From the IMG/VR virus record IMGVR_UViG_3300007512_001664, positions 136,820 to 200,819 of that record: a stretch of DNA of 64,000 bases; one strand, 5' to 3'. Under the pieces are notes generated by a model that worked only from the letters and a program-made list of their open reading frames with translations, searched no databases and was not told where the DNA came from. Shown one piece after another: positions 1-64,000 of the stretch. Position numbers and translations under genes: made by a program. Positions within the stretch are counted from its first letter, which is position 1. The number at the start of each line of letters is the position of its first letter. Source of the stretch: a virus (lineage: Duplodnaviria > Caudoviricetes).

Positions 1-895
1 GCCATATAAAACATTTTTCTCCTTGACTGAGTAATAGTCGAGTTTTCTCTTTTGCTGTCTCGTCGCAATATTGATTATCAAGAACCCAAATACGTTTATG
101 GAAGGGTTTTTGATTTATTTGTTGCTGTTGTCGTTTTGTAAAACAAGATCTACCTTTACTAATACCTCCTACTGCAACACCATTTTTAACAAAAAAACTA
201 TCTATAGGCCCTTCGAAAATAAAAATATAATCTAAATCGTTATCTATTTTATCAATATTAAATATTGTTTTATCGGCTCCTATTTTTGAAAGATATTTTG
301 GCTTTGTATCTTTTTTATTTTGTTTTAATTTTCTCGATTGATAAAATATAATTTTATTGTCGTCATAGAAAGGTATTATTATTCTATTTTTATGGACGAA
401 ATCATTTCTACTAAACCACAACGTTTTAGGTTTATTAATTGCAGTTAGTAATCTCCTTTCTTTGCATGTAATTATAGCATGATTTACCATAGGTTCATGA
501 TTATAAAAACTACACTGTACTTTATCATATAAATTAACACAATCACCGGGAAGAGACTGTGGCGGTTTCTCCGGAGTTATGGGAATGTCCTTTTCAATAG
601 GAATATTAAATACATTTACATTCTTACATTCATTAATTATATCAATGTAATTTTTACCTGTTACCTCTTGAACCCACTTTACAGGTGAACCACTCCAACC
701 ACAATTATGACAGAAAATATGATTTTCTTTTACTATATAGTAAAGTCTTCTTTTTTTATTCCAAGATTTACCTTCTCTACAGACCGGGCAACCGCCTTCG
801 TATACATTAGTTAATTTTTTATACTTAGGATACCCTGCGTATTGATAAAATTTTTCTACTATATACTCCTGCGGTATAACGTCACTTAGGCTCAT
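1..895 (-). CDS. gp61: DNA primase (T4 gp61-like), runs off the left edge of the window
   Basis: Not in the ORF track. Manual translation from ATG at 895: MSLSDVIPQEYIVEKFYQYAGYPK..GGCPVCREG..FCHNCGW (zinc ribbon), TOPRIM IFEGPIDSFF and WVLDNQ. Confidence 0.9.
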   Translation of the reverse strand, partial: MSLSDVIPQEYIVEKFYQYAGYPKYKKLTNVYEGGCPVCREGKSWNKKRRLYYIVKENHIFCHNCGWSGSPVKWVQEVTGKNYIDIINECKNVNVFNIPIEKDIPITPEKPPQSLPGDCVNLYDKVQCSFYNHEPMVNHAIITCKERRLLTAINKPKTLWFSRNDFVHKNRIIIPFYDDNKIIFYQSRKLKQNKKDTKPKYLSKIGADKTIFNIDKIDNDLDYIFIFEGPIDSFFVKNGVAVGGISKGRSCFTKRQQQQINQKPFHKRIWVLDNQYCDETAKEKTRLLLSQGEKCFIW

Positions 896-1076
896 CTTTT
901 ACTGGTCGGACATCTACTATTTGTTTTGTAATAAATTGACCAGTATGAGGATCGTTATAATGCGCTTCCGTACGTATTTCATTACCCATTCTAACCTCTC
1001 TCATCGTAGGTGTAATTGTATTACCTGCTGGGCCCATTATGTTATTTGGATTTTTTTTATATTCAACTTTTCGCAT
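882..1076 (-). CDS. hypothetical protein (64 aa)
   Basis: Overlaps both neighbours in a tightly packed operon; no motif recognised. Confidence 0.6.
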   Translation of the reverse strand: MRKVEYKKNPNNIMGPAGNTITPTMREVRMGNEIRTEAHYNDPHTGQFITKQIVDVRPVKDEPK

Positions 1077-1965
1077 TTTTAATCGCCTTGTTAATAATAT
1101 TTATTATATTTTCGTTATTATTAAACGATTCGCGCCATGAAGAATAGTTTCTCACAACAGACCACATGTTCAATTTCTTTGCTTCTTCTATAAACTTTTT
1201 ATAATCACTCTTATGTTTCTTGCATTTTTCTAATTGCTCTTCATATACTGGTACTTCGTCAGGATAGTAATCATAACCTGTAGTTAAGTCCATTAATTTT
1301 AAATTCCTCTCGTAAATAACTTGTTGTTCATCTGTTAATCGATTTAAATCTAATTTTTTAAATCGAGCAAGACCATATCTAGGTATTCCAGGTATATTAT
1401 CAGACTTATCACCTGTTACTGCTCTGTAATTTAAATATTGCTCTTTAGTTACTCCTGTATACTCTTCGAAGTTTTGTAACGTAACTATTTTCTTTTTTAT
1501 AGGGCTATAAATTCTAGTATCAACAGAGATTGTTTGTAGTAAATCTTTATCAGTGGTTACTATAACACTTTTACCGGGTAGGTGAGATGATAACCAAGAC
1601 ATTAAATCATCAGCCTCCATCCTTAACGGATACATATTATGTACACCTAATAAGGAAATAACATCTTGTATTTTTTCTGAGTATTCATGAACATCTTTGA
1701 ACTTATCGTCGTCTCTATTTGCTTTATACTCTACGGTAATAACTTCACTCCTGAAATTAGACGAAGGCCATTCTAACTTCTTATCCCATGTACAATAAAT
1801 TTGTTTTGGCTGAAACTTGTCTACATACGATTTTAAAGATCGTAAGAATAAAAATACTTGACCAGGACTATCTTTTTCGTCTAATTTGAAATTATTAGTC
1901 CAAAATATTCGGTATAAGAGGTTATTACCATCAATTATGAGATTGTTAGTTCCACCATTTTTCAT
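1063..1965 (-). CDS. rnh: RNase H / 5'-3' flap exonuclease (T4 rnh-like)
   Basis: IIDGNNLLYR, YKANR, MEADD, TTDKD and GDKSDNIPGI motifs. Confidence 0.92.
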   Translation of the reverse strand: MKNGGTNNLIIDGNNLLYRIFWTNNFKLDEKDSPGQVFLFLRSLKSYVDKFQPKQIYCTWDKKLEWPSSNFRSEVITVEYKANRDDDKFKDVHEYSEKIQDVISLLGVHNMYPLRMEADDLMSWLSSHLPGKSVIVTTDKDLLQTISVDTRIYSPIKKKIVTLQNFEEYTGVTKEQYLNYRAVTGDKSDNIPGIPRYGLARFKKLDLNRLTDEQQVIYERNLKLMDLTTGYDYYPDEVPVYEEQLEKCKKHKSDYKKFIEEAKKLNMWSVVRNYSSWRESFNNNENIINIINKAIKNAKS

Positions 1966-2950
1966 TTTTAATATACCACATTATAGTATATTTTAAATCA
2001 TCGGCAAATGTTTTTTTAGTTTCAGAAAATTCTAATTGATCTCCTGCTTTAATTATCATCGATTTATATATTGAATCACTTAAGCTATATCTAAGATCAT
2101 GACCTTTCCTATCCTCAGCAAAACTAATTAATTTTTTAGGTTTATCGAGTATGTCTAATATGAGATTTACAATTTCAATATTAGGTATTTCCGATTGATA
2201 GTGCGAGTCAGGAGCAAGGTTATATATTGTTCCTGAGGTTCCTAGTTTTAATACGTTATATATTTTTTCGCAATGATCTTTGACGTATATCCATTGACGT
2301 ATGTTATCACCTTTACCATATACCGGTATCTGTTCGTCGTTAGTAGCTTTTTGAGCGATAACTGGAATAAGTTTCTCGGGGTATTGCCTAGGACCAAAAT
2401 TATTTGTACATCTCGTTACGATAATATCTTTCTTATATGTTTTATGAAAAGATAATGCTAATAAATCAGCGCCTGCTTTTGTTGCAGAGTATATAGAAGA
2501 TGGTTCTAATAAGTCATCCTCTTCACTAGGGTTCGAATCAAATTGTAAACTACCATATACTTCATCTGTCCCTACTTGGAGAAATCTCGTATTGTCAGGT
2601 AATTGTTTTAATAATTCATACACACCTACATAATTACTATCAATAAAAACATCCCCGTCGTTAATACTATTATCTACGTGTGATTCAGCTGCGAAATTTA
2701 CAATATAATCATATTGTTTATCCAATTTAAAATCCGAGACACTTACATATATTATATCTAATTTATTACTAGACCCATCCGGGTGCTTATATAAATCCCA
2801 TAGATAATCTTCAGTGTTCTGTGATACACAATAGGCATAACTATCTATTATTGTTACATTACAGTTTTCACATTCACGGTGAAGTAGCTCTACGAAATGA
2901 CTTCCAATGAATCCCAAGCCACCTGTTACTAGGATGTTTTTATCTTTCAT
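1946..2950 (-). CDS. rmlB: dTDP/UDP-glucose 4,6-dehydratase
   Basis: TGGLGFIG, NFAAESHVDNS, TDEVYG, YSATK, RCTNNFGPRQYPEKLIP, DRKGHDLRYS. Confidence 0.95.
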   Translation of the reverse strand: MKDKNILVTGGLGFIGSHFVELLHRECENCNVTIIDSYAYCVSQNTEDYLWDLYKHPDGSSNKLDIIYVSVSDFKLDKQYDYIVNFAAESHVDNSINDGDVFIDSNYVGVYELLKQLPDNTRFLQVGTDEVYGSLQFDSNPSEEDDLLEPSSIYSATKAGADLLALSFHKTYKKDIIVTRCTNNFGPRQYPEKLIPVIAQKATNDEQIPVYGKGDNIRQWIYVKDHCEKIYNVLKLGTSGTIYNLAPDSHYQSEIPNIEIVNLILDILDKPKKLISFAEDRKGHDLRYSLSDSIYKSMIIKAGDQLEFSETKKTFADDLKYTIMWYIKNEKWWN

Positions 2951-3869
2951 CTGCTATTTCTTTAGTAAAATATGTTTCTTTTTTACCTAATATTCTAAAT
3001 AGTGATTCTCGTTCCGTTGGCATATCTAACCCACGTGCTTTTAATTTATCTATTGATAAAACGCAATTAGATCTATTAGCAACAATATGTTGTTTTAATT
3101 CATTGTAAGTAATAAACTTCCAATGAGGATTCCACAAACCATGCTCATCTAAAATGCTACAAACTTCAGATGTTTGAAGAGGTTCAGGGTTTACGCAATT
3201 ATAAACACCACCGGGTAAGTCTTCGATGTTAACTATTTTATTAATTACGACTAGTAAATCCTCAATAACAGTTTTAGAGTTTACATCGTTTAAGACGTTA
3301 TTGTATTTTAAAATCTTACTTAAGTAGTTTTTTTGTGAATTAAAATCATTACAAATAGGCATTCTTATGCGTAGAGTATAAACATTGCCAAAGTTGTTTA
3401 AACATAATTCTGCTGCATGTTTTGTCTTACTATACCAACTACTATCAGGGTTAGTTAACCCGAAATTTGGCTCGTCTTCTTCAGTAAATGATACTGTGTC
3501 AAGCACGTCTAATGTATCATATATACACCCGGAACTTACATTAATAAGTTTCGCGTTATGTTGAGTACAGAATTGAGCTAACATAGTAGGTAGTGTTACG
3601 TTCAAATCCCAGCATGTTTGTTTTTGTTCTTCACATGCGTCTACATTTGGAGAACCAGTAAAACCAACACAATTAATTACCCATTTGTTTTGTGATCCTC
3701 GGAACTCGGTTATTAAATTAGTAAATAATGTTTCTTTTAACTTTTCGGGTGAAGTATATGGATAGTTCGACAAGCGAACTACATCGTATATACCTTCTAA
3801 GTTCTCTTCAAAATGCTTATAAGCCTTCTTCCCAATATAACCGTTACCTAAGACAATTATTTTATTCAT
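2940..3869 (-). CDS. NDP-4-keto-6-deoxyglucose 3,5-epimerase/4-reductase (NRS/ER-type, RmlD-like SDR)
   Basis: GNGYIG, GFTGSPNVDACE, SSGCIY, FTEEDEPNF, YSKTK, LRIRMPI, NSKTV and NRSN match, from memory, the plant NRS/ER and mimivirus L780 pattern. Confidence 0.8.
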   Translation of the reverse strand: MNKIIVLGNGYIGKKAYKHFEENLEGIYDVVRLSNYPYTSPEKLKETLFTNLITEFRGSQNKWVINCVGFTGSPNVDACEEQKQTCWDLNVTLPTMLAQFCTQHNAKLINVSSGCIYDTLDVLDTVSFTEEDEPNFGLTNPDSSWYSKTKHAAELCLNNFGNVYTLRIRMPICNDFNSQKNYLSKILKYNNVLNDVNSKTVIEDLLVVINKIVNIEDLPGGVYNCVNPEPLQTSEVCSILDEHGLWNPHWKFITYNELKQHIVANRSNCVLSIDKLKARGLDMPTERESLFRILGKKETYFTKEIADER

Positions 3870-4155
3870 TTGTATTTGTTTGTTCTTGTATGTCTTTAAA
3901 AAAGTCTATGTTACCTACTCGTCGTAATAATGTTTCAATAGCGTCATAATCTTGAGGATTCTTACCTGAAACAATTACTACACTTTCTCCTTTAAGGTCA
4001 TATCCGAGTAATATAAATGATTTTAGATGCTCAGCAAGATAATCATTAATAAACGACATATCTTGTTCTTCCATAGATTCAACAGACTCGGCTGCGTTAA
4101 TGCTGGATTTTAATAGATTATCAAAATTTTTAGGTTTTGGCATTTGTTTTTTCAT
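3862..4155 (-). CDS. hypothetical protein (97 aa)
   Basis: ORF with overlapping start/stop junctions. Confidence 0.7.
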   Translation of the reverse strand: MKKQMPKPKNFDNLLKSSINAAESVESMEEQDMSFINDYLAEHLKSFILLGYDLKGESVVIVSGKNPQDYDAIETLLRRVGNIDFFKDIQEQTNTNE

Positions 4156-4444
4156 TAGGCGTAATATTTTTTTCGATTAATTTAGTCATAATAACCTCCA
4201 TACTATCTGTTTTTAATTGAAGATTTTTAAATAACACACCATCATGTAATTCGAATTTAAAGTCACCTGTCCAGTCATAATTAACATAACACGTTATAAA
4301 TAAGGCTGCCTTTTCTGGATTAATCATTATTGTCCAGCGTCTCGGGTCTTCAGAAGTATAATCAGAAAAAATTCTATTGACCTTATAACCGTTATCTCTT
4401 AAGCGCTTGATAAAATAACCACAAGTTGTGACTTTATTTTTCAT
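4130..4444 (-). CDS. hypothetical protein (104 aa)
   Basis: ORF in operon with a TAATG junction to the upstream gene. Confidence 0.7.
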   Translation of the reverse strand: MKNKVTTCGYFIKRLRDNGYKVNRIFSDYTSEDPRRWTIMINPEKAALFITCYVNYDWTGDFKFELHDGVLFKNLQLKTDSMEVIMTKLIEKNITPNEKTNAKT

Positions 4445-5175
4445 TAATTTTTATAACTAGTACTGACAAATGTAAGATTACTGCCTTCTAATTGAAGTTT
4501 AATCATAAGCATTTTATACTCGTTATTTATATATATCGTTGCTTCGGAAAAGCTCAATATGGATATTAGTCTAAATAGCTCTATATCTAAAATTAATTCA
4601 TAATCTAATTTATCTCCTTCATACCCTTCGGCGAGTATTGTAGTATAACTGTCAACGTTTTGTAGTTTTTTATCTGACAGTTCGGCGTACACATTTGTGT
4701 TTTCGGTTTTAAGATATAGTTTACTTGATTCGGTAACGAACGGTAGTGCTTTTAATATTGCGCTGTTCTTTTCTTTTGTCAGTTTAAAGTTAGTACTAAA
4801 TGTAATGTCATTAATTTTATCAAAATTAAATACACCGTTTTTAGCTATGCTATTATCAAATAAATGATATGTAAATCGATTAGCACTGCTATTATATTTT
4901 ATACAATTAGTCTGTATTTCTAGATCAATATTATCTTCATCTAAACATGATAAAATTTTAATTAGTTTTACTGTATCTGGTAAACATATATTATTTCGAT
5001 CGGGTTGCTCCACCCAGTTAATCTTATATTCTGCTTTAAGAAAAATATTAGAATTATTATGTACTATAGTAGATATATTGTCATTTATATCTAGTGTTAC
5101 AGATGAGTCTAATCGCGAGACTGGATTAAGAAAATTTTGAATAAAATTATCTTTATTCTTTATTGGTAGAATCAT
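4444..5175 (-). CDS. gp45: DNA polymerase sliding clamp (gp45-like)
   Basis: 243 aa, two-repeat beta-rich pattern typical of gp45/PCNA clamps; located near gp32. Confidence 0.65.
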   Translation of the reverse strand: MILPIKNKDNFIQNFLNPVSRLDSSVTLDINDNISTIVHNNSNIFLKAEYKINWVEQPDRNNICLPDTVKLIKILSCLDEDNIDLEIQTNCIKYNSSANRFTYHLFDNSIAKNGVFNFDKINDITFSTNFKLTKEKNSAILKALPFVTESSKLYLKTENTNVYAELSDKKLQNVDSYTTILAEGYEGDKLDYELILDIELFRLISILSFSEATIYINNEYKMLMIKLQLEGSNLTFVSTSYKN

Positions 5176-5557
5176 TATCTTCGTTCAATTTGATTCGTAT
5201 ATTAATTTCTTTTGCGTTTTTTGCAAGTCTACGTTCAATTAGAGTCAGAAATTTTGTAAGTTGTTTCTCAACGGAAGACACCCGCTCTATTAAATTGTTT
5301 AACAGAGCGGGATCTCCAGTCACTTGTTGTTGAGGGATGGCTTGTTGCTGTGTAGCTAACTGCTGTTGAATAAGGAATTGTTGCTGTGTAGCTAACTGTT
5401 GTTGTGCGGCTGGATTCTTCTTTTTCTTTTTATATATTCCTTTCTCTACAGGAATATCCTGCATTGTAGCGCTTTTTTGAACAATATTCTTGTTCATTTC
5501 CTTAGCTTGATCATTCATTTGATGAATGAACATTTTTAGTGCAACGTCGTCTTCCAT
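5153..5557 (-). CDS. hypothetical protein with Gln-rich linker and coiled coil
   Basis: QQQQLATQQQFLIQQQLATQQQ. Confidence 0.7.
   Translation of the reverse strand: MEDDVALKMFIHQMNDQAKEMNKNIVQKSATMQDIPVEKGIYKKKKKNPAAQQQLATQQQFLIQQQLATQQQAIPQQQVTGDPALLNNLIERVSSVEKQLTKFLTLIERRLAKNAKEINIRIKLNEDNDSTNKE
5342..5404. repeat. 27-bp direct repeat x2 (36-bp period) encoding QQQLATQQQ
   Basis: ttgttgctgtgtagctaactg(c/t)tgttg at 5342-5368 and 5378-5404, one mismatch. Confidence 0.9.
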
Positions 5558-5558
5558 T

Positions 5559-6425
5559 TTAATCTAAAGTATCAAGTAGTTCTTTAACTTTATCATCATC
5601 AATAGCAGGTGATTTAGAATCGTCTTTTGATGGAGTAGCATCTAAATCATCAAAATTTAAATCATCATCGTCATCATCTGAAGAGATTGTTGATGGTACT
5701 GTAGCAGTCTCTTGACCAGGGTCTTCTGTAACACCATGATAATGCTCATTAAGCATTGTTTGCAGTTCGTCATAACTCTTAACCGGAAAAACATTTTCTA
5801 AGTCAAATGTCTGTTCGTAGATATCTTTAATAGTATCACCTGTTACTCCTGAGATTTGAGAAGGTGATGCAAAACGAGAACTTACATATGTCGGGTACCC
5901 ACCCTGCTCTTCAACTTTAACTCTAAAGTTACAACCTTCCTTTGATAGGTCAAAGATCTTTTCACCAAATTCCTCAGCATCTTCTCCCTCCATAGCTTCC
6001 ATTACAATCTTATGTAATTGACGACCAAACCTAAGAATCTTTACCTTACCTTCATTCTCCGGTTTTTCCGGATCCTTTACTACATAGACATTAACAAGCC
6101 AGTTCTCTTTACGGTTTAAAGCTTTCGCCTTGTCTTTTTCTTCTTCAGAACCAGTACGGGAGATTCTATATCGTGCTTCTGCAATAGGATCCCTCTCTCC
6201 CCACGTCTGTGGACTAATTGCACTCTGGAATTGCCCGGTCATTTCACTCACCCAGCCGTGTGAGTAATAATGAAAAAACGTCTTACCAGGGTCTTTTACA
6301 AATGGTACAAGACGCAATACATATGTATTACCTGGTTTCAATCGCATAATATTACCAGTAGATGTCTTTTGTGCGTCTTGAGCCATTGCTCCTCTAATCG
6401 ATTCAAACATATTTTTCGTTGTCAT
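5559..6425 (-). CDS. gp32: single-stranded DNA-binding protein (gp32)
   Basis: YVLRLVP, YSHGW, DPIAE, NVYVVKDP..PENEGKVKI..FG, GCNFRVK, acidic C-terminal tail (DDDDDDLNFDDL..LLDTLD). Confidence 0.92.
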   Translation of the reverse strand: MTTKNMFESIRGAMAQDAQKTSTGNIMRLKPGNTYVLRLVPFVKDPGKTFFHYYSHGWVSEMTGQFQSAISPQTWGERDPIAEARYRISRTGSEEEKDKAKALNRKENWLVNVYVVKDPEKPENEGKVKILRFGRQLHKIVMEAMEGEDAEEFGEKIFDLSKEGCNFRVKVEEQGGYPTYVSSRFASPSQISGVTGDTIKDIYEQTFDLENVFPVKSYDELQTMLNEHYHGVTEDPGQETATVPSTISSDDDDDDLNFDDLDATPSKDDSKSPAIDDDKVKELLDTLD

Positions 6426-7063
6426 TTTCTTTTTAATATTTCGTTAATGGTTTTCGTTAATTTTATTCCCAATGGTTTGATTTTTTTCGAAAATGTATAT
6501 TTCGATCTCAAACTACTTAAAGTATTATAGAAACTACTACATACAAATTCAACTATATTTTTTTCTAGCTTAATATTTTTCTCTGATACGTTAAGCGCTA
6601 ATAAACTATAATAACTGATGTCTCTGTTTTTTAAATCTAAAATAAAATTTGGATACATACCTGATTCTACCTGTAGATATTCATTACACGTTGTAAGGTT
6701 ATTCTTGACACAGGTATCGTAAATAAATTTAAAGCTATCTCTTAATTTAACAATATTAAATTCGTGATCAGGTTCTGTTAATTCTAATTCTGTTACGTAT
6801 TTTTTATATGTAGAAATAGCATTAAATGTACTGTAGAAATCTAAAGGCACGTATTTTTCTGAATATAATTTATATGGTGCATTAAAAAATATATCTGGAT
6901 CTATATTTTTATTTTTTAAAGTACGTGATATTTTTTTTAATAGAACGTATTTTGTATCGTCTAGTTTTTGAAAATCTTTTCTTGGTGTGAATCCTTTTTT
7001 ATTTCTAGAAGTCTTCAGATAAAGATTATATATATTTTTTTCAAAAACTGATAATTCGCTCAT
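6422..7063 (-). CDS. gp59: putative helicase loader (gp59-like)
   Basis: About 210 aa, basic and helical, immediately upstream of gp32 as gene 59 is in T4. Mainly synteny. Confidence 0.5.
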   Translation of the reverse strand: MSELSVFEKNIYNLYLKTSRNKKGFTPRKDFQKLDDTKYVLLKKISRTLKNKNIDPDIFFNAPYKLYSEKYVPLDFYSTFNAISTYKKYVTELELTEPDHEFNIVKLRDSFKFIYDTCVKNNLTTCNEYLQVESGMYPNFILDLKNRDISYYSLLALNVSEKNIKLEKNIVEFVCSSFYNTLSSLRSKYTFSKKIKPLGIKLTKTINEILKRK

Positions 7064-7338
7064 AAATCAATAGAATTTCTTTTGAGATATTTAGTTATAT
7101 ATTTACTTTTATACAAATAAGGATCATGTTGTAAAAATAATTTAACTAACTCAAAATTACTATCTAATAATAACGACGCTTTAAATAATTCTCTATACTT
7201 TTCTTCTTTAAGAACTAATAAAAATACATTGGCGAGATTAATTTTTCGGTTCTCGGAAATTGAAATAAAACTACATAATGACAAGAAAACATGTACAATA
7301 TCTTTTCGTTCTAAAATTGTATATGGACTGTCTGTCAT
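7060..7338 (-). CDS. hypothetical protein (92 aa)
   Basis: ATGA-type overlaps with both neighbours. Confidence 0.65.
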   Translation of the reverse strand: MTDSPYTILERKDIVHVFLSLCSFISISENRKINLANVFLLVLKEEKYRELFKASLLLDSNFELVKLFLQHDPYLYKSKYITKYLKRNSIDL

Positions 7339-8234
7339 TTTGTATCTAGTGGTTCGAATTGCTTGCTCAAAGAGAGCACATTATCGTTTAACATACCACC
7401 GGCTGCATATTCATGACCACCACCGTCGCATATCTTCTTAGCAAAAGTACTTAAATTAAAATCTATATTTCTATTTCTTCGGAGATATACTCTTTTGTTT
7501 TTTAAATTAATCATCATACATACATCGCAATCATAAGTATCAACAATATATTGACCTAAATCGTTAATATATTCATTTGCAAATGTACTAATAAAGTTAT
7601 ATTCCTTTCCACCTATAGATAATTTTGCTTTAAATAAATCTATGGTTTCTCTCATTTTTTTAAATTTATAAAAATGATAACTAATTATTTTATTTTGTTC
7701 GTTTGTGAATCCGAAGAAACCATTTTCAAAATCGTTAATAAAGTTTTGCAGCTTATCACCATTTTTGTACCATAGATAGAAATTTAATTTATTACTCTCC
7801 GGGTATTTTAATTCATAACAATCATAATCATTTGCAAATGTAATTAATTTTTTCTGTTCCTTAGTAAGATTTACATTTGGATATATATGATTTAATATTT
7901 GATATAAATGTTTACTGCATGATGGTTGATTTACATTTATATATGTTTTAGCAAAAGAATAATCATCCTCATGAGATTTATGATGATCAAAAATAATTAC
8001 ATTTTTTTTGTCTATTAAATCTTTAATTTCTGTAGTATCTAAATCAAAGAAGTATACTCTTTTATAATCCTCAATTTTATTATAATTGAGCCATCCTAAT
8101 AGTTTTTCACGTATGTTAGAAACCTTTAATGTAACAGCTTTTGGTTTAGTCTGTTTAAACCATGTATAAATTAAATAGCTACAACAACCGTCGAGATCTA
8201 GGTCGGTAAAAATTATTTCATCCTTATTATTCAT
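7335..8234 (-). CDS. DHH/DHHA1 family phosphoesterase (RecJ/NrnA-like)
   Basis: TDLDLDG, FFDL, FDHH and GGGHEYAAG motifs. Confidence 0.88.
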   Translation of the reverse strand: MNNKDEIIFTDLDLDGCCSYLIYTWFKQTKPKAVTLKVSNIREKLLGWLNYNKIEDYKRVYFFDLDTTEIKDLIDKKNVIIFDHHKSHEDDYSFAKTYINVNQPSCSKHLYQILNHIYPNVNLTKEQKKLITFANDYDCYELKYPESNKLNFYLWYKNGDKLQNFINDFENGFFGFTNEQNKIISYHFYKFKKMRETIDLFKAKLSIGGKEYNFISTFANEYINDLGQYIVDTYDCDVCMMINLKNKRVYLRRNRNIDFNLSTFAKKICDGGGHEYAAGGMLNDNVLSLSKQFEPLDTK

Positions 8235-8379
8235 TTAGTTCTTCTTCTGTTAAAATATTACCATAATGAGGCCAACCGTAATCTTCTGGATGTTCTCCTA
8301 AATATCTCCAACGTATTACATTAGTATCGGGATTGCGTTCGTATATCTTTGGTCTTTTTTTATTGTTATCCTCAGACAT
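8227..8379 (-). CDS. small hypothetical protein (50 aa)
   Basis: Manual translation MSEDNNKKRPKIYERNPDTNVIRWRYLGEHPEDYGWPHYGNILTEEELNE; fills the gap exactly; not in the ORF track. Confidence 0.6.
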   Translation of the reverse strand: MSEDNNKKRPKIYERNPDTNVIRWRYLGEHPEDYGWPHYGNILTEEELNE

Positions 8380-8388
8380 TATATATAT

Positions 8389-9741
8389 TTACATCACTCT
8401 TCCGAATTGTACAGCGTCATCTTCCGCAGCGTTCACATCTTCATTTATATTCAAATCGTTATTTTCTGTAAGAGTAAGAGTGTTATAGTCTATAGACACT
8501 CGAGTACTACCCGTGTTAGAACCAAATCGATTTTTAATAATACCTATATGAAGAGCATCATCTTCTTCATCCTCTTCTGTTCTCCATATACTAACTATTG
8601 CATCAGCAGTAGCTCCTAGACCATAACTTTCACCAATAGCATCTAAACCAGGACCACCAGCGTTATTACCTGTACCGTACCCTGTTCTGTTTACTTGTGT
8701 TGCAGATACAATTGGACATTCAAAGGTATATGACATTGCTCTTACTTGTTCAGATATACTTTTTATTCGTTCATATGAATTATTACCATATGTACTTGCC
8801 ATTAAGTTTAAATAATCAAGTACAATAATATCAGGTTTAAATTTTTTGTTTATTAGTTTTTTTATAAAACCTTCTAATTGTGGAGGTGTAATTGAACTCG
8901 GAGCAAATTCTTTAATTATAATATTTCCTCGAGGGTGTGTTATTTTAAATTTACCTACTCTATCTCTCAATTCTTCGACGTGATCATCTAAATGATTTAT
9001 AGGTAATCCAGTAAGCTTAGATGTAATTCGTTTACAATAAATCATTTCTGACATTTCGAGAGAAATAACTAAAACATTTTTATCTTCTGCTGCAGCGTTA
9101 CTTGCTATATTACTCAAGAATATAGATTTTCCAACGTTAGTAGGTCCAGCAAAAATATACATACTACGCCCTTGTTCGAGGAATCCTCCTCCTAATCTAG
9201 TATCAAGCCAATCCCAGCCTGTTTTAATTTTTTCTTCCCGTGTCGTTAGGTCAGTAATATGTTGCTCTACATCTTTAAAATAATTATGACCTGTATTTGT
9301 CGTAATAGAGATGTTACATGCTTTTGAGAACTTATCATGAATGCTTTTTACATCTCTTTCTTTATTATCAACAATTTCTAAAAACGTATTAAACACAGCT
9401 TGTTCTTGTAAAAACTTCTCTGTGTAAGAAAGTAATAAGTCATTAGATAATTCTACTTCTAAAACATCAATGATTTTTTTACTTGCTTCGTAATGCTGTT
9501 TAAGTTGTGGTGTGTTTAAATATAATTGTAATTCAGTAATAGTCGGACGTCTATTATTCTTCCGATAAAGTGCTTGAATGATTTTAATTATTTGCTGAAA
9601 GTCTTTATTCTTAAAAAATTTATAATTAAGATTATCAATAATAGAATTTAGATAAACTTCGTCTTCAAGACAATTCTTAAAAACTACCTTTTCTAAATAT
9701 TCTAAATCTATATCTAAGTAATTACTTTCGTTTGTTAGCAT
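8389..9741 (-). CDS. gp41: replicative DnaB-like helicase (gp41)
   Basis: Walker A AGPTNVGKS, ISLEMSE, IVLDYLNL, SATQVNR, ESYGLGATAD, KNRFG. Confidence 0.95.
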   Translation of the reverse strand: MLTNESNYLDIDLEYLEKVVFKNCLEDEVYLNSIIDNLNYKFFKNKDFQQIIKIIQALYRKNNRRPTITELQLYLNTPQLKQHYEASKKIIDVLEVELSNDLLLSYTEKFLQEQAVFNTFLEIVDNKERDVKSIHDKFSKACNISITTNTGHNYFKDVEQHITDLTTREEKIKTGWDWLDTRLGGGFLEQGRSMYIFAGPTNVGKSIFLSNIASNAAAEDKNVLVISLEMSEMIYCKRITSKLTGLPINHLDDHVEELRDRVGKFKITHPRGNIIIKEFAPSSITPPQLEGFIKKLINKKFKPDIIVLDYLNLMASTYGNNSYERIKSISEQVRAMSYTFECPIVSATQVNRTGYGTGNNAGGPGLDAIGESYGLGATADAIVSIWRTEEDEEDDALHIGIIKNRFGSNTGSTRVSIDYNTLTLTENNDLNINEDVNAAEDDAVQFGRVM

Positions 9742-10423
9742 GTTCTAACAGAGTATTATAGAAGTATTCTTCTGATTTGCTATATTCTTCTGTGTGGTTG
9801 AGTAGGCCAGGTGATTCATGAATAATGTGAATAGGGGCAGTGGTTAAGCGCAAACCAGCTAAATGACAATCTAAACAAAATTTTAGATCATAATAATGGA
9901 ATCCTTTAAGGTTAGTATCAAATTTTATTTTTTTCTCGGAAATTGATTTTGTCCGAATTGCAAGAAACACTCCGTCTAATAATACTACTTCTTTAGGTGT
10001 TTGGCCGAAGATTGTAGGGGCATAATCTGTATTATTATGATAATGTGACACTATACCAGACATAGTATCTGGCTTACATAATAAATGCCATAAACAAGGT
10101 TTTTGAACTTGTAACTTACTTCCTCCAGCGACACCGATAATATCAAATCCTCGCTTAAACGCATTACGAATTTCTACTAAGAAATTTATGCTATCAATAA
10201 ATACATCATCATGTACAAAAAGGATACAGTCATATTTTTTAAAATTTTCTGGTATAAGATAATTATTATAAACAGCACACAATCCACTAGTATTTTTATA
10301 TGTAGGCTGTAAGTCGAAAGTAGTTATAGTGTTTTCATCGTGATGAGTTAAGCTTTTAGATAATCTAGTTGTTTTAAAGATGGCTTCAGTAGTTTGAGTT
10401 GCAACCGCAATTAAAGTTTTCAT
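9722..10423 (-). CDS. GT2-like glycosyltransferase (Glyco_tranf_2_5-type)
   Basis: LFVHDDV (DxD-like), IGVAG, LLDGVFLA, FHYYDLKFCL. Confidence 0.75.
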   Translation of the reverse strand: MKTLIAVATQTTEAIFKTTRLSKSLTHHDENTITTFDLQPTYKNTSGLCAVYNNYLIPENFKKYDCILFVHDDVFIDSINFLVEIRNAFKRGFDIIGVAGGSKLQVQKPCLWHLLCKPDTMSGIVSHYHNNTDYAPTIFGQTPKEVVLLDGVFLAIRTKSISEKKIKFDTNLKGFHYYDLKFCLDCHLAGLRLTTAPIHIIHESPGLLNHTEEYSKSEEYFYNTLLEHANKRK

Positions 10424-11058
10424 ATAAAAAATGGAGAATTTAATTTAAATGTATTAGTTTTAGTAAAGTTATTTTTACTAAAATTAAATTCATATACTGT
10501 ACCCTCTTCCACCATTTCCCATTCCGAATATGGCGCTGAACTAAATGATTTATTATCAGTAAATAATGTGGAACCGGATCTAAAAATACGTAACCTACCC
10601 ATATCTGGTTCATACATCCAGCATCCAAATGTTCCTTCAATTTCCGATAGAGCGTTTTGTATACCAGACATATATATCAACGGTAATATTATACTACTAT
10701 CTACTTTATTTACCTTACTTGATAATGTGTATTTTTCTTTTAATTTATCAAAATTTTGTAGTACGCCGTTATGCGCTAAATATGTATTTTTATATGAAAA
10801 TGGATGTGATGTATCAATATTAAAAGTTCTAACTTCTGTCGTAGGGGACTGTACATGTCCTAGGTAATATAAACAAAATGGATTTTCTTCTATATGTCTA
10901 TTAAAATCTTGTTCGTATTTCGTCATTACGCGGACATTATTTTTCATTCCGCTAGGAAACATCATTGTTACGCTACGTACAAAATTACCCCTTTCTGAGT
11001 TCTTTGTATATAACTCTCTAAATGTTTTAATATCTGTTGAACCAAAAATACCACACAT
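10420..11058 (-). CDS. class II (Ntn) glutamine amidotransferase, standalone
   Basis: N-terminal MCGIFG (nucleophilic Cys), LGH, HPF, LAHNGVL, VDS, EGTFG. Confidence 0.85.
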   Translation of the reverse strand: MCGIFGSTDIKTFRELYTKNSERGNFVRSVTMMFPSGMKNNVRVMTKYEQDFNRHIEENPFCLYYLGHVQSPTTEVRTFNIDTSHPFSYKNTYLAHNGVLQNFDKLKEKYTLSSKVNKVDSSIILPLIYMSGIQNALSEIEGTFGCWMYEPDMGRLRIFRSGSTLFTDNKSFSSAPYSEWEMVEEGTVYEFNFSKNNFTKTNTFKLNSPFFI

Positions 11059-11059
11059 A

Positions 11060-12016
11060 TTATTTTAATTGTATGAACTTTGTATCACTCAGGCAACTTA
11101 AATCTTTACACCCGGCGTATGAAATAGAGCTCTTAAGAGCTTTTTCGATTTCTTTTAATCTAATATTATACTCTGGAGCTAAGTCTATTGCTATCTCTCT
11201 CCCTTCAACGAAATTTAATTTATTTCCCTTTTGCATATATGATGTACTTCCATAATATTCCTTATACCCATCAACAATTTTAGCTGGTGAGTCTACACAC
11301 CCTGCAAAGAAAGAACCAGCCATTACACAGTCTGCTCCAGCAACTAATGCTTTTGCGACATCTCCAAATTCTCGACAACCACCATCGGCCATTATTTTAG
11401 CTTTTGTTTTATGTGAGGTAATTTTTAACAATGTTGAAAACATTGGTGTACCAAAGCCTGTTTTATATCTCGTAGTACAAATAACTCCAGATCCGATTCC
11501 TACTTTAATAACGTCAGCACCGGAGTCTTCTAAAAAATGGAACCCGTCGTATGTTCCAACATTACCAGCGATAACTATTACATCAGGTAAATTCCTTTTA
11601 ACGTATCTAATCATATTACCGACTTTTTGATGATGTCCGTGCGCAACGTCAATTGTAATAATATCAACTTTATAATTATTATCTATAATCGCTTCTAATT
11701 CTTGATATGATTTTTCATTTACCCCTATACTGACACTCACACAATTACAATTAAGCTCATTAAGTTGTCGCACTGTTTCAAATACATCCTGAAATCGATG
11801 CATAATATAAAAATAATTATTATCATCTAATTGCTTACAGAGTTTGAGATCTATTACCGTTTCCATGTTAGATGGAACAACTGGTAGATTAAATGTAAAC
11901 TTACCTAATTTAAAAGATGTGTCGGCGTTGTTTCGAGTATCTAATTGACTATATCCTGGTACTAATAAGATATCAGAATATTCTAGCTCTTTACCATGGT
12001 ATATCTGTTCGCTCAT
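11060..12016 (-). CDS. guaC: GMP reductase
   Basis: PVVPSNM, IDVAHGH, AGNV, KVGIGSGVICTT, ADGG, AGSFFAG, YYGSTS, FVEG, SSISYAG. Confidence 0.9.
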   Translation of the reverse strand: MSEQIYHGKELEYSDILLVPGYSQLDTRNNADTSFKLGKFTFNLPVVPSNMETVIDLKLCKQLDDNNYFYIMHRFQDVFETVRQLNELNCNCVSVSIGVNEKSYQELEAIIDNNYKVDIITIDVAHGHHQKVGNMIRYVKRNLPDVIVIAGNVGTYDGFHFLEDSGADVIKVGIGSGVICTTRYKTGFGTPMFSTLLKITSHKTKAKIMADGGCREFGDVAKALVAGADCVMAGSFFAGCVDSPAKIVDGYKEYYGSTSYMQKGNKLNFVEGREIAIDLAPEYNIRLKEIEKALKSSISYAGCKDLSCLSDTKFIQLK

Positions 12017-12677
12017 ATTCGATTGGGTCTTTGATTTTATTCTCTAAAAAGCCTTGTATACGTGAACTACAAGCAGTACAATAACCGCATGCAACTTCTT
12101 TACCTTCATAACAAGTCCAAGTGTCTTCAAAACGCACACCATTATCTAATCCCAGTTTTACGATTTCTCGTTTAGATAACTCAATTAACGGTGCTTCTAT
12201 TTTAATTAGATTTTTTCTATTTAAACTTGTAACGTTATTAATTTCAGTTAAAAATTCCTTACTACCATCCCAGTATCCAGCCTGACTATCTACCAAGGCT
12301 GATCCATGATAAACAGTATTAGCTCCGACCGCTTCAGCATATGAACATGCAATAGACAGCATCATCATATTACGAAATGGCACATAGTTTACAGTTTGAG
12401 CGTCTCCTAGAACATCTCTCGTATGAGCGACTTTAATTTTATTGTTTGTTAAGGAAGAAGTATTAGCAATAGTTTTAAAAAATTGTATATCTAATATTTT
12501 ATGTTGTTCGATACAATCATAATTAATTAATTGAAACCCTGCGAATTGAATTTCTTTACGATGCTTTTGACCGTAATCAAAAGTTATTGCATATATATCA
12601 TCATGTCGATCCGCTGCTATGCTTAGTATTACGGAACTATCTAAACCTCCTGAAATAGGTACAACTGCTTTACTCAT
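11991..12677 (-). CDS. queC: 7-cyano-7-deazaguanine (preQ0) synthase
   Basis: SGGLDS, FDYGQKH, VPFRN, TWTCYEG..CGYCTAC zinc site. Confidence 0.95.
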   Translation of the reverse strand: MSKAVVPISGGLDSSVILSIAADRHDDIYAITFDYGQKHRKEIQFAGFQLINYDCIEQHKILDIQFFKTIANTSSLTNNKIKVAHTRDVLGDAQTVNYVPFRNMMMLSIACSYAEAVGANTVYHGSALVDSQAGYWDGSKEFLTEINNVTSLNRKNLIKIEAPLIELSKREIVKLGLDNGVRFEDTWTCYEGKEVACGYCTACSSRIQGFLENKIKDPIEYERTDIPW

Positions 12678-13758
12678 CTTCTTGTTCTAATATAGCACCC
12701 TCGTCTAATGATTTACCATACCGGTATTTTTCATTTATAGAAGATTCTAACTTAGGTAATATAGATTTCCACGTCTCTTCGTCATTGCGCCAATTCTTAT
12801 AATAACCTAATTTTTTATCCCCCATACTATATGTAGAACCATTTTGTTGTACAATACCGTGAGATACGGCAATATCTTTTAATCCAGAATATTTTTCTAG
12901 ACCTGTTTTGAAATTTAAATATGCTTCCGCTTGTAAAAATGCTGGAATAAATCTATTTTTTACGGTAAGCATTCTAAGAGTAACTCCGGAATAGTTTCTA
13001 CTTTCTGATAGCGCCTCGTCGTTGTCGTTTGAAGCGTCAGTTCTTTCTTTTTTAGCTGCCATTTGGACTAATAAAGAAGCCATGTACATAGGGCCCGACC
13101 CACCAGCTTGTTGCTTGACTAAGGTAGGATGGAGTGCACCAGGATCAGCATATGTATGATTACTACATATAATAGTTGTACCGGTCACCGCGGCCTTATA
13201 TGTAATAATACGCATCATGGATTTTAGCTGTTTGGCCCGCAGCCCCATGTCCATGGCTCCTTTATTAGACTCAGCATCAAGAATTTCTTTTGATGATGCT
13301 AAATTACCTAATGAATCTATTGATATAATAAATTTTCCGTGAAGTTCTGGTTCATTTTCTACTTCATCTAAAAATGCCATTATTTGATTACGACAGTTTT
13401 CTACAGTATCTATTGGAACATACTTTACATTAGAAACATCTAGACCTACATTTTCTGCACCTTCTTTTTCAATAGCGACCTCTGTGTCAAATATTATAGG
13501 TATCATTCCTTGCTTTTGAGCTTTAGCGAGAATTTTATTTAAAATAAAAGTCTTACCGCATTGAGACTCTCCAGCGAAAATTGTAATTCTACCCTTAGGT
13601 ACGCCACCATGTAGTGACCCAGATAGGATAGAATTTAATACTAAACAACCTGTATCAATCCACTCTGTTACATTACTCAGAGTGTTTTTCTCTAAAGTAG
13701 TAGCATTGCTGTTAAGCTTTTGGAGCTTAGCAAATGCCTTATCAACCAGTTTTGACAT
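12670..13758 (-). CDS. uvsX: RecA-like recombinase (UvsX)
   Basis: DTGCLVLNSILSG, FAGESQCGKT, FDTE, IDSLGNL, SNHTY, GGSG, KNRF. Confidence 0.95.
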   Translation of the reverse strand: MSKLVDKAFAKLQKLNSNATTLEKNTLSNVTEWIDTGCLVLNSILSGSLHGGVPKGRITIFAGESQCGKTFILNKILAKAQKQGMIPIIFDTEVAIEKEGAENVGLDVSNVKYVPIDTVENCRNQIMAFLDEVENEPELHGKFIISIDSLGNLASSKEILDAESNKGAMDMGLRAKQLKSMMRIITYKAAVTGTTIICSNHTYADPGALHPTLVKQQAGGSGPMYMASLLVQMAAKKERTDASNDNDEALSESRNYSGVTLRMLTVKNRFIPAFLQAEAYLNFKTGLEKYSGLKDIAVSHGIVQQNGSTYSMGDKKLGYYKNWRNDEETWKSILPKLESSINEKYRYGKSLDEGAILEQEDE

Positions 13759-13759
13759 A

Positions 13760-14116
13760 TTATTCCTCGAATAATGTTACTTCAGGTATGTTCTCGTCAG
13801 ATAGCGTGGTCGCGGCAGGTTCAGGGTTTGACTCTTCCTTGACATTAATCTTAGCATTATAATGAACTAATATTTTATCAGAAATAGTAACCTCGACTTC
13901 TGTGTATTGAGTGTTTAGATATTTAAATATTGGCGCTTCACCGCTAGAAAATTCAGTAAAGAATAACGGCATAACATCAACTTTCATATTAGCAGCGTCA
14001 TTGGGCGTTACCATAATCATCGCTGGTGCTTTAACTCTTAAAGATGAATCTGTTTGCTCTACTAGCTCTCCGAAACACGTCCTACCTATACTATCAATGT
14101 ATGTAATGATATCCAT
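13760..14116 (-). CDS. hypothetical protein (118 aa, beta-rich)
   Basis: ORF with its own sigma70-like promoter. Confidence 0.7.
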   Translation of the reverse strand: MDIITYIDSIGRTCFGELVEQTDSSLRVKAPAMIMVTPNDAANMKVDVMPLFFTEFSSGEAPIFKYLNTQYTEVEVTISDKILVHYNAKINVKEESNPEPAATTLSDENIPEVTLFEE

Positions 14117-14122
14117 GTAATT

Positions 14123-14150
14123 ATTATATTATCAAAAAATTAATTTGCAA
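14123..14150 (-). promoter_or_regulatory. sigma70-like promoter TTGCAA-N16-TATAAT, ATG 6 nt after the -10 box
   Basis: Read directly on the reverse strand. Confidence 0.6.
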
Positions 14151-14155
14151 CGGAT

Positions 14156-16798
14156 TTATTTAAAGAAATCAAATAAATCCGTATTAACAGCTTCACCGGG
14201 TCGAAACGACTTCCAGTTTACGTTGTCATAAAACCTATCAATAACACTATAAACGATTTTATCAAACATTTTTTCATAATCTATTTTAAAATCTTGTTCA
14301 AATTCCGGTGGTATGTCGTACTTAAAACCTAACGAATTCAAACCAAACTTGTTAGGAGAAACTGTATAAAAATATCTTATCTTATCACCGGAGCTAATAT
14401 ATTCGTGGTTATTAGAGATGTTATAATGATCTAAAAGTTTATTATAATATATAGAAGATTTTACATGAATCGGTGTTCCTTTTTTAACTGTCCAGTCTTT
14501 AGCATATATACTATATTTTTCGTATTCTTTAACACCCATAACAAACGCAATATCTCTTATAGGTAATGATTTAAAAATCTCATATGTCTCTTCAAAAATT
14601 TCATTTGTAGTGACTTGATTTTCAGTCATAATCATATGTTCAATAATTTTCTTCACATATGGTTTTATTGCATTAGGCATAGTAGTTCGAACTACTTCTA
14701 CTCCAGTGTATTTAAATTTATTACAAACAACTCCTTCATCATCTAGTTTGTGTAGGACATATCGCTTCTTTTGTAAAAAAATACCTTTATCACAAATAGA
14801 CTCTCGCTTAAAAACAAATCTAGGATCTTTAGTTAATAGTGTTTCTCTCGCCCATTTTTCAATATGAACATTTAAATCATCTTCGATGTCTTGTACTAAT
14901 TTATAAACCCTGTCATCTATTTTATTATTTTCATGCAGCGGAATATTTAAATTCTCAAGGAGCGGAGTTATTGTACAATACGAACTATCTGTATCATTAT
15001 AAATAATAGGATCGTTATTATCTAGTTCTCTATCAGATAATCCTGTTACTCTTTTTATATAATTTCTTAGAATAATATTGCTCTGTTTAATTACGTCGCG
15101 ACCAGTTAGCGTAATTGACCGGGCAATATCACCATCAGCCATGGCTGAGTTTTTATTACCGAAATATCCATAAATTCTGTTAATAAGAATTTTTAGAGTA
15201 AATTGCCAGATCCATAATTGATCAATTTTAAATTTAGTATCATTTATCTTTTTTTGTAATTTTTTCTTTGATTCGTTGTTAGTTTCTTTTTCTAATTTTA
15301 CCGATAGTTGATGTAATTCTTCACGAGCTTCGTTCCATTCTTGTTTTTTTCCTGATCGTATAGCATAAAAGTGATCTGTAATTCTAGGAAAAATTCCTTT
15401 GTTCTTTTGTGAAAAAAGCTTCTTAGCTCTTGTTACTGCTATTTCATTTTTAGCGCACCATTTATTAAAATCCCCATAAGACATTTCAATATCTTTATTG
15501 TTTATTGTCTTTATATATACCTTACCATTATCTGTGCCTACAATACTACCGATCTTTGTTTCTGGACTTAAATTAAGAGTTACCATTACACTCGGGTATA
15601 GTGAGTTAGCATCAAATGATATAATATTATTTTGAAATCCACGATGAGGTTCACCTACGTAAGCTCCCTCATACTTACCGGATCTGTCGTCTCCTTTTAT
15701 AAAAGTTGGTATAACTCTAGGCGGGTCTGACTTTCTCGCTTCAACGATAGCGCGACCGTTAACTGTACTAATAGTACCTAATGCCGCGTTAAATGGAGTT
15801 AACCCTATGTAAGACAGCATTCTCGCTAAATCCATATACATGAGCTTAGCATCCAGTTTTACCAGCAATCTTACGTCATGAATATTGTAATCAACAAATT
15901 TGTCCCAGTCTTCAATAGACAGTGTTGCAAGGTTAGTTTCTCCTATATCTACCTTGTTCTCTCCTAGTTCTATATGAGCTATGTTATCTAACTTATAACT
16001 GTCTTTCATGCCCATGCTGAAGGTTTTATACACATCTAGATAATCTAGCATTGATACTCCTTCAACTACGTATTTTGATGTTTGCTGACCGAAATTACCA
16101 CGGTACACACGTTGGTAAATTGGTTTCATAATTTCATCATGTACGGGTGAAAATAACCGAGTAGCGTCTTCTCCTAATAAGTTTCTAACTCGATTAATTA
16201 CATATGGTATATCAAAAGTCTCACTAGCCCAACCAGATAAAATATCAGGTCGATCCTTACAGTAAAAATCTAAAAACTTTTGCAATAATTCAACCTCAGA
16301 CTTGCAGTGAATATATTTTACGTCATCGGATTTTGGTTTATATGGATTAATACCCCATGTAAAATACATTTTTTCGACAGTGTCATAGATTGTAATTACA
16401 TTAATCATATGACTCGCTTCATCTGGTTTTGGAAATTCGTCAGGGGAATATGTCTCAATATCAAAGAACCATATCTTAAGAGGGAATTTGCTAAATTCGT
16501 CTGTTTCGTTTACTTCCCAAAACCTATCAACTAAAAACTGTTGGTAGGGAGAAATATTTTCATAAATTTTATGATCATTAAGATCTTCGATTTTTTTTCT
16601 TCTATCTAACTCGCTGTTTGCAGTGTGTCTTCGAAGTTTTGTACCGTACAATGAAGTTGCGTCGTATCGATTTGAATTCGTTTCAGAATAAAAATATGGA
16701 CGATACGGACAATCAGTTTCAATTCTAACTCCATTCTCATCCCATGTATACAGCCGCATAATGCGCTGATTTGGTATGTACGCTAAATTTCTATACAC
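14156..16798 (-). CDS. gp43: family B DNA polymerase (gp43), GTG start
   Basis: Exo I FFDIET, GWASETFDIPY, YNIHDV, SFDANSLYPS, KILINRIYG, YNDTDS, KKRY. No intein apparent. Confidence 0.97.
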   Translation of the reverse strand: MYRNLAYIPNQRIMRLYTWDENGVRIETDCPYRPYFYSETNSNRYDATSLYGTKLRRHTANSELDRRKKIEDLNDHKIYENISPYQQFLVDRFWEVNETDEFSKFPLKIWFFDIETYSPDEFPKPDEASHMINVITIYDTVEKMYFTWGINPYKPKSDDVKYIHCKSEVELLQKFLDFYCKDRPDILSGWASETFDIPYVINRVRNLLGEDATRLFSPVHDEIMKPIYQRVYRGNFGQQTSKYVVEGVSMLDYLDVYKTFSMGMKDSYKLDNIAHIELGENKVDIGETNLATLSIEDWDKFVDYNIHDVRLLVKLDAKLMYMDLARMLSYIGLTPFNAALGTISTVNGRAIVEARKSDPPRVIPTFIKGDDRSGKYEGAYVGEPHRGFQNNIISFDANSLYPSVMVTLNLSPETKIGSIVGTDNGKVYIKTINNKDIEMSYGDFNKWCAKNEIAVTRAKKLFSQKNKGIFPRITDHFYAIRSGKKQEWNEAREELHQLSVKLEKETNNESKKKLQKKINDTKFKIDQLWIWQFTLKILINRIYGYFGNKNSAMADGDIARSITLTGRDVIKQSNIILRNYIKRVTGLSDRELDNNDPIIYNDTDSSYCTITPLLENLNIPLHENNKIDDRVYKLVQDIEDDLNVHIEKWARETLLTKDPRFVFKRESICDKGIFLQKKRYVLHKLDDEGVVCNKFKYTGVEVVRTTMPNAIKPYVKKIIEHMIMTENQVTTNEIFEETYEIFKSLPIRDIAFVMGVKEYEKYSIYAKDWTVKKGTPIHVKSSIYYNKLLDHYNISNNHEYISSGDKIRYFYTVSPNKFGLNSLGFKYDIPPEFEQDFKIDYEKMFDKIVYSVIDRFYDNVNWKSFRPGEAVNTDLFDFFK

Positions 16799-16805
16799 TC
16801 CTTAT

Positions 16806-16834
16806 AGTATAAAGAATATGAAGCAATAAATCAA
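16806..16834 (-). promoter_or_regulatory. sigma70-like promoter TTGATT-N17-TATACT upstream of gp43
   Basis: Reverse strand TTGATTTATTGCTTCATATTCTTTATACTATAAGGAGTG. Confidence 0.7.
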
Positions 16835-18051
16835 CTAATTCCGTTTAAGCGATTAAGATTTTTTCTCTTTGGATCACCATACGGAAATGAATATAATTCA
16901 GTGTAGAAGTTAATATTATCTTCCATCCATCTGGATTTCATATACTCCCGAGCTCGTTTTACCTCTTTTATATATTTTTTATAATCACTAGTTAGATATT
17001 TTATTTTATCTATTAAGTCGTCTCCGGTAGTAAATTTATGAAATGCAGTATCATATGTGCATAAGTCTTGACAGATAGTTGGAATCCCTAGCGCACAACC
17101 TTCAATAAATTTTAAATCACTTTTAGCTTTATTAAAATTACTATTTTCTAATGGAGCGTAAAAAACTGTAGGGTTCTTACTGTATATATATGCAGGGTAA
17201 TCTACTAAATTAGTCCATTCATGATATTCAATTTTTTTCTGTGATATTAAGTCTCTTAATGTTAATGGAAAGCCCCCTATAAATACCCATTGAAATTTGT
17301 CTACTGTTTTTCTTATCACATCGTTAATATGAAAAAAATCATCTTTCTGTTTGATTCTATTTTCAATATCGAAATGAGCACCACTACCACAATATACTAC
17401 TCTTGGTTTGCGTTTAAATTTTTGAAAATTTTCTTTAATTGTTGTAAGATCAAAATATCTATCCATCCAAAATCTAGGAATAAAATTAGGCACAACAGTT
17501 ACCTGTTTATTACCAGTTTTTTCCATATAGTACTCCTGCATAAACTTATTGGTTACAGTAATTTCGTCACATGCAGCCATGATTTCCATACTAGTTTGTC
17601 TGATTTTTGGATCTTCAAACGCAAATCTAAATTTATTATAATGAGGTATATCTTCTTTGAATATTATATCGTCTATTTCGTATATGACGTTAAAATGTAA
17701 TTCTTTGGATAATTCTTTTAACCATTTTATATAACTTGCTTGAGTTTTAGTTGCTTGTCGTTGAATTCGGACTGTTTTAACTCCACTGTAAAAAGCTTTA
17801 TCTCCAATCATTACCGTACCACCCTGTACGTTTGCTTTGCTATAGCAGTTAAGCAGCAACTCTGGCCAGATCATTCTCCAATGACCACAACCTGAATAAT
17901 CTGCGTAAAAATTTAAACCTCGGGGAAGATCTGGTGCAGCACCATCTGTCTTAGGACGTTCGTTTTTAGGTCGAGGTAGAGCTAAAGACGGATTACCTGT
18001 CGGTATCGGTGCGAATGGTAAGCGAGGCATATGATTAAGATGCGAAATCAT
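16831..18051 (-). CDS. GT-B fold glycosyltransferase (GT4-like)
   Basis: SGCGHWRM, YEIDD, CDEITVTN, VVPNFIP, YCGSGAH, APLENSNFNKAKSDLKFIEGCALGIPTI. Confidence 0.85.
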   Translation of the reverse strand: MISHLNHMPRLPFAPIPTGNPSLALPRPKNERPKTDGAAPDLPRGLNFYADYSGCGHWRMIWPELLLNCYSKANVQGGTVMIGDKAFYSGVKTVRIQRQATKTQASYIKWLKELSKELHFNVIYEIDDIIFKEDIPHYNKFRFAFEDPKIRQTSMEIMAACDEITVTNKFMQEYYMEKTGNKQVTVVPNFIPRFWMDRYFDLTTIKENFQKFKRKPRVVYCGSGAHFDIENRIKQKDDFFHINDVIRKTVDKFQWVFIGGFPLTLRDLISQKKIEYHEWTNLVDYPAYIYSKNPTVFYAPLENSNFNKAKSDLKFIEGCALGIPTICQDLCTYDTAFHKFTTGDDLIDKIKYLTSDYKKYIKEVKRAREYMKSRWMEDNINFYTELYSFPYGDPKRKNLNRLNGIS

Positions 18052-18066
18052 TATATAAATTTATTA

Positions 18067-19887
18067 CTAATTACTGGATAAATCCACCCGGGTTGTAACG
18101 CTATTTTTCTTTTCTAGCATAATAACTTCACCGGAAGCCGCTTTAACAGATTCTTTTCTATGAGAGATAACATATATACTTTCGTGATGTTTGTCAACTC
18201 GTTCTTTAATTATATTTAACACTAGTTCTACTCCCTTCTCATCAAGTGAACTATCTAATAATTCATCGAACATTAATAGATTATATGCCACGTCACCTTG
18301 TAACCTTCTCATATCTATAAATGTGAATAAAATAGCAAGATCTATATTTTTTCTCTCAGCGCCAGAAAAATTAAAATACGAGCACTGTTCATTTTTTTCG
18401 TTTACAATTTCTTCTTCAAAATATTCATTAAACCTACAAATACAATTCGCGTCCATTTTTTGTAGATAATATAATAATCGTGTGTTTAAAATATCTAAAA
18501 TCTTTTTTACAATAAATGATTTGACACCTTCTTCTGATAGAATATATTTTACCACCTCTAATATTTCTAAATCAGAATGTATATTATTTGACACCTCTTC
18601 TAATTCTTCAACTTCTTTTGCTTTTACTTTTAATTTATTGTTTAATTCTTTTATTTCTAAGCTCGTTTCTCTTTTTGTTAGTTCTTGTAATTCGCTTTCA
18701 TTTTCACCGCGATCGTTTTTAAGACTATTAATATGTACCGTGGTTAATCTGTTGTTATTATGAACTGTTTTTATAGTAGAAATATATTCATTAAGTTGAG
18801 ATTCGGCGGTGATATTATTTTCCTTTAAATTAAAAATATTTTTTTGTTGTTGTAATAAGCTTTCAATATCTTGCTCACAATTATCGATATCTTTTTTAAT
18901 TTTATTTTTCTCCTGTAAGATATGATCTCTATCTTCACTAGTAATTTGTCGTAAGCAGACAGGACAACTGTCCCCCTCTGTGCCTATACTGGAGGTTTGT
19001 TTTTTATAAAATTTAATCTCGGTTTGATGTTGAGTAATTTTATTTGAAATAGAATCTAATTGATTTTGAATATCTGTTAGTTTATTTTTTATAAATTTTA
19101 GTTTTTCTTTACTTTTGTTATATAAATCTTTATTTATTTTTTTAATTTTTATTTTATTTTGCTCTATTTCTTCATTTATAATTTTTATTCTATCATTTAT
19201 TTTATCTTTCCTCTCAATAATATTAGTTACTATTTTTTCTTTTTGGTCGTTGAGAAGTTTAAAGATATTAGTTGCATGATCAAAGTCTTTTGTAATGTGC
19301 TCATATTTTTTCTGTACGTCATTATATTCAGACCGTGCTCTTAATAACATATCCGAGAAAATTTCTAAATTTAAAATACCTTCAATGAATTTTCTTTTTT
19401 CAACCTTCTTTTGTGCCATAAAAGGCAACGTAGTGTTGAGTGACATTATAACACAGTTTTGAAATACTTCAGGAGAGCAACTAAGTATGTTTTTTATTTT
19501 TTTACTAGTGTTCGGTATTGTACTTTCTGTTACATCAACGTCGTTAGCATACAGATAACATTTTGTAGGTTTTAATTTACGTATAATACGATAGTTATTT
19601 GTTTTATTATTTTCGTTTATTGAAAAATGTACTTCAACATATGTATTTTTCTTATTTACAGAATTTACAATAAAGTCTTTCGACACTTCACGTATAGTCT
19701 CGCCAAAAATAGCAAAATGTATTGCATCAGCAATTGTTGACTTACCAACTCCGTTTCTTCTATCTTCCTTATCTCTATTAACACCGGTAATTATGTTTAA
19801 GCCTGTTTTAAAATTAATCGCGATTGGCTCTTTTCCGATTGATAAGAAATTACTAATTTTTATTGAATTAAAATTTATATACTTCAT
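18067..19887 (-). CDS. gp46: recombination nuclease ATPase subunit (gp46, Rad50/SbcC-like)
   Basis: NFLSIG, NGVGKS, CPVC zinc hook, FSGAE, LMFDE, ISH. Confidence 0.95.
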   Translation of the reverse strand: MKYINFNSIKISNFLSIGKEPIAINFKTGLNIITGVNRDKEDRRNGVGKSTIADAIHFAIFGETIREVSKDFIVNSVNKKNTYVEVHFSINENNKTNNYRIIRKLKPTKCYLYANDVDVTESTIPNTSKKIKNILSCSPEVFQNCVIMSLNTTLPFMAQKKVEKRKFIEGILNLEIFSDMLLRARSEYNDVQKKYEHITKDFDHATNIFKLLNDQKEKIVTNIIERKDKINDRIKIINEEIEQNKIKIKKINKDLYNKSKEKLKFIKNKLTDIQNQLDSISNKITQHQTEIKFYKKQTSSIGTEGDSCPVCLRQITSEDRDHILQEKNKIKKDIDNCEQDIESLLQQQKNIFNLKENNITAESQLNEYISTIKTVHNNNRLTTVHINSLKNDRGENESELQELTKRETSLEIKELNNKLKVKAKEVEELEEVSNNIHSDLEILEVVKYILSEEGVKSFIVKKILDILNTRLLYYLQKMDANCICRFNEYFEEEIVNEKNEQCSYFNFSGAERKNIDLAILFTFIDMRRLQGDVAYNLLMFDELLDSSLDEKGVELVLNIIKERVDKHHESIYVISHRKESVKAASGEVIMLEKKNSVTTRVDLSSN

Positions 19888-20930
19888 ACAAATTGATTAT
19901 ACAAATGTACGGTTCTTCTTATTACTTCTTCCTTGCTGTCTATGTCTAAGGATTCAATATATTCTATAATACATTGCTTAATATTCAAGTCTCCTATCTC
20001 ATTCGTTATTGCGATATTATCCCCGATACTAAATTTATGTAAATAATCTGTTACTAATGAGAACGGTGCTTCAAAATTTATAGCTGCTATTATTTTATCG
20101 AGTATGTTTGTCTTTATATCCTTATCAATAACAATTTTTATGGCTAACTTTGACCAACCGACCTCTTTTGCGATTGTTTTTAGTTTTTCGAGCTCACTTA
20201 AGTTTACTTTTACGTGAATAGGTGATATTTTATTTTCAATAAAAGTATATTCTATGCTTTGTCCACTAAGATCAAGAATATAAAAGCCTTTCTGGTCTTG
20301 TATATCATTAAAATCCATTTCAAACGGATTTCCTGCATAAATTATCTCTCCGTTTGAATATTTTCGACGCTGACGTTTGTGAAAGTGACCAGATATTATA
20401 AGGTTGGATCTTGTTAGTAAGTCACACGATTGAACGCCTGATTCACATACTTTAAAGCTATTAAAATTAAAATTTTCAATTTCAAAGTGCCCGATTATTA
20501 AATCAGAGTCTGAGATCTCACTTACACTGGTTCCCCACGGGCAAAAGCAAATATTAAACCCGAACATATTTTGCACGCTTGGTTCATTAATAATATGAAT
20601 ATTGTTCCTGTTACTTAAAATAGATAGTGAATGTACGTTAGAGTTATCTTTGTAATATGCGTCATGATTCCCGGGGATCATGAATATTTCAAAATCATTA
20701 AATAAATCTAGTAAATTATTTGCAAAGTGCAAAGATTTAACGTTTATTTCATCTCTATAGTGAAAAAAATCCCCGCCAAATATTATTTTAGTGATTTTCT
20801 CCTTTTTTAACTCCGATGTAAACCATTTCGCCCACTCAAACGCCACATCATGCCATTTTTCACTGTTTTGATGTATACCGATATGTAAATCGGAGAAGAA
20901 ACCGATTTTTTTATTGTTTTCGGTTACCAT
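19884..20930 (-). CDS. gp47: recombination endonuclease subunit (gp47, Mre11/SbcD-like)
   Basis: SDLHIG, GDFFH, GNHD, GHFE, SGHFH, YAGNP. Confidence 0.93.
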   Translation of the reverse strand: MVTENNKKIGFFSDLHIGIHQNSEKWHDVAFEWAKWFTSELKKEKITKIIFGGDFFHYRDEINVKSLHFANNLLDLFNDFEIFMIPGNHDAYYKDNSNVHSLSILSNRNNIHIINEPSVQNMFGFNICFCPWGTSVSEISDSDLIIGHFEIENFNFNSFKVCESGVQSCDLLTRSNLIISGHFHKRQRRKYSNGEIIYAGNPFEMDFNDIQDQKGFYILDLSGQSIEYTFIENKISPIHVKVNLSELEKLKTIAKEVGWSKLAIKIVIDKDIKTNILDKIIAAINFEAPFSLVTDYLHKFSIGDNIAITNEIGDLNIKQCIIEYIESLDIDSKEEVIRRTVHLYNQFV

Positions 20931-21370
20931 TATGTGTATAATTCTCGATCGTAATCTTTAACTGGTTGTTTATTAAAAATTTTTTCTTCATTAGCTAAAG
21001 ATCCATATACTTGCTCTTGATAATCATTAATTGTTTCTCTATATTTTTTTTCCTTCTTTATTCTATTAATAAATGCGTGATATGCAATAGTAGTAAAATA
21101 TGAAAACGGATTTGACTCAGAATCAAGATTAAATTTTTTATTTTTTACAGCAGCTATCATTTTTACAACAGCATCACCTATCATTTCGTCTTTATAACTA
21201 TAGTTTATAAAGTTCGGAGAATAACTTAAACCGACAGCGATTTTATAAACTGACTCAGCTAGTTCGTCGATTAAATCATCCGTGCTATAATATTCTGTTA
21301 GTTGTTGTAAAAATTGTTTTGGATTAACGTAATATGTTTTTTTATTTGGTTTCTTTGTCTTTGGTTTCAT
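20930..21370 (-). CDS. gp55: late-transcription sigma factor (gp55)
   Basis: YYVNPK, IAVGLSYSPNFINYSYKDEMIGDA, NPFSYFTTIAYHAFINRIKKEKK. Confidence 0.92.
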   Translation of the reverse strand: MKPKTKKPNKKTYYVNPKQFLQQLTEYYSTDDLIDELAESVYKIAVGLSYSPNFINYSYKDEMIGDAVVKMIAAVKNKKFNLDSESNPFSYFTTIAYHAFINRIKKEKKYRETINDYQEQVYGSLANEEKIFNKQPVKDYDRELYT

Positions 21371-22793
21371 GATACTGGGTAAATTTATATTTTATATGTT
21401 CGCTGTCATACAATGATAACCGTTGCTCTACATGACGTTGACCGTAACGTAGATTATCAGCGATATCAAAGATTATAAGCTCTTTCTTATCATTATGCAA
21501 GCGCAGGCCTCGACCTATACTTTGTATAATTTTTATCTTTGCTTTTCCACCGCTAGCAAACACTAAATAATGTAAATTTTTAATATTAATACCTGTAGAA
21601 AATATTTTTGATATAGCGACGATTATTATATCTTTTTGGCGCTCCATTAATTCTTGTATTTTTTTACGCTCTTTTACTTCCACGTCTCCCCTAATAAAAT
21701 ATATTTGTTTATTTTTACAAATATCTGTTAAGGTATTAAGCAATAACTCACCATGTTCTATATAATCGATTAGAATTAATGCATTATTATCTAATTTATC
21801 TGCTAATTTAGCTAATAAATTATTTCTAAAAGAATTCCTTCTTATAAATTCACTCTCTTGTAAATAATACGCATTGGAATTATTTCCTTGATAGATTTCA
21901 GTCGAGGGAGTGTTGTAAGTTAATTCTAAGACATGTACCTTTGCTGGTACAACATAATTTTCATCTCTTAATTCATGAGCTTTCTTTTCGAATAATTGCG
22001 GTCCTATCTTTCCTAGAATATTCCATTTGTCGAGTAGATCATCTGGTAACGTTCCTGTGAAACCGAAGCGGTGAGGAGTAGTAATTTTTTTAAGAATATT
22101 ATTTATTTTATTACCTCTCCTTACTTTATGTACTTCATCTACAATTAAAAAATCAATATGCTCTATCCATGAAATATCTTGCTTCGAACTTTGTAGTATG
22201 CCTAGATTAGCTATAATAATATTGCGAGACAATATTAATTCATCTTTACCTGTATATTTGGTAGTCGAAAAGGATACTCCATATTCTTCGAAATCAGAAG
22301 TTGTTTGATTTACTAATCCTAAATCAGGTACAATAATTAACCCTTTAAAATTTTTACTGTAATTTTGATAATAAAATTCTAATAGCCCTGCCATGGTTAA
22401 AGTCTTACCTCCTGCAGTAGCTAATATTATTGTACCACGTCCTTGATTAATACATTTAGTAATTATATCCTGTTGATAATCTCTAAATTTTAAATTTAAA
22501 TCATAGTCGATAATATTATCTTTACGTAATGTCGGTATAAGTGAATTTTTTATATCTTTAGAAAAATTAATTTTTATATCTTTTGTTTTGCAGAGTTTTG
22601 CAATTTCAACCAAAAGACCAACATCGGTTTTTCCTTGTTGAGTAATTACATAAGTTCGTGGAGGTACAAACCTTCCAAATCTTCTTTGAAAATGCGCATT
22701 TTCATTTTTTACACTAAAATGCTCTCTAATAATATCTAACTCAGGTCCCTTTAATACAGCTTGAGAGTTTGAATTTAATGTTATATCAATCAT
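21342..22793 (-). CDS. uvsW: SF2 DNA helicase UvsW
   Basis: RDYQ, ATAGGKT, VDEVH, GFTGT, FSTGINIKNL, QSIGRGLR, FDIAD. Confidence 0.95.
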   Translation of the reverse strand: MIDITLNSNSQAVLKGPELDIIREHFSVKNENAHFQRRFGRFVPPRTYVITQQGKTDVGLLVEIAKLCKTKDIKINFSKDIKNSLIPTLRKDNIIDYDLNLKFRDYQQDIITKCINQGRGTIILATAGGKTLTMAGLLEFYYQNYSKNFKGLIIVPDLGLVNQTTSDFEEYGVSFSTTKYTGKDELILSRNIIIANLGILQSSKQDISWIEHIDFLIVDEVHKVRRGNKINNILKKITTPHRFGFTGTLPDDLLDKWNILGKIGPQLFEKKAHELRDENYVVPAKVHVLELTYNTPSTEIYQGNNSNAYYLQESEFIRRNSFRNNLLAKLADKLDNNALILIDYIEHGELLLNTLTDICKNKQIYFIRGDVEVKERKKIQELMERQKDIIIVAISKIFSTGINIKNLHYLVFASGGKAKIKIIQSIGRGLRLHNDKKELIIFDIADNLRYGQRHVEQRLSLYDSEHIKYKFTQYHETKDKETK

Positions 22794-23194
22794 TGAGTTT
22801 CGAGTTTCATTAACTCTACTAAATTTTTTATATCATTTGTTGCGAAGCTTATGTTTTTATATATATTTTCTAAAAAACTAATAATCAGAATTTCATTTTC
22901 AATTTTCCGATCTATACTTTTAATTTCTTTTTTATTCTCAACGGCTTTTTGAGCAATTGATTTATTCACCCGTACGGGTTCTTTATCTTGATAATCAGTT
23001 ATATATTTTTCTAGGAGAGTAGATCGCTCAGATTTAAAATTATTTAATTTAATTTTATGATTAATTAATCTAGCCGACCACTTATGCTTATTAGCAACTA
23101 GCTGTTCTTGCGTAGATGTAACTTCTAATCGATCTAAATTTGTATCTATACTTGCTTCTTTAAGATACTGATTGATAATATCACCAATCTCCAT
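22790..23194 (-). CDS. uvsY: recombination mediator UvsY-like
   Basis: 134 aa helical protein next to uvsW; HKW..L and IKNLVELMK terminal pattern. Confidence 0.75.
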   Translation of the reverse strand: MEIGDIINQYLKEASIDTNLDRLEVTSTQEQLVANKHKWSARLINHKIKLNNFKSERSTLLEKYITDYQDKEPVRVNKSIAQKAVENKKEIKSIDRKIENEILIISFLENIYKNISFATNDIKNLVELMKLETQ

Positions 23195-23200
23195 TTATTT

Positions 23201-23227
23201 ATTATACCGTTTTTTAAAAAAAGTCAA
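23201..23227 (-). promoter_or_regulatory. sigma70-like promoter TTGACT-N15-TATAAT for the leftward replication operon, ATG 6 nt downstream
   Basis: Read on the reverse strand at the strand-switch point; the spacer is short. Confidence 0.55.
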
Positions 23228-23245
23228 CTTATTAACCGTTATGCG

Positions 23246-23252
23246 ATAAATA
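23246..23252 (+). promoter_or_regulatory. T4-type late promoter core ATAAATA
   Basis: 6 nt before ATG 23259; the motif recurs at matching positions before other genes. Confidence 0.6.
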
Positions 23253-23258
23253 CTTAAT

Positions 23259-23486
23259 ATGCCTCTTAAGTTATTCGATCAAGCAGTTACACACTATCTA
23301 ACTGATAATACCGTTGCGTCTGCTAATATAGGTCCAACAGGAGCGCAAGGCGCAGGAGATTTTACTACTGCGGATTCATATGCACCTGGTGATGCAAGAA
23401 TGCCTAAGATATTAGGTGATACTATTACACGTAAAGGTAAAGCAAAAAAGAAGCGCAAAAAGAAAAAAGTTGCAAGTTCTAGCTAA
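23259..23486 (+). CDS. small protein with Lys-rich C terminus
   Basis: Ends RKGKAKKKRKKKKVASSS; preceded by the late motif. Confidence 0.7.
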   Translation: MPLKLFDQAVTHYLTDNTVASANIGPTGAQGAGDFTTADSYAPGDARMPKILGDTITRKGKAKKKRKKKKVASSS

Positions 23487-23503
23487 AGAATAAGTAACTA
23501 TAT

Positions 23504-24007
23504 ATGCCTAGCGCAGCCAAACAGAAGGGTAACGCATGGGAGAGAGAAGTTGCTAAGGATTTAAGTGAAGTTTTTAATGAAAATTTTATTAGAGTTCCAA
23601 ATTCCGGAGCCTATACTGGAGGCGCTAATTTTCACCGACTTGATCAATTAACCGAAGACCAAAAACGTATGATGGATGGAGATATAATGGTACCTCCGTG
23701 CATGTCTAAATTTAAATTAGAATGTAAGAATTATAAAACGTTTGAATATCATAGGTTATTTACTGAAAATAAAACATTAGATAAATGGATTAAACAAGCA
23801 GAGAGTGGTAGATTATGGTTTTTAATAATTAAAGTAACTAGAAAAGGTAGTTATTTATTATTCCATAAAGATATATCTCATTATTTCCGTTTTGAAAATT
23901 ACTTGCGTTATACAAAGAATTATATTATAATTAAGTATGATAATTTTTGGAAGAGTAATGTAGATGCAATTAGAAAACTTAACGAAAATCCACCACCAGA
24001 GCTATAA
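23504..24007 (+). CDS. Holliday junction resolvase (Hjc-like PD-(D/E)xK nuclease)
   Basis: KGNAWEREVA, RVPNSGA, GDI, LECKNY. Confidence 0.8.
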   Translation: MPSAAKQKGNAWEREVAKDLSEVFNENFIRVPNSGAYTGGANFHRLDQLTEDQKRMMDGDIMVPPCMSKFKLECKNYKTFEYHRLFTENKTLDKWIKQAESGRLWFLIIKVTRKGSYLLFHKDISHYFRFENYLRYTKNYIIIKYDNFWKSNVDAIRKLNENPPPEL

Positions 24008-24506
24008 GTTACCTAATTCTTTTTTCAATATTGTTAATTTTACTCCGGTTATAGAATATATTCATAATTCATCGATTGATAAGATATCTGAATTTGATAG
24101 TGAGTTAAAGTTTAATAACAAACAGCATAAAAAATATATATTTCATTATTTTATACATTATACTTGTGAAGTATTAAAAATTTGTAATAATAAGAAAAAA
24201 CCGGTAATATATTTTGACGTCACTAACGCGCTTAATAAAGAGTATATTCCCTTTTTAAACGTTTTTGCGAAGAAATTTCCAGTTATTATAATACGTGAAC
24301 CATTATCCTTTAAAGAATTTAAGAAAACACTTAAATGTGATGGTGTTTCAATAGAGTTAATTATATTGTTAATGAGAAAACTTAAAAAGATACAAATCGG
24401 TAAGTTTTATTTTAGTAAATTACAATACTTTTGTAAGCGTTATGAGTTAACCTTTTTAGATAAAACATATTTCAATGATATAAGAAATAAGCTTTCGCTG
24501 CTATAA
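23964..24506 (+). CDS. hypothetical protein (180 aa)
   Basis: ORF in operon. Confidence 0.6.
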   Translation: MQLENLTKIHHQSYKLPNSFFNIVNFTPVIEYIHNSSIDKISEFDSELKFNNKQHKKYIFHYFIHYTCEVLKICNNKKKPVIYFDVTNALNKEYIPFLNVFAKKFPVIIIREPLSFKEFKKTLKCDGVSIELIILLMRKLKKIQIGKFYFSKLQYFCKRYELTFLDKTYFNDIRNKLSLL

Positions 24507-24509
24507 ATA
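24502..24509 (+). promoter_or_regulatory. late promoter TATAAATA
   Basis: Exact T4 late consensus, 6 nt before ATG 24516. Confidence 0.7.
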
Positions 24510-24515
24510 ATTAAG

Positions 24516-25682
24516 ATGAGTAAGTTTCTTAAAAAAATCGCTGAATTGACAACAGGTCATGATGATACGCACTCTACTGAGACTCAAACCCTTGCTAACC
24601 TAAGAAAAAAGCAGAAGGAGACGCCTAATGATCTTACTGATGATGAAAAGCGAGCATTAAAAGATGATGATGAAAGAACTAAAAAGCTCCAAACCAAGGT
24701 TCAACGGGATATACAGGCCTTAAATTCTTCAACAGAAGTAATTAACTCAATGCTCATCGAGGCTCCAGGAGATGAATTTGTTCCTAGACAAGGACCACCT
24801 GTTGGTGGTGAATTTGAACCAGCTATTCCGCCTCCTGGAGTTGGAGCTCCACCGTTACCGGATCCTGTTCAAGAGCCAGCTGAACCGTTAACGACAGAAG
24901 GAGAAACATTTTTAGTAAATCTTGCTCGTAAAGCATTACATATTAACTTAGATGATGTATTACTATCAGACGCTGATAGAGAACTTATTAATAAAGATGC
25001 TGAACCAGAAACTGCTAAAAAGGTAGCTAAAATTGTACACAAGATACTAGTCGATCAAGGATATACTGAAAGTTTTGTTAATAAAGCAGACATGGTCCTC
25101 GAGGATCTATTAAAAAAAAACGATAAAGTAGTTGTTCTTGTTCCTGGTAGCTTTAAACCACCTCATAAAGGTCATTATGAAATGGTCGAACATTATAGCC
25201 GAGCCTATCCTGATGGTCATGTACATGTTTTAATTTCTGCACCGTCTGCTAAGAGTGAGAGAAGAACTAAAGACGGTAAAGTAATTACTCCATCTGCTGC
25301 TGCGCAGATTTTTGAACTATACGTTCAACCTCTTAATAATGTAACAGTAAGTATTTCTGAATATCCGTCCCCAGTTACGGCAGCGTATGAATCTCTTAAG
25401 ACGTTAGATACTGGAACAACGGTAGTTTTAGGAGCTAGTACAAAAGATAATGATTGGAAGCGCTGGTCATATGCACGTCCATGGGCCGAGAAAGAAGGAT
25501 TAGGTTTAAATATCCTCGACCCGGAACAGACTGCAGTTAATGTTAGTACAAATCCATCAGGCCGTCCTTATAGCGCTAGTAATATTAGAGATAATTTTGA
25601 CGATTTTGAAAAAATAAGGACTGACATACCGGAGCATGTCAATCCTGAGGAGGTTAAGCAAGTTTTTGATTCTCTTCAGTAA
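24516..25682 (+). CDS. cytidyltransferase-like (HxGH) nucleotidyltransferase with long N-terminal extension
   Basis: PGSFKPPHKGH, LGASTKD, SASNIR; N-terminal half acidic and Pro-rich. Confidence 0.85.
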   Translation: MSKFLKKIAELTTGHDDTHSTETQTLANLRKKQKETPNDLTDDEKRALKDDDERTKKLQTKVQRDIQALNSSTEVINSMLIEAPGDEFVPRQGPPVGGEFEPAIPPPGVGAPPLPDPVQEPAEPLTTEGETFLVNLARKALHINLDDVLLSDADRELINKDAEPETAKKVAKIVHKILVDQGYTESFVNKADMVLEDLLKKNDKVVVLVPGSFKPPHKGHYEMVEHYSRAYPDGHVHVLISAPSAKSERRTKDGKVITPSAAAQIFELYVQPLNNVTVSISEYPSPVTAAYESLKTLDTGTTVVLGASTKDNDWKRWSYARPWAEKEGLGLNILDPEQTAVNVSTNPSGRPYSASNIRDNFDDFEKIRTDIPEHVNPEEVKQVFDSLQ

Positions 25683-26330
25683 TTATTTTAAATCTCTGAC
25701 AAAATCATAGAACTCTTGACGAGTTAAATCTGTTTTATCTAAAAACGCTCCTGACATTCTAGCAGTTTTCATAATACTATCATGCTTTACTCCACGAAGA
25801 CCAGCACAAGTATGATTAGCTGATACTAAAACAGCAACCCCTTTATTATCTTTACATACTTCATTCATATAATTATGAATTTGCATAGTTAAGTTTTCTT
25901 GTACTTGTGGTCTTCTTGAAAACCATTCAACAATTCGGTTAATTTTACTTAAACCAATCACCTTACCATCTTTACCTGGTATATAAGATACATGAGCTTG
26001 ACCGATAAACGGTAAATGGTGGTGAGAACAAAAAGAATTAACTTTAATATTACCTTGAAATACTAATCCATCATATTTATCAACATTATCAAATGCTGTG
26101 ATTTTAGGAGGTTCATTATAACAACCCTCAGCTAATTCATTAACAAACGCTTTTGCTACTCGTCTCGGTGTGTCTGCGCTGTTTGGATCATTTCTCCAGT
26201 CGAAACCTAAGGCATCCATATAACACTCATAAGCAGCAGAGGCCTTTTCAATAATTAATTCTTTTTCTTGTTCAGTTCTGGGCTTGTTACCATTAGCGTA
26301 TTGAAGTAAATCCTCATTCATATGAATCAT
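25683..26330 (-). CDS. folE: GTP cyclohydrolase I (true start probably Met at 26321)
   Basis: TPRRVAK, SFCSHHHLPF, GLSKINRIVEWFSRRPQVQE, HTCAGLRG. Confidence 0.96.
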   Translation of the reverse strand: MIHMNEDLLQYANGNKPRTEQEKELIIEKASAAYECYMDALGFDWRNDPNSADTPRRVAKAFVNELAEGCYNEPPKITAFDNVDKYDGLVFQGNIKVNSFCSHHHLPFIGQAHVSYIPGKDGKVIGLSKINRIVEWFSRRPQVQENLTMQIHNYMNEVCKDNKGVAVLVSANHTCAGLRGVKHDSIMKTARMSGAFLDKTDLTRQEFYDFVRDLK

Positions 26331-26356
26331 TATAGTGTATTCGATTTATAAATCAA
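26329..26356 (-). promoter_or_regulatory. sigma70-like promoter TTGATT-N16-TATAAT for folE
   Basis: The -10 box overlaps the first ATG, so the ATG at 26321 (7 nt downstream) is the likely start. Confidence 0.6.
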
Positions 26357-26368
26357 CTAAATAATTAC

Positions 26369-26542
26369 ATGAAATCTATTTTATTATGCGGAGGAAAAGC
26401 ATGCTGTCCGACGTTATCCTTATATGAAGACAAAAAAACAGTCCAAATTACGGATGATGATAATAATACTATTAAGATGGATGTATCTCAAGCTAAATTA
26501 ATTGATAAAGCCTTAAGGGACCTCTTAAAGGAGGATCAATAA
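26369..26542 (+). CDS. small hypothetical protein (57 aa, CGGKACCP)
   Basis: Manual translation MKSILLCGGKACCPTLSLYEDKKTVQITDDDNNTIKMDVSQAKLIDKALRDLLKEDQ; CTAAATA late-like motif 5 nt upstream; not in the ORF track. Confidence 0.7.
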   Translation: MKSILLCGGKACCPTLSLYEDKKTVQITDDDNNTIKMDVSQAKLIDKALRDLLKEDQ

Positions 26543-26826
26543 TAATTATTATCGATATATTAGCGTGTATCGGTTTAACGTTTATTCTTAAATACGGTAC
26601 TATTCTTAATTTTCCTAGAAAACTTCTTACTAGATTGTCGTTTTTACGAGAGTTGTTTAAATGTAGTTTATGTTTAGGGTTCTGGTCAGGTGTTATTGTG
26701 TATTTTGTAAGTAAAAACGATTATATTTTGTTTCCATTTGTCAGCGCTGGTGTATGTTGGATAGTCGATAATTTTAATAATGTTTTACAATCCATAGAAT
26801 TAAAACTTGATAAAGAAGAGAAATAA
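26542..26826 (+). CDS. small membrane protein with CxxC (DUF1360-like), probable ATA start
   Basis: The frame is open upstream of the tracked TTG (IIIIDILACIGLTFILKYG..LFKCSLCLGFWSG); two to three hydrophobic segments. Confidence 0.6.
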   Translation: MIIIDILACIGLTFILKYGTILNFPRKLLTRLSFLRELFKCSLCLGFWSGVIVYFVSKNDYILFPFVSAGVCWIVDNFNNVLQSIELKLDKEEK

Positions 26827-26841
26827 TATATAATCTCATTT

Positions 26842-27327
26842 ATGAGTTTTACTAGTACAAAAATTATTGAACTCGGTAGTTGTGCTTTCCGACAACCAAA
26901 AGCAGAATCACATTGCAGATTTATACATGGATATAGATTAACTGCTAAGTTCTGGTTCGGGGCTAATCAATTAGATAAAAATAATTGGGTAGTTGATTTC
27001 GGTAGTTTAAAGCATCTTAAAAAAGTACTACAAGGTCAATTTGATCACACTCTAGTAATTGCTGCAGATGATCCTGCGATAAGAGCCTTTAAAATGTTAA
27101 ATGACGATGACATTGTGGATTTAAGAATTATGGATGGTGTTGGTATTGAGAAATTTGCTGAGTATTGTTTTAATACTGCTAATAATTTTATTAAAGAGAG
27201 TACAGAGGGTAGGTGCTGGGTAGATAAAGTCGAAGTATTTGAACACGAAAATAATTCTGCTATTTATACAGATAAAATGGTCACAACTATGAGATTTGTT
27301 GACCACACGGATCAAGATAATGGGTAA
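26842..27327 (+). CDS. queD: 6-carboxy-5,6,7,8-tetrahydropterin synthase
   Basis: CAFRQ..HCRFIHGY, VVDFG, FDHT, GIEKFA, VEVFE. Confidence 0.93.
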   Translation: MSFTSTKIIELGSCAFRQPKAESHCRFIHGYRLTAKFWFGANQLDKNNWVVDFGSLKHLKKVLQGQFDHTLVIAADDPAIRAFKMLNDDDIVDLRIMDGVGIEKFAEYCFNTANNFIKESTEGRCWVDKVEVFEHENNSAIYTDKMVTTMRFVDHTDQDNG

Positions 27328-27469
27328 AGGTAGTAAGCGCCGGAAAGAGGATACCAGTAAACTTAATGATAACTGGGATGACATAAAGTGGGATAAACCT
27401 AAGAAGAAGGAAGTAGAACCGAAGGCTCGAGACATAAAAGACTTATATTTAAATGACAAATCTTTATAA
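27320..27469 (+). CDS. small hypothetical protein (49 aa, MGKGSKRR..NWDDI)
   Basis: Manual translation; bridges queD and queE with overlaps at both ends. Confidence 0.6.
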   Translation: MGKGSKRRKEDTSKLNDNWDDIKWDKPKKKEVEPKARDIKDLYLNDKSL

Positions 27470-28214
27470 AGAAGATCTTAGTGATAAGACAATACTGCTA
27501 TCTGATGATAAAGTATTTTATACTGTAGAAGGAGAAGGAGAGTTTGTAGGATATCCTTCAGTCTTTATGCGATTATCTATGTGTAACCTTACATGTCAGG
27601 GTTTCGCTTCAGATGACTCTCCGCATGGTTGTGATAGTTATGTATCTTGGAGTGTAAAGAATAGAATTACAAATGCTGACTTATTACAACACTTAGAACA
27701 GGAAGGTTTTGAAAAGCATTTATATAACGGAGCTATATGGAAGATTACAGGCGGTGAGCCTTTAGTACAGCAGCCCGCATTGCTTAGGTTTTTAGCATAT
27801 ATGGAGGTAGAATGGGGTTGGGTACCTAGAATTGATTTTGAAACCAACGCTACAATTATGCCTGATAAAGAATGGATTAGAGTTGGTGCTACATTTACTA
27901 CTTCTCCTAAGCTTAGTAATAACGGTGACCCAGAAAATAGGAGATATAAACCTAATGTATTAGAATGGCATGCAAACCAGGGATCTGGTTTTAAATTCGT
28001 CATAAGTAAAGAATCAGATTTAGATGAAGTAATGAAAAAGTATGTTGATAAGTTTGATATACCTACAGGTCGTGTCTGGTTAATGCCTTGCGCTGGTAGT
28101 AGAAAAGAGCATATTGAAGTTGCTCCTATGGTTGCAGAGTTAGCTAAAAAGCATCACTTTAATTTTAGTCCTAGGCTGCATTTACTAGTATGGGATATGG
28201 CCTTAAAGGTATAA
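27453..28214 (+). CDS. queE: 7-carboxy-7-deazaguanine synthase (radical SAM)
   Basis: FYTVEGEG, FMRLSMCNLTC..GCDS, ITGGEPL, FETN, SPKL, FKFV, RLH. Confidence 0.93.
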   Translation: MTNLYKEDLSDKTILLSDDKVFYTVEGEGEFVGYPSVFMRLSMCNLTCQGFASDDSPHGCDSYVSWSVKNRITNADLLQHLEQEGFEKHLYNGAIWKITGGEPLVQQPALLRFLAYMEVEWGWVPRIDFETNATIMPDKEWIRVGATFTTSPKLSNNGDPENRRYKPNVLEWHANQGSGFKFVISKESDLDEVMKKYVDKFDIPTGRVWLMPCAGSRKEHIEVAPMVAELAKKHHFNFSPRLHLLVWDMALKV

Positions 28215-28234
28215 CTAAATAAATATTAATTAAT

Positions 28235-28993
28235 ATGAGGATTGCAATTAGTGGAACCGCGTGTCAGGGTAAAACTACTTTAATTAAAGACTTCTTAGAG
28301 CAATGGCCGAGTTATACTACCCCTAAAAAGACCTATAGAGACATAATTAAAGAAAATAATCTCGAGCATTCATCAAAAACTAATAAAAAAACACAAAAGA
28401 AAATATTAGATTTTATGATTAAAGAGCAAAAAAAATATCGTAGCTCTGATAATGTAATTTTTGATAGATGTCCACTAGATAATCTTGTATATAGCATGTG
28501 GGCAACCGAACAACCTGAGGTAGATATAGATGATGATTTTGTACAGGAATGTATTCCTCTCGTTAGAGAGAGTTTTCGTAATTTAGATATTATATTTTTT
28601 ACACCTATAACAAAAGTTGCTCCTGTTGAATTAACAGAAGACGATTTACGAGATACTGACCCTAAAGTTATAGAGGAAGTAGATAATATTTTTAAAGCTA
28701 TGCACCGAGAATACATGAATAATGATTCGAGTGTGTTTTTTATTAAAGATGATAAACCTGGTATTATAGAAGTATTTGGTAATCAGAGAGAACGTATACA
28801 AATACTTAAACTTTATATTGATGCTGAGGGAGATATACATCCGGGCGGCGATCTTATCGATGAAGATATGCTATCTGATATGAAAGCATTAAGTGGTGTG
28901 TGGGCAGATGTAGATCCTACAGAGCATTCTCATTTACGAAAAGCATTAGAAGAGCAAATTGAGAAAGATAAGGCGGGTCGTATGAATAAATAA
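28235..28993 (+). CDS. P-loop nucleotide kinase-like protein (AAA_28/dNMP-kinase-like)
   Basis: IAISGTACQGKTT, IFDRCPLDNLVY. Confidence 0.75.
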   Translation: MRIAISGTACQGKTTLIKDFLEQWPSYTTPKKTYRDIIKENNLEHSSKTNKKTQKKILDFMIKEQKKYRSSDNVIFDRCPLDNLVYSMWATEQPEVDIDDDFVQECIPLVRESFRNLDIIFFTPITKVAPVELTEDDLRDTDPKVIEEVDNIFKAMHREYMNNDSSVFFIKDDKPGIIEVFGNQRERIQILKLYIDAEGDIHPGGDLIDEDMLSDMKALSGVWADVDPTEHSHLRKALEEQIEKDKAGRMNK

Positions 28994-28997
28994 TTAT

Positions 28998-29189
28998 ATG
29001 ACGGATTATGATAAATTATGTGAACGATATATGACTAGACAGGTGCGTTCATTTTATCCACGTAAATTTGAATTATCACAAGAATTTATTGATGCATTTA
29101 AATTAGAATATTCTCGATTAGCTGAAAGCGGTCAAAACAAAAAAACATTATTAGAAAGAATTCGTAAAGCCTTAAGCTTCCATCTTTAA
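28998..29189 (+). CDS. hypothetical protein (63 aa)
   Basis: ATAAATA 5 nt upstream. Confidence 0.65.
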   Translation: MTDYDKLCERYMTRQVRSFYPRKFELSQEFIDAFKLEYSRLAESGQNKKTLLERIRKALSFHL

Positions 29190-29972
29190 ATCTCTCAATA
29201 CTTTTACAATATATTTTAAGATTTCAGACCGTACAATATCCAACTCATTAAATTTAAATGTACATATACCGTGCTTATAGGACTCCTCCGTATTAAATGC
29301 ATTTAAAATTGATTTAAAACCAGTCTTACTTCCTATATCACTTTGCTGAGTATCTCCGGTTACTATATATTTTGTATTTTCACCGAATCGTGTTAAAATT
29401 GTAGTTAATTCCCCGGAGGTTAAATTTTGTGCTTCATCAATTAAAACACAGGCGTTATTAAACGTTAATCCACGTACGTAATTTACCGGAACACACTTAA
29501 TATATTGTTCAGTTATTAGACTAGAAGATAAAGACTTATCTAAAAATTCATTTAATTTTTCAAATAACGGAAAACACCACGGTAAAAATTTATCATCAAC
29601 TTCTCCCGGTAATGAGCCCATGCTTTTTGACGCTGACTCTACAATACTTCGTATGTAGATAATTTCTTGTACTTTTTGTGTACGTAATAATTGTAATGCG
29701 ACATATACTGATAAATATGTCTTTGCCGACCCGGCAGGCCCATCGACTAACGCCATTCTACATATATCCTTAAAACATGTTTCAAGGAATTGTTCGTGAA
29801 CGGGTGTTATTTCATATTTTTGTTTAACATCAAAATTTAGGAATGTATTCTTCTCTATACTTTCTTTAATTTCCTTATTGTTAACTAATTTTTTCTTACT
29901 AACTCGTCTGCCACTTAATGCAGTCTTTTTAGTTGAGTTAGAAACCGACGCGGAACGTCCTTTTCTAGCCAT
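29172..29972 (-). CDS. phoH: PhoH-like ATPase
   Basis: GPAGSAKT, GSLPGEVDDK, RGLTF, IDEAQN, TRFG, GDTQQSD, DIVRS. Confidence 0.93.
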   Translation of the reverse strand: MARKGRSASVSNSTKKTALSGRRVSKKKLVNNKEIKESIEKNTFLNFDVKQKYEITPVHEQFLETCFKDICRMALVDGPAGSAKTYLSVYVALQLLRTQKVQEIIYIRSIVESASKSMGSLPGEVDDKFLPWCFPLFEKLNEFLDKSLSSSLITEQYIKCVPVNYVRGLTFNNACVLIDEAQNLTSGELTTILTRFGENTKYIVTGDTQQSDIGSKTGFKSILNAFNTEESYKHGICTFKFNELDIVRSEILKYIVKVLRDLKMEA

Positions 29973-30026
29973 ATCTTTAAATATTTATTGCAATTTACCT
30001 AGATCGAAATCAATAATTAACAGTTA

Positions 30027-30830
30027 TTGGTGATAAAAATATTTACAGGATGGAGTAATCCCGGTGGTTCTACTACAGCATTTATTAATTTATGCAATTT
30101 ATTTAATAACAACGGTCATGAATGTATAATGTACGGTCCTCATGACTGGCATCTCGATAAATGTAATGGTGCAAAGTTACAGACTGCAACCACTAAAGAA
30201 TCAGATAAAGTTATATATCACTTTTTACATGTAAGAAAAACTAGACCTAATGTTGATAAATTTATTTTAAGCTTACATGAAAAAGAGCTATATCCGTTAA
30301 AGCAAACACCTGTTCATATTTTTGATAAAATACATTTTTTAAATAAACAGCAGTTACTATGGCACGAAGCTCATACTATAAAAAATTTATCTTGGTTTAT
30401 TTGCGGTAACGTAAATGAAGATTTAAAACCTTTTAACAAACCTAAACAAAAAATTGCTGGTATTATAGGTAGTATTGATAAAAATAAACAAGTACATGTT
30501 TCTATAGAGAGAGCTATAAAAGATGGTCATACTGATATTCGAATATACGGGACAATAAATGATCCTGATTATTACGAAAGTGACGTAAAACCTGTTATTG
30601 AAAAGTATTCTAAACAAGTCAAACTAATTGGTTATGTAGAAGAGAAACAAACAATATATGATACCATAACTGACGTGTATCATTCGTCATTATCCGAAAA
30701 TGCTTCTCTTGTATCAGATGAGTGTAAGTTAACTGATGTAAGCTTTCATGGTAATGAAAATATTATAGAACAAAGTTTGTGGTCGAATGTTGGTATTTTA
30801 AAGATTTGGAGAGATCAATTAGAGTTATGA
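30027..30830 (+). CDS. GT-B glycosyltransferase-like protein (start probably GTG at 30030)
   Basis: PGGSTTA, GIIGSIDKNKQ, VYHSSLSENASLVSDEC (GT4 ExF-x7-E-like). Confidence 0.7.
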   Translation: MVIKIFTGWSNPGGSTTAFINLCNLFNNNGHECIMYGPHDWHLDKCNGAKLQTATTKESDKVIYHFLHVRKTRPNVDKFILSLHEKELYPLKQTPVHIFDKIHFLNKQQLLWHEAHTIKNLSWFICGNVNEDLKPFNKPKQKIAGIIGSIDKNKQVHVSIERAIKDGHTDIRIYGTINDPDYYESDVKPVIEKYSKQVKLIGYVEEKQTIYDTITDVYHSSLSENASLVSDECKLTDVSFHGNENIIEQSLWSNVGILKIWRDQLEL

Positions 30831-31552
30831 GCAATATTATTCAAACATTATGGATCGGAGATACACTTTCATGTATGGAGATTCTGTCTTTAAATTCGTT
30901 TGTTAAAAACGATATGGAAATTCATTTATATTGTTATGAAGACATAAAGAATGTACCAGATGGTGTTATCATAAAAGACGGTAAGGATATTCTTCCTAAA
31001 GAAGATGTTTTTGCTTATCAAGTGGGACCTGGTAAGGGCTCATATTCTGCTTTTTCTAATTATTTTCGGTATAAACTATTGTACGAAAAGGGAGGCTGGT
31101 GGGTTGATACTGATATGGTCTGCTTACAGCCATGGGAATTTGAAGACGAATATGTATTTTGCTCAGAGGAAGACTACGATACACATAAACCTATATTAAA
31201 CACAGGAGCCATTAAATGTCCGAAGGGAGATAAGTTAATGGATTATTGTTATAATGAGTGTTTAAAGAAAGATAAAAAAACATTAGAGTGGGGAATTGTC
31301 GGTCCTAGGTTATTGAATGAAGCTGTAAACAAATTTAATTATAATGAGTATATTAAACCTATACATACTTTTTGTTTTATTGCTCCCTTTAGATCAAATT
31401 TGTTCATCACTCCAGGCAAAGTAATGAAACCTAGTAATAGTATATACGGATTACATTTATGGAATGAAGCATGGAGACGTATAGGTTTAGATAAGAAGGG
31501 TACTTATCCACCGACTTCAATCTATGAGCAATTAAAAGCAAAATATGTATAA
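30827..31552 (+). CDS. GT32-like DxD glycosyltransferase
   Basis: IQTLWIG, FSNYFRY.LLY..GGWWVDTD, GPRLL, HLWNE; ATGA overlap supports the ATG at 30827. Confidence 0.88.
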   Translation: MSNIIQTLWIGDTLSCMEILSLNSFVKNDMEIHLYCYEDIKNVPDGVIIKDGKDILPKEDVFAYQVGPGKGSYSAFSNYFRYKLLYEKGGWWVDTDMVCLQPWEFEDEYVFCSEEDYDTHKPILNTGAIKCPKGDKLMDYCYNECLKKDKKTLEWGIVGPRLLNEAVNKFNYNEYIKPIHTFCFIAPFRSNLFITPGKVMKPSNSIYGLHLWNEAWRRIGLDKKGTYPPTSIYEQLKAKYV

Positions 31553-33185
31553 TATAGTATTTTTAGTTAATAAACAATATTTTGATACTAAAATGTCTCG
31601 TGTTAGGTTTCATTCTATACGAGCTTTATTTGATCATGTAGATGTTAACGGTATATATACTGGTCCGGGTTGGGATAATTGGGATTCTGGTTTATTAGCA
31701 CAGGAGAATTTAGATAATATCCTTCAAGGAGATGAATGTCATTTAGTTATTGGTTATAAACCTCTTGAGATTTCTGGTTTTGCGGATATTACTTATACTA
31801 AATGTATTCGTTATAATGAAATGTATGATAAACAATGGACCTTAAGAGAAATAACTGAGAGTAAAGCTAATGTTATTGTATGTCATCATTATAATGACTA
31901 TAAAGAATATATAACTATCTTAAAAAATAAAAAACTTAATCATATTAAATCTTTAACATGGGTCCCCCATAGCGCAGAGTCTAGTATATTTAAACCTAAA
32001 CCTGAAATAGAAAAAAAATATGATGTAGCATTAGTTGGTGCCACAAATGTTACAACAATGTTAGGCGAGCATTATCCTTTAAGAGCAAGAATGGCTAGAT
32101 TACTTAATTTAATGCCATCAAAATATAAATGGGCAGTTATTCCTCATGTCGGTGGATCACATTCTGATGCATATACAGATAAATATGCACACGATTTTGC
32201 AGACAAAATAAATTCTTCGAAGATTATTATTACAGATAGTGGTGCACCTAAATCTAGGTTTGGAAAATATATAGAAGTCCCTATGTGCGGGGTCGCCTTA
32301 GCGGGTGATGTATACGATGATCATCCAAAAGATGTCGATCTGTTAAAATCTTTTTTGATTGATATTAATATGCAAATGTCTGATCAAGAAATTATTAAAA
32401 AACTTATTTATTATTTAGAAAATGACTCTGAAAGAGAAAAAAAAGTAAACTCCGGTATTCAGTATACTAAAGATTTTACTCAAGAAAGATATGCAGAGAG
32501 ATTTATTAACATATTAAGCAGTATTCGAAAAAAACCTAGAGTTAATTATTTTGATTTAGGCTTACATACTGGTTTAGAATTGAAGTATGTTCTTACTCAC
32601 ATATTAACGCCTCATAAAAAGGTAATAGATTTTAAAACTTACGGCTTCGAGGCATCTGAGAAGTTCGCCCTACGTCTCGAGGAGCAATATCATCCCCAAC
32701 CAGAGTTAAATACAACAATAATTCATAAGGCTATCTCAAATACAGAAGATAAGATTAAACTCTATCACGTTAACTTGGATATACAACCGAACGAAGTTGG
32801 TAACTCTATTTTTAGAACTAAAAATAATGTAACAGATGAGTACGAGGAAGTTAAAGGTATTATATTTTCTAAATGGTTAAAAGAAAACGTACCTGATTAT
32901 GAAGAGCATTTTAATATTTTAAAGGTTAATATAGAGGGTGCGGAATGGCATTTATTTAACGACATGGTAGATAATGATATGTTACAATACTTTCCGGTTA
33001 TTTTAGGAGCGGGTCATGACGTGGATAAAGTCTCTGAACTTGATTCTGACAAATATTGGAAGCTTATTAAAGACAATAATATAAACATTCATAGATTTGT
33101 AGCTGATTGGCGCCCGGAACTGAATGCGAATATATCTGAGATAATAAGAAAGGAGTTTAAATTATGGAAACAAAATCGGATATAG
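31545..33185 (+). CDS. GT-B glycosyltransferase (YkvP-like) fused to an FkbM-like methyltransferase
   Basis: KYDVALVG, KYIEVPMCG in the N-terminal half; FDLGLHTG, GFEAS, LKVNIEGAE in the C-terminal half. Confidence 0.75.
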   Translation: MYNIVFLVNKQYFDTKMSRVRFHSIRALFDHVDVNGIYTGPGWDNWDSGLLAQENLDNILQGDECHLVIGYKPLEISGFADITYTKCIRYNEMYDKQWTLREITESKANVIVCHHYNDYKEYITILKNKKLNHIKSLTWVPHSAESSIFKPKPEIEKKYDVALVGATNVTTMLGEHYPLRARMARLLNLMPSKYKWAVIPHVGGSHSDAYTDKYAHDFADKINSSKIIITDSGAPKSRFGKYIEVPMCGVALAGDVYDDHPKDVDLLKSFLIDINMQMSDQEIIKKLIYYLENDSEREKKVNSGIQYTKDFTQERYAERFINILSSIRKKPRVNYFDLGLHTGLELKYVLTHILTPHKKVIDFKTYGFEASEKFALRLEEQYHPQPELNTTIIHKAISNTEDKIKLYHVNLDIQPNEVGNSIFRTKNNVTDEYEEVKGIIFSKWLKENVPDYEEHFNILKVNIEGAEWHLFNDMVDNDMLQYFPVILGAGHDVDKVSELDSDKYWKLIKDNNINIHRFVADWRPELNANISEIIRKEFKLWKQNRI

Positions 33186-33772
33186 ATTTTATAGTAAAAA
33201 AACATCACTTAAACGATACTGGTTTAACGAGACATTATTTAACTTTATACTCTATAGTTTTAGGAATGGAGTCGAAGAATGTATTTGAATTCGGCGCCGG
33301 TTTTTCGACTCAAGCAATGGTTGAGGCGTTAAAATTAACTGGCGGTAAATTAACTAGTGTAGATAAAAGGTCTCTATCTGAGCGAGAAGATATTCCTGAT
33401 GATTTTGTAACTGATAGTAAGGATATATGGTCATTTTGCCCAGGAAACTCTTTAGATGTTGTACCTACTTTAGATCATAGTGAATGTTATGATGTTGTAT
33501 TACATGACGGTTCTCATACTGATGTAGAAGTTACTAAAGATTTAAATAATATAGCTCCATATGTTAAAAGTGGAGGATTAGTTTTAGTACACGACACAGC
33601 TCATTATGATCTCGGTCCTGAAATGAGACGAGGCCTAGCAAATAGTGATTTAATTAAAAAATATAAACACGACGGAACAACATTACCTTATGGTTACGGT
33701 CTGACTATTGTAAAAATATTTGATAACCCTGATAATAATAAAAAAGTTAACATACTATGGAGAAAAGAATAA
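33164..33772 (+). CDS. class I SAM-dependent methyltransferase (Methyltransf_24-like)
   Basis: FEFGAGFS, VLHDGSH, GGLVLVHDT. Confidence 0.85.
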   Translation: METKSDIDFIVKKHHLNDTGLTRHYLTLYSIVLGMESKNVFEFGAGFSTQAMVEALKLTGGKLTSVDKRSLSEREDIPDDFVTDSKDIWSFCPGNSLDVVPTLDHSECYDVVLHDGSHTDVEVTKDLNNIAPYVKSGGLVLVHDTAHYDLGPEMRRGLANSDLIKKYKHDGTTLPYGYGLTIVKIFDNPDNNKKVNILWRKE

Positions 33773-34722
33773 CATTTCTTACAACTCATCGTGACTTCAA
33801 CACAGGCTCTTACAGGATCTGGATTCATGATCTTAATAATTATTTTCAACAATTAAATATACCCTCTCAGATTGCTCATGATATTGGAGATGAAGAGATT
33901 GTTATTGTTGTAAAGGGTGAACTTGAATTAGCTCACAATATAAAAATAGCTCACCCAGAAAAAAAGGTAGGATTAATAAATCCCGCGATAGGTAAATATG
34001 ATTATTGTGATTTTCTTATTGTAGGTTCGATAGAAGAACAAGCAAGTTTATCAATGAACAAAAATGTATTTTTGTATCCGTTAATTGAAGAATTATATCA
34101 AAATATAGATATAAAAGAACATACTGATACAGATGTATTACGTTTTTGCTTTCATGGTCATTACCCTCATTTAGCTAAGTTTGATCCACATGTCAAACTC
34201 GCATTGGAAGAATTTTCTAAAGAGAGGGAAATTGAGCTGCTTATTATTCATGGCCATCCAGAGTTTGATTGGCAAATTGGTCGACCGGATATAAAAATAA
34301 AATATAAGCCATGGCATGCAGGTACAATAGCTCAGAATATTCTATCAGCTGATATAGGATTATGCCCTAATGTTACATATATAGATGATTATAAGCGAGA
34401 TCAGGTTATTGATACTGGAGCATATGACACGGATTATGTAGTTAGGTTTAAAAATAAATCTAACGCTGGTAGAGCGTTTGTTTTTCATCAATTAGGGTTA
34501 CCTGTTGTAACAGATCTTACTCCCAGCAACTTACATATTCTAGGAAACCCTGAACATGGTTTAATTGCCGCAGATAAAGACGGGTGGCTAAAGGCATTTA
34601 GACAGCTATCATCTTCTAATAACAGAAACGAAATGGCATTAAAGGCGAAACAAGAATTTGACAGGCTTTATGATCCGTTAGTATGGGCGAAGAGAATATA
34701 TACACAGCTAAATGAGTTATAA
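33757..34722 (+). CDS. glycosyltransferase-like protein (GT-B)
   Basis: GSYRIW, ADIGLCP, KSNAGR..LGLPVVTD. Confidence 0.6.
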   Translation: MEKRITFLTTHRDFNTGSYRIWIHDLNNYFQQLNIPSQIAHDIGDEEIVIVVKGELELAHNIKIAHPEKKVGLINPAIGKYDYCDFLIVGSIEEQASLSMNKNVFLYPLIEELYQNIDIKEHTDTDVLRFCFHGHYPHLAKFDPHVKLALEEFSKEREIELLIIHGHPEFDWQIGRPDIKIKYKPWHAGTIAQNILSADIGLCPNVTYIDDYKRDQVIDTGAYDTDYVVRFKNKSNAGRAFVFHQLGLPVVTDLTPSNLHILGNPEHGLIAADKDGWLKAFRQLSSSNNRNEMALKAKQEFDRLYDPLVWAKRIYTQLNEL

Positions 34723-35344
34723 AGAATTAGTTTCAAAATATGGCCGTGGTTTAATGAGTCATGTTCAGTATACTGAAATAGCTAAAGAGTTAGAGCCACA
34801 CTGTCCTTGTAATTTACTAGTTTTCGGTTTAGGAGACGACTCTCATTTGTGGCAAAACTTAAACATTAAGGGTGTAACAGTTTTTTTAGAAGATGATCAA
34901 TCTTGGATAGATAAAATTTCAAATAAAAGCACAGAAGATTGTTCATATTTTGAGAATACTAATGAATTAACGGTACATCATATAAATTATAAAACAAAGA
35001 TACAAGATTATCATCAAATAAATCTCGGTGTTAGAGATGATTCATTTTTTGATGAGGAAGAAATTAAAATCGATTTACCTTCTGAAGTAACGGATATTTT
35101 ATGGGATTTTATAATTGTAGATGGCCCGTTAGGTCATCAACCACCACGGCCATATAATGGACCAGGTCGGATGAGTAGTATTTTTTCCGCTTATTCATTG
35201 ATAAAAGAAGATGGCATTATTGTTATAGATGATTATAATAGAGGTATTGAAAAAACATATTCAGATCATTATTTTGGGAAAGAAAATTTATTTAAAATGG
35301 TAGAAGGAAAGGTAGGTTTTTTTAAAAATGCAAAAAAGAGATAA
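34712..35344 (+). CDS. DUF579 (GXM/IRX15-like) polysaccharide O-methyltransferase-like protein
   Basis: CNLLVFGLGDDSHLW..LN..G.TVFLEDD..W, WDFIIVDGP.G, GPGRMSSIFSA. Confidence 0.8.
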   Translation: MSYKELVSKYGRGLMSHVQYTEIAKELEPHCPCNLLVFGLGDDSHLWQNLNIKGVTVFLEDDQSWIDKISNKSTEDCSYFENTNELTVHHINYKTKIQDYHQINLGVRDDSFFDEEEIKIDLPSEVTDILWDFIIVDGPLGHQPPRPYNGPGRMSSIFSAYSLIKEDGIIVIDDYNRGIEKTYSDHYFGKENLFKMVEGKVGFFKNAKKR

Positions 35345-36071
35345 AGGTATAATTTATACAGTTTATAATGCACTGGGTAATATGGAATTTTTTAGAGAAT
35401 TAAGTATCTCTGTAGAGTCTTTTAGAAAATTTCATCCTGATCTTCATATTACTTGCTTTTCTGATATGAAGCCAGATGAGTTATTAAAGTTAGTACCAGG
35501 TATTGATGAATGCATACAAATTAATTGCCAGATATTAAGAGCAAAGGTCGATGTACTTAAGCATTCTCCATATGAAAAGACATTGTTCCTTGATACAGAC
35601 ACAGTTTTTAACTATAATGTTTACGACATATTTGATATGTTAGATGAATATGAGCTAGTTATTACTCATTGTTTGGCTAGAAAGAGAGAAAAATATTCAA
35701 AATGTATACCTGAATATAAAAACATTCCATATGCTTTTTCAGAAGTTAATACTGGTGTTTTAGGATTTAAAAAGTGTGATAATATAGATAACTTATTTGA
35801 TCTTTGGCCGAAATATTATCGTAAGTATTACAATGTTTGTCCATATGATCAACCTACATTTAGAGTTTCTTTATGGGAATCAAAAGCTAGATTATATATT
35901 TTACCTCCAGAGTATAATGCTAGGAGTAAACAGAACAGAGAAAAACAAAGAACGTTTCATCATGAATTTGGTCATGAGCATCTTAGAGAGAGAATTCTTC
36001 ATATGCATCATAAACAAAAAAATCTCGATTCAGCATTACAATATTGCTTAGAGAATTATCTTGAATATTAA
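35328..36071 (+). CDS. GT-A (GT8-like) glycosyltransferase
   Basis: SPYEKTLFLDTDT, NTGV, DQPTFR, EYN. Confidence 0.78.
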   Translation: MQKRDKGIIYTVYNALGNMEFFRELSISVESFRKFHPDLHITCFSDMKPDELLKLVPGIDECIQINCQILRAKVDVLKHSPYEKTLFLDTDTVFNYNVYDIFDMLDEYELVITHCLARKREKYSKCIPEYKNIPYAFSEVNTGVLGFKKCDNIDNLFDLWPKYYRKYYNVCPYDQPTFRVSLWESKARLYILPPEYNARSKQNREKQRTFHHEFGHEHLRERILHMHHKQKNLDSALQYCLENYLEY

Positions 36072-37669
36072 TGATTTGGACCAATACATCTCTTTTTGAT
36101 TCTCTTTTACCAAAAGAGCTAGTAACAACTACTCCAAGTAAAGCTACGTCAATTATATTAGGTGCTCCGCCTATAGATATAAAATTATTCCCTAATGTTA
36201 AATTTGTTTTTCGTGCAGGAGTTGGTACAGATAATGTAAATTTTTCTTCTGACATACAAGTAGAGTTTCCTTCAGTAAAAACTAAGAATTACATCTATGA
36301 AGAAACTGCAAATTTTACTTGTAGTTTAATATTTAAAATGTTATATGATGGTATAGGAGACTTAACATCATGGAGTAGTACTCAAAGACACGTTCTTACA
36401 AATAAGACTCTTCTTATTATCGGTCTAGGTAATATAGGACAAAGAGTTAAACATAAAATGGCTCCGTTTATTAAAAATATATTAACTTATGATATTTTAA
36501 ATGATGATAGACCTCCTGATTACAGTAAAGCTGATATAGTTACTCTTCATATACCTTATACTCCTCAAAATAAGAATTTTATTAATAAAGAAAATCTTAA
36601 GAGATTTAAATCTGATGCTATTTTAATTAATACGGCTCGCGGTCCTTTAGTTAATGAAGATGATCTTTACCATCACTTAAAAATTACTAACATGCGTGCC
36701 GCGTTTGATGCTTTTTGGGAAGAGCCGTATACAGGTAAGCTTACTGAATTTAAAAGTGATAAGTTTTTCATGACACCTCATATAGCTAGTTCTAGTATAG
36801 AGTTTATTGAAGGTTGTTACGAAGATTTTAAATCACATCATGTACAAATTGCCGGTGCCGCTCGTCATCTGACGGATAAAACCCCGGAACTAGATAAAGC
36901 CATAGAGTATACGGCGGGGTCGTATACTAACTTCTTAAAAGGTAAGAAAGTTATTATTATTGGCCCAGCACAGTATGTTACTACTAAACCGTTCTATGGT
37001 TTTGGTGAAAAAATAGATAAAGAATTTGACGTTGTAGTAAGATTGAACAGAGGGTTAGATGTCATAGATAAGTACAAACCATATATCGGCTCTAAAACAG
37101 ATGTATTTTATAATTGTCTTATAGAGCATAAAGATAATGGAGGTATAATAGATATTAATAGACTTAAAGATCATAACATACAGTGGGTATGTACAATACC
37201 ACATTCTGATATTAAAGGTAATTGCCATAATAACAGGTTAAGTCCGATGGTCAATTTACAAACCGTATCTAAGATAGCAAACAATTTTAATTTTCACGTA
37301 ATGGATTATAGATTGTATGGAGAATTAAACAAAGGAGTAGCTTGTAGAGCTAATACTGGTTTTGCAGCGATATTTGATCTGTTAAATCGCGATGTTGAGT
37401 CTCTTTACGTTACTGGCTTTAGTTTTTATTTAGATAATTTTACACCAGGTTATAAAGAAGGTTGTACGAGAGATGAAGAGGAATTTGCTAAGCAATGTTT
37501 TGCATCTAAACGACATAATCAAGTAAATCAATGGGAGTATTCTCGTAAACATTTAAAAGATAACCCTAAAGTTATTTTAGACGACGTATTAACTAAAATT
37601 TTAAATTTAAAAACTCTTAGTAGAGAAGAATTTAATGAAAAAACTCAAGATTTATATAGTAACGTATAA
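36071..37669 (+). CDS. D-2-hydroxyacid dehydrogenase fused to a GT29 sialyltransferase-like domain
   Basis: N-terminal: IGLGNIG, LHIP, INTARG, DAFWEEP, TPHIAS. C-terminal: KKVIIIGPA..IDKEFDVVVRLN..GSKTD (sialylmotif L-like) and NTGFAAI..LYVTGFSF (sialylmotif S-like). Confidence 0.78.
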   Translation: MIWTNTSLFDSLLPKELVTTTPSKATSIILGAPPIDIKLFPNVKFVFRAGVGTDNVNFSSDIQVEFPSVKTKNYIYEETANFTCSLIFKMLYDGIGDLTSWSSTQRHVLTNKTLLIIGLGNIGQRVKHKMAPFIKNILTYDILNDDRPPDYSKADIVTLHIPYTPQNKNFINKENLKRFKSDAILINTARGPLVNEDDLYHHLKITNMRAAFDAFWEEPYTGKLTEFKSDKFFMTPHIASSSIEFIEGCYEDFKSHHVQIAGAARHLTDKTPELDKAIEYTAGSYTNFLKGKKVIIIGPAQYVTTKPFYGFGEKIDKEFDVVVRLNRGLDVIDKYKPYIGSKTDVFYNCLIEHKDNGGIIDINRLKDHNIQWVCTIPHSDIKGNCHNNRLSPMVNLQTVSKIANNFNFHVMDYRLYGELNKGVACRANTGFAAIFDLLNRDVESLYVTGFSFYLDNFTPGYKEGCTRDEEEFAKQCFASKRHNQVNQWEYSRKHLKDNPKVILDDVLTKILNLKTLSREEFNEKTQDLYSNV

Positions 37670-38528
37670 GAGATCAGATGTTTTAAATGATACATTAGAA
37701 AAATTATTTAAATCTGATTTCTCTCAAATACCAAATACAGAAGTTAATATAATTAACAATCATACTGACTTTAAACTTAATTCGCAATTTAAAGACAAGG
37801 TTAATGTATTACATAACGTCCTTAGACCAGATTGGTCTAACGGTAATTTAGCTGAAAATTGGAACCAAGCTTTAATTAATGGGTTTAAAGATCTCAATAA
37901 ACCAGATTGTGAGTATCTAGTTACAATGCAAAATGATACAAGTGTTCATCCTAACTGGTGTAGTAATCTTTTAAAAATGCATAAGAAGTATAATTTTATC
38001 GTAGGTAAGTTTGGCGATAATTTAGTAAGCTATACACCAGCAGCTGTTAAGAAGATTGGCATTTGGGATGAAAATTTCTTTGGAGTACAGTATAAAGAAG
38101 CAGATTATTGGTTACGAGCTTTAATTTTTAATAAAGAAAAATCGTGTATTAATGACATCCTACATGGTATTGAATTGAATAACACTGATGCTCTTGAATT
38201 AGACACAGTAGCTGATCGAGTATTTGTTAAAGAACAAGGTTTTAGAGGAGATGAAACGTTAAAGCGAAGAGCAGATGACTCCGAGCATCAAGAAATTTGG
38301 AAAACTAGATCTGGTATATATAAAGAATATGCTTGGATGTATTTTTTTAATAAATGGAACGGTACATGGATTAAAAAACCGGAAAAATCTCAGTGGGTCA
38401 AGGCATGGCCAGCGGAACTTATTAATAACCCACCTGATATAACAAAATCTAAAATTAAATCTATCATAAAGTATTTGTATTTCGAAAAAGATATAGAAAA
38501 CTTGAAAGGTAAAAATTATTTGTTATAG
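37635..38528 (+). CDS. GT2-like glycosyltransferase
   Basis: IVTYKR, IINNH, MQND, GIWDENF..EADYWLR. Confidence 0.75.
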   Translation: MKKLKIYIVTYKRSDVLNDTLEKLFKSDFSQIPNTEVNIINNHTDFKLNSQFKDKVNVLHNVLRPDWSNGNLAENWNQALINGFKDLNKPDCEYLVTMQNDTSVHPNWCSNLLKMHKKYNFIVGKFGDNLVSYTPAAVKKIGIWDENFFGVQYKEADYWLRALIFNKEKSCINDILHGIELNNTDALELDTVADRVFVKEQGFRGDETLKRRADDSEHQEIWKTRSGIYKEYAWMYFFNKWNGTWIKKPEKSQWVKAWPAELINNPPDITKSKIKSIIKYLYFEKDIENLKGKNYLL

Positions 38529-38533
38529 ACTAT

Positions 38534-38561
38534 TTGACAAACTATTGTAATTATATATATA
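38534..38561 (+). promoter_or_regulatory. possible sigma70-like promoter (TTGACA..TATATA) before the first neuA-like gene
   Basis: Perfect -35 box in a 36-bp intergenic gap; -10 register ambiguous. Confidence 0.45.
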
Positions 38562-38564
38562 AGG

Positions 38565-39266
38565 ATGAAGATTTTTATACCAATTAAACATGAATCTCAG
38601 AGAGTACCTGGTAAGAATTTTCGGCAATTAAGCGGTCTACCTCTTTACAAACATACACTTTACAAATTAAAAGATTATAAGGTTTTTGTTGATACGGATA
38701 GTGATGAAATAATTCATAATATACGTAATGATGTTAATTTAAGGAATGTTGTTACTCTTAAGAGACCTCATTATTTATGTGGTAACGATGTATCAGTAAA
38801 TAAACTTATTGATAATCTTTTAAATGGGCATTGGCGCGGCGGAGCAGAGACATCTACAGTTATAGAGCCTAGCGATGTCGTATGTCAAATTCATGTAACT
38901 AGTCCTTTCCTTAAATTAGAAACTTTAGAGAAGGCGTATAAGTTTTTTGAAAATGATAAGTGTGATTCCGTTGTTAGTTGTAATTTAATAAATTCTCGTT
39001 TATGGAGAAAGGAAGAATATGGTTATTGTCCCGTAAATCACAACCCTCTAAAACTAGAACAAACTCAATCACTTCCAACGTTGTATGAAGAGAATTCTGC
39101 TTTTTATATGTTTAAAAAAAGTGTATTTACTACTATTAAAAATAGGGTAGGTAAAAACCCAGCTTTCTTTAAAGTCGATCATCCTGAGAATTTTGATATT
39201 GACACAGAAGATAATTGGCGGGAGTGTTTAAAAATTAATGAGACTCTTATGGCAACAACTTCCTAG
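38565..39266 (+). CDS. neuA: acylneuraminate/ulosonate cytidylyltransferase (NeuA-like) 1
   Basis: IPIKHESQRVPGKN, VDTDS, HVTSPF, EENSAFY, DIDTEDNW. Confidence 0.85.
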   Translation: MKIFIPIKHESQRVPGKNFRQLSGLPLYKHTLYKLKDYKVFVDTDSDEIIHNIRNDVNLRNVVTLKRPHYLCGNDVSVNKLIDNLLNGHWRGGAETSTVIEPSDVVCQIHVTSPFLKLETLEKAYKFFENDKCDSVVSCNLINSRLWRKEEYGYCPVNHNPLKLEQTQSLPTLYEENSAFYMFKKSVFTTIKNRVGKNPAFFKVDHPENFDIDTEDNWRECLKINETLMATTS

Positions 39267-39918
39267 TCCAACAATTACAGAGATATTATGTAATTCTACA
39301 TTTGACGGAGTAGTCTTCGATCTCGAACATGGATGCTTTAATAATGAGACATTGTATACCTGTATACAGGTATGTTTACTTAAAAACAAATTATGTTTTA
39401 TTAGAGTTACTTGGCTAGATAAGACTGTTATTAGAATGAGTTTAGATGCTGGTGTGTCAGGAGTTATATTTTCAACAGTACAGAATTATTTTAAAGCTAA
39501 GGAGTATTATAATTACTGTTTTTACCCACCTAAAGGTAGTAGAGGACAAGGTTTAGTCAGAGAAAATGAGTGGGGTAATAAAGATTTTAAAAAACGTGAC
39601 CCTATAGTTGTAGCTCAAATAGAAACACGAACAGGTTTAGATAATATAAGCATTATCGCAGAAGTAGATTTTGATTATTTTATGGTTGGGCCATATGATT
39701 TATCCGCAAGCTTAGGATGTGTTGGTAATTTTGATTCCCCTGTATATAAAACAGCTATAGAAAAATTAAAATCGAAAGTCGGAAATAAACTTGGTTATCA
39801 CATAGTTAAAAATATTGAAGATCAATTAGATATTTACAGAGATTCAGAGTTTTTAGCTTTATCAATGGATACACTTTTTCTTATTGACGGAATAAAGAGG
39901 ATCGAGGACGTAAAGTGA
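39238..39918 (+). CDS. HpcH/HpaI class II pyruvate aldolase
   Basis: FDLEHG, LDAG, YPPKGSRG, QIET, VGPYDLSASLG. Confidence 0.9.
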   Translation: MRLLWQQLPSPTITEILCNSTFDGVVFDLEHGCFNNETLYTCIQVCLLKNKLCFIRVTWLDKTVIRMSLDAGVSGVIFSTVQNYFKAKEYYNYCFYPPKGSRGQGLVRENEWGNKDFKKRDPIVVAQIETRTGLDNISIIAEVDFDYFMVGPYDLSASLGCVGNFDSPVYKTAIEKLKSKVGNKLGYHIVKNIEDQLDIYRDSEFLALSMDTLFLIDGIKRIEDVK

Positions 39919-40352
39919 TTTTAATCTCTCATAGAGGTAATTTAACTGGTAAAAATTCTAAATTAGAGAATAAACCTCTCCAAATTCAAACGGTATTAGA
40001 CTTAGGGTTTCATTGTGAGATAGATGTTTGGTTTATAAACGGCGAATATTTATTAGGACATGATGAACCGAAAATTCGTATTAAGGAGTATGCACTTGAA
40101 CATCCTCATCTATGGTGTCATGCTAAAAATTTAGAAGCATTACAGATGATGTTAAAGAATCGTAACATACATTGCTTTTGGCATGAAACAGATCAATATA
40201 CTATTACTTCGGAGCAATTTATTTGGACGTATCCAGGTAAATACGCTTCAGAAAATTGCATTATTGTAGATAATTCGAAAAACCCTCCTAATTATAATTG
40301 TAAGGGTATTTGCTCCGACTATGTACAATCATATAAAACACGTTATTTTTGA
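39915..40352 (+). CDS. short GDPD/PLC-like phosphodiesterase
   Basis: ISHRGN, LEN, CEIDVW, LGHD, WCHAKN, GICSD. Confidence 0.75.
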   Translation: MILISHRGNLTGKNSKLENKPLQIQTVLDLGFHCEIDVWFINGEYLLGHDEPKIRIKEYALEHPHLWCHAKNLEALQMMLKNRNIHCFWHETDQYTITSEQFIWTYPGKYASENCIIVDNSKNPPNYNCKGICSDYVQSYKTRYF

Positions 40353-41721
40353 TCTCGACGGTGTTTTACTAGATAGTAGAGATTTACATTATTACGCATT
40401 TAATGACGCCTTACGTTCAATTAATGAGTCCTATGTTATTTCTCGAGAAGAGCATCTATCTTCATATGACGGTCATACAACTACCACAAAACTTAAATTG
40501 TTAACTAAGGCCAAGCAGCTTCCAGAGAGCAAGTATGACGAAATTTGGAATCTAAAACAACAATTTACAACCGACCGCCTTCAATCCTTACAAGAGAATT
40601 TAGACTTACAACGGTTATTTAAATTTTTAAAAGATAAAGGATTAAAAATATCTATTGCATCTAATGCAATACGTCAAACAGTGTGGACATGCCTTGATAA
40701 AATAGGAGTACTTAGGTATTGTGATCATGTATTAACTAATGAAGATGTGTTTCTTTGTAAACCTAATGCAGAAATGTATATGAGATGTATGATACACACA
40801 AAGACTAATCCAGATGAAACTGTAATTGTTGAAGATTCTCATACTGGAAGAAAAGGAGCTATTAGAAGTGGTTCTCATCTGTGTCCTGTAACAGGGCCAG
40901 AAGAGGTAACATTTAATTATATAACTAATTTTATTCAAAATAAAGATAAGACTATGGAAGAAATAAAACCTAAATGGCTAGGTGGTGATATGAATGTATT
41001 AATTCCCATGGCTGGTGCTGGTACGCGGTTTGAAAAAGCTGGTTACACCTTTCCAAAGCCGTTAGTTGATGTAAATGGTAAACCGATGATACAGACGGTG
41101 GTCGATAATTTAAATATTGAAGCCAATTATATTTTTATTGTCCAAAAATCTCATTATGAGAAATATCATTTACAAACAGTACTAGAAAACATAGTACCGA
41201 AATGCACAATTGTACAAGTTGAAGGTATAACAGAGGGTGCGGCATGTACTACTCTATTAGCTAAAGAGTTTATTAATAATGATAAACCGTTAATTATGGC
41301 TAATTCTGATCAATATGTAGATTGGGATAGTAATGAATTTATGTATTCTATGGTCGGAGATAACGTGGATGGTGGTATTTTAACTTTTAAATCTACACAT
41401 CCTAAATGGAGTTATGCAAGATTAGGAGATAACGGGTTTGTTACAGAGGTCGCTGAAAAGAAACCTATATCTAATATTGCTACAGTTGGTATTTATTATT
41501 GGTCTAAAGGGTCCGATTATGTAAAATATGCTGAGCAAATGATAGATAAAAATATTAGGACAAATAATGAATTTTATGTTTGTCCTGTGTTTAACGAAGC
41601 TATAGAAGATGGAAAAAATATTAAAATTTTTGATGTACCGAAAATGTGGGGTCTAGGTACCCCGGAGGATTTGAATAATTTTATATCTAATTATGAAAGT
41701 ATGCGCGACAATTCCAATTAA
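40321..41721 (+). CDS. HAD phosphatase fused to a sugar-phosphate nucleotidyltransferase
   Basis: IFDLDGVL, KPNA, VEDS..G (HAD); IPMAGAGTRF, PKPLVDV, NSDQ, EKKPIS, GLGTPED (NTP transferase). Confidence 0.88.
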   Translation: MYNHIKHVIFDLDGVLLDSRDLHYYAFNDALRSINESYVISREEHLSSYDGHTTTTKLKLLTKAKQLPESKYDEIWNLKQQFTTDRLQSLQENLDLQRLFKFLKDKGLKISIASNAIRQTVWTCLDKIGVLRYCDHVLTNEDVFLCKPNAEMYMRCMIHTKTNPDETVIVEDSHTGRKGAIRSGSHLCPVTGPEEVTFNYITNFIQNKDKTMEEIKPKWLGGDMNVLIPMAGAGTRFEKAGYTFPKPLVDVNGKPMIQTVVDNLNIEANYIFIVQKSHYEKYHLQTVLENIVPKCTIVQVEGITEGAACTTLLAKEFINNDKPLIMANSDQYVDWDSNEFMYSMVGDNVDGGILTFKSTHPKWSYARLGDNGFVTEVAEKKPISNIATVGIYYWSKGSDYVKYAEQMIDKNIRTNNEFYVCPVFNEAIEDGKNIKIFDVPKMWGLGTPEDLNNFISNYESMRDNSN

Positions 41722-42337
41722 AAGTAATTCTACTAGAGTAAAGGATAAGAATTTTAAAGATTTAGGAGGTAAGCCTTTATATCAGTATATTATTGATCAT
41801 TGCATACAAGCAGAATGTTTTGATGATATATATGTAGATACTGATAGTCCTGAGATTAATAGTTATTGTGTAAAAAATCAGGTAATATGCATTAAACGTA
41901 AACCTGAACTCACATTAGACACTGCAAATGGTAATGATGTCTTTCACTATGATATAGATTTTATAGGGCATTACGATTTTTACTTTCAATTATATGCTAC
42001 AGCACCATTTTTAAAGCCAGAAACTATTAGAGAGTGTGTAGATAAGTTAACTCATAGTTCAAAGCATGATTCTATACTTACAGCTACAGAAGAATTTGGG
42101 TGGTTTTGGCATAAAGATCAACCTGTAAATTATCAGCCTAATATCTTACCTAGATCTCAAGATGCTACACCTGTTATAAAGGAGACAACCGGTTTATATG
42201 GTATATCGAAAAGCGCATATGATAGGTTTAGATGTCGTGTAGGTGCTACTCCGTATTTCTATATAATTAATGATAGAGCAGAGTGTATTGATTTAGATAC
42301 AAATGAAGATTTTAGTTTAGCAGAGAACATGTTATAA
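41693..42337 (+). CDS. neuA: acylneuraminate/ulosonate cytidylyltransferase (NeuA-like) 2
   Basis: IPIKSNSTRVKDKN, VDTDS, ATAPF, PRSQD, ETTGLY, DLDTNEDF. Confidence 0.85.
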   Translation: MKVCATIPIKSNSTRVKDKNFKDLGGKPLYQYIIDHCIQAECFDDIYVDTDSPEINSYCVKNQVICIKRKPELTLDTANGNDVFHYDIDFIGHYDFYFQLYATAPFLKPETIRECVDKLTHSSKHDSILTATEEFGWFWHKDQPVNYQPNILPRSQDATPVIKETTGLYGISKSAYDRFRCRVGATPYFYIINDRAECIDLDTNEDFSLAENML

Positions 42338-42343
42338 GAATAT

Positions 42344-42940
42344 ATGGAAATTATTAATAATACAGATCCGAATATAGTAAGAAAAACATATGAGTGGTTC
42401 GATCAGCACACACGCTATGGTTCATCTTTTCACGGTGAGTCATTATTGCCGATTGTAAAATCATTAAAAAATGTTAATTCTGTTTTAGATATCGGAACTG
42501 GTCGCGGAGACTTTTGTAATTGGGCTATTGAAAATTTATGTCAAGACGTTACAGGCTTGGATTTTGCTATTACCCCGAATCCAAATTATTTAAATAAAAA
42601 TATTAAATTTATTAAAAATACATCACACGAAATACCATTGCTAGATAACTCTGTTGATCTTGTGGTTTCGTTTGATGTATTAGAACATATAAGACCAGAA
42701 GATATAACAGAAACAATAAAAGAGTTTTCTAGAGTAACAAAAAAATACATGCTACATAAAATATCTTCAACCGCCGCATCAGCAGAATATGGAAAAAATA
42801 ATCCGCATATACAAGAAATCGGTAACTTGCATCTTATACAGCAATCCCGTGGTTGGTGGTTTAATAAATTTAAAGAGTATATTCCTAATTCATCTATATA
42901 CAGATTGGATCGTTGTTTATTTGTAGTTAAAGATGTATAA
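42344..42940 (+). CDS. class I SAM-dependent methyltransferase
   Basis: VLDIGTGRG, GLDF, DLVVSFDVLEHI. Confidence 0.88.
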   Translation: MEIINNTDPNIVRKTYEWFDQHTRYGSSFHGESLLPIVKSLKNVNSVLDIGTGRGDFCNWAIENLCQDVTGLDFAITPNPNYLNKNIKFIKNTSHEIPLLDNSVDLVVSFDVLEHIRPEDITETIKEFSRVTKKYMLHKISSTAASAEYGKNNPHIQEIGNLHLIQQSRGWWFNKFKEYIPNSSIYRLDRCLFVVKDV

Positions 42941-43610
42941 AGCGTGTTGTATTACTAGTATTACGGGTGATAGGTCTAAATTAGTTGATCCGCTATTTGT
43001 TCATCCTAATATCGATTATTTTGCGTTCGTCGATAAAACATATAATAATATAAAAGTATGGAACCAAAAAAAGATTTATGATTTTAGCACTATAGATAAT
43101 TATTCAAATAGGAGAAATGCAAAGATATATAAAATTTTACCTCACCTATTTTTACCTGGGTATGATTATTATATATGGTGTGACGCAAACTGTATTTTTA
43201 AGGAAGACCCGGTTAAATTAATTGAACAGTACTCTGTTGACGCTATATTTTTTTATCATTATAGATATAATACTATTTTTAATGATATAGAAAAAATAAT
43301 TAAGCGCAAGAAAGATCATTTAATTAATATAGATAATTATATAGAATTTTTATCTAATTCTAATTACATAGACGATATGCTCTTACAATTTTCTATGTTT
43401 ATTACTACTAATAGTCATGAAAGTATGTTAATGAGATTAATTTGGTGGGAATTAATATGTAAATTTTCTTCTCGTGATCAAATCTCAGGACCGTATGCTA
43501 TAAAAAAATCAAAAATTAGTTATCACATAATTAAACAGTCTTTAGGGCATGTAACACCATTAAGTAGTAATAATATAGGTATAAAATTTAACCCAAGCAA
43601 GCATGATTAA
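42933..43610 (+). CDS. DUF616 (MUCI70/TOD1-like) putative glycosyltransferase
   Basis: TSITG..D, RRNAKIYKILPHLFLP.YDY.IWCDAN, SRDQIS. Confidence 0.78.
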   Translation: MYKACCITSITGDRSKLVDPLFVHPNIDYFAFVDKTYNNIKVWNQKKIYDFSTIDNYSNRRNAKIYKILPHLFLPGYDYYIWCDANCIFKEDPVKLIEQYSVDAIFFYHYRYNTIFNDIEKIIKRKKDHLINIDNYIEFLSNSNYIDDMLLQFSMFITTNSHESMLMRLIWWELICKFSSRDQISGPYAIKKSKISYHIIKQSLGHVTPLSSNNIGIKFNPSKHD

Positions 43611-44448
43611 AATATGTCATATACGTGGTACACCGGAATATTGGAAGCATGAAAATCTTCCTAGAATTTCAGGTTGTCCTTCAGAAGAAAATAGAGACTT
43701 AATGTATAAATGTTGGAAAGAATATTTTAACATACCGTATCAAGAATTTAAATTACGCATAAGAGAAGCGACTATAAACTATATTAAAGAATTAAATCAA
43801 TTTGATGTTATTTTATATAACAATGAACTGTATCGTGATTTTTTAAAAAATAATAAAATTGATAATATAATGCTATATAGTCAAGACGATGATGATATAT
43901 TATACTTTATACCGGACCATATATCTCCCGGTATGAACATTTATAATTATAGTTATATTGATATAACAAATACTAAAAGACTTGACTATGAATTGGATGA
44001 TAATTTTTGTACGTTTCTTCCTAAAAAATTACAATCAAATCATGCAATATATTTTGTGTTAAATGAGCCAGATTTTATTCAAAACATAAAATCATATGGT
44101 TATATTCGCGCTCATACTATTTATGATTCATACAAAGAGTGTTTAATAGAAAAAAATGTACATATTTCTTATCATGACTATTTTTTTACAACCCAATTTT
44201 ATCATTTAACTAGCTTATCTTTATGGAAAAATATTGCTGGTACTAGTAAAACATCTAGGCATATTAGAGAGTATTTTTTTGAGAAAAAGCAGTTCGATAG
44301 AGATTGTATTTTTAAAATATTTGATTGTTATATAGATTTTATAAAAAAATTTAATATACCAAGACAATTGAACGACGTAAAATATAAAAAAGGAGCGGAG
44401 TTAATTAATACATTTAAAAATCTATACATTGATGTAAGTACTTTATAA
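43603..44448 (+). CDS. hypothetical protein, possibly glycosyltransferase-like
   Basis: Only a QDDDD acidic motif and the island context. Confidence 0.45.
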   Translation: MIKICHIRGTPEYWKHENLPRISGCPSEENRDLMYKCWKEYFNIPYQEFKLRIREATINYIKELNQFDVILYNNELYRDFLKNNKIDNIMLYSQDDDDILYFIPDHISPGMNIYNYSYIDITNTKRLDYELDDNFCTFLPKKLQSNHAIYFVLNEPDFIQNIKSYGYIRAHTIYDSYKECLIEKNVHISYHDYFFTTQFYHLTSLSLWKNIAGTSKTSRHIREYFFEKKQFDRDCIFKIFDCYIDFIKKFNIPRQLNDVKYKKGAELINTFKNLYIDVSTL

Positions 44449-45575
44449 TGAAAATAGCTATTTTATGTTTTGGTCAGCCTAGATTTTTAGATCTAACACA
44501 TGAATATATTAAGCAGGAATTTAATATGCCCGGTCATGATGTCGATTACTTCTTCCATCTATGGAGAGGTGTAGGTTATAACCCAGAAGATTCAATTAAT
44601 AGTACATATGACACAGTACCAGATCTTGATAAGCTAGTTCAGAGCTTTAATCCAAAAATGTGGATTCTCGAGGATTATAAATCTACCGGTTGTCAGATTA
44701 TGTTTGAAAAACATAGGAAGTGGCGCTGGAAAGATCAACATTCATTGGTAGATCTGTGTAATGCTTGGAGTGTTATGAATGATTTTGTTAGTTATAATAG
44801 AGATACTCCTATACCTAATTCCAAACGATTGGAGTATTTCTTCGGACAACATTACAGTATACAAAAATGTTTTAATTTAATTGAACAGTACGAAGAGTTA
44901 AATGGTTTTAAATATGACATTGTAATAAAAATTAGAACAGATATAGTCTATAGAACGCCTAATTTATATAAATCTCCAGAGGTGTATGATTTGCATAAAG
45001 TAGAACATTATACAGATTTTCCTACGGATTATCCTTGTATTAATGTTAAAGGATTACGTATTAATAGATTACAGATAAAAGAGAATACATGGAAAGGTCA
45101 AGATATATCATGTTTTTATAAAGGAAAGTATAGTTTACCGGATGAAGATTATGCTAAGAAGAAAAAATCTATTAAATTTGATTTAAATACACGGTTATGT
45201 TTTAACGACTGGACTATTATCGCTAATCGAGCGGCAGCTCATTATTATTTTGGTAGATGGTTTGAGACATATTTAATAACTTATGGAGAAGATTTATTGT
45301 ATCGTAAAGACAGATATTGGTATAAAAGTCAATCTGATCATACCCTTCAAGGTCATATAGCTTTATATAATGACATTAAAGTTAACAGAGTCAATAGACG
45401 AGATATGAAACTGGTCAGAGAAGATAAACTTGAAGGAGAAAAATCTAAAGATAGTTTATCTAATAAAGCCGTAGTACCGTCGAATAATGAAATAGATCTC
45501 GATAGTTGGATATGGGATAGATGGAAACCAAAAACAAAAACAAAATCAGATTGGACAGTTCAGCAAAAAAAATAA
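44448..45575 (+). CDS. GQPR-family paralog 1 (putative GT-A-like protein)
   Basis: MKIAILCFGQPRF, FFHLW, FFGQHYS, KYDIVIKIRTD. Confidence 0.7.
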   Translation: MKIAILCFGQPRFLDLTHEYIKQEFNMPGHDVDYFFHLWRGVGYNPEDSINSTYDTVPDLDKLVQSFNPKMWILEDYKSTGCQIMFEKHRKWRWKDQHSLVDLCNAWSVMNDFVSYNRDTPIPNSKRLEYFFGQHYSIQKCFNLIEQYEELNGFKYDIVIKIRTDIVYRTPNLYKSPEVYDLHKVEHYTDFPTDYPCINVKGLRINRLQIKENTWKGQDISCFYKGKYSLPDEDYAKKKKSIKFDLNTRLCFNDWTIIANRAAAHYYFGRWFETYLITYGEDLLYRKDRYWYKSQSDHTLQGHIALYNDIKVNRVNRRDMKLVREDKLEGEKSKDSLSNKAVVPSNNEIDLDSWIWDRWKPKTKTKSDWTVQQKK

Positions 45576-46576
45576 AAATTGCTATTTTACTATATGGTCA
45601 GCCTCGCTTTTTTGAGCATACATATAAAAACATACAAGAGGCGTATACTATAGACGGGTGTGAAACCGATTTTTTTGCTCATTTCTGGGAAGATGTTGGG
45701 TTTTATCCTGGTGACGACTATACAGATACATATATAAGGACTAAAGAGAGAGTAGAGAAGTGCCTTATAGATTTACAGGTTAAAGATTATATACAAGAAG
45801 ATTATACTGAGTTAGATCTCCTTGGTGATTCGCAAAAGATAATATATGATTTTTTAACTCAGTCGCGCCGTGACATTTCTCGAATCCGTCCAGTTACTAA
45901 TACACGAGGCCGGTATCATTATGGACAACACTTGAGTTTACATAAATGTTTTTGCTTAATGGAGAAATTTGAACGTCGAAAGAACTTTAAGTATGATGTC
46001 GTTATAAAGGTTCGTAGTGATTGGATCTATTCACCTAGTGACTCCATTACAAAATATAAAGCATATATTGAAAAATTAGTTGAACCTAATTTCATGAAGT
46101 TCGAATGCAAACGACTTACGACTCTTAGTCTCAAAAAATATGACTTACGTACGAAAACAGAATATCATTTATAAAAAGCGGATTGTAAAAAGGCTGATCT
46201 ACACAATTGTGTGATATCTATATCTGATATTTTTATTAATTGTAGTCGAGGCGCCGCGAAGTATATTTTTAAAGATTGGTTATTTTATTATAATTATCTT
46301 CAATGCATATACACCCATAATTATGGTTCTTTAAAAAATATACTCGAAGAAAAAGAAAAATCATATAATAAAATTAATCGTATTTTAGGCGATATTTGTA
46401 TGATAAATGGTATCGGAGCTTTTAAGTGTTCAAAATCAAGTATAAAAATTCATCGACTTATGTTAAAGGATAAATGTAAGAAAAAATGGGTGAACTCTAG
46501 GCGTCGTATAGTCTTACCGGATTTGAATTGTAATATACCACAATATATCGAACAAGCTTTACATGAAAACAAATGA
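45572..46576 (+). pseudogene. GQPR-family paralog 2, with ATA start and in-frame TAA at 46172-46174
   Basis: Tracked ORFs 45521-46174 and 46211-46576 are in the same frame and separated only by one TAA. The second half matches the C termini of the paralogs. Confidence 0.7.
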
Positions 46577-47165
46577 CATAATAATAGTCCCTAAAGTTCC
46601 TAAATGGGAGTCTCATAAAACAGAAGGAGAAGTCATTGGTCCATGTAAAACTCGAAAAGATATAGGAGCATTATGTCAAAAACTAGGTTGTAACAAGCGT
46701 GGTGTTGAATTAGGTGTGGCAAAAGGTAATTTCACATTTCAAGTACATAAGTATTTTGATCAGTTTTGGAGCATTGATAGTTGGTGTGATGTGCGACATG
46801 ATACTAAACAATATGAGCGATTTAAACGCAAGATATCACGCAAAAAAATTACAAATATTAATGTAGTTCGCTCTGATTTTAACACAGTAGTTAAATCGTT
46901 TGACGATTATTTTTTTGATTTTATTTATATTGACGGTTATGCTAAAGCCCATCATCAATTACGACTTAATTTAAAAAATTGGTTTATTAAACTAACTCCA
47001 GGAGGTATTTTCTCAGGTCATGACTGGCAATATCCACACGTACAGGAGATTATTAATGAGTTCGCAATTGATAAAAAATTAAATTTAAATGTTACCGGTG
47101 AACAGCATTATGGTTTGTCTGGTAGAATAAACACAAAAGGTCCTACATGGTGGTTTAAAACATGA
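46563..47165 (+). CDS. class I SAM-dependent methyltransferase (Methyltransf_24-like)
   Basis: GVELGVAKG, SIDSW, FDFIYIDG, GGIFSGHDW. Confidence 0.87.
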   Translation: MKTNDIIIVPKVPKWESHKTEGEVIGPCKTRKDIGALCQKLGCNKRGVELGVAKGNFTFQVHKYFDQFWSIDSWCDVRHDTKQYERFKRKISRKKITNINVVRSDFNTVVKSFDDYFFDFIYIDGYAKAHHQLRLNLKNWFIKLTPGGIFSGHDWQYPHVQEIINEFAIDKKLNLNVTGEQHYGLSGRINTKGPTWWFKT

Positions 47166-48091
47166 AAATTGCTATTTTACTACACGGTCAGCCTCGTTTT
47201 TTTAAATATACTTATAAGAGAATAAAAGAAGAGTTTAATTTACCTGGTGTAGAGTTTAATTTTTTCGCTCATTTTTGGGATAAAGTAGGGTATACTCCCG
47301 CGAGCACTGAGACTAATATTATAGATTTAATTCCTTTATTGGAGCAGTTAAATATAAAAAAATATTTAATTACTAATTACGACAAATTAAATACTATTAC
47401 TTCTTCAAATGAAGTCGTTAGATCTCTTGCTAAAGGTAATATATCAATAAAACCATTTAATCCCGATAATAGGTATCACTACGGTCAATATGTTAGTTTA
47501 TTAGAGGTTTTTAATCTAATGGAGCAATACGAACGTGATAATGATATAAAATATGATATCGTTATAAAAGTTCGTAGCGACTGGGTATATAAAGATAAGA
47601 GTTGTTATACATCAGAGTTAGACTATCTTACGGCAAAGAAAGAAAATTATCTTTTCTCTGATGTGAGCAGAAAAATGATAAGAACAACATATGTAAATAA
47701 GAAAATTTATAATAATAAAGAATATGTAAGGAGCTTTGACCCGTATATTATAGCAACACGCCCAGCAGCGCCTTGTTTTTTTAAATATTGGTTTTTAGCT
47801 AATCTTAATGCCTTAATTAAAGATGTTTTGGTTCCTATAGATATTAAATTACATGTAAAGCACGATTTTATGATTGGAGAAATTGCTAATTTATTCGACA
47901 TACAAGTCGAAGAGATTACTTTAAATTATGGAATTGGTAGATGTCATAGAGTAGTTAATTTTGAAGATTGTAAGAAATTTTGGATTACAGATGATAAGAA
48001 TATATCTATTATATTACCTACTTTGCAGTGTAATGTTAAAGAAGAAATACAAAAACAATTATTAACAATAAACCAAAGGAAATCAAAATGA
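47162..48091 (+). CDS. GQPR-family paralog 3
   Basis: MKIAILLHGQPRF, FFAHFWD, YHYGQYVS, KYDIVIKVRSD. Confidence 0.7.
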   Translation: MKIAILLHGQPRFFKYTYKRIKEEFNLPGVEFNFFAHFWDKVGYTPASTETNIIDLIPLLEQLNIKKYLITNYDKLNTITSSNEVVRSLAKGNISIKPFNPDNRYHYGQYVSLLEVFNLMEQYERDNDIKYDIVIKVRSDWVYKDKSCYTSELDYLTAKKENYLFSDVSRKMIRTTYVNKKIYNNKEYVRSFDPYIIATRPAAPCFFKYWFLANLNALIKDVLVPIDIKLHVKHDFMIGEIANLFDIQVEEITLNYGIGRCHRVVNFEDCKKFWITDDKNISIILPTLQCNVKEEIQKQLLTINQRKSK

Positions 48092-49122
48092 GAATAGCAG
48101 TTTTATTATATGGACAGCCTCGCTTTTTTGAGCAAACATGGCAATATTTAAAAGAAGAGTTTAATCTACCCGGTGTAGAATTTGATTTTTTCGCTCATTT
48201 TTGGAAAGGTGTTGGTTTTTCACCGAAAGACGATAAACAATTACGGTATATTGATAATTGTAGTTTAGTTAAAGATCGATTAACTAAATTAAATGTAAAA
48301 AAACAGTTGATCGAAGACTATAAACGTTTAGACGTCTTGTGTAAAACGTTTAACACTGTTCATAACTTTCTATTAAAGGGAAGCTTTAAAGAAGTATCTA
48401 ATCCACTAGGGTATCGATATTATCTAGGTCAATATGTCAGTGTGTATAATGCACATTGCCTAATGGAGGAATATGAGGTTGAAAACAAGTTTAAATATGA
48501 CGTTGTAGTTAAGGCTCGGTCTGATTTTATTTATAAAGATCGACGGTTTTATAAATCTGACGAAGAATATTTAGCTGCGAAGCGAGAAAATTATGTAGAT
48601 AATTTTGAAGAAAATAAACATAAAAGATTTGCTAAGACTATTGATATAATTTATAAAAAATGGCTTCCATTTAACGACCCTCCGCAGTGGACAACATATA
48701 AAAAGATTGATTATTTTAAAAAAGATTGTATGGTACAAAACCGAGATAGACATAATATCTTAAGAATGGGAGATGTAAATATAGCGACTAACAGATTAGC
48801 ATCGGATTGCTTTTTTAAGTATTTTTTCACTACCACTTTTTGTACATTAGCTAATGATATACATAATCATAATACAGATCAATTATTAATATACAAAAGA
48901 CATGATGCTATGTTTGGCGATATTGCTATATTGTTTGACATAGAAGTTAAAAGAATTAAGAGATGTAGATATTTTAGGGTGGCGTATTTAAATAGTTGTA
49001 AGGAAACTTGGCTAAGAAATAAACACGGCACTATAGTTATAGATGATTTAAATTCAGACATATATGACGAAATAGAAGTGCAATTAAACCGTAACAAATG
49101 GATTCTTAAATATGGGATGTAA
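48088..49122 (+). CDS. GQPR-family paralog 4
   Basis: MRIAVLLYGQPRF, FFAHFW, YYLGQYVS, KYDVVVKARSD. Confidence 0.7.
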   Translation: MRIAVLLYGQPRFFEQTWQYLKEEFNLPGVEFDFFAHFWKGVGFSPKDDKQLRYIDNCSLVKDRLTKLNVKKQLIEDYKRLDVLCKTFNTVHNFLLKGSFKEVSNPLGYRYYLGQYVSVYNAHCLMEEYEVENKFKYDVVVKARSDFIYKDRRFYKSDEEYLAAKRENYVDNFEENKHKRFAKTIDIIYKKWLPFNDPPQWTTYKKIDYFKKDCMVQNRDRHNILRMGDVNIATNRLASDCFFKYFFTTTFCTLANDIHNHNTDQLLIYKRHDAMFGDIAILFDIEVKRIKRCRYFRVAYLNSCKETWLRNKHGTIVIDDLNSDIYDEIEVQLNRNKWILKYGM

Positions 49123-50521
49123 GATATTTTATAAGGATGAAGTAATAAATCCTAAAAAGGAAATTGTACCGATATACGATGATAATTTAGATATACAGGT
49201 TGAAAAACGATATTATAGTAGTAAAAATCAATTAGGTGTAGCTGGTCCCGAGCAATACTTATTCGAAAAAAAGTGCTTAACTTTATTGGAACAAAATTAT
49301 GAAGATTTGTATAATGTAAATTTTTATCCTTTCCCTAGAATTATAAAAGATGATCCTACAGAGCCTAAACTATGGTTAAATTTTTGTGGTAATACAATTA
49401 AAAACGTGTATCATTGTACATTGCTACAACAATCTCACAGTGAGTATAATAATGTATTAGATAATATTAACGATCAAATAAAAAATATTATTTATAATTT
49501 AAAAAAGAATAATATTTATCATTTAGACGTAAAACAATCAAATGTTTGCGTGAATAAGGCAGGATATATTTCTCTTATAGACTTCGGTATTGGTTTTATT
49601 GATTCCGCTGAGTCAGTTGAATACGTTTATCTAAATCAAAAACGAAAACGAGATAGACAGCATTGGTTTGATACTAAATTAGTTAACGATTTTAATGTTA
49701 TTGTTAGTCATCTTAAAAGACCAGTTATTACTGCCGTGATGCCATGTTATAACCGTCCAAATGGAGCTAAAAGACAAATTTTAAATATTTGTAAGCAAAA
49801 TATTAATAGTTGGGAAGCTTTTATAGTAGGAGATTGTTGCGAACAGTTTGAAAAAGAAGTTATACCGAATGTTGAGGTTAATAAAAACTTAAACAGAGCC
49901 AGAAGACGTGGTAATATAATACATTCAAGTAAGCAATGGGGAGAAAGTGTGCTCCCGGTACCTCATTTTTTTAACAGATCGAAAGGATCTGGGCCATATG
50001 GTTATAAAAAATATCCTATATTAGGAAGCCCCGGCAAGTGGGGCACCGGTATTATAAATTTTGCACGTAAATATGCTATAGGAGAATATTTTATATGGCT
50101 CAGTGATGATGATATTATAACTAAAAATCATTTTGAAAATTATCTTTCTTATATTAAAGATACTGATTACGATATGATTATTCTCGATGATTATGCCGGT
50201 GAGTCGCGAACACGCCGAGGAGCTCGAAAAAGTAAAACGTATATTCGGTCTAAAGGTAAGAAAAAAAATGAGAATGATGGTATTGTAAGAGGGAGTGTAG
50301 GTCATAGTAATGTGATTGTTAGGACTGATTTTTTAAGAACGATTCCAGAAACTTCTAGAGAGCGTCGCACTCATGATTTTGTTATGATATCTGATATAAT
50401 AAATGCAGGAGGTAAATATAAAATCGTACATGACAATCAGTGTACATATTGGACCAAATACACTGATAGATTTGATAATTGGGATGGTCAACGCGAGGGG
50501 GTGTATCTCGGTAACCGGTAA
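49112..50521 (+). CDS. protein-kinase-like domain fused to a GT2 glycosyltransferase
   Basis: IYHLDVKQSN and IDFG (kinase-like fold); AVMPCYNR, FIVGDC, GEYFIWLSDDD (GT2). Confidence 0.8.
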   Translation: MGCKIFYKDEVINPKKEIVPIYDDNLDIQVEKRYYSSKNQLGVAGPEQYLFEKKCLTLLEQNYEDLYNVNFYPFPRIIKDDPTEPKLWLNFCGNTIKNVYHCTLLQQSHSEYNNVLDNINDQIKNIIYNLKKNNIYHLDVKQSNVCVNKAGYISLIDFGIGFIDSAESVEYVYLNQKRKRDRQHWFDTKLVNDFNVIVSHLKRPVITAVMPCYNRPNGAKRQILNICKQNINSWEAFIVGDCCEQFEKEVIPNVEVNKNLNRARRRGNIIHSSKQWGESVLPVPHFFNRSKGSGPYGYKKYPILGSPGKWGTGIINFARKYAIGEYFIWLSDDDIITKNHFENYLSYIKDTDYDMIILDDYAGESRTRRGARKSKTYIRSKGKKKNENDGIVRGSVGHSNVIVRTDFLRTIPETSRERRTHDFVMISDIINAGGKYKIVHDNQCTYWTKYTDRFDNWDGQREGVYLGNR

Positions 50522-50523
50522 AA

Positions 50524-51312
50524 ATGTCTAAAGTTATATATACTATTTGTAGTTATGAAGATGAACATTCTGATATAGTAAATGGCTGTATTAATAGCTC
50601 TCTTGTAACTATAAAAAGATATGCCGATTTTCATGGTGCTGATTTAAAAATTATAAAGGATATACCCGACGACATTACTAACTTACTCAACGATATATCT
50701 ATTGTTTATAATAAAAAAATAAAGCATGAATATAAAGCATGGAATACAAAATTTTTCTTAATACGTGAATTTTATAAAAGTAATTATGATAAGATGATTT
50801 ATATTGATTGTGATCATTTTATTAAAAATTATAATATTGATGTATTTAAATATGACGAGTGTTTTAATATAAAAAGAAAAATTCAGAAACCCGGTAGAAT
50901 AGTTCATGATCCTATTAAATTATGTAGACAATTTTTAGATAAAGATATTAATACATATTTTAATGCTAGTTTTTTTTATTTAACAAAAAACTATAAATAT
51001 AATTTAGCTGAGATATTTAATTTTAATGATATATATAATTTATGGAAATTAGATATTGGGTTTTTGAGAGAAGAGTGTAGTTTGGCACACTTAATGCATA
51101 CGCATAATATACAAAAACATATAGATTTTGAATTAGCGGATAATTTATATATTTACAGTAAAAATAATAAGAAGAATATTGGATTATATACGGGTATACC
51201 TGGTAGAACTGGTGAAATGAAATATGATTTTTTAAAAAATGTAATACTTAGCGATTCATCGTTTGATTATTCCTTAGCGCTACAGCAGTGGCGCGACACC
51301 CGAAAAAAGTAA
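50524..51312 (+). CDS. GT-A glycosyltransferase (GT8/GT34-like)
   Basis: KAWNTKF, YDKMIYIDCD, YFNAS, REE. Confidence 0.65.
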   Translation: MSKVIYTICSYEDEHSDIVNGCINSSLVTIKRYADFHGADLKIIKDIPDDITNLLNDISIVYNKKIKHEYKAWNTKFFLIREFYKSNYDKMIYIDCDHFIKNYNIDVFKYDECFNIKRKIQKPGRIVHDPIKLCRQFLDKDINTYFNASFFYLTKNYKYNLAEIFNFNDIYNLWKLDIGFLREECSLAHLMHTHNIQKHIDFELADNLYIYSKNNKKNIGLYTGIPGRTGEMKYDFLKNVILSDSSFDYSLALQQWRDTRKK

Positions 51313-52217
51313 ATATGTCAAAGTGTAATATTGCTATTTGTTTAAGCGGCGAGCCGCGATTGAGTAATTTATCGAGTGCTAGTATTAAAAGATTAAAAGC
51401 TTTTTGTTATAAGCAATATGGAGCAGATGTTAATATTGATGTATTTTATCATTTTTGGGATTCCGTAACAGAAAATATTTATAAGCAATATAAATATGAA
51501 TTTGACAGGGATAATGTTAAAATAAAATATGCAAATTCAAGTGATCTAAAAAATGAGTTTGAGCCTACTATAGGTGTATGTGAAAGTAAAGAAGAATTAA
51601 ACGACCCAATAGATAAAAGTTTTAATTATATTCACAGTTTCCTGACTAAAGACTTTATCATCAAACCAACGTATTTTAAAGGATGGTGTTCCTATTTTAA
51701 AGATTTAAAGGTATTTAGGGATATAGTAAAATATACTAATATCCCTACTCTATCACAAGTAATAAGTTTATGTAAATGTCAATTATTAAGACTTAAATAC
51801 GAAAAAAACCATAATATAAAATATGATCTAATTATTAGAACTAGATCTGATATAGAAATAAAATTACCTGAATGTGATATTATATCATATTGTAGACGTC
51901 CAAAAATGAGAATGTTAATACAATTTCCATTTGGTAATATAGATATTAAATATCATAATGATCCATTATTTTATTATACAAGATATGTGGATCTCCATTT
52001 CCAGTGTTGTTTTTTTCTTTCGACATCACACGTTTTAGTCGAGGGTATTTTTGATAATTATGTAGAAAAAATATACAAACAGATGTTTTCAATTGACAAA
52101 CAAAGCGATCGTTTAGGTCTGTTGACCGATCATCAGGTAATACCTCAGTTTTTCGCAAGTCAAGGGTGTAAATTTAAAATACCTTTAGACGGTATAGATT
52201 ATCGTCTAATACATTAA
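51288..52217 (+). CDS. GQPR-family paralog 5 (start probably ATG at 51315)
   Basis: IAICLSGEPRL, VFYHFWD, SQVISL, KYDLIIRTRSD. Confidence 0.7.
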   Translation: MARHPKKVNMSKCNIAICLSGEPRLSNLSSASIKRLKAFCYKQYGADVNIDVFYHFWDSVTENIYKQYKYEFDRDNVKIKYANSSDLKNEFEPTIGVCESKEELNDPIDKSFNYIHSFLTKDFIIKPTYFKGWCSYFKDLKVFRDIVKYTNIPTLSQVISLCKCQLLRLKYEKNHNIKYDLIIRTRSDIEIKLPECDIISYCRRPKMRMLIQFPFGNIDIKYHNDPLFYYTRYVDLHFQCCFFLSTSHVLVEGIFDNYVEKIYKQMFSIDKQSDRLGLLTDHQVIPQFFASQGCKFKIPLDGIDYRLIH

Positions 52218-52219
52218 TC

Positions 52220-52227
52220 TATAAATA
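52220..52227 (+). promoter_or_regulatory. late promoter TATAAATA inside the glycan island
   Basis: Exact consensus in an intergenic gap, 11 nt before ATG 52239. Confidence 0.65.
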
Positions 52228-52238
52228 ATTACATTGAT

Positions 52239-53144
52239 ATGGTGATATTAAACGACGGGTGCTCACATTCTGCAAAATCGGTAACTGATGAAGAAATCAA
52301 TTACCATGGAAGCAGAACATCTTATTGTGATTTTTTACCGGGTCAAATATATAATATTGCTAAACCAGGGACTGGTATTGATTCCTCTCGTGTTGAGAAA
52401 TTTATAAAGAAGACCGAGCTTGATAGTTTAAATAACGAATTAACACATTTTATTTTTCAAATACCAAGCCCGTCAAGACAAACCCTGTATTTAAACTTAA
52501 CTGACGAAAAATTTTTTGAAGCTCCAATGAATTATTGGACTGATAAGGCAGGTCGAGACTTGAGAGGTTTTATGAAAAAGAAACGAGAAGTGCTACCAGA
52601 GGTCGATTTTGGTTGTTCCGTTGATCATAAAACCAAATCAGCATTACGTGTCGTCAGTGTTGTTGAACTTGAGCCAGATGATTATAATAAACATTTTTTT
52701 AAATTTACGTATGATAATTTTTCATGGACTCATATTAAGGATAATTTTTGTATACCAGCTACTTTGTGGAGTACTTTAAGAGCACATACTGCTATATCAA
52801 TTAATTCATTTATTATGGATATATTTAAATCGGAAGACAAATATTTTAAAAAAGCAATAAACGAAGTAGATAGAGCGGTTCGTTTAGTTAAAGAACAATG
52901 GCCAAATATAAAAATTATATTCTTACGCTATGAAGAAAGTGGCATGCCGTTAATTTATGAGTTTTGTAAACCGTTTTATAAAAAAGACTTATCAGATTAT
53001 TGTAATAAAAATGATATAACATACATAAATGAAAAAAACTTTAATACAGAATGGTTCCGTTTAAATAATCTTACGAACGATACTCGACATCCTAATGATG
53101 AAGGAGCAAAATTAATAGCAGAAAAAATTAAACAGTTTTTATGA
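52239..53144 (+). CDS. SGNH/GDSL-hydrolase-like protein
   Basis: N-terminal DGCSHS (catalytic Ser block), AKPGTG, C-terminal DTRHPNDEG (DxxH). Confidence 0.7.
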   Translation: MVILNDGCSHSAKSVTDEEINYHGSRTSYCDFLPGQIYNIAKPGTGIDSSRVEKFIKKTELDSLNNELTHFIFQIPSPSRQTLYLNLTDEKFFEAPMNYWTDKAGRDLRGFMKKKREVLPEVDFGCSVDHKTKSALRVVSVVELEPDDYNKHFFKFTYDNFSWTHIKDNFCIPATLWSTLRAHTAISINSFIMDIFKSEDKYFKKAINEVDRAVRLVKEQWPNIKIIFLRYEESGMPLIYEFCKPFYKKDLSDYCNKNDITYINEKNFNTEWFRLNNLTNDTRHPNDEGAKLIAEKIKQFL

Positions 53145-53254
53145 AAAAAATATTATTAAAAATACGATTAAAGATTGCGTCTTTAAAACAATGGTATTTG
53201 CAGAAATATCATAAAAAGAGATATGATTCTGGTAATAATTATCCTTTTATGTAG
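53141..53254 (+). CDS. small basic protein (37 aa)
   Basis: MKKILLKIRLKIASLKQWYLQKYHKKRYDSGNNYPFM; ATGA overlap; not in the ORF track. Confidence 0.55.
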   Translation: MKKILLKIRLKIASLKQWYLQKYHKKRYDSGNNYPFM

Positions 53255-53262
53255 CCTGGTGA

Positions 53263-54090
53263 ATGAATTATATTTTTACCCAACATATAACACCCAGTAC
53301 AGGAAAACATCATCCCGGTATTAATATACTTTTAGACTCTATACAGTCATTAAATGATGATACAATAAGAGTAATTTTATTTTACCATGGGTATGATGAT
53401 GATCTATTTCACAAATATAAAGACTTCCTTACAATTGTAGACATTAATAATAGAGGTAACTGGATTCCAGTTATGTACTCACCAGTTCAACGATGGTATT
53501 TATATAGAAACTATATTGAACAAAATATACATAGATTTAATAACAATGATAAATTCTTTCATTGTAATAGTAAAGATACAATTTTCCAAAAAAATATTTT
53601 TAATGAAATAGAAAACAAAAACAAAACAGTGTTCTTCACAGAGCAAGACGAATTTACCATATCACATAATAATATCATATGTGGAGGTGCTATATATTTT
53701 GATACATTAGCAAACTTCCTCCAGTTTTTATCCGCATATACATCATATCAACTCATATGTATGAATAATAACAGTAAATTTAAAAGATGTGTTTATAATA
53801 GAATGGGAAAAGTAAATGATCAAGGTGTAATTAATAGTCTTGTCTATAATGAACCACGTCCTCAATATAAAATTCTTAAGAATAATTATTTGAGGTTAGT
53901 ATGTGCAATGTCGTCAATGACGCAATGTAATGAACAACCTGATATTAAAATAAAAAATAATATAATTTATATTAATAGTGTTATTCCATGTGTTATACAT
54001 CAATATGATAAATTTGTAAAAATTACTGACTTTTTTAAAAAAATTAACCTTATGTATAGGCTCTATATGGTGCCACTTTCATCTTATTAA
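53263..54090 (+). CDS. putative glycosyltransferase (GT-A-like)
   Basis: RWYLY, KDTIFQ, ICGG, DQGVIN, IHQYD pattern. Confidence 0.6.
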   Translation: MNYIFTQHITPSTGKHHPGINILLDSIQSLNDDTIRVILFYHGYDDDLFHKYKDFLTIVDINNRGNWIPVMYSPVQRWYLYRNYIEQNIHRFNNNDKFFHCNSKDTIFQKNIFNEIENKNKTVFFTEQDEFTISHNNIICGGAIYFDTLANFLQFLSAYTSYQLICMNNNSKFKRCVYNRMGKVNDQGVINSLVYNEPRPQYKILKNNYLRLVCAMSSMTQCNEQPDIKIKNNIIYINSVIPCVIHQYDKFVKITDFFKKINLMYRLYMVPLSSY

Positions 54091-55329
54091 TTTTTTATAT
54101 TGTTCCTCTACCGATATATCAGAATCCGCTAATACTCTAACATGAGGTCGGTTTAAAATAAATTCTTTAGTATGTTCATTAGCAATTTTTATAAATCGGT
54201 TAGGAATAATCATTTTATTATAATGCTCAAAACCTAATTCTGAAGCACATATACCATTTAAACCTAAAACTTCTCCGCATACGAGCTCCCCAGCAGCCCA
54301 GTTATTATCTATACCATTTTCTATTAGAAATTGTTTAGATTTTTTAATTAAATGTATAATAGTGTTAACATATTGTTTCATACTTAATAACATTTCTGAA
54401 CCAGATCCTACCATAAACCAGTCTTTCATGTGTAAGTATTGTGTTTCAGGGTTATATGTATGAGATTTTGTATTTTTACTATTCGATGTATGTAGCTTCT
54501 TCGTTATGCTCGATTTATGTGGCCTTGCTGTCATTTTGTTATTCGCATACTTAAATCTACTACAAAAAATTCTTTCCTTAGGTCCGTAGTTTGGTAACCC
54601 AGATTTATTTTTTACACCTACATCGTCTGAATGACATGATCCTTCCCAGATTTGCAAATCCCCGGTTCTACAGAAAATACCTTTATCTAAATTTTCTATT
54701 CTATTATAAAATAATTGTTTATCATTTAAGTAATCTGTTTTATTTTTATATAAGTCAGGAGTAACAAATAATACATCCGTTCTTAATCTAAAAATATAAT
54801 CATATTCCTCTCCTTCTTCTTCTACCAACTTCGCTCCCTCTTGTAATGATACAAACTGACCAAGAAAATATGTTAAATTTTTCGGTTGTGTGACTTCAAA
54901 AATAGTCTTCCTTAAACGACTGGCGTGTCTCTGTATATTATCATTGTTAAGTTTTTGAACATTGTTTATAATATCTTCTATAGTATCTGTTGGTAGTAAT
55001 TCTTTTTCTGGTGTACCGTGTTTTTCATCTAAAAATTTGTTTAATTCTTTTTTTTGTTTTTTTACTATACGGTATACATCATCGCATGTTTCTTCTAATA
55101 CAGAATAATCAGTAAAAGAATATTTTTTGGGTTTATAAGTGTCTACTATATTTGCTTTGTCTGTATCGGTTAATTTATACTCCGGATCATCAGTATTATA
55201 CGCTATTTTATCCCAAAAATGAAAATAATAATCCGTGGTGCTATTTTCGAAAGTAGTTTCTTGTATAATACTCTTATAGCTTAAATCCCAAAATCTAGGT
55301 TGTCCAAATAATACTACTGCTAATTTCAT
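54079..55329 (-). CDS. GQPR-family paralog 6 (inverted)
   Basis: MKLAVVLFGQPRF, YFHFWD, FLGQFVSL, EYDYIFRLRTD. Confidence 0.7.
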   Translation of the reverse strand: MKLAVVLFGQPRFWDLSYKSIIQETTFENSTTDYYFHFWDKIAYNTDDPEYKLTDTDKANIVDTYKPKKYSFTDYSVLEETCDDVYRIVKKQKKELNKFLDEKHGTPEKELLPTDTIEDIINNVQKLNNDNIQRHASRLRKTIFEVTQPKNLTYFLGQFVSLQEGAKLVEEEGEEYDYIFRLRTDVLFVTPDLYKNKTDYLNDKQLFYNRIENLDKGIFCRTGDLQIWEGSCHSDDVGVKNKSGLPNYGPKERIFCSRFKYANNKMTARPHKSSITKKLHTSNSKNTKSHTYNPETQYLHMKDWFMVGSGSEMLLSMKQYVNTIIHLIKKSKQFLIENGIDNNWAAGELVCGEVLGLNGICASELGFEHYNKMIIPNRFIKIANEHTKEFILNRPHVRVLADSDISVEEQYKKLIR

Positions 55330-56375
55330 TTTCTAAAGTCAGTCAAATTTCCCCAATCATGTCTTGGGCTATCATATTCCTTGTTTATTATTTCTAGTAA
55401 TTTTTTATGCTCTGGGTGCTTTGTATCAAAAATATTGTGTTCGTTAAACTGATCCTCTTTAAATGTTCCCCAATTAAATATTCTAGATGTATAAGAATTA
55501 AAATTATGATGTTCAGCTATCTTAATAAATTCAGGTATACTCTGGTAATTATTCTTTTGTACACACATATCTAATCTAACCCATGGTAATTGAAGAGATT
55601 TTATAAATTCTAAATTCTTCATTAATCGATCCCAGTCTCCCCCTACTCTAACTTTATCGTAATGCTCTTTTATACCCGCGTCTAAACTAATAATAGTTTT
55701 TATTTGTAAATTATGTATATTTTTTAATTTTGCCCATCTCTGTCGATCCCATAATACACCGTTTGTTTGTAGCATTAAGGTAATTTTTGGGTTTAGACGC
55801 GGGTTAATTTTTTTCATTAACTCAAAAAACGACGGTGATCCAAATGGGTCACCAGAACCCGTAATATTAAGAGTAACGTCATGAGGCTTACTATGAATCA
55901 TTCTTAGTAATTTGTCGTTAACTCGTAACGCATGTTCATATTGACGGGGATAGTTTTTCTTGTTATAGAAAATTTTCTGCTTCCTACAGCTAGGACACTC
56001 TAAATTACAAGATCTATCATAACATAGATTAATAGTAGAAGGTAAGTCAGCTATATCTAAATCCCATTCTACAGTTTGTTGTAATTTAGTGCCGTGTGAT
56101 CCATTTAATACGTCTTCACGTTTTGGTAGTGATTTATTTTGAATCATAGGGCATTCCTCTTTATTACACATACTAAAAGACCCATCTAGAATACTACGAC
56201 GAAACGCTTTACTAGCTTCGCTATTCCATTCTTTAGCAAAATCTAAATCTGGTGTAATTTCTCCTATTTTATTAAGGTTTACCCAGCGCGGACAGCAGTT
56301 ATATAATCCTTTTTCTTGTATTTCTAAAAAAGTCCATGGCCGGTCGCAAAACCTAGTTGAAAGATCATCTGACAT
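55326..56375 (-). CDS. radical SAM protein with N-terminal SPASM/Twitch-like Cys cluster
   Basis: CDRPW..CCPRW..C..C, CNLECPSC (CxxxCxxC), GSGDPF, TNG, SLDAG. Confidence 0.88.
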   Translation of the reverse strand: MSDDLSTRFCDRPWTFLEIQEKGLYNCCPRWVNLNKIGEITPDLDFAKEWNSEASKAFRRSILDGSFSMCNKEECPMIQNKSLPKREDVLNGSHGTKLQQTVEWDLDIADLPSTINLCYDRSCNLECPSCRKQKIFYNKKNYPRQYEHALRVNDKLLRMIHSKPHDVTLNITGSGDPFGSPSFFELMKKINPRLNPKITLMLQTNGVLWDRQRWAKLKNIHNLQIKTIISLDAGIKEHYDKVRVGGDWDRLMKNLEFIKSLQLPWVRLDMCVQKNNYQSIPEFIKIAEHHNFNSYTSRIFNWGTFKEDQFNEHNIFDTKHPEHKKLLEIINKEYDSPRHDWGNLTDFRK

Positions 56376-56418
56376 GTATAATTAATTACAAGAATGAACA
56401 CTTATTTCAATACTAATT

Positions 56419-56898
56419 ATGACTGCAACTAAGACAACAAAGACTAAACCTAAAACAAAGAGAGCCGCCGCAAAGGATGTTGATCCAGGTGAGCTCAAGG
56501 ATCCTCTTACTGATAGTATGTTCGAAAATGTAGATATTTTTTACAATGGAGCTGCATATAAACCTGGCAAGAAAGATGTACAAGAAATCTCATTTCTAGG
56601 TACTAAAACAATTCAAGCAAAGGTTAAACCTAATCTTTCTGTTTTTTGGAATCCGTTAATCTGGGACTGGACTAAAGTACCTGATAAGGAAGCATATGAA
56701 ATAAAGTATAAGCGGAAGTGTCAAGCTATTTACTTTAAGGAAAAGGTTTTTCTTGTAGAAAAATCAAAGATTAAAAAAGGTATCGTTAATGATGAGTTTG
56801 TTGATACTGCCGAGCTTCCAATTGGTATTGTTGTTTATTGGTCCGCGGAAGCCGATACATGGGAAATGCTAGGTTATAAAGAAACTCTATTGCGATAG
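56419..56898 (+). CDS. hypothetical protein (159 aa)
   Basis: Clean ORF divergent from the radical SAM gene. Confidence 0.65.
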   Translation: MTATKTTKTKPKTKRAAAKDVDPGELKDPLTDSMFENVDIFYNGAAYKPGKKDVQEISFLGTKTIQAKVKPNLSVFWNPLIWDWTKVPDKEAYEIKYKRKCQAIYFKEKVFLVEKSKIKKGIVNDEFVDTAELPIGIVVYWSAEADTWEMLGYKETLLR

Positions 56899-56916
56899 TT
56901 TTTTATTTTTTAAAAA

Positions 56917-57711
56917 ATGCTCGACACACTATTTGATAAAATATATGTAGTGTGGGGTAGAGATCCTATGCGTAAAGAGTATATTAAGGATCATTTTAAA
57001 AAATGTAATATTGAAAACTATAAGTTCATTCGTAGTATCGTTCCAGATAACTTAACGGTTAAGGGTAAAAAAAATCGAAAATTTAGGTTTAAAAAATTAT
57101 GGATGGAGGCGTCAGCTAAATATGACAATACACGTCATGTTTCTGGTTCTCCTCATCCAATATCTTTAGCTGAAATATGTTGTTCATATGGTCATCTTAA
57201 AGCATATAAAACAGCGATTGATGATAATGTAAATACTTTTCTTGTAATAGAAGATGACGCTATTGTTAATGAGGAATTATGTAACAATGCATTAGAGTGG
57301 AAGGAATATATACCTGATGATTGGGACATTATTCATTTTCATTCTTGGAGGGATTTCGAAGGAGCTCGTGAACCGAACTTAAGTAAAAAAAGAAAGCAGT
57401 TTAATGATTATTTTTACATCGGTTATAGAGAGCATGGTGGTACTGTTTGCTACGCTTTAACTATAGAAACAGCAAAGCATTTATTATGGAAGTATTATCC
57501 TATAATTTTACCATCTGATGGTATCACTGCATCACTTTCTAATAATATTTTTGCTAGAAAATTTTATAATGCATATGTCTTTCGACCATTTCTATGTGAC
57601 AATACAATATTTGAAAGTCAAATAGATAATGAAAAACAAATTAGTAAAAAGTATATGACACGTCCTCAGAGGTATAAACGGGATAATTATCAATCAGGTT
57701 ATTTTAAGTAG
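56917..57711 (+). CDS. GT25 family glycosyltransferase
   Basis: IYVV..R, EICCSYGHLKAY, LVIEDDA, DWDII, GTVCYAL. Confidence 0.85.
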   Translation: MLDTLFDKIYVVWGRDPMRKEYIKDHFKKCNIENYKFIRSIVPDNLTVKGKKNRKFRFKKLWMEASAKYDNTRHVSGSPHPISLAEICCSYGHLKAYKTAIDDNVNTFLVIEDDAIVNEELCNNALEWKEYIPDDWDIIHFHSWRDFEGAREPNLSKKRKQFNDYFYIGYREHGGTVCYALTIETAKHLLWKYYPIILPSDGITASLSNNIFARKFYNAYVFRPFLCDNTIFESQIDNEKQISKKYMTRPQRYKRDNYQSGYFK

Positions 57712-58297
57712 ATTTTATAAATATACTTTTTTGTTCATCCGAAGATACTGTTGTAGATAATGTATAACCTGCTGCTACTAATTTACTTTCTAGAATACTA
57801 TCTGCTACTGTTGGTACAATAAAGACAGAATGTTCAACGTTAATATTTCCTATATTAGTAATTATTTGATCTACAGCGTTCCATTGATGCTGTAATACAT
57901 CTTTACATATTAACATGTCATACGTATTACTATTACTAAAAGTAGAAAGTATGAAGTTTTGAGTTAGAAATGTATGTGTTGGGTGGTTAGTTTTATTTGC
58001 ATTACATACAGAAGGTACCCAATCTATACCAGTATATGCTACCAAGGGGTTTGCTTTTAAGACTTGAGCTGTCCATTGCATATCTCCACAACCTATATCA
58101 ACTAGACTAGAACAGTTATTAGTAGTTATAAAGTTTTTTACCCAAGCTATTAGTTCAGTGCTATTAGCTACTGTACTACCTGGCCCGGAGCCTTGTTCTT
58201 CCCAACCACCGTTATCGTATATAAATTCCCAAGAAGATAAAACAACGTTATTTAAATCAAAAGGCCCGGTCGGGACCCATGGAGGTATCTCTGGCAT
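57704..58297 (-). CDS. class I SAM-dependent methyltransferase
   Basis: GSGPGS, VDIGCGD, YTGID, DMLICKDVLQH. Confidence 0.85.
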   Translation of the reverse strand: MPEIPPWVPTGPFDLNNVVLSSWEFIYDNGGWEEQGSGPGSTVANSTELIAWVKNFITTNNCSSLVDIGCGDMQWTAQVLKANPLVAYTGIDWVPSVCNANKTNHPTHTFLTQNFILSTFSNSNTYDMLICKDVLQHQWNAVDQIITNIGNINVEHSVFIVPTVADSILESKLVAAGYTLSTTVSSDEQKSIFIKST

Positions 58298-58358
58298 ATA
58301 AATATTTAATCACTGGATTTTCATTTTAAAGTAATATATACTATTTTTTACATTACCT

Positions 58359-59171
58359 GTGAATGCTATTTTTTACACACACCATTATGAAGACGAGTTT
58401 GTACGTGATACATTTAAAAAGCTTCAGAAGTTAAACCCTCAGTGGGATATTTATAGTATTGGTTTTAAAGGTAATAAATTACTACCCGGGTCATTAATTG
58501 CGAAAAAGGATAAATACCCTTCGAATTCTTGTATTGAGGGTGCCCTTCCAGTGGAGTGGTCAGAAGCTGATTTATTATTTTGCGAAGCATATAGACATAA
58601 ACCGAAGTATGATTATTATTTTTTTGTTGAATATGATACTATATTCAATGTACCGGTTTTAGACTTTTTCGACATAGAAGGGGAAGATTTTCTAGGCTGT
58701 AATGTTGATAATAATCCAGGTCAAGCTTGGGTTTGGATTCAAAAGTTCGAAAGCTTTATAGATCAACATAGAGATGTCTCTATGTATGATGACGATTATG
58801 GCGCGGGTGGTCAGACTACATGTGTTAGTTTTAATAACAGTACATTAAAAAATTATAGAAATGAAATTATAAAAAACAAATATTTTTATGAGCATATGTT
58901 TAGTGAGTTGAGGTTGGGTACAGCCTTAAAAAAATATACTACTTTGAAAAACATACGATCTGATATTTCTGACTATGTAAGCTGGACTACTGATGATATA
59001 ACTTATAATTTTAAGAAACCGTATTTTTATCATCCAGGTGGTAATCGATGTGTTAACAGCAAACAGATGTCAAAAGATGAATACTACGAAAGAACAGCAA
59101 AATGTTTAGATTCTGGTATTGATGTTCCGTGGACAAAAGAAGTAGAGAAAGTTGAAAAATCTGCCTCTTAA
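58359..59171 (+). CDS. putative glycosyltransferase-like protein
   Basis: WSEAD, YDYYFFVEYD (ExD), FSE, YHP; island context. Confidence 0.5.
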   Translation: MNAIFYTHHYEDEFVRDTFKKLQKLNPQWDIYSIGFKGNKLLPGSLIAKKDKYPSNSCIEGALPVEWSEADLLFCEAYRHKPKYDYYFFVEYDTIFNVPVLDFFDIEGEDFLGCNVDNNPGQAWVWIQKFESFIDQHRDVSMYDDDYGAGGQTTCVSFNNSTLKNYRNEIIKNKYFYEHMFSELRLGTALKKYTTLKNIRSDISDYVSWTTDDITYNFKKPYFYHPGGNRCVNSKQMSKDEYYERTAKCLDSGIDVPWTKEVEKVEKSAS

Positions 59172-59172
59172 G

Positions 59173-59200
59173 TTGATTATTTTTGCGGGTAATCTATAAT
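59173..59200 (+). promoter_or_regulatory. sigma70-like promoter TTGATT-N16-TATAAT, ATG 7 nt downstream
   Basis: Read directly in the intergenic gap. Confidence 0.65.
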
Positions 59201-59207
59201 ATTTAGC

Positions 59208-59795
59208 ATGATTTTAAAAGATATCGATATCTATGATGGAAATTTGATTCACGGTCGGTTTGCTTATAAATATTTTCGTAAAAAAACACTCCCAATTGGT
59301 AATATTATTGCGTTTCGCGCTCCAATGAAAGTAGAAACCGAGGGGATGATTGATAATGAAGACCTTCTTAACAATGATTTTATTTACTCTGATGACGCTG
59401 TCAATTTTTGTTGGGAGCTTCCTAATTTATGTCCTCTTGGGGCTGTTTTCTTTCAAAGATTATTTAACACACAAATTGCGAATTTGCTGTCGACGAAATA
59501 TTTGAAGGCCCCCATCGAAGTTGATGGTGATGACTTAATCGTACATAAAGAATTTGAGCAACACGGCATTATACAACCAAAAGGTAAGTGTAGTGTTAGT
59601 ATAACCTATTCAAAAGACAATGTTGCGATTGGTCACACGGCAATTAATGTGCTGGCTGGTCAAAAAGCACCGTCTTTTGCGTTTTCCACCAATTTAACCG
59701 ATAATCAAGTAGAGGAATTCATGAAAATCGTGGTGGATTTGTACTATTCCATGACGGATGACGCGTTTATCGCGACAACGAAATTAACACTGTGA
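59208..59795 (+). CDS. DUF366-like protein (biotin/lipoate-ligase-like fold)
   Basis: YDG..I, IIAFRAP, MIDNED, IYSDD..NFCWE, FQRL, VDGDDL, KCSVSI, GHTAINV recalled from the DUF366 pattern. Confidence 0.65.
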   Translation: MILKDIDIYDGNLIHGRFAYKYFRKKTLPIGNIIAFRAPMKVETEGMIDNEDLLNNDFIYSDDAVNFCWELPNLCPLGAVFFQRLFNTQIANLLSTKYLKAPIEVDGDDLIVHKEFEQHGIIQPKGKCSVSITYSKDNVAIGHTAINVLAGQKAPSFAFSTNLTDNQVEEFMKIVVDLYYSMTDDAFIATTKLTL

Positions 59796-59941
59796 GGTTA
59801 CGTACTGCGGTCAAATTTTTTTCGCAAAACCCCGGGAATTTCCCTGTTTGGTGATTTGTACTTTTGGTTTTTTAGATTATGACCGTAGTCCAAATTTTTT
59901 TTGCAAAAATTGAGAAAAAATCCTTATAAGGATTTCCAGAT
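59796..59941. repeat. structured intergenic region with direct repeats, inverted repeats and an 18-bp palindrome
   Basis: CAAATTTTTTT(C/T)GCAAAA at 59812-59829 and 59891-59908; ACTGCGGTCA/TGACCGTAGT inverted pair; GGGAATTTCCC at 59834-59844; AAATCCTTATAAGGATTT at 59918-59935. Confidence 0.8.
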
Positions 59942-60322
59942 ATGAAACAAGCGAATAATTTTTTTGATTTTGTAACTAACATTTTATTTGAACAAAATAA
60001 AATTGATATAGACGTGACATCTGCGCAGATTTATTCTCCGTATATAGTTAACAGGTATATTACATTTGCTGATACTAGGTTTGTTCCACTAATAAACAAT
60101 AGTGTTAATATGTATGGTTCTGTTTTTAGTATAAACGTTGATCATTATAATTTGTTGCATTGTTTGATTCCAAAAACAAAAAGGAAATATATTAACTATA
60201 CTAAAAAAATAAAAAAAGATAAAACCGCATATGAAAGGGTATGTAAACAGTACGAACTCTCACAAAGAGAGGTGGATTTGTATTCAGAAACATTTAAGAT
60301 AAATATTAAAAAATATGAGTGA
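59942..60322 (+). CDS. gp62: clamp loader small subunit (gp62)
   Basis: YSPYIVNRYIT, HYNLL..LIPK.KR..INYTKK, CKQYELSQRE. Confidence 0.8.
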   Translation: MKQANNFFDFVTNILFEQNKIDIDVTSAQIYSPYIVNRYITFADTRFVPLINNSVNMYGSVFSINVDHYNLLHCLIPKTKRKYINYTKKIKKDKTAYERVCKQYELSQREVDLYSETFKINIKKYE

Positions 60323-60800
60323 GAAAATAAAGAAAAAACATTACGACAAAGCATTAGATAAGTTAGATCTAACTGATAGTCAACGAGACGCTTTGGATCA
60401 TGATGTAAAACGTAGCTTAATTAATTTAGATACATATCAAGATACTGATACATTTAGTCTTCAGGGATATAAGTTGAGTAGAGTTATGGATGATATTGTT
60501 TTAGCACAATATGTAGATTTATCAAATGATGGTCGGTCTGTTGTACGGAATGGTATACATATTCCGTTATCTCAAGTTAAACGTACATGGCGATTAGCTA
60601 GGGTTATATTAGTAGGTCCTCGATGTGAATATTCATCCCCTGGTGATGTTGTTTGTTTTCCAGATGACAAGGGAATAAAGGTTGATAATCTACGCGTAGT
60701 AGGTTATGAAAATTCTCTTAGGGATTGTATCTTTTTAAATGAACAACGTTTTTTCGGAATTTGTCAGGACTTAGAAGACGATGATAACCAGTCTAGCTAA
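60315..60800 (+). CDS. groES: GroES-like co-chaperonin
   Basis: VMDDIVL, NGIHIP, ARVILVGP, GDVVCF. Confidence 0.7.
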   Translation: MSEKIKKKHYDKALDKLDLTDSQRDALDHDVKRSLINLDTYQDTDTFSLQGYKLSRVMDDIVLAQYVDLSNDGRSVVRNGIHIPLSQVKRTWRLARVILVGPRCEYSSPGDVVCFPDDKGIKVDNLRVVGYENSLRDCIFLNEQRFFGICQDLEDDDNQSS

Positions 60801-61158
60801 TCTTAAAGGTATATTATTAGATAAGGTATGTGAGGTAAAGTTTGTAAGACGGAACCCTAAACCTGGACGTCCAGCAACTAGACGAATGCTGTGCACTAAT
60901 AATGTACAGCTTTTAAATTCCGTAGAGGGTCGTACTATTTTAAATTATGACCCGCCGCGACAAGCTCCGAATTATAATCCTAATCAAGAAAATTTAATTA
61001 TAGTTTGGGATATTATAATGCAAGATTATAGAACTATAAATTGCGACACAGTAGATTTAATTAGTACATTAGAAGCAGATGAAACATTTTGGGTATATAT
61101 AAATGAAAAAATTGCACCTATGTCTGCAGGTGAGAAAATGGCCTTTATGAATACATGA
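60781..61158 (+). CDS. WYL_2/SH3-like phage protein
   Basis: EVKF.R, RRMLCT, VWDI..QDYRTIN. Confidence 0.65.
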   Translation: MITSLANLKGILLDKVCEVKFVRRNPKPGRPATRRMLCTNNVQLLNSVEGRTILNYDPPRQAPNYNPNQENLIIVWDIIMQDYRTINCDTVDLISTLEADETFWVYINEKIAPMSAGEKMAFMNT

Positions 61159-61481
61159 CGTACGAGGATATTAATAACACATTAAAACATTTATTACTTC
61201 ACGATGTTAAGATTACATCGAAAAAACGTACTCTCGGTACTGGTCAAATTATGTTATATGAGTTAAAGGATTTTAATATTAAATTATTTTTTAATAATAA
61301 TAAGAAAGTAGAGTTATTATATCCTTTTAATATTATTACTGAAAAGAAAATTATATATTTCGATTATACCTTACAACACATACACCGAGATGATATTATA
61401 TGGAAAGCTCGACTTAACCGGATGATCAAAAATAAACGTAATAAATATTACGACTTGCTTCTCTCTATAGAAATATTATAA
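61155..61481 (+). CDS. hypothetical protein (108 aa)
   Basis: ATGA overlap with the upstream gene. Confidence 0.65.
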   Translation: MTYEDINNTLKHLLLHDVKITSKKRTLGTGQIMLYELKDFNIKLFFNNNKKVELLYPFNIITEKKIIYFDYTLQHIHRDDIIWKARLNRMIKNKRNKYYDLLLSIEIL

Positions 61482-61482
61482 T
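61455..61482 (+). promoter_or_regulatory. sigma70-like promoter TTGCTT-N16-TATAAT, ATG 6 nt downstream
   Basis: Read directly upstream of the helicase ATG at 61489. Confidence 0.6.
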
Positions 61483-61488
61483 ATGTGA

Positions 61489-63126
61489 ATGGGTATTAAA
61501 AACTTCCCGAAAGGATACATTCCATCTTCGAGTCAGCAGTATGCAATCCCTAATATACTTGATGCGTTTAAAGAGCACAAGTTTGTTGTTATGCAAGGAC
61601 CTACTGGCTGTGGAAAAAGTTTTATTGCCAAAGCAATAGCAAACGGATTACAAAAATTACCGTCAAGGTTATCAAAATTAGTTTCCGATTATAGAGCGTT
61701 TGAGACATCATGGGACAATGGTAAATTAGTTTATGAATATGCAGATGACTTTATTGATAAGAATTACGGTACATCAATATTAACAACAACAAAAGCATTA
61801 CAAGATCAATACACAAAAGATTTTAAAGATATAAAACCTCTTAAAGGTAAAGGTTCATACGTTTGTAATTTAGATGATCGAAGTACTGCTGATGCTGCTC
61901 CATGTGCTTTTAGTTCTAAACTAAAAAGAGAATGTTGGGATTGTAATAGGTGTGATTATTATGAAGCTAAAAATAAATCTATAATTGCAAAAATAAGCGT
62001 AGAAAATTATTCTAGCTTCTTTCACAAACCTGATCATTTAAAATATAGACAGCTTATTGTATGTGACGAGGCGTCGGAATTAGAAAATATAATTGTTAGT
62101 CGGTTTAGTTGTAGTATTGAGTTAGGTAAGTTAAACAGGTATAGTTTTAGTTTATTATATTCATCTAACAGAAAACGGTTTTATAATAATTTAATTAACT
62201 TACATCATCAGTTAGAAGGTAGGTATGTTGAATTGCTCCGTATGCTTGAGAAGCATTCTGATACTATAAGTGACGCAGTAAAGAAAGAGTTTAAATTTAT
62301 TGCAGATTTAAAGCGCGACTTATCTCTTATTATTGATACTTGGCAGCAATCTGAATATATTGTTAATAAGACTTCTATTTATAATAAAAAATATATACAA
62401 TTAATACCCAAAAAGGTTGATGTATTAGCGCAGCATTTATTTAGATATGCTGATAAGGTACTTCTTATGTCTGCTACATTCGTCGATTATAGACGTGTTA
62501 TGAGAAACTTAGGCATAGAAGAGCAAGATTTTAAATATATAGACTTACCTTCATCGTTTGATCCGAAACTGTCACCAATTGTATTTGGTACTATTCAACT
62601 TTCAAAAAAGAATATTGATAGATATTTTCCTAAAGTTGTTGAATGTGTAGATCAAATTTTAAAGGAGCATAAAGATGTAAAAGGTTTAATTCACACTCAG
62701 TCAAATGCTTTGACATTGAGATTAAAAAACGAATTAAAAAACGATAGGGTGTTATATCGTATAAGAGGTGATAAGGATAATATAGATATATTGACCGAGC
62801 ATTCTGAAAGCTCGGAGCCTACTGTGTTAGCTAGTCCGTCGTTAAGTTTTGGTGTTGATTTGAAAGGTGATGCGGCCCGTTTTTGTATTATTATTAAATG
62901 CCCGTGGCCTGATTTAGGAGATATACGAGTAAAAGAAATGTCCAAAAACGATTATAAATGGTATACAAATAAAATGTTTACTACGTTTATTCAACAATGT
63001 GGAAGATGTACTAGAGATGAAAATGATTACAGTACTACGTATGTTATTGACGCCGGTGGTATAAGAAAATTACTACCTGAATATAGAAGTTTATTGCCAG
63101 ATTATTTTATAGACCGTTTTATTTAA
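61489..63126 (+). CDS. DinG/Rad3(XPD)-like SF2 helicase
   Basis: GPTGCGKS, LKGK.SYVC plus Cys cluster, VCDEA, MSAT, GVDL, QQCGR. Confidence 0.9.
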   Translation: MGIKNFPKGYIPSSSQQYAIPNILDAFKEHKFVVMQGPTGCGKSFIAKAIANGLQKLPSRLSKLVSDYRAFETSWDNGKLVYEYADDFIDKNYGTSILTTTKALQDQYTKDFKDIKPLKGKGSYVCNLDDRSTADAAPCAFSSKLKRECWDCNRCDYYEAKNKSIIAKISVENYSSFFHKPDHLKYRQLIVCDEASELENIIVSRFSCSIELGKLNRYSFSLLYSSNRKRFYNNLINLHHQLEGRYVELLRMLEKHSDTISDAVKKEFKFIADLKRDLSLIIDTWQQSEYIVNKTSIYNKKYIQLIPKKVDVLAQHLFRYADKVLLMSATFVDYRRVMRNLGIEEQDFKYIDLPSSFDPKLSPIVFGTIQLSKKNIDRYFPKVVECVDQILKEHKDVKGLIHTQSNALTLRLKNELKNDRVLYRIRGDKDNIDILTEHSESSEPTVLASPSLSFGVDLKGDAARFCIIIKCPWPDLGDIRVKEMSKNDYKWYTNKMFTTFIQQCGRCTRDENDYSTTYVIDAGGIRKLLPEYRSLLPDYFIDRFI

Positions 63127-63138
63127 TAAATATTTATA

Positions 63139-63819
63139 ATGAAAAACCGGTATTATGGTTTTGAGCTAAAAGACATGATAAGGCAGTTTATTACTGCTTT
63201 TAATAGTATTGTCATTAATAGATATAATAGAAGTAAAACTGTTGTTGATCAAATTCAGACAGGTTTTTATTACGGCCCTAAAGAAAGAGCTCTTCAGGAT
63301 ATAGTTAATAAGTCTCAATCATTAAAGCTCCCAACTATTGCAGTTCATTACACATCTATTTCTAGAGATCCAGATAGGGTGTTTAATAAAATACCGGGGT
63401 TTTATTATAGTAAATCACCTACACTTAGTGCTGGTTCTTATGATTCAGATCATTTAAAGACTCCTATACCGGTTAATATAGGTATATCAATGTCTATTAT
63501 GACAAAATTTCAAACTGATATGGATCAAATTTTAAGCAATTTCGTACCTTACAATAACCCATATATTATTATAAGTTGGAAAGTACCGTCCTCTCAGAAT
63601 TTAGCTAATGATTTAGAAATAAGAACTGAAGTATTATGGGACGGTAATATAAGCTTAGATTATCCTGTTGAAATATCCGGTTCGCAACCAGCGAGAATTA
63701 TAGCAGATACTAGTTTTACAATGAAAGGATGGTTATTTAAAGGTGCTTCTTCTGATGTTAAAAATATCTTTGTTATTGATCAAGATTTCGTTCCAGTAAA
63801 TACGTTTGATTACGAATAG
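63139..63819 (+). CDS. gp15: tail sheath stabilizer / tail completion protein (gp15-like)
   Basis: YGPKE, LPTIA, SRDPDR, PIPVNI, DMDQILSNFVPY; late motif ATAAATA 6 nt upstream. Confidence 0.8.
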   Translation: MKNRYYGFELKDMIRQFITAFNSIVINRYNRSKTVVDQIQTGFYYGPKERALQDIVNKSQSLKLPTIAVHYTSISRDPDRVFNKIPGFYYSKSPTLSAGSYDSDHLKTPIPVNIGISMSIMTKFQTDMDQILSNFVPYNNPYIIISWKVPSSQNLANDLEIRTEVLWDGNISLDYPVEISGSQPARIIADTSFTMKGWLFKGASSDVKNIFVIDQDFVPVNTFDYE

Positions 63820-63821
63820 TT

Positions 63822-64000
63822 ATGCCTGATAATCCTAAAATACCTGAAGTAGGAGACGGTGAACAAGAAAATCATAGATTAACCGGCGGTATTGTTATAA
63901 CTTCAACGTCTACTGAGATTGAAGTACTTTGTGGAAAACCCGGTGTTCATAAAAATCAAAGATTCGAATGGGAGGATACTACTGTTTCACCATCAATAAC
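63822..64000 (+). CDS. hypothetical protein, truncated at the window end
   Basis: Open frame MPDNPKIPEVGDGEQENHRLTGGIVITS.. to the edge. Confidence 0.55.
   Translation, partial: MPDNPKIPEVGDGEQENHRLTGGIVITSTSTEIEVLCGKPGVHKNQRFEWEDTTVSPSI

What the first reader, a model, noticed from the sequence alone, without database searches (positions are those of the whole stretch)
9722..12677. GT2-amidotransferase-GuaC-QueC block wedged between UvsX and the helicase: candidate elaborated 7-deazaguanine DNA base
Seen: four tightly coupled genes (queC, guaC, standalone class II GATase, GT2-like enzyme) in the core replication operon. Known: QueC makes preQ0; GAT-QueC fusions convert preQ0 to archaeosine; phages put 7-deazaguanines into DNA against restriction. 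Inference: the GATase acts as a split GAT-QueC giving dG+ or an amide. The co-transcribed GT may glycosylate the modified base, a combination I do not know to be described.
Basis: partly seen in the sequence, partly recalled or inferred. Interest (0 to 1): 0.8.

Follow-up and report, generated by a model that had tools for sequence, protein, structure and literature searches.

The report
Deazaguanine genes beside an independent glycosyltransferase
In an uncultured 200-kb marine T4-like phage, QueC and a small amidotransferase-like partner belong to a complete, already described kind of pathway that swaps guanine in DNA for a formylated 7-deazaguanine, while the sugar-transferase next to them stays in place in a relative that lacks the whole pathway, so a sugar-decorated base is unlikely.

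Summary
The four overlapping minus-strand genes are real: QueC, a type 2 GMP-reductase-like GuaC, a stand-alone class II (Ntn) amidotransferase-like protein (GAT) and a GT-A glycosyltransferase (GT), between UvsX and the gp41/DnaB helicase. The complete 200,819-bp genome also holds FolE, QueD and QueE (in the window) and a DpdA3-DpdN-kinase-QueF operon elsewhere. That operon is syntenic with Flavobacterium phage immuto_2-6A, whose DNA carries formyl-preQ1 in place of all G, so a 7-deazaguanine DNA base is well supported, but as a known kind. This scan had already noted that operon and the same triad on other DNA.

GAT tracks QueC. The same pair occurs in KVP40/nt-1 vibriophages, QueCs with a GAT partner share an altered active-site motif, and GAT is absent where the pathway is absent.

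GuaC is optional; two non-orthologous GMP reductase types sit in the same slot in different relatives.

GT does not track the pathway. A 118.7-kb syntenic relative has none of the nine pathway genes (nor GuaC) yet keeps an intact GT between UvsX and DnaB. Close GT homologues are fused to TPR repeats, and the fdPreQ1 phage lacks GT.

Verdict: new variant of a known system (split QueC/GAT, GMP-reductase accessory). A glycosylated deazaguanine is improbable (about 6%).

The parts
11991..12677 (-). QueC (PP-loop 7-cyano-7-deazaguanine synthase family) with a non-canonical YWDGS motif in place of PDCR
   Evidence: PF06508 2e-59 and TIGR00364 above cut-off. SGGLDS PP-loop and a four-Cys cluster are seen in the translation. 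Motif comparison.
11060..12016 (-). GuaC-like type 2 GMP reductase; optional accessory
   Evidence: IMPDH/GMPR 8e-61; NF003966 317 bits against a cut-off of 344. Absent from 55 of 78 related intervals. Distant relatives carry a type 1 GMP reductase in the same slot.
10420..11058 (-). Stand-alone class II (Ntn) amidotransferase-like protein, partner of QueC
   Evidence: MCGIFG N-terminus; GATase_6 6e-11. Invariant Cys2, Asn97-Gly98 and Asp120, but Gln70 where the glutamine-binding Arg is expected. Same family as KVP40.0125 and nt-1 VPFG_00173 (phrog_12378).
9722..10423 (-). GT-A fold glycosyltransferase (majastridin-like, HDD motif); acceptor unknown; independent of the que genes
   Evidence: PF13712 2.6e-13. 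Model pLDDT 93. Z 20.8 to 2qgi. Retained in the que-less relative.
12670..13758 (-). UvsX/RecA-like recombinase (upstream flank)
   Evidence: RecA 3.7e-17
8389..9741 (-). DnaB/gp41-like replicative helicase (downstream flank)
   Evidence: DnaB_C 2.5e-27
25683..26330 (-). FolE, GTP cyclohydrolase I (first step towards preQ0)
   Evidence: PF01227 2.7e-47
26842..27327 (+). QueD (PTPS family)
   Evidence: PF01242 1.1e-17
27453..28214 (+). QueE-like radical SAM protein (weak matches)
   Evidence: Fer4_12 0.004. Five QueE NCBIfam models at 8e-13 to 2.5e-6, all below their cut-offs.

Best explanation
The block is a composite, not one four-enzyme pathway.

(1) QueC and the stand-alone Ntn amidotransferase-like protein work together at the CDG-to-preQ0 step of a complete DpdA3-type 7-deazaguanine DNA-modification system. 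The GAT most likely supplies the nitrogen that QueC needs, as in asparagine synthetase B or the fused Gat-QueC. QueF then reduces preQ0 to preQ1, DpdN formylates it, and DpdA3 places the base in DNA in place of guanine, as in Flavobacterium phage immuto_2-6A (formyl-preQ1, 100% of G).

(2) GuaC is an optional purine-pool enzyme (GMP to IMP plus ammonia). It was recruited at least twice to this slot. It probably handles the guanine/GMP displaced by full G replacement or rebalances purines for a 30% GC genome.

(3) The GT-A enzyme is a clade-wide gene of the replication module that uses a nucleotide sugar on an unknown acceptor. It does not depend on 7-deazaguanine.

Shown: gene content, homology, fold, synteny and the presence/absence pattern across relatives. 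Inferred: every chemical step, the identity of the base, and the physical coupling of QueC and GAT.
For: Pathway:
- FolE, QueD and QueE-like genes lie in the window.
- A DpdA3-like protein is 46% identical to immuto DpdA3 and about 40% to the CP220 family.
- DpdN is 40% identical to immuto26A_67.
- A bimodular QueF is present.
- The operon DpdA3-DpdN-x-kinase-QueF is syntenic with immuto and conserved in distant relatives.
- No PF01702 TGT and no DUF6610 are found.
- immuto DNA is fully fdPreQ1-substituted (PMC10516641).

GAT with QueC:
- In all 78 related intervals that hold QueC, GAT follows it.
- In lineage G002, GAT stays with QueC while GT has moved.
- KVP40 and nt-1 have the same family directly behind QueC, without any GT.
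- nt-1 DNA holds mainly dPreQ0 (PMC6884629).
- QueCs with a GAT partner or fusion have YWDGS, YWDCT or YPDNE. Partner-less QueCs (CP220, immuto, G003:C21) keep PDCR.
- GAT is lost together with the que genes in the que-less relative.

GuaC:
- It is absent in 55 of 78 intervals.
- Type 2 here versus bona fide type 1 (540-564 bits, above cut-off) in L056, L060 and L069, in the same slot.
- GuaC occurs in many phages without que genes.

GT:
- The 118.7-kb syntenic contig G003:C2 has no QueC, GAT, GuaC, FolE, QueD, QueE, DpdA3, DpdN or QueF (best E at least 0.14).
- It still has an intact GT (275 bits) between UvsX and DnaB.
- immuto, CP220 and phiST lack GT and GAT.
Against: - No chemistry was measured, and the clade has no cultured member (best UvsX identity to cultured phages is about 33%).
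- The GAT family has an invariant Gln where PurF and GlmS have the Arg that binds the glutamine carboxylate (the motif comparison is from my own knowledge). Glutamine use is therefore not assured.
- The QueC+GAT complex prediction gave no verdict.
- GAT-GT adjacency (median gap 3 nt) is tighter than QueC-GAT adjacency (median 930 nt, with opposite-strand cargo between them).
- In lineage G001 the GT lies within 5 kb of QueF and the kinase.
- The que-less contig is incomplete, perhaps about 60% of a genome.
- The QueC motif correlation rests on few lineages. The KVP40 pair and this clade's pair may share one origin.
Confidence: 0.55

Rival explanations
1. QueC plus GAT act as a split Gat-QueC and make the amidine base archaeosine (G+), which DpdA3 inserts as dG+, as in phage 9g. 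The GT is unrelated.
For: - The fused Gat-QueC of 9g gives dG+ when expressed with DpdA (PMC6884629).
- The QueC here and the 9g QueC domain both depart from the canonical PDCR motif.
- nt-1, which has the same pair, contains a trace of dG+.
Against: - QueF and DpdN are conserved with DpdA3 in this clade and match the fdPreQ1 phage. Both need preQ0, not G+.
- nt-1 DNA is mainly dPreQ0, and its dG+ is ascribed to ArcS.
- The GAT is in phrog_12378, not in the 9g Gat-QueC family phrog_10428. Its pairwise E to the 9g Gat domain is only 0.028.
- The gene order is QueC then GAT, the reverse of the fusion.
Confidence: 0.12
2. One reading: GAT converts the QueC product to an amide or amidine, and the co-transcribed GT glycosylates the 7-deazaguanine base, giving a new sugar-bearing base in DNA.
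For: - GAT and GT overlap by 4 nt here and are adjacent in 72 of 78 intervals.
- GT sits among replication genes.
- In lineage G001 it lies next to the hub gene, near QueF and the kinase.
- RmlB-like and RmlD-like sugar-nucleotide genes lie in the same strand run.
- Other follow-ups of this scan report glycosyltransferases travelling with deazaguanine clusters in other phages. I did not test this, and the family relation is unknown.
- I found no ThyA-type hydroxymethylase that would provide the classical 5hm-pyrimidine acceptor.
Against: - The syntenic relative without any que/dpd gene keeps an intact GT at the same position.
- The fdPreQ1 phage immuto and the QueC+GAT vibriophages lack the GT.
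- Close GT homologues are fused to TPR repeats, as in protein-directed glycosyltransferases, and never to GAT or QueC.
- The family pI is near neutral (median 6.5).
- Formyl-preQ1 offers no hydroxyl acceptor (chemistry, from my own knowledge).
Confidence: 0.06
3. GAT works with GT rather than with QueC, for example by making an amino-sugar or glycosylamine donor or acceptor. Its position next to QueC is incidental.
For: GAT-GT adjacency is tighter than QueC-GAT adjacency. Opposite-strand cargo, including a UDP-galactopyranose mutase in L168, separates QueC from GAT in many relatives.
Against: - The que-less relative lost GAT but kept GT.
- KVP40 and nt-1 have QueC-GAT without GT.
- In G002, GAT stays between UvsX/QueC and DnaB while GT moved about 40 kb away.
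- No GAT-GT fusions occur among the closest GT relatives.
Confidence: 0.08
4. The que genes serve tRNA queuosine or another small-molecule use rather than DNA modification.
For: Many marine phages carry que genes whose role has not been measured. No chemistry is available here.
Against: A DpdA3-family DNA transglycosylase with DpdN and QueF is present and conserved. No tRNA-type TGT was found. In published work, all tested DpdA3 phages replace G completely (PMC10516641).
Confidence: 0.04

Closest known systems
[quoted passage not shown]
   Same: All seven gene families are present. DpdA3 is 46%, DpdN 40% and QueF 43% identical. The operon order DpdA3-DpdN-kinase-QueF is the same.
   Different: Here QueC sits in the replication operon with a GAT partner and has a non-canonical YWDGS motif, whereas immuto QueC keeps PDCR and has no GAT. 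A GMP reductase and a GT-A gene are interleaved. The host phage is a T4-like myovirus with PolB. The base itself has not been measured.
Gat-QueC fusion of Enterobacteria phage 9g and Crenarchaeota (archaeosine, dG+; PMC6884629)
   Same: A class II Ntn domain is combined with QueC. The QueC part departs from the PDCR motif. QueC is 31% identical to the 9g QueC domain.
   Different: There are two separate genes in the order QueC then GAT. The GAT is only marginally similar to the 9g Gat domain (E 0.028) and falls in a different PHROG. The genome also has QueF and DpdN, which predict a preQ1 derivative, not G+.
QueC plus KVP40.0125 / nt-1 VPFG_00173 pair of KVP40-like vibriophages
   Same: The stand-alone Ntn protein belongs to the same family over its full length (25-26% identity, E 4e-12 to 5e-13, phrog_12378). 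It lies directly behind QueC. The QueC motif is YWDCT.
   Different: The vibriophages use DpdA2 and ArcS and modify under 1% of G (mainly dPreQ0). They have no GT and no GuaC at the locus. The Ntn protein is annotated as hypothetical, and the two 7-deazaguanine papers I read name no stand-alone Gat protein beside QueC.
Majastridin (ORF6 of the Rhodobacter blasticus ATP synthase operon; PDB 2qgi and 2nxv), a GT-A protein that binds UDP
   Same: Best structural match of the GT model: Z 20.8, rmsd 2.8 A over 204 residues. It is also a single-domain GT-A of about 240 residues.
   Different: Only 18% identity. Majastridin's own acceptor is unknown, so the match gives the fold and the nucleotide-sugar binding, not the function.
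T4 alpha- and beta-glucosyltransferases (DNA 5hmC glucosylation)
   Same: An early phage glycosyltransferase encoded near uvsX in the replication region (T4 gene order is from my own knowledge).
   Different: The T4 enzymes have a GT-B fold and need 5-hydroxymethylcytosine. This genome has no ThyA-family hydroxymethylase. No DNA substrate is indicated for the GT here.

Membership tests
QueC (7-cyano-7-deazaguanine synthase, TIGR00364/PF06508) | Profile score above the curated cut-off | tested here: met
   TIGR00364 177.9 bits against 150.3; PF06508 201 bits against 22
QueC (7-cyano-7-deazaguanine synthase, TIGR00364/PF06508) | PP-loop SGGxDS and C-terminal four-Cys zinc site | tested here: met
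   ISGGLDSS at residues 8-15, and C189, C197, C200, C203 in the translation. That these residues define the family is from my own knowledge.
QueC (7-cyano-7-deazaguanine synthase, TIGR00364/PF06508) | Conserved (Y/F)PDCR active-site motif | tested here: not met
   YWDGS here and across the clade. PDCR is kept in CP220, immuto and G003:C21 QueC. The functional meaning is unknown.
Class II (Ntn) glutamine amidotransferase | N-terminal nucleophile Cys directly after Met; Asn-Gly oxyanion hole; Asp binding the amino group | tested here: met
   M1-C2-G3-I4-F5-G6, N97-G98 and D120 are invariant in 20 sequences. GATase_6 42.9 bits against 27.
Class II (Ntn) glutamine amidotransferase | Arg of the GH-x-R-x-x-T motif that binds the glutamine carboxylate (Arg73 in PurF and GlmS) | tested here: not met
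   Invariant Gln70 at that position. An invariant Arg77 lies seven residues later. The PurF/GlmS motif is from my own knowledge.
Gat-QueC (fused archaeosine-type enzyme) | Gat and QueC domains in one polypeptide, Gat at the N-terminus | tested here: not met
   Two ORFs, with QueC upstream and GuaC between them. Different PHROG from 9g Gat-QueC.
GMP reductase (GuaC) | Equivalog model above cut-off; catalytic Cys in the G-x-x-C-T-T-R loop | tested here: inconclusive
   NF003966 316.8 bits, below the cut-off of 344. The loop GVICTTR is present. Relatives' type 1 copies exceed their cut-off.
GT-A fold nucleotide-sugar glycosyltransferase (Glyco_tranf_2_5) | GT-A Rossmann-like fold with an acidic DxD-type motif after a beta-strand | tested here: met
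   pLDDT 93; Z 20.8 to 2qgi-UDP and Z 14-16 to GalNAc-T2, SpsA and others. FVHDD with invariant H71 and D73. PF13712 50.6 bits against 27.
GT-A fold nucleotide-sugar glycosyltransferase (Glyco_tranf_2_5) | Glycosyl transfer to a defined acceptor | not testable with these tools
   Donor and acceptor are unknown. The only indirect clues are the TPR fusions in homologues and the retention of GT without que genes.
DpdA3-type 7-deazaguanine DNA modification (fdPreQ1 subtype) | DpdA3 transglycosylase plus FolE, QueD, QueE, QueC, QueF and DpdN in one genome | tested here: met
   DpdA3, DpdN and QueF lie at genome positions 10,372-13,617, outside the window.
DpdA3-type 7-deazaguanine DNA modification (fdPreQ1 subtype) | dG replaced by fdPreQ1 in virion DNA | not testable with these tools
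   Only assembled metagenome contigs exist for this phage: no raw reads and no isolate.

The most novel reading that the evidence does not exclude
The tightly coupled GAT-GT pair elaborates the QueC product, so that the phage DNA carries a sugar-bearing 7-deazaguanine (for example an N-glycosylated amide, amidine or aminomethyl side chain). On this reading, the GT kept in the que-less relative has been re-used for another acceptor.
Probability: 0.06. Interest if true: 0.85.

Novelty: new variant of a known kind. Interest (0 to 1): 0.4.

Why it matters
A very large, uncultured clade of marine and freshwater T4-like phages carries the DpdA3/fdPreQ1-type gene set. Complete guanine replacement may therefore be common in the sea, which matters for restriction, CRISPR and sequencing-based surveys.

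Three points are new and testable:
- A split QueC plus Ntn-amidotransferase unit goes with a changed QueC active-site motif. It is shared with KVP40/nt-1 phages, where it has gone unremarked. It may make preQ0 synthesis independent of free ammonium.
- Two different GMP reductase types are found in the same slot, which links purine-pool handling to full G replacement.
- A presence/absence comparison across relatives separates the neighbouring glycosyltransferase from the pathway. This guards against over-reading gene adjacency as a new hypermodified base.

Tried and rejected
- Complex prediction of QueC with GAT gave no verdict (score 0.13). It is not evidence either way.
- I looked for Rosetta-stone fusions of the GT with GAT or QueC among the 150 best of 4,080 related clusters. 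There were none; the fusion partners found were TPR repeats or unidentified.
- I first assumed that phrog_4736 was the Gat-QueC family. Scanning 9g gp06 showed that it is phrog_10428, so that argument was dropped.
- I tested whether the GT could be a hidden DpdA. It shows no similarity to phiST DpdA3, and the real DpdA3 lies elsewhere in the genome.
- I tested whether the 261-aa gene upstream of the relocated GT in lineage G001 is a DpdA. It shows no similarity.
- G003:C21 (weak DpdA-like gene, QueC, FolE) was considered as the missing part of the que-less phage. It was rejected because its GC is 41.5% against 29%.
- The second PTPS-like gene was compared with phiST DpdL: no similarity.
- megablast and tblastn of the block and of the GT against cultured phages found nothing.
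- The sequencing-run search found only marine metagenome contigs, with no RNA and no raw reads. Expression and base-calling signatures could therefore not be examined.
- The promoter and terminator scan was not above chance.

Full report
**Observation.** The window is the last 64 kb of a complete 200,819-bp virus record with terminal repeats. At 9722-12677 there are four minus-strand ORFs:
- QueC (11991-12677).
- A GMP-reductase-like protein (11060-12016).
- A class II amidotransferase-like protein starting MCGIFG (10420-11058).
- A GT-A protein (9722-10423).

They lie between a UvsX/RecA-like gene and a DnaB/gp41-like helicase, with PolB upstream. The genes overlap or abut: 8, 26, -1, 4 and 20 nt. 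Promoter-like and terminator-like sites are not above chance.

**The DNA-modification system.**
- The window also encodes FolE, QueD and a weak QueE.
- No tRNA-type TGT and no DUF6610/DpdA4 is present.
- A 272-aa protein at genome 12,799-13,617 matches phiST DpdA3 (E 8e-10). It is 46% identical to the DpdA3 of Flavobacterium phage immuto_2-6A and about 40% to the Campylobacter CP220 family.
- Directly downstream lie a formyltransferase 40% identical to immuto DpdN, a 116-aa ORF, an AAA_28 kinase and a bimodular QueF. This is the immuto order.
- The same operon occurs in distant relatives.
- immuto DNA has all dG replaced by formyl-preQ1, and DpdA3 phages replace G completely (PMC10516641).

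A 7-deazaguanine DNA base is therefore well supported, most likely fdPreQ1. It is of a described kind, and another follow-up of this scan had already reported that operon.

**How widespread the block is.** Searches with GT and GAT retrieved about 150 viral contigs. Among 79 distinct UvsX-to-DnaB intervals, 23 hold QueC+GuaC+GAT+GT, 55 hold QueC+GAT+GT, and 1 holds GT alone. UvsX identity goes down to 45%. The nearest cultured phages are at about 33%, so the clade is uncultured. The sequence occurs in marine metagenomes of 11 studies. Because the queries were GT and GAT, these counts cannot show QueC-only genomes.

**GAT goes with QueC.**
- The GAT family keeps Cys2, Asn97-Gly98 and Asp120 invariant.
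- It belongs end to end to the family of KVP40.0125 and nt-1 VPFG_00173 (phrog_12378). In those vibriophages the gene directly follows QueC, with no GT at the locus.
- nt-1 DNA was measured and holds mainly dPreQ0 (PMC6884629).
- In lineage G002, QueC and GAT remain between UvsX and DnaB while the GT has moved.
- QueCs with a GAT partner or fusion have YWDGS (this clade), YWDCT (KVP40) or YPDNE (9g). Partner-less QueCs (CP220, immuto, G003:C21) keep PDCR. This extends a first-reader note on another genome.

Caveats:
- The GAT has Gln where PurF and GlmS have the glutamine-binding Arg.
- Its similarity to the 9g Gat domain is marginal.
- The complex prediction gave no verdict.

**GuaC is an accessory.** It is missing from most relatives. 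Where present in distant relatives (L056, L060, L069) it is a bona fide type 1 GMP reductase (540-564 bits, above cut-off). The copy here is type 2 (317 bits, just below cut-off), and the two are only 31-33% identical. Two non-orthologous reductase types thus occupy the same slot, which suggests separate captures and a selective link to the pathway. The link could be disposal or recycling of displaced guanine/GMP, or purine rebalancing. That is inference only. The slot also collects unrelated opposite-strand cargo, including a UDP-galactopyranose mutase, and GuaC occurs in many phages without que genes.

**The GT is independent of the pathway.**
- The model (pLDDT 93) is a GT-A fold closest to the majastridin-UDP structure (Z 20.8), with an invariant HDD motif.
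- It has no PHROG family and no hit in cultured phages.
- The decisive comparison is contig G003:C2 (118,691 bp, GC 29%, PolB 41% identical). It is syntenic with this genome across all three loci that hold deazaguanine genes here.
- That contig has no detectable QueC, GAT, GuaC, FolE, QueD, QueE, DpdA3, DpdN or QueF (best E at least 0.14; profile searches empty).
- It nevertheless keeps an intact GT (275 bits, all invariant residues) between UvsX and DnaB.
- The only que genes in that assembly lie on contigs with about 39-41% GC, so they belong to something else.
- The GT family is large (4,080 clusters). Some close relatives are fused to TPR repeats, as in protein-directed glycosyltransferases, and none to GAT or QueC.
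- The family pI is near neutral.
- There is no ThyA-type hydroxymethylase in the genome.
- The phage has RmlB-like and RmlD-like genes in the same strand run. Earlier notes also report a 25-kb glycan island, so sugar donors and other possible acceptors abound.

**Verdict.** The block does feed a 7-deazaguanine DNA modification, and GAT is a split partner of QueC.

I found no paper describing a glycosylated 7-deazaguanine or the QueC/GAT pair. Other notes of this scan claim glycosyltransferases linked to deazaguanine clusters in other phages. I did not test those claims, and they keep a small probability on the novel reading.

Noticed in passing
window 1946-3869 (- strand): An RmlB-like dTDP-glucose 4,6-dehydratase (316 bits, cut-off 365) and an RmlD-like reductase lie in the same strand run as the replication genes, downstream of gp32. 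Homologues are kept in lineage G002. They could supply a 6-deoxyhexose donor for the GT.
   Followed up: partly
G000:C1:42093-42647 and the next gene (L001:1489-2749): A second PTPS/QueD-like protein (PF01242 1.5e-22) sits directly before a Methyltransf_9-like methyltransferase. It is not similar to phiST DpdL. Its role is unknown.
   Followed up: partly
L153:6001-6609 (KVP40.0125) and L214:6599-7207 (nt-1 VPFG_00173): KVP40-like vibriophages carry a stand-alone Ntn amidotransferase-like gene directly behind QueC. It is annotated as hypothetical, and the two 7-deazaguanine papers I read name no stand-alone Gat protein beside QueC.
   Followed up: yes
L164:8376-9281, L172:8344-9276, L053:2946-3821, L083:7019-7957 and others: In most distant relatives, an opposite-strand gene of about 300 aa with no Pfam family sits between QueC and GAT (or between GAT and GT). 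L168 also carries a UDP-galactopyranose mutase there, and L186 a glycine-rich protein. The slot behaves as a cargo hotspot.
   Followed up: partly
L128 / L158 (contig G001) and L154 (G002): In another lineage the GT homologue (46-47% identical) sits back to back with the baseplate-hub gene, within 5 kb of QueF and the AAA_28 kinase. No DpdA3 or DpdN is detectable on that fragment; a metallophosphoesterase lies there instead.
   Followed up: partly
whole genome G000: No ThyA-family and no ThyX thymidylate synthase was found in the complete 200-kb genome, which is unusual for a T4-like phage.
   Followed up: no
window 24516-25682 and 28235-28993: A 388-aa protein with a cytidylyltransferase-like domain and a 252-aa AAA_28/dNK-like kinase flank the FolE-QueD-QueE group. 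They may be NadR-like NAD salvage genes or nucleotide kinases. The kinase is kept in the que-less relative.
   Followed up: no
window 7335-8234 (- strand): A 299-aa DHH/DHHA1 (RecJ-like) protein is conserved directly after the helicase throughout the clade.
   Followed up: no

Follow-up and report, generated by a model that had tools for sequence, protein, structure and literature searches.

The window, that is, the whole 64-kb stretch of DNA analysed here, lies within the complete 200,819-bp genome of an uncultured marine T4-like phage; coordinates below are those of the window unless marked as genome coordinates. ORFs and family matches agree with an earlier sequence-only reading in placing folE, queD, queE and a P-loop kinase-like gene, here kinA, side by side. 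folE (25683..26330, minus strand) specifies a 215-aa GTP cyclohydrolase I, converting GTP to H2NTP (Pfam GTP_cyclohydroI, PF01227, E 2.7e-47), which keeps CSHHH and HTCAG, the motifs of the zinc site. On the plus strand follow queD (26842..27327), for a 161-aa 6-carboxy-tetrahydropterin synthase (Pfam PTPS, E 1.1e-17); queE (27453..28214), for a 253-aa radical SAM 7-carboxy-7-deazaguanine synthase; and kinA (28235..28993), for a 252-aa P-loop protein of small-molecule kinase fold (Pfam AAA_28, E 4.6e-15). The Pfam signal for queE is weak; its product matches phrog_2076, ‘QueE-like radical SAM’ (E 4.7e-46), has cysteine spacing C-x3-C-x11-C and is 37% identical to the annotated QueE of halovirus HVTV-1. 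Four nucleotides after kinA comes orf63 (28998..29189, plus strand), found directly 3′ of kinA in every case seen among relatives. Its 63-aa product is highly conserved (89–100% identity in close relatives; 92% where kinA retains only 64%) and gave no family match in Pfam or PHROG searches.

The genes had been described as one folE/queD/queE locus. They are all there, but not as a single unit: folE is divergent from queD-queE-kinA, on the opposite strand, making two units. The region's best sigma-70-like match, TTGATA-16-TATAAT (26807..26834, plus strand, 11/12 matches), is placed correctly for queD, 8 nt upstream, and a predicted queD-queE-kinA-orf63 operon likely starts at this putative promoter. 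The candidate promoter 5′ of folE, TTGATT-16-TATAAT (26329..26356, minus strand, 10/12 consensus matches), is called solely by its match to the consensus, in a region where sigma-70-like sites are no commoner than chance. Two small plus-strand ORFs occupy the space between folE and queD. One, of 57 aa (26369..26542), is found between these genes in related contigs at 43–93% identity and has no above-threshold match among Pfam, PHROG and other family profiles; the other, of 63 aa (26635..26826), hydrophobic with a Cys-rich N-terminus, is kept in the lineage, also has a homologue adjoining the phosphoribosyltransferase (PRTase) gene in other lineages (L242–L249), and found no match in family profile searches.

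Next to folE, at lower coordinates, a plus-strand gene (24516..25682) encodes 388 aa, disordered over the N-terminal half and ending in a nucleotidyltransferase domain of HIGH type; the protein matches Pfam CTP_transf_like and NCBIfam cyt_tran_rel weakly, and its ESM features score 0.96 to viral cytidylyltransferase-like clusters. A late-promoter-like TATAAATA is found 7 nt upstream (24502–24509). The gene adjoins folE/queD in relatives, the complete 218-kb genome G019 among them, but despite this synteny its membership of the pathway is doubtful. queC, which the earlier reading had placed at 12 kb, is found at 11991..12677 (minus strand; Pfam QueC, E 2.2e-59); the product keeps the PP-loop SGGLDS and the C-terminal Cys cluster, and with it the gene set from GTP to preQ0 is complete within the window. 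Overlapping the end of queC is a gene for a GMP reductase-like enzyme of the purine pool (11060..12016, minus strand; NCBIfam PRK05458, 1.7e-94, at 316.8 bits below the 344 cut-off; Pfam IMPDH, 7.8e-61), and downstream of both is one for a class-II glutamine amidotransferase domain protein (10420..11058, minus strand; Pfam GATase_6, 6.1e-11).

The enzyme that would insert the product is not in the window. The sequence-only reading had recognized no DpdA or TGT there, and rightly so, as Pfam TGT, DUF6610 and a DpdA3 profile are all without match. It had offered two explanations: that dpdA lies elsewhere, or that a deaza-dGTP is made and polymerized by a new, DpdA-free route. A whole-genome profile search for DpdA, the check it had proposed, bears out the first. 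Pfam TGT and DUF6610 have no match in the whole genome; the DpdA3 profile finds a single gene (P0003, genome 12799–13617), 123 kb upstream of the window, and for this reason no new route can be argued from the absence of DpdA. Of the pair of findings that had been named as counting against such a route, a dpdA elsewhere and a kinase specific for normal dNMPs, the first half is thus in hand. P0003 begins an operon, DpdA3-DpdN-unknown-kinB-QueF (genome 10372–13617), in which kinB is a second AAA_28 kinase and the unknown a protein of 116 aa. This small protein is the sole candidate in the genome for a dGTP-clearing enzyme. A Gpt-like purine phosphoribosyltransferase gene (PRT) lies at genome 19011–19490, also outside the window, so that the genes of the system are scattered over four places.

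Taken together, we are confident that this is a DpdA3-type 7-deazaguanine DNA system replacing all G, with folE-queD-queE-kinA as its early precursor module. Enzymes are assigned by homology, and the substrates given for kinA, kinB, PRT and DpdA3 are putative throughout. The gene set matches that of the formyl-preQ1 system of Flavobacterium phage immuto_2-6A (hereafter immuto), in whose DNA formyl-preQ1 stands in place of every G, by an insertion proposed to be post-replicative (2023, PMC10516641). All seven immuto genes have homologues here (DpdA3, annotated there as DNA guanine transglycosylase, 46% identity; DpdN 40%; QueF 43%; FolE 52%; QueD 42%); the order DpdA3-DpdN-kinase-QueF is common to both, and a Gpt-like PRT is present in immuto too, between QueE and FolE. 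The immuto genes differ in forming one compact cluster, in lacking a kinA-type paralogue, and in having a PRA-PH/MazG-like hydrolase directly upstream of DpdA3, where the present operon has the 116-aa protein within it. The Campylobacter phage CP220 (Firehammervirus), T4-like as well, has a dADG system with DpdA3 (~40% identical to P0003) and 100% G replacement (PMC10516641), and a pathway that ends at CDG/ADG according to the literature. A kinB-type kinase immediately follows its DpdA3, and a further kinase of the family, gp006, is encoded away from the que genes and scores closer to kinB than to kinA; an HD + AAA_33 fusion lies directly upstream of DpdA3, and the parts of CP220 examined contain no homologue of PRT.

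What, then, does kinA do? It is probably a real small-molecule nucleoside or nucleotide kinase, dedicated to the deazaguanine system. Sequence comparison makes it a paralogue that has diverged from kinB: homology of the two families is supported at hhalign probability 99.9 (E 1.6e-35), and a profile search finds just these two members in the genome. kinA scores 56.6 bits against AAA_28 (cut-off 27), with a sub-threshold match to dNK and none to Pfam Thymidylate_kin; its PHROG is phrog_2107, ‘thymidylate kinase’ (3.2e-16). The AF2 model (pLDDT 89.9) predicts a P-loop kinase fold with a helical C-terminal extension, ~50 residues beyond the NadR, dNK and TMPK kinases; Foldseek places TMPK, NadR-RNK and dNK best, at TM about 0.5. 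When the family profile was compared with the PDB, Mycoplasma deoxyguanosine kinase came first (4e-7), and NRK1 reached just E 0.36. Matches extend over NadR-RNK, dGK/dAK and TMPK, all distant (10–18% identity). Both paralogues keep the acceptor-site hallmarks of TMPK/dNK-type enzymes: a conserved Gln, a DR..D motif and a lid Arg.

The paralogues keep different company. kinB is translationally coupled to DpdA3; kinases of its type share a locus with DpdA3 in 69 of 80 loci, downstream of it in all of these except L107 and mostly immediately 3′ of DpdA3 or DpdN, as in immuto and CP220. kinA is grouped with the early, GTP-consuming genes, away from DpdA3, QueF and DpdN. It comes after queE, in many cases with an overlap of the two genes, and does so even in lineages at 33–43% identity; queE and kinA overlap in G019, too (DpdA3 43% identical). 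The order queE-kinA-orf63-PhoH is retained at 63% identity, and linkage to que genes survives rearrangement at 39–48%. Among kinA-bearing contigs of at least 9 kb, 42 of 44 have folE, queD or queE within 10 kb. The ~100-kb phages G017 and G018, like immuto, have kinB alone; a distant homologue, L188 (32% identity), has no deazaguanine genes in 5 kb of upstream and 10 kb of downstream flank; and the DpdA2 (phiSM) and DpdA4 (HVTV-1) control clusters lack both kinase and PRT of this type. Much of the kinA synteny could reflect inheritance within one broad marine T4-like clade, not independent association.

A second partner is the PRT. In sister lineages (L186, L212, L214 and L232) the order is QueE-PRT-kinA, with overlapping genes; at least six other contigs have QueE-PRT-FolE, and immuto has QueE-x-x-PRT-FolE. 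The best family is xanthine-guanine PRT (1.2e-20). The PRPP loop, DDxxD(T/S)G, and the C-terminal W..FPWE are identical in phage PRTs with and without linkage to deazaguanine genes, which fits an ordinary 6-oxopurine substrate; in HGPRT/XGPRT enzymology, the third Asp of this loop contacts N7. A precedent for turning a 7-deazaguanine base into a nucleotide with PRPP is the toyocamycin/sangivamycin pathway of Streptomyces rimosus, for which McCarty and Bandarian in 2008 reportedly assigned ToyD/B/C/M as FolE/QueD/QueE/QueC, ToyH as a phosphoribosyltransferase and ToyE as a GMP reductase. The phage genome likewise unites the four preQ0 enzymes, a phosphoribosyltransferase and a GMP-reductase homologue; it differs in the ordinary motifs of its PRT, in the presence of DpdA3, and in a product that is DNA, not a nucleoside antibiotic.

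The reading of kinA that we favor, with a probability of about 40%, locates it on the supply side of the pathway, as a GMP-type kinase that works with PRT. That is, DpdA3 would displace guanine, and further guanine would be freed from host nucleotides; PRT would convert guanine and PRPP to GMP; kinA would phosphorylate GMP to GDP; the NDP kinase of the host, invoked because the phage encodes none, would form GTP; finally, GTP would feed FolE and, being its substrate, let the pathway refuel itself. In the most coherent wider model, kinB, adjoining DpdA3, would handle the modified deoxynucleotide. The position of kinA near GTP-consuming genes and the coupling with PRT favor this recycling role, as does the lack of any guanylate kinase, TMPK or NDK gene in family searches of the genome. 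Nevertheless, kinA falls outside the guanylate kinase family, and its nearest solved relatives, weak as the matches are, are dGK/dNK, NadR-RNK and TMPK. A dedicated GMP kinase is not obviously needed, since host Gmk should already serve GMP, and kinA is missing from phages that have this PRT family but no deazaguanine genes. In the present genome kinA and PRT are 146 kb apart; the kinB-only phages, the context of L188 and the prospect of single-clade inheritance also count against it.

In the main rival, the substrate of kinA would be a (deoxy)nucleoside or nucleotide of 7-deazaguanine; the enzyme would be a nucleoside kinase or would add a phosphate once kinB has acted, leading to a modified dGTP analogue that the family-B (gp43-like) polymerase inserts, and DpdA3 would swap the base on dGMP or dG instead of on completed DNA. 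This is the second alternative of the sequence-only reading, amended so that DpdA3 is part of the route rather than absent. We think it possible but somewhat unlikely, although a step at the nucleotide level is itself plausible, given that the kinases are conserved, that a purine PRTase is encoded and that relatives have NTP-phosphohydrolases beside DpdA3. Complete replacement of G is reported for DpdA3 phages only, DpdA3 action on DNA could not be shown in E. coli, and free ADG nucleoside is reported in CP220-infected cells (PMC10516641). The coupling of kinB with DpdA3 is nearly universal; (deoxy)nucleoside kinases are the nearest relatives of kinA, itself a kinB paralogue; and a host kinase may refuse 7-substituted deaza nucleotides, which would explain a dedicated phage enzyme. 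The textbook pre-replicative route is that of T4 to hydroxymethylcytosine, with gp56 dCTPase, gp42 dCMP hydroxymethylase and the gp1 dNMP kinase. In two other lineages, those of immuto and CP220, the surroundings of DpdA3 mirror this trio: DpdA3, as the enzyme that modifies the base, has a nucleotide phosphohydrolase directly 5′ of it and a dedicated kinase alongside, and the logic is alike in complete base replacement and in a phage-specific kinase that is not host-type. The parallel is one of logic, not of demonstrated homology to gp1, gp42 or gp56. The modifying enzyme here, however, is a TGT-like base exchanger, and we know of no TGT-family enzyme that acts on mononucleotides. Moreover, no dGTPase is recognizable in the present genome (a Pfam search found no HD, MazG, NUDIX or PRA-PH domain); kinA sits with the GTP-to-CDG genes, far from DpdA3, DpdN and QueF; and the smaller DpdA3 phages do without it.

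A general dNMP kinase, the functional analogue of T4 gp1, serving the whole supply of DNA precursors and placed after queE by inherited gene order with no specific link, is distinctly improbable. The PHROG annotation suggests it, as do the lack of canonical TMPK and guanylate kinase, the weak homologues in Streptomyces phages annotated as thymidylate kinase, the que-free surroundings of L188, and gp006 of CP220, between topoisomerase and dUTPase genes. Against it, kinA keeps its linkage to queE, queD and folE through rearrangements and down to 33–43% identity in separate lineages, has a paralogue tied to DpdA3, and does not match Pfam Thymidylate_kin.

Less probable again is a split NadR, in which kinA, as a kinase for ribosylnicotinamide of the kind that forms the C-terminal domain of NadR, and the 388-aa nucleotidyltransferase would serve NAD salvage, not DNA modification. 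The Pfam family of kinA, AAA_28, is that of NadR-RNK, Foldseek ranks NadR structures among its best matches, some homologues bear the JGI name ‘nicotinamide riboside kinase’, and the nucleotidyltransferase gene is syntenic with the block, in G019 as elsewhere. By sequence, however, the kinA profile does not extend to NadR and finds dGK first in the PDB; the more NadR-like paralogue is kinB, coupled to DpdA3 and QueF; kinA has its genomic partners in que genes and a purine PRT rather than in NAD genes or a nicotinamide PRT; the nucleotidyltransferase reaches just E about 1e-3 against NMNAT models; and the late-type TATAAATA before it differs from the sigma-70-like promoter of queD-queE-kinA. 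Least credible of all is that kinA is no metabolite kinase but a polynucleotide kinase or an ATPase partner, as DpdB is for bacterial DpdA, which reportedly requires its ATP hydrolysis: a PNK-like AAA_33 domain does adjoin DpdA3 in CP220 gp055, but the acceptor-site hallmarks, the predicted small-molecule kinase fold and the lack of similarity to DpdB-type proteins in kinA and kinB speak against it.

The published account of immuto and its kin uses the word ‘kinase’ 0 times and ‘phosphoribosyl’ 0 times, discussing neither kinase nor PRT (PMC10516641), and its post-replication model leaves kinA without explanation. Conserved alongside preQ0 genes in many phages, kinA suggests a step at the level of free nucleotides, one that is missing from the published model.

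The record to which the window belongs (as its bases 136,820-200,819) is complete at 200,819 bp, with direct terminal repeats, and its gene content is T4-like: a gp23-type capsid gene, a family-B polymerase, UvsX/RecA, a DnaB-like helicase and Rad50/Mre11-like genes. Megablast found no DNA-level match to the locus among cultured phages; the phage is therefore not a known isolate, and it is known from metagenome sequence alone. The sequence-only reading had placed folE, queD and queE, followed by a kinase-like gene, at 25683-28993, and the ORFs sit exactly there: folE at 25683-26330 on the minus strand (GTP_cyclohydroI, 2.7e-47) and, on the plus strand, queD at 26842-27327 (PTPS, 1.1e-17), queE at 27453-28214 (weak in Pfam; phrog_2076 at 4.7e-46; 37% identity to an annotated halovirus QueE) and the gene for a 252-aa P-loop protein, here called kinA, at 28235-28993. 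The queC it had put near 12 kb was identified by family search at 11991-12677 on the minus strand. All four enzymes are matched, with catalytic and metal motifs intact, and the GTP-to-preQ0 pathway is complete as claimed. The radical-SAM cysteines of this QueE are spaced C-x3-C-x11-C (CNLTC...HGC), inserted residues separating the second Cys from the third; the canonical spacing is C-x3-C-x2-C. Of the two best sigma-70-like sites in the region, one stands immediately before folE and the other immediately before queD. This arrangement points to a divergent early unit, with folE read in one direction and queD, queE, kinA and a 63-aa ORF (orf63, 28998-29189, plus strand) in the other.

The same reading had seen no DpdA in the window and had offered two explanations, a dpdA elsewhere or a route that dispenses with one. 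The window indeed holds none: the genome's single DpdA3 gene lies outside it, at genome 12799-13617 on the minus strand, and encodes 272 aa without a Pfam family. With DpdA3 encoded there, its lack within the window is uninformative on the route; the first explanation stands, and the route without DpdA lacks support. The proposed full-genome search for DpdA or TGT thus had a divided outcome, with Pfam TGT negative throughout the genome (as were DUF6610 and DUF1599) and one DpdA3-family gene found. Over 92% of its length the protein shares 46% identity with the product annotated ‘DNA guanine transglycosylase’ in Flavobacterium phage immuto_2-6A (immuto), and it is about 40% identical to the DpdA3 of Campylobacter phage CP220, annotated as a hypothetical protein; it matches phrog_19058 at 5.1e-44. 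Its operon (genome 10372-13617, minus strand) encodes, in order, DpdA3, DpdN (Formyl_trans_N, 2.6e-11; 40% identity to immuto DpdN), a 116-aa protein, a second AAA_28 kinase (kinB) and a two-domain QueF (QueF_N 5.5e-33 and QueF 3.7e-17; 43% identity to immuto QueF). The immuto operon has the same order, DpdA3-x-DpdN-‘thymidylate kinase’-QueF. Hutinet et al. (2023) coined the name DpdA3 and tied the family to complete replacement of G; in immuto the replacing base is formyl-preQ1, produced with DpdN and QueF (PMC10516641). By these resemblances the present system is securely another of the DpdA3 kind, and it is probably a formyl-preQ1 system.

The DpdA3 family was placed by HHpred in the literature (PMC10516641). 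Here, a DpdA3 profile found nothing relevant among PDB sequences, and a single-sequence AF2 model was unusable (pLDDT 35). Weak local hhalign alignments set its LDNS opposite IDSG of the DpdA of phiSM, a DpdA2 phage (E 0.015), and its HHLLG...SLDT opposite MHLLGG...SIDG of the DpdA4 of HVTV-1 (E 0.041); DUF6610 also matches weakly (E 0.063). Membership of the TGT superfamily is weakly supported at this motif level.

The kinA product has a Walker A motif, GTACQGKTT, and matches Pfam AAA_28, the NadR-RNK-like kinases, at 56.6 bits (cut-off 27); dNK (PF01712), at 20 bits, falls under its cut-off of 27. An alignment-based AF2 model (pLDDT 89.9) has a nucleotide-kinase core at residues 1-200, then two C-terminal helices. 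Foldseek sets this model equally near thymidylate kinases, the ribosylnicotinamide-kinase domain of NadR and deoxynucleoside kinases, at TM about 0.5. Among PDB sequences the family profile matches a Mycoplasma deoxyguanosine kinase best (4e-7) and does not reach NadR. The profile search of the whole genome returned, beside the one DpdA3 and one purine phosphoribosyltransferase (PRT), exactly two kinases of this kind, kinA and kinB. From their alignment (hhalign probability 99.9, E 1.6e-35) and their common P-loop, conserved Gln, DRxxxD motif and lid Arg, the two are clearly paralogues.

Both kinases keep company with deazaguanine genes. Homologues of kinA number more than 1000 in marine metagenomes (551 representatives at 50% clustering), and of the 44 contigs that carry kinA and are 9 kb or longer, 42 have folE, queD or queE within 10 kb. 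The order queE-kinA-orf63, then PhoH on the opposite strand, is retained at 63% identity; the association of kinA with que genes outlasts insertions and rearrangements at 39-48% identity; and it is seen again in a complete 218-kb genome, G019, whose DpdA3 is only 43% identical and in which the queE and kinA genes overlap. One homologue, at 32% identity, has a context without que genes, and two distant representatives used as queries recovered no viral loci. kinA is missing from immuto and from the DpdA3 phages G017 and G018, of about 100 kb, and is not universal among DpdA3 phages. kinB is nearly so: 69 of 80 DpdA3 loci contain a kinB-type kinase, which lies downstream of DpdA3 except in L107, usually directly after DpdA3 or DpdN, and often in overlapping genes; most of the loci lacking one end at DpdA3. 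In CP220, too, a kinB-type gene comes after DpdA3; CP220 gp006 was considered as a kinA orthologue and rejected, as it scores higher with the kinB profile. As for orf63, its position between kinA and the convergent PhoH gene is constant, and it is without a family. It is better conserved than its neighbour (92% identity against 64% for kinA) and may regulate kinA or act as its partner.

The PRT (genome 19011-19490) is Gpt-like and has a type I domain (Pfam Pribosyltran, 43.8 bits, cut-off 26.3); its best NCBIfam model is xanthine-guanine PRT (XGPRT) at 1.2e-20, under the equivalog cut-off. It is a homologue of the immuto ‘phosphoribosyl transferase’, which sits between QueE and FolE. A tblastn search of cultured phages gave no match at 1e-3, and immuto gp211 does match in a small database. 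QueE, PRT and kinA follow one another in overlapping genes in a 171-kb contig (kinA 33-35% identical) and in the same order in three IMG/VR contigs; QueE-PRT-FolE occurs in at least six others, and elsewhere the PRT is a few kilobases from DpdA3. About half of 80 PRT loci have no deazaguanine genes nearby, and these also lack kinA and kinB. Neither the PRPP loop, DDxxD(T/S)G, nor the W..FPWE motif at the C-terminus differs between linked and unlinked PRTs. In HGPRT and XGPRT the third Asp of the loop contacts N7 of the purine; its invariance argues for an ordinary 6-oxopurine as substrate, guanine being the simplest case. A GMP-reductase-like gene (11060-12016, minus strand) overlaps the end of queC. 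Such genes lie within 10 kb of a PRT, with no deazaguanine genes seen, in several phage contigs (L217, L222, L227, L248, L255 and L272), and in G019 one is 7 kb away from kinA. Such placements suggest that PRT and GMP reductase form a wider phage purine-balancing pair. A 63-aa hydrophobic, Cys-containing ORF between folE and queD (26635-26826, plus strand) has homologues at 34-51% identity that adjoin the PRT in other phage lineages (L242-L249); it is a further recurrent companion of the folE, queD and PRT genes.

One way to understand these neighbourhoods is as two modules, which they suggest: an insertion module (phosphohydrolase, DpdA3, DpdN, kinB and QueF) and a supply module (PRT, kinA, FolE, QueD and QueE). 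On the reading we prefer, at a probability of roughly 40%, the guanine displaced by insertion would be converted to GMP, kinA would phosphorylate that GMP, and onward conversion to GTP would feed FolE and close the loop. It is preferred because kinA and the PRT are each drawn to the early, GTP-consuming genes, and the PRT resembles a guanine PRT. Guanylate_kin (PF00625) has no match in the whole genome at E <= 1; if kinA acts on GMP, it would therefore be an analogue, not a member of the guanylate kinase family. The genome has no gene of the NDK family.

Under the main rival, the substrate of kinA would be a 7-deaza-(d)G nucleoside or nucleotide, and its phosphorylation a step towards a modified dNTP. 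For it speak the relatives of kinA, which are nucleoside kinases; the host's Gmk, which should make a phage GMP kinase dispensable; and the complete replacement that pre-replicative pathways typically give. We hold this reading somewhat less probable than the preferred one. Next comes a general dNMP kinase: kinA and kinB are both filed in PHROGs under phrog_2107, ‘thymidylate kinase’, and Thymidylate_kin (PF02223) has no match in the whole genome; we judge it improbable.

A NadR-like NR kinase would act in NAD salvage together with an NMN adenylyltransferase, and a neighbouring gene encodes a possible partner: a 388-aa protein (24516-25682, plus strand; motifs HKGH and SASNIR) whose N-terminal half is disordered and rich in Pro and Glu, and whose C-terminal domain is a nucleotidyltransferase of HIGH type. 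The gene adjoins folE/queD in relatives down to 26-44% identity, G019 included. Against the pairing, the late-promoter-like TATAAATA at 24502-24509 stands directly before this gene, 7 nt from its ATG, a promoter type that differs from that of the kinA unit; the match to NMNAT models is weak (about 1e-3); and the partner of kinA is a purine PRT. A role in NAD salvage is thus quite improbable, and the 388-aa protein is an uncertain member of the deazaguanine module. That kinA, with its kinase motifs, is a non-kinase ATPase partner is very improbable.

A separate perspective concerns DpdA3 itself. In the published model the base is exchanged on DNA after replication. Its sole foundation is that a DpdA homologue is present, reconstitution of the enzyme having failed (PMC10516641), and neither the two kinases nor the PRT nor the phosphohydrolases have a part in it. 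Tentatively, and at well short of even odds, DpdA3 may instead be a base exchanger on nucleotides or nucleosides, not a DNA transglycosylase, with kinA, kinB, PRT and phosphohydrolase forming a pre-replicative pathway. That is, DpdA3 would convert dGMP or dG, with a 7-deazaguanine base, to deaza-dGMP or deaza-dG and free guanine; the pathway would supply the phage polymerase with a 7-deaza-dGTP analogue; and the displaced guanine would be recycled into GTP. Directly upstream of DpdA3, immuto has gp208, an NTP pyrophosphohydrolase of PRA-PH/MazG type (L002:8279-8803; 3.1e-10), and CP220 has gp055, in which an HD phosphohydrolase and an AAA_33 kinase are fused (L003:4862-5893); neither is mentioned in the DpdA3 paper (PMC10516641). 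The clusters examined in phiSM and HVTV-1, in which modification is partial, differ in having no kinase or PRT of these families.

In the present genome Pfam recognised no HD, MazG, NUDIX or PRA-PH domain. The 116-aa protein between DpdN and kinB (genome 11896-12246, minus strand, outside the window; phrog_1485) could be the missing nucleotide phosphohydrolase: it is kept in the DpdA3 operon of its lineage, at about 46% identity in others, and resembles DUF1599 clusters by ESM features alone (0.96); it has no Pfam match, and a profile search of the PDB gave nothing. No tie to MazG-like proteins emerged, hhalign against immuto gp208 showing no relation. The sole ribonucleotide-reductase signal in the genome is borderline: Ribonuc_red_lgC scores 14.6 bits within a roughly 720-aa ORF at genome 29292-31448 (plus strand), outside the window. 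In a relative with kinA 39-41% identical, a NUDIX hydrolase with weak matches to MutT and to dihydroneopterin-triphosphate pyrophosphatase lies just upstream of kinA (L112:6219-6755). Streptomyces phages of about 131 kb, such as LukeCage (L271:6204-7615), carry weak kinB homologues (27% identity) that overlap the end of a gene annotated ‘methyltransferase’, with a MazG-like gene 5 kb upstream; this may be another pairing of a kinase with a nucleotide-modifying enzyme.

No described 7-deazaguanine system includes a kinase linked to queE, a paralogue of it linked to DpdA3, or a purine PRT linked to queE and folE; a literature search found no paper that discusses DpdA3-linked kinases, PRTs or phosphohydrolases. 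Together they are of interest as a conserved, previously undescribed nucleotide-pool leg of DpdA3 systems. Should kinA prove to be just a GMP kinase that helps to recycle guanine, the point would be modest but new, and would concern the economy of hypermodification. If base exchange proves true, DpdA3 would be the first enzyme of the TGT family known to act on a mononucleotide; and if the nucleotide route is true, the enzymes would be usable as tools for making 7-deaza-dNTP analogues.

Follow-up and report, generated by a model that had tools for sequence, protein, structure and literature searches.

An island of about 29 kb in the genome of an uncultured T4-like marine phage, at positions 30027–59171 of the 64,000-nucleotide window analysed here, encodes a dense array of glycan enzymes arranged as two conserved arms around a middle cassette. 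It is of the same kind as the "LPS-like" clusters long known beside phoH in large cyanophages; new here are the conserved arms under purifying selection, the swapped cassette, and a core module that recurs in other viruses. The product is probably, judging from the enzyme families, a methylated sugar chain with an ulosonic (acidic) sugar. Remodelling of the host envelope glycan is our tentative leading reading of its role, and our best guess ranks virion glycosylation a close second.

Extent and phage origin of the island

The island comprises 33 close-packed genes in 34 ORFs, 30 on the plus strand and three on the minus strand, the majority overlapping a neighbour by a few bases. ORFs 45521–46174 and 46211–46576 constitute a single gene split by one AAA-to-TAA change at 46172, and an unbroken copy is present in a sister contig. 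Twenty-six of the 33 genes are backed as glycan enzymes by HMMs, homologues or a fold model, among them at least 14 glycosyltransferase-like genes, six methyltransferase domains (five Pfam methyltransferases and FkbM), two CMP-sugar synthetases, an HpcH aldolase, a mutase–pyrophosphorylase fusion, a kinase-like domain and a radical SAM enzyme. The preliminary description, which had noted about 33 consecutive genes, six methyltransferase domains, donor-synthesis enzymes and a radical SAM protein, is borne out on these points; its phrase "almost all glyco-enzymes" applies to the 26, the other seven (30027, 39915, 43603, 50524, 53263, 56419 and 58359) being without assignment. Its GT32, GT2, GT25 and DUF616 labels correspond to direct Pfam matches, its GT8 and GT4 labels are upheld through homologues and family members, and its GT29 and SGNH labels stand as suggested likenesses.

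No island protein has a predicted transmembrane helix, and no polytopic membrane protein is encoded across the whole 200.8-kb genome. Genome-wide six-frame searches, in which positive controls worked, return no match to the ABC_tran, Wzx, Wzy_C, Bac_transf or WecA-type families, and no exporter, polymerase or lipid-primer enzyme is found anywhere in the complete genome. The lack of a flippase, Wzy/Wzz or ABC exporter first noticed for the island thus extends to the entire phage.

The island is phage DNA and not host contamination. The source contig (200.8 kb) is circular, its ends overlapping by 119 bp, and has a completeness rating of 100%, T4 core genes flank the island on both sides, and on the independent contigs G001, G002 and G003 the island likewise sits between phoH and the helicase. 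Its GC content is similar to that of the flanking phage genes. The DNA polymerase of this phage is at best about 30% identical to that of any phage in a 50,697-record collection, and 15 studies of marine, seawater or estuary samples include DNA runs that contain the left arm.

Gene content of the arms and the cassette

The left arm lies entirely on the plus strand and opens with a gene (30027–30830) that gives no HMM match, has a GT-B-like N-terminus by eye, is 70–97% conserved at the amino-acid level within the clade (dN/dS 0.15) and, judging from relatives, probably starts at a GTG at 30030. It is followed by a GT32-type glycosyltransferase with a DXD sugar-binding region (30779–31552; PF04488, 29.7 bits, over the cut-off), a GT-B-like (GT1-like) domain fused to an FkbM methyltransferase (31545–33185; PF13524 and PF05050, both slightly under the cut-off; TIGR01444), and a class I SAM methyltransferase (33164–33772; Methyltransf_24, PF13578, E 5.5e-16). 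The divergent GT-B (GT4-like) glycosyltransferase at 33757–34722 belongs to a family of 392 relatives, of which 6 of 42 sampled match Glycos_transf_1, and its profile matches PDB 5I45 (E 8e-4). A GXM/DUF579-type sugar O-methyltransferase (34712–35344; PF21729, E 2e-32; TIGR01627) precedes a GT8/Nucleotid_trans-like GT-A transferase (35328–36071), which has no match of its own and is assigned through 45–53% identical homologues carrying PF01501/PF03407. Its nearest named cellular homologue, 44% identical, lies immediately after Wzm/Wzt in a Vibrio polysaccharide locus that also holds methyltransferases, GT2s, GT8 and GT4.

The remainder of this arm includes the genes for donor synthesis. The protein encoded at 36071–37669 joins a D-2-hydroxyacid dehydrogenase (residues 1–250; PF02826, E 2.6e-32) to a GT29-like sialyltransferase-type domain (residues 255–532), the latter suggested by sialyl-motif-like sequence and by the closest Atlas clusters, which are viral PF00777 clusters (score 0.87); the fusion is missing from more distant relatives. 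Downstream lie a GT2-like transferase of the widespread core module (37635–38528; PF00535, 22.1 bits, borderline), a first CMP-sugar synthetase of the PseF/NeuA/KdsB superfamily (38565–39266; PF02348, CTP_transf_3, E 1.7e-13; TIGR03584 under the cut-off), an HpcH/HpaI class II pyruvate aldolase (39238–39918; PF03328, E 3.8e-19), and a small conserved protein (39915–40352; phrog_34507, GDPD-like by eye). A beta-phosphoglucomutase-family HAD domain fused to a sugar-1-phosphate nucleotidylyltransferase (40321–41721; PF13419, E 1e-27; PF00483, E 2e-12; TIGR02009, TIGR01208) and a second CMP-sugar synthetase (41693–42337; PF02348, E 1e-20), 96–99% identical at the amino-acid level in G001/G002, close the arm.

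At least 70 further viral contigs carry the core module, and relatives of the aldolase occur in at least 88 viral contigs of IMG/VR, 80 of which were retrieved. In cellular data, a scan of 185,579 species genomes with two peptide patterns finds the module in three MAG contigs. Of 71 other viral loci, 31 hold the GT2-like gene and 33 the gene for the small protein (39915), and within 10 kb of the module these loci contain no lipid-primer, flippase or exporter gene and no transporter-sized membrane protein among 1,514 genes.

The right arm opens on the minus strand with a member of the GT-A paralogue family described below (54079–55329; 96–98% at the amino-acid level in G001/G002) and a radical SAM enzyme that carries a twitch/SPASM domain (55326–56375; PF04055; NF033640, E 1e-23; dN/dS 0.11). 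On the plus strand follow a small conserved protein with a Lys/Thr-rich N-terminus and no HMM assignment (56419–56898; dN/dS 0.055) and a GT25 glycosyltransferase of the LOS/LPS-type family (56917–57711; PF01755, E 7e-20), then a minus-strand SAM methyltransferase (57704–58297; Methyltransf_12/25 by Pfam) and a last plus-strand gene negative in HMM searches (58359–59171). Both arms show conservation and purifying selection, with dN/dS of 0.05–0.31 for 15 arm genes and, for comparison, 0.08 for phoH.

Between the arms, the 11.8-kb middle cassette (42313–54085) is variable, as established from blastn of G002 against the genome, a tblastn table and the gene content of alternative cassettes. In G002, whose DNA is 94–97% identical elsewhere, an unrelated 7.2-kb gene set takes its place, the biggest non-homologous replacement in 115 kb between the two phages. 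The cassette, all on the plus strand, begins with a SAM methyltransferase (42344–42940; Methyltransf_11/25 by Pfam), a TOD1/MUCI70 (DUF616) glycosyltransferase-like protein (42933–43610; PF04765, E 6.8e-12) and a gene negative in HMM searches (43603–44448). Four GT-A paralogues follow at 44448–45575, 45521–46576 (TAA stop at 46172–46174), 47162–48091 and 48088–49122, with a Methyltransf_24 SAM methyltransferase (46563–47165; Pfam) after the second; a distant fifth lies at 51288–52217, and 54079 is the sixth. These six HMM-negative ORFs are paralogues of one family, which is assigned a GT-A fold from the AlphaFold2 model of the 48088 member (pLDDT 87, pTM 0.90). Every match to this model in Foldseek and VIA-align is a GT-A enzyme, the highest Z being 12.3 (an unnamed glycosyltransferase, 9u7j) and 11.9 (ColGalT1).

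The cassette also encodes a minimal protein-kinase-like domain of RIO/WaaY/Kdo-kinase/APH type fused to a C-terminal GT2 (49112–50521; PF00069/PF03109 weak and nearest Atlas clusters for the former, PF00535, E 5.5e-10, for the latter), a protein with a DXD-like IDCD motif by eye and no Pfam/HMM assignment (50524–51312), an SGNH/GDSL-like hydrolase or acyltransferase (52239–53144) and a final gene negative in HMM searches (53263–54090). The SGNH label, which has no direct Pfam match, is suggested by a GCS...H(P)N pattern, invariant in nine paralogues, and by weak profile matches to just two PDB chains: 4RW0, which bears the title G-D-S-L family lipolytic protein, and 4C1B, taken here to be an esterase domain.

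Outside the island, genes for an NDP-sugar 4,6-dehydratase-like protein and an RmlD-like reductase (1946–3869, minus strand; PF16363, E 5e-50; PF04321, E 1e-12; phrog_540), a pair predicted to supply 6-deoxyhexose, stand amid replication genes. Elsewhere the genome carries a second small glycan gene cluster (genome 42.6–45.7 kb), a carbamoyltransferase (48.5 kb), an epimerase with a late-type motif immediately after two pilin-like genes (62.4–65.4 kb), and a Maf/MptE-like protein over the Pfam cut-off.

Promoters and related clusters

The main island operon of 22 kb lies behind a sigma70-type promoter (TTGCAA, 18 nt, AATAAT; 29988–30017, plus strand), which shares bases with the late-type motif of phoH, a gene that runs divergently, and whose hexamers are invariant, with a variable spacer, in 13 of 15 relatives examined. 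In T4, sigma70-type promoters drive early transcription, and the island enzymes may be made early, a timing read from promoter motifs. The late promoters previously ascribed to the island do not hold up: its sole well-placed late-type motif, TATAAATAATTA (52220–52231, plus strand; the TATAAATA core ends 11 nt 5' of the 52239 ATG), precedes the SGNH-like gene, and a second copy lies 55 nt upstream of 58359.

The cyanomyovirus LPS or cell-wall polysaccharide clusters (P-SSM2, S-SSM7, S-SM2, S-SCSM1, S-SCSM2R) are likewise carried by T4-like marine myoviruses, adjoin phoH as the island does (PMC3037559), and extend over tens of kb filled with transferases and sugar-nucleotide enzymes and free of exporters, function being predicted from sequence in all of them. 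S-SM2, along with the Synechococcus phages B3 and B23, carries distant relatives of the GT-A paralogues. The present phage differs in lineage, as the DNA polymerase indicates, and in its aldolase-based CMP-sugar module instead of KdsA or NeuB, and purifying selection and cassette exchange are demonstrated for its island. For S-SCSM2R, 13 glycosyltransferases in the whole genome are reported as a possible record (PMC12801897), against at least 14 transferase-like genes in the present island and further ones elsewhere. The pelagimyophage host recognition cluster is similarly a transferase-rich hypervariable island bordering neck/tail genes, interpreted by its authors as serving O-chain modification (PMC7029224); it has tail-fibre genes and GT8 as its commonest glycosyltransferase family, whereas the present island lacks fibre genes, and a novel family of GT-A paralogues makes up its variable part.

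Acceptor of the glycan

Remodelling of the host envelope glycan is possible and is put forward tentatively. The island families suit the cytoplasmic half of LPS/O-antigen assembly, specifically GT25, GT8-like, WavE/TOD1-like GT-A folds, KdsB/PseF-like CMP-transferases, the WaaY/Kdo-kinase-like domain and the O-methyltransferases. LPS-core and ABC-transporter-dependent O-antigen assembly likewise use soluble enzymes, and because such cytoplasmic halves look alike, missing export genes do not favour virion over host envelope. The earlier proposal of a complex methylated, acidic glycan is retained as probable, and its argument for a virion target from missing export and late promoters falls away. 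ABC-transporter-dependent O-antigen/capsule assembly (WbdA-D type, kinase/methyl caps, Wzm/Wzt export) shares with the island soluble single-step transferases, O-methyl, phosphate or Kdo-type end modification and CMP-Kdo-type donors, and the 35328 homologue lies in such a Vibrio locus; unlike it, the phage lacks a WecA/WbaP primer, Wzm/Wzt, Wzx, Wzy and Wzz, so that the pathway is incomplete without the host. The conserved early-type promoter and the resemblance of arms and swapped cassette to O-antigen loci also fit, as do the kind and place of the cyanophage LPS clusters near phoH (PMC3037559), and similar phage clusters are interpreted in print as host-surface change (PMC7029224, PMC12801897). 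Against host envelope remodelling, at least 14 transferases exceed the need for modifying an existing glycan, the genome has no membrane-bound Gtr-/Oac-type seroconversion protein, the core module looks mainly viral by the counts above, the Maf/MptE-like protein and GT29-like domain could glycosylate proteins directly, and it is an assumption that a strictly lytic phage would benefit.

Somewhat less probably, the soluble enzymes would glycosylate phage structural proteins in the cytoplasm, the arms building a core glycan and the cassette a strain-specific decoration. Chloroviruses, mimiviruses and some mycobacteriophages glycosylate virion proteins, and they share with the island soluble viral transferases, donor synthesis, sugar methylation, independence of host secretory machinery and a division into conserved and variable parts; the GT–methyltransferase fusions and abundant O-methyltransferases in particular parallel chlorovirus capsid glycans. 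Maf enzymes attach CMP-activated nonulosonic acids to flagellin in the cytoplasm, and both Maf systems and GT29/GT42 sialyltransferases resemble the phage in CMP-activated acidic donors and sialyltransferase-fold enzymes, a likeness that the GT29-like domain and the MptE-like protein provide, although an HpcH aldolase stands here in place of a NeuB/PseI-type synthase. For mycobacteriophages, capsid and tail glycosylation is attributed to Freeman et al. 2023, as cited in PMC12619734 and PMC12801897. Virion glycosylation also accords with the predicted solubility of all island proteins, the lack of primer, flippase and exporter in the genome and of exporters near the module in the 71 loci, the rarity of that module in cellular genomes, and the adjoining structural module, which runs from the helicase and gp15 to the portal and major head protein past the circular junction. 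However, the island lies outside the structural operons, its main operon has an early-type promoter and the late motif is confined to the SGNH-like gene, no acceptor protein or initiating protein-transferase is identified, the same families are just as typical of LPS/O-antigen assembly, and we know of no reported virion glycoprotein in a T4-like marine phage.

Another or a mixed target, such as a free or lipid-bound intracellular oligosaccharide, non-virion phage proteins (pilin-like ones, for example) or several acceptors, is unlikely: the scattered cluster, carbamoyltransferase and epimerase are compatible with it, and conserved and variable parts may differ in role, but no positive evidence points to any particular alternative acceptor, and the main operon is one unbroken block, suggesting a single pathway. 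T4-like phages glucosylate hydroxymethylcytosine, a precedent for transferases acting on modified bases of phage DNA. Such DNA hypermodification, the other target first proposed, is nevertheless highly improbable, since no ThyA-family hydroxymethylase is encoded anywhere in the complete genome (a control search scored positive in 10 of 14 genomes), and a set of 14 transferases together with CMP-ulosonic acid synthesis and six O-methyltransferases goes far beyond any DNA glycosylation system known to us. Least probable of all, non-functional "stuffer" DNA, left open for cyanophage LPS clusters by Sullivan et al. 2010 (PMC3037559) and compatible with the premature stop in the paralogue at 45521–46576, or misassembled host DNA, is already contradicted by the dN/dS values, the conserved promoter, the same phage neighbours on independent contigs, the matching GC content and the circular, complete contig.

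For host envelope remodelling, we infer the chemistry, timing, acceptor and benefit of the product as follows. The island would be a cytoplasmic glycan assembly line of a lytic T4-like marine phage, in which the pyruvate aldolase, dehydrogenase and two CMP-transferases of the left arm would yield one or two CMP-activated 2-keto-3-deoxy (ulosonic) acids, the mutase–pyrophosphorylase fusion an NDP-hexose, and the dehydratase/reductase pair outside the island a 6-deoxyhexose. The left arm would also supply the first transferases and O-methyltransferases, the swappable cassette (GT-A paralogues, methyltransferases, kinase–GT2 fusion) would add strain-specific outer sugars and caps, and the conserved right arm (GT25, radical SAM, methyltransferase) would complete the chain. 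Since the transferases, at least 14 in number, act in single steps and a polymerase is lacking, the chain is probably a defined oligosaccharide, non-repeating, methylated and partly acidic. Acceptor and any export step would have to come from outside the island, the early enzymes extending a lipid-linked precursor of the host, either lipid A-core or undecaprenyl-PP-sugar, on the inner side of the membrane and host MsbA, Wzx or Wzm/Wzt exporting the altered surface glycan. If so, the surface of the infected cell would be changed, which may, for example, block superinfection or keep progeny off debris.

Phage origin and gene content of the glycan island

The window covers the final 64 kb of a single contig of 200,819 bp, whose ends share a 119-bp overlap and which carries a rating of complete virus (direct terminal repeats). 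The genome carries a T4-like core set comprising gp43, UvsX, gp41, gp46/47, UvsW, gp15, gp32, the portal and the major head protein, and these genes flank the glycan island at window positions 30027–59171. Minus-strand genes for gp32, a gp41-like helicase, UvsX, the gp43 polymerase, gp46/47 and UvsW lie upstream, phoH (29172–29972) adjoins the island directly and diverges from its first gene, and a DNA helicase followed by the gp15 tail-sheath stabilizer comes after it, with the portal and the major head protein located past the circular junction. The island occupies the same position between phoH and the helicase on three independent contigs. Host contamination, the concern raised in the preliminary description, is rejected on the strength of this complete circular contig, the flanking T4 core genes and the independent occurrences, all of which indicate phage origin. 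The polymerase shows only ~30% identity to any phage in a collection of 50,697 phage records, megablast of the island and the replication module against the same records returns no match, and relatives in IMG/VR form a clade at 82–99% identity. Across 15 studies (marine, seawater and estuary), DNA runs also contain the left part of the island, whereas no RNA run is listed with it. The source is an uncultured marine T4-like genus.

The island contains 34 ORFs, most with overlaps of a few bases, that resolve into 33 genes once a split gene is joined, in agreement with the earlier count of about 33. Specifically, 45521–46174 and 46211–46576 form a single gene interrupted by the stop codon at 46172–46174 (AAA to TAA, an A-to-T change at 46172), which is intact, at 351 aa, in the sister contig G001. 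HMMs, homologues and a fold model support 26 of the 33 genes as a contiguous block of glycosyltransferases and sugar-nucleotide enzymes, consistent with the mostly glyco-enzyme island first described, and at least 14 are transferase-like when the paralogue family discussed below is counted; seven genes carry no assignment. Direct Pfam matches identify a GT32-type DXD protein, a GT1-like/FkbM fusion, two GT2 domains, a TOD1/MUCI70 (DUF616) protein and a GT25 protein; for donor synthesis, a 2-hydroxyacid dehydrogenase, two CTP_transf_3 CMP-transferases, an HpcH aldolase and a HAD/NTP-transferase fusion; and, additionally, six methyltransferase domains, a protein-kinase-like domain and a radical SAM/SPASM enzyme. 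The GT32, GT2, GT25, DUF616 and radical SAM labels and the six methyltransferase domains of the preliminary description are thereby confirmed. All NCBIfam matches fall under the curated cut-offs and place the proteins at superfamily level, which precludes naming individual enzymes more specifically.

The GT8, GT4, GT29 and SGNH labels proposed earlier gain backing through homologues, profiles and motifs, with GT29 remaining a lead rather than proof. The 35328 product is assigned to GT8 through homologues of 45–53% identity that bear PF01501/PF03407, and the 33757 product to GT4 through family members matching Glycos_transf_1 and a profile match to PDB 5I45. A sialyl-motif-like sequence and the nearest Atlas clusters (viral PF00777, score 0.87) suggest a GT29-like C-terminal half in the dehydrogenase fusion encoded at 36071; this domain has no match in cultured phages. 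The SGNH-like 52239 product shows an invariant GCS...H(P)N pattern in nine paralogues and weak profile matches to two PDB chains only, namely 4RW0, titled a G-D-S-L family lipolytic protein, and 4C1B, which we take to be an esterase domain. PHROGs gives no function for ten proteins that lack other matches, and single-sequence and profile searches against PDB sequences yield nothing usable for the GT29-like domain, 35328, 33757, 50524 or the GT-A family. Local hhalign between GT-A families scores even established GT25, GT32 and GT2 proteins at low probability and therefore cannot classify 30027, 43603, 50524, 53263 or 58359.

Six of the genes without database matches (44448, 45521/46211, 47162, 48088, 51288 and 54079) are mutual paralogues, with two more copies elsewhere in the genome. 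Their relatives are nearly all viral and carry no annotation, and invariant residues include G, R, H-W, Q-S and D...D. AlphaFold on one sequence reaches a pLDDT of only 31, and the usable model (pLDDT 87, pTM 0.90) required an alignment of 22 paralogue sequences. VIA-align places this model closest to an unnamed glycosyltransferase (9u7j, Z 12.3), ColGalT1 (11.9) and BoGT6a (11.7), followed by hyaluronan synthases, KfiA and SpsA, while AlphaFold DB matches include TOD1/MUCI70 and WavE entries. All strong structural matches are GT-A glycosyltransferases, and the predicted fold of this new family is accordingly GT-A on the basis of the model.

At 55326–56898, a twitch/SPASM radical SAM gene diverges from one whose small product is very strongly conserved (dN/dS 0.055) and rich in Lys/Thr at its N-terminus; the pair could represent an enzyme together with a partner or substrate.

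Conserved arms, an exchanged cassette and control signals

The island is built from conserved arms at 30027–42337 and 54079–59171 that enclose a replaceable middle cassette. The related contig G002 is collinear with the genome at 94–97% nucleotide identity across 115 kb, and in it the 11.8 kb at 42313–54085 are replaced by an unrelated 7.2-kb set that also contains GT-A paralogues, constituting the largest non-homologous replacement between the two. A third, more distant relative, G003 (polymerase 88% identity), has a cassette of the G002 type and no dehydrogenase/GT29 fusion. Against G003, 15 arm genes give dN/dS values of 0.05–0.31, with phoH at 0.08; the arm genes are under strong purifying selection, which is evidence of function and excludes the stuffer DNA explanation that had stayed possible for cyanophage LPS clusters (PMC3037559).

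Several further differences among the relatives lie outside the island. In G003, eight paralogues of SGNH-like 52239 form a tandem array (L088:13731–20014, minus strand, on the corresponding contig) at a spot equivalent to window ~26355, where G002 has a 4.9-kb insertion. The array paralogues are conserved at their N- and C-terminal ends and hypervariable in the middle, as if substrate specificity were diversifying. G001 and G002 contain ~0.9 kb extra between the last island gene and a DUF366 gene, absent from the genome studied here (59171–59208).

The late promoters invoked in the preliminary description are mostly absent. The late-type signal nATAAATAwTTA, common upstream of structural genes, ends 5–12 nt before the ATG, and within the island it is well placed only ahead of SGNH-like 52239; another TATAAATA copy is located 55 nt upstream of 58359. 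Ahead of the first island gene stands instead TTGCAA-18-AATAAT, a sigma70-type promoter whose -10 element ends 10–12 nt ahead of the start and whose geometry is shared by ~20 others in the genome. Of 15 relatives examined, 13 keep both hexamers unchanged and vary in the spacer, a pattern that reads as a footprint of function. By analogy with T4, the 22-kb main operon behind this promoter should be early. A candidate TTGACA promoter before 38565 was dropped after inspection by eye, its -10 element being too near the start codon.

At 29960–30030, the phoH late-type motif (minus strand) overlaps the -35 element of the island promoter (plus strand), and this compact divergent control region is kept across the clade. 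Throughout the genome both promoter classes end very near start codons, for example at window 24502, 52220, 29988, 59173 and 61455; sigma70-type -10 elements end 7–12 nt from the start and Shine-Dalgarno sequences are weak, so many mRNAs may be leaderless or nearly so. Outside the island, an exact late motif precedes 24516–25682, whose product joins an N-terminal half that is acidic and rich in proline to a C-terminal half resembling HxGH cytidylyltransferases; the gene may specify a late or packaged nucleotidyltransferase.

A predicted soluble pathway and a recurring aldolase-centred module

No transmembrane helix is predicted in any island protein, and the genome encodes no polytopic membrane protein. 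The absence of a flippase, Wzy or ABC exporter, noted earlier for the island, extends genome-wide: six-frame searches of the complete genome with positive controls detect neither ABC_tran (PF00005), Polysacc_synt/Wzx (PF01943) and Wzy_C (PF04932) nor the primers Bac_transf (PF02397, WbaP type) and Glycos_transf_4 (PF00953, WecA type). Among 1,514 genes at 71 other viral loci with a homologous module, only two, both tiny ORFs, have at least three hydrophobic segments. Exporter absence is thus a property of this class of phage islands and not an accident of one genome. A complete bacterial O-antigen or capsule locus, by comparison, has a WecA/WbaP initiator, a flippase or ABC exporter, a polymerase and a chain-length regulator, whereas the phage genome has none of these; likewise, seroconverting phage modules (GtrABC, Oac) rely on integral-membrane GtrA/GtrC or an acyltransferase, unlike an island devoid of transmembrane helices.

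The donor pathway shares CTP_transf_3 CMP-transferases (38565 and 41693) with the canonical nonulosonic/Kdo route, although both fall under the PseF/KdsB equivalog cut-offs, and differs from it in that the PEP-dependent synthase (NeuB/PseI/KdsA) is absent among island proteins, with the HpcH aldolase (39238) present instead. Other phages carry both the synthase and the aldolase. Literature searches on phage nonulosonic-acid pathways and on HpcH with cytidylyltransferases in phages found nothing relevant. Together, the genes would combine cytoplasmic donor synthesis with many single-step transfers and tailoring. Because no polymerase is present, a defined oligosaccharide, methylated and in part acidic, is the probable product; its acceptor is not encoded in the island.

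Relatives of the HpcH aldolase at 33–55% identity occur on at least 88 IMG/VR contigs. In a census of island homologues within 10 kb of the aldolase at the 71 loci outside the clade, a CMP-transferase is found at 51, a nucleotidyltransferase at 35, the small 39915-type protein at 33, a 37635-type GT2 at 31, and the GT29-like domain and the HAD domain at 27 each. In sampled contexts the CMP-transferase lies directly upstream of the aldolase, as in the island, and one MAG contig has a dehydrogenase following the aldolase; NeuB, NanE, GT29, MptE-like proteins, formyltransferases and sugar aminotransferases accompany the module in other phages. A scan of 185,579 species genomes by two peptide patterns only returns three close copies, all on MAG contigs, and the core module appears virus-enriched. 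A link to tail fibres was rejected, a giant protein lying within 10 kb in only 2 of 71 loci. On L127, a Woesearchaeota MAG contig, and on L128, the same aldolase/CMP-transferase module sits beside very large Laminin_G- or C1q-like proteins; both contigs look viral, and the "Woesearchaeota" and "Verrucomicrobia" MAG contigs with the module may be mis-binned phage DNA.

Additional glycan genes are scattered through the genome. Genome 42567–45736 encodes a methyltransferase, an epimerase and an MptE/Maf-like protein whose Pfam match exceeds the cut-off, a set found next to the HpcH aldolase in other phages. A NodU/CmcH-type carbamoyltransferase is encoded at genome 48504–50294, an epimerase gene at genome 62397–63389 has a late-type motif and immediately follows two pilin-like genes, and a dehydratase/reductase pair sits among the replication genes.

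Candidate targets and place among known clusters

Remodelling of the host envelope is a plausible function, held tentatively. The enzyme families are of the types used in LPS-core and ABC-transporter-dependent O-antigen assembly, whose enzymes are also soluble, and a Vibrio homologue of 35328 (44% identical) is encoded directly behind Wzm/Wzt. The early-type promoter and an architecture resembling an O-antigen locus point the same way, and published accounts interpret such clusters as altering the host surface (PMC7029224, PMC12801897). The preliminary description had argued from missing export genes to a virion target; this absence does not discriminate between targets, given the soluble LPS/O-antigen enzymes.

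Glycosylation of the virion is possible at somewhat lower confidence, and the two readings stand close. It draws on the complete lack of lipid-linked steps in the genome and in the 71 other loci, the apparent virus enrichment of the core module, putative sialyltransferase-fold enzymes including the Maf/MptE-like protein, and precedents in giant viruses and mycobacteriophages. Virus-encoded soluble transferases and donor synthesis are shared with virus-autonomous virion glycosylation. In mycobacteriophages the glycosylation genes lie inside or are co-regulated with the structural module; the island borders that module, but a sigma70-type promoter heads it and the late motif is placed before 52239 only. 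In this reading, held with similar reserve, a T4-like phage infecting a Gram-negative marine bacterium would glycosylate its own virion proteins in the cytoplasm through the core module and a swappable GT-A cassette. The core module (GT29-like domain, GT2, CMP-transferase, HpcH aldolase, GDPD-like small protein, mutase-pyrophosphorylase and second CMP-transferase) would, with the Maf/MptE-like enzyme, make and transfer an aldolase-derived ulosonic acid, while the cassette of new GT-A enzymes would add a strain-specific methylated outer glycan. If correct, virion glycosylation would represent a bacterial-virus counterpart of the chlorovirus and mimivirus systems. DNA, the other target proposed earlier, is unlikely to be glycosylated because no ThyA-family dCMP/dUMP hydroxymethylase (PF00303) is present in the complete genome, the control search being positive in 10 of 14 genomes.

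Knowledge of large glycan gene clusters in marine T4-like phages dates back to the first cyanophage genomes. The LPS clusters of P-SSM2 and related cyanophages, which lie next to phoH, are of the same kind (PMC3037559), as is the transferase-rich variable island of pelagimyophages (PMC7029224). LPS-like clusters lie in variable regions adjoining phoH or hli03 (PMC3037559), and the island likewise adjoins phoH and varies among relatives. Matches to the cyanophage cluster genes are limited to distant ones of one island family to S-SM2, B3 and B23 (23–29% identity, covering half the length). The 13 transferases of S-SCSM2R have been reported as a possible record (PMC12801897), compared with at least 14 in this single island and several more elsewhere in the genome; the island is one of the richest examples of such clusters. 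The analysis adds a new paralogue family of GT-A type, an arm/cassette layout in which a swap is documented, evidence of purifying selection and the recurring aldolase-centred module.

Collectively, strong purifying selection and a conserved promoter provide evidence of function, conserved donor-making arms surround a cassette exchanged between nearly identical phages, and a compact core module recurs in many unrelated viral contigs. The aldolase/dehydrogenase/CMP-transferase trio, the GT29-like domain and the new GT-A family offer defined genes for expression and biochemistry. If the virion is the target, this would be a first for phages of Gram-negative marine bacteria, where we know of no earlier system of the kind; if the host envelope is the target, lytic phages would rebuild the surface of the cells they infect.
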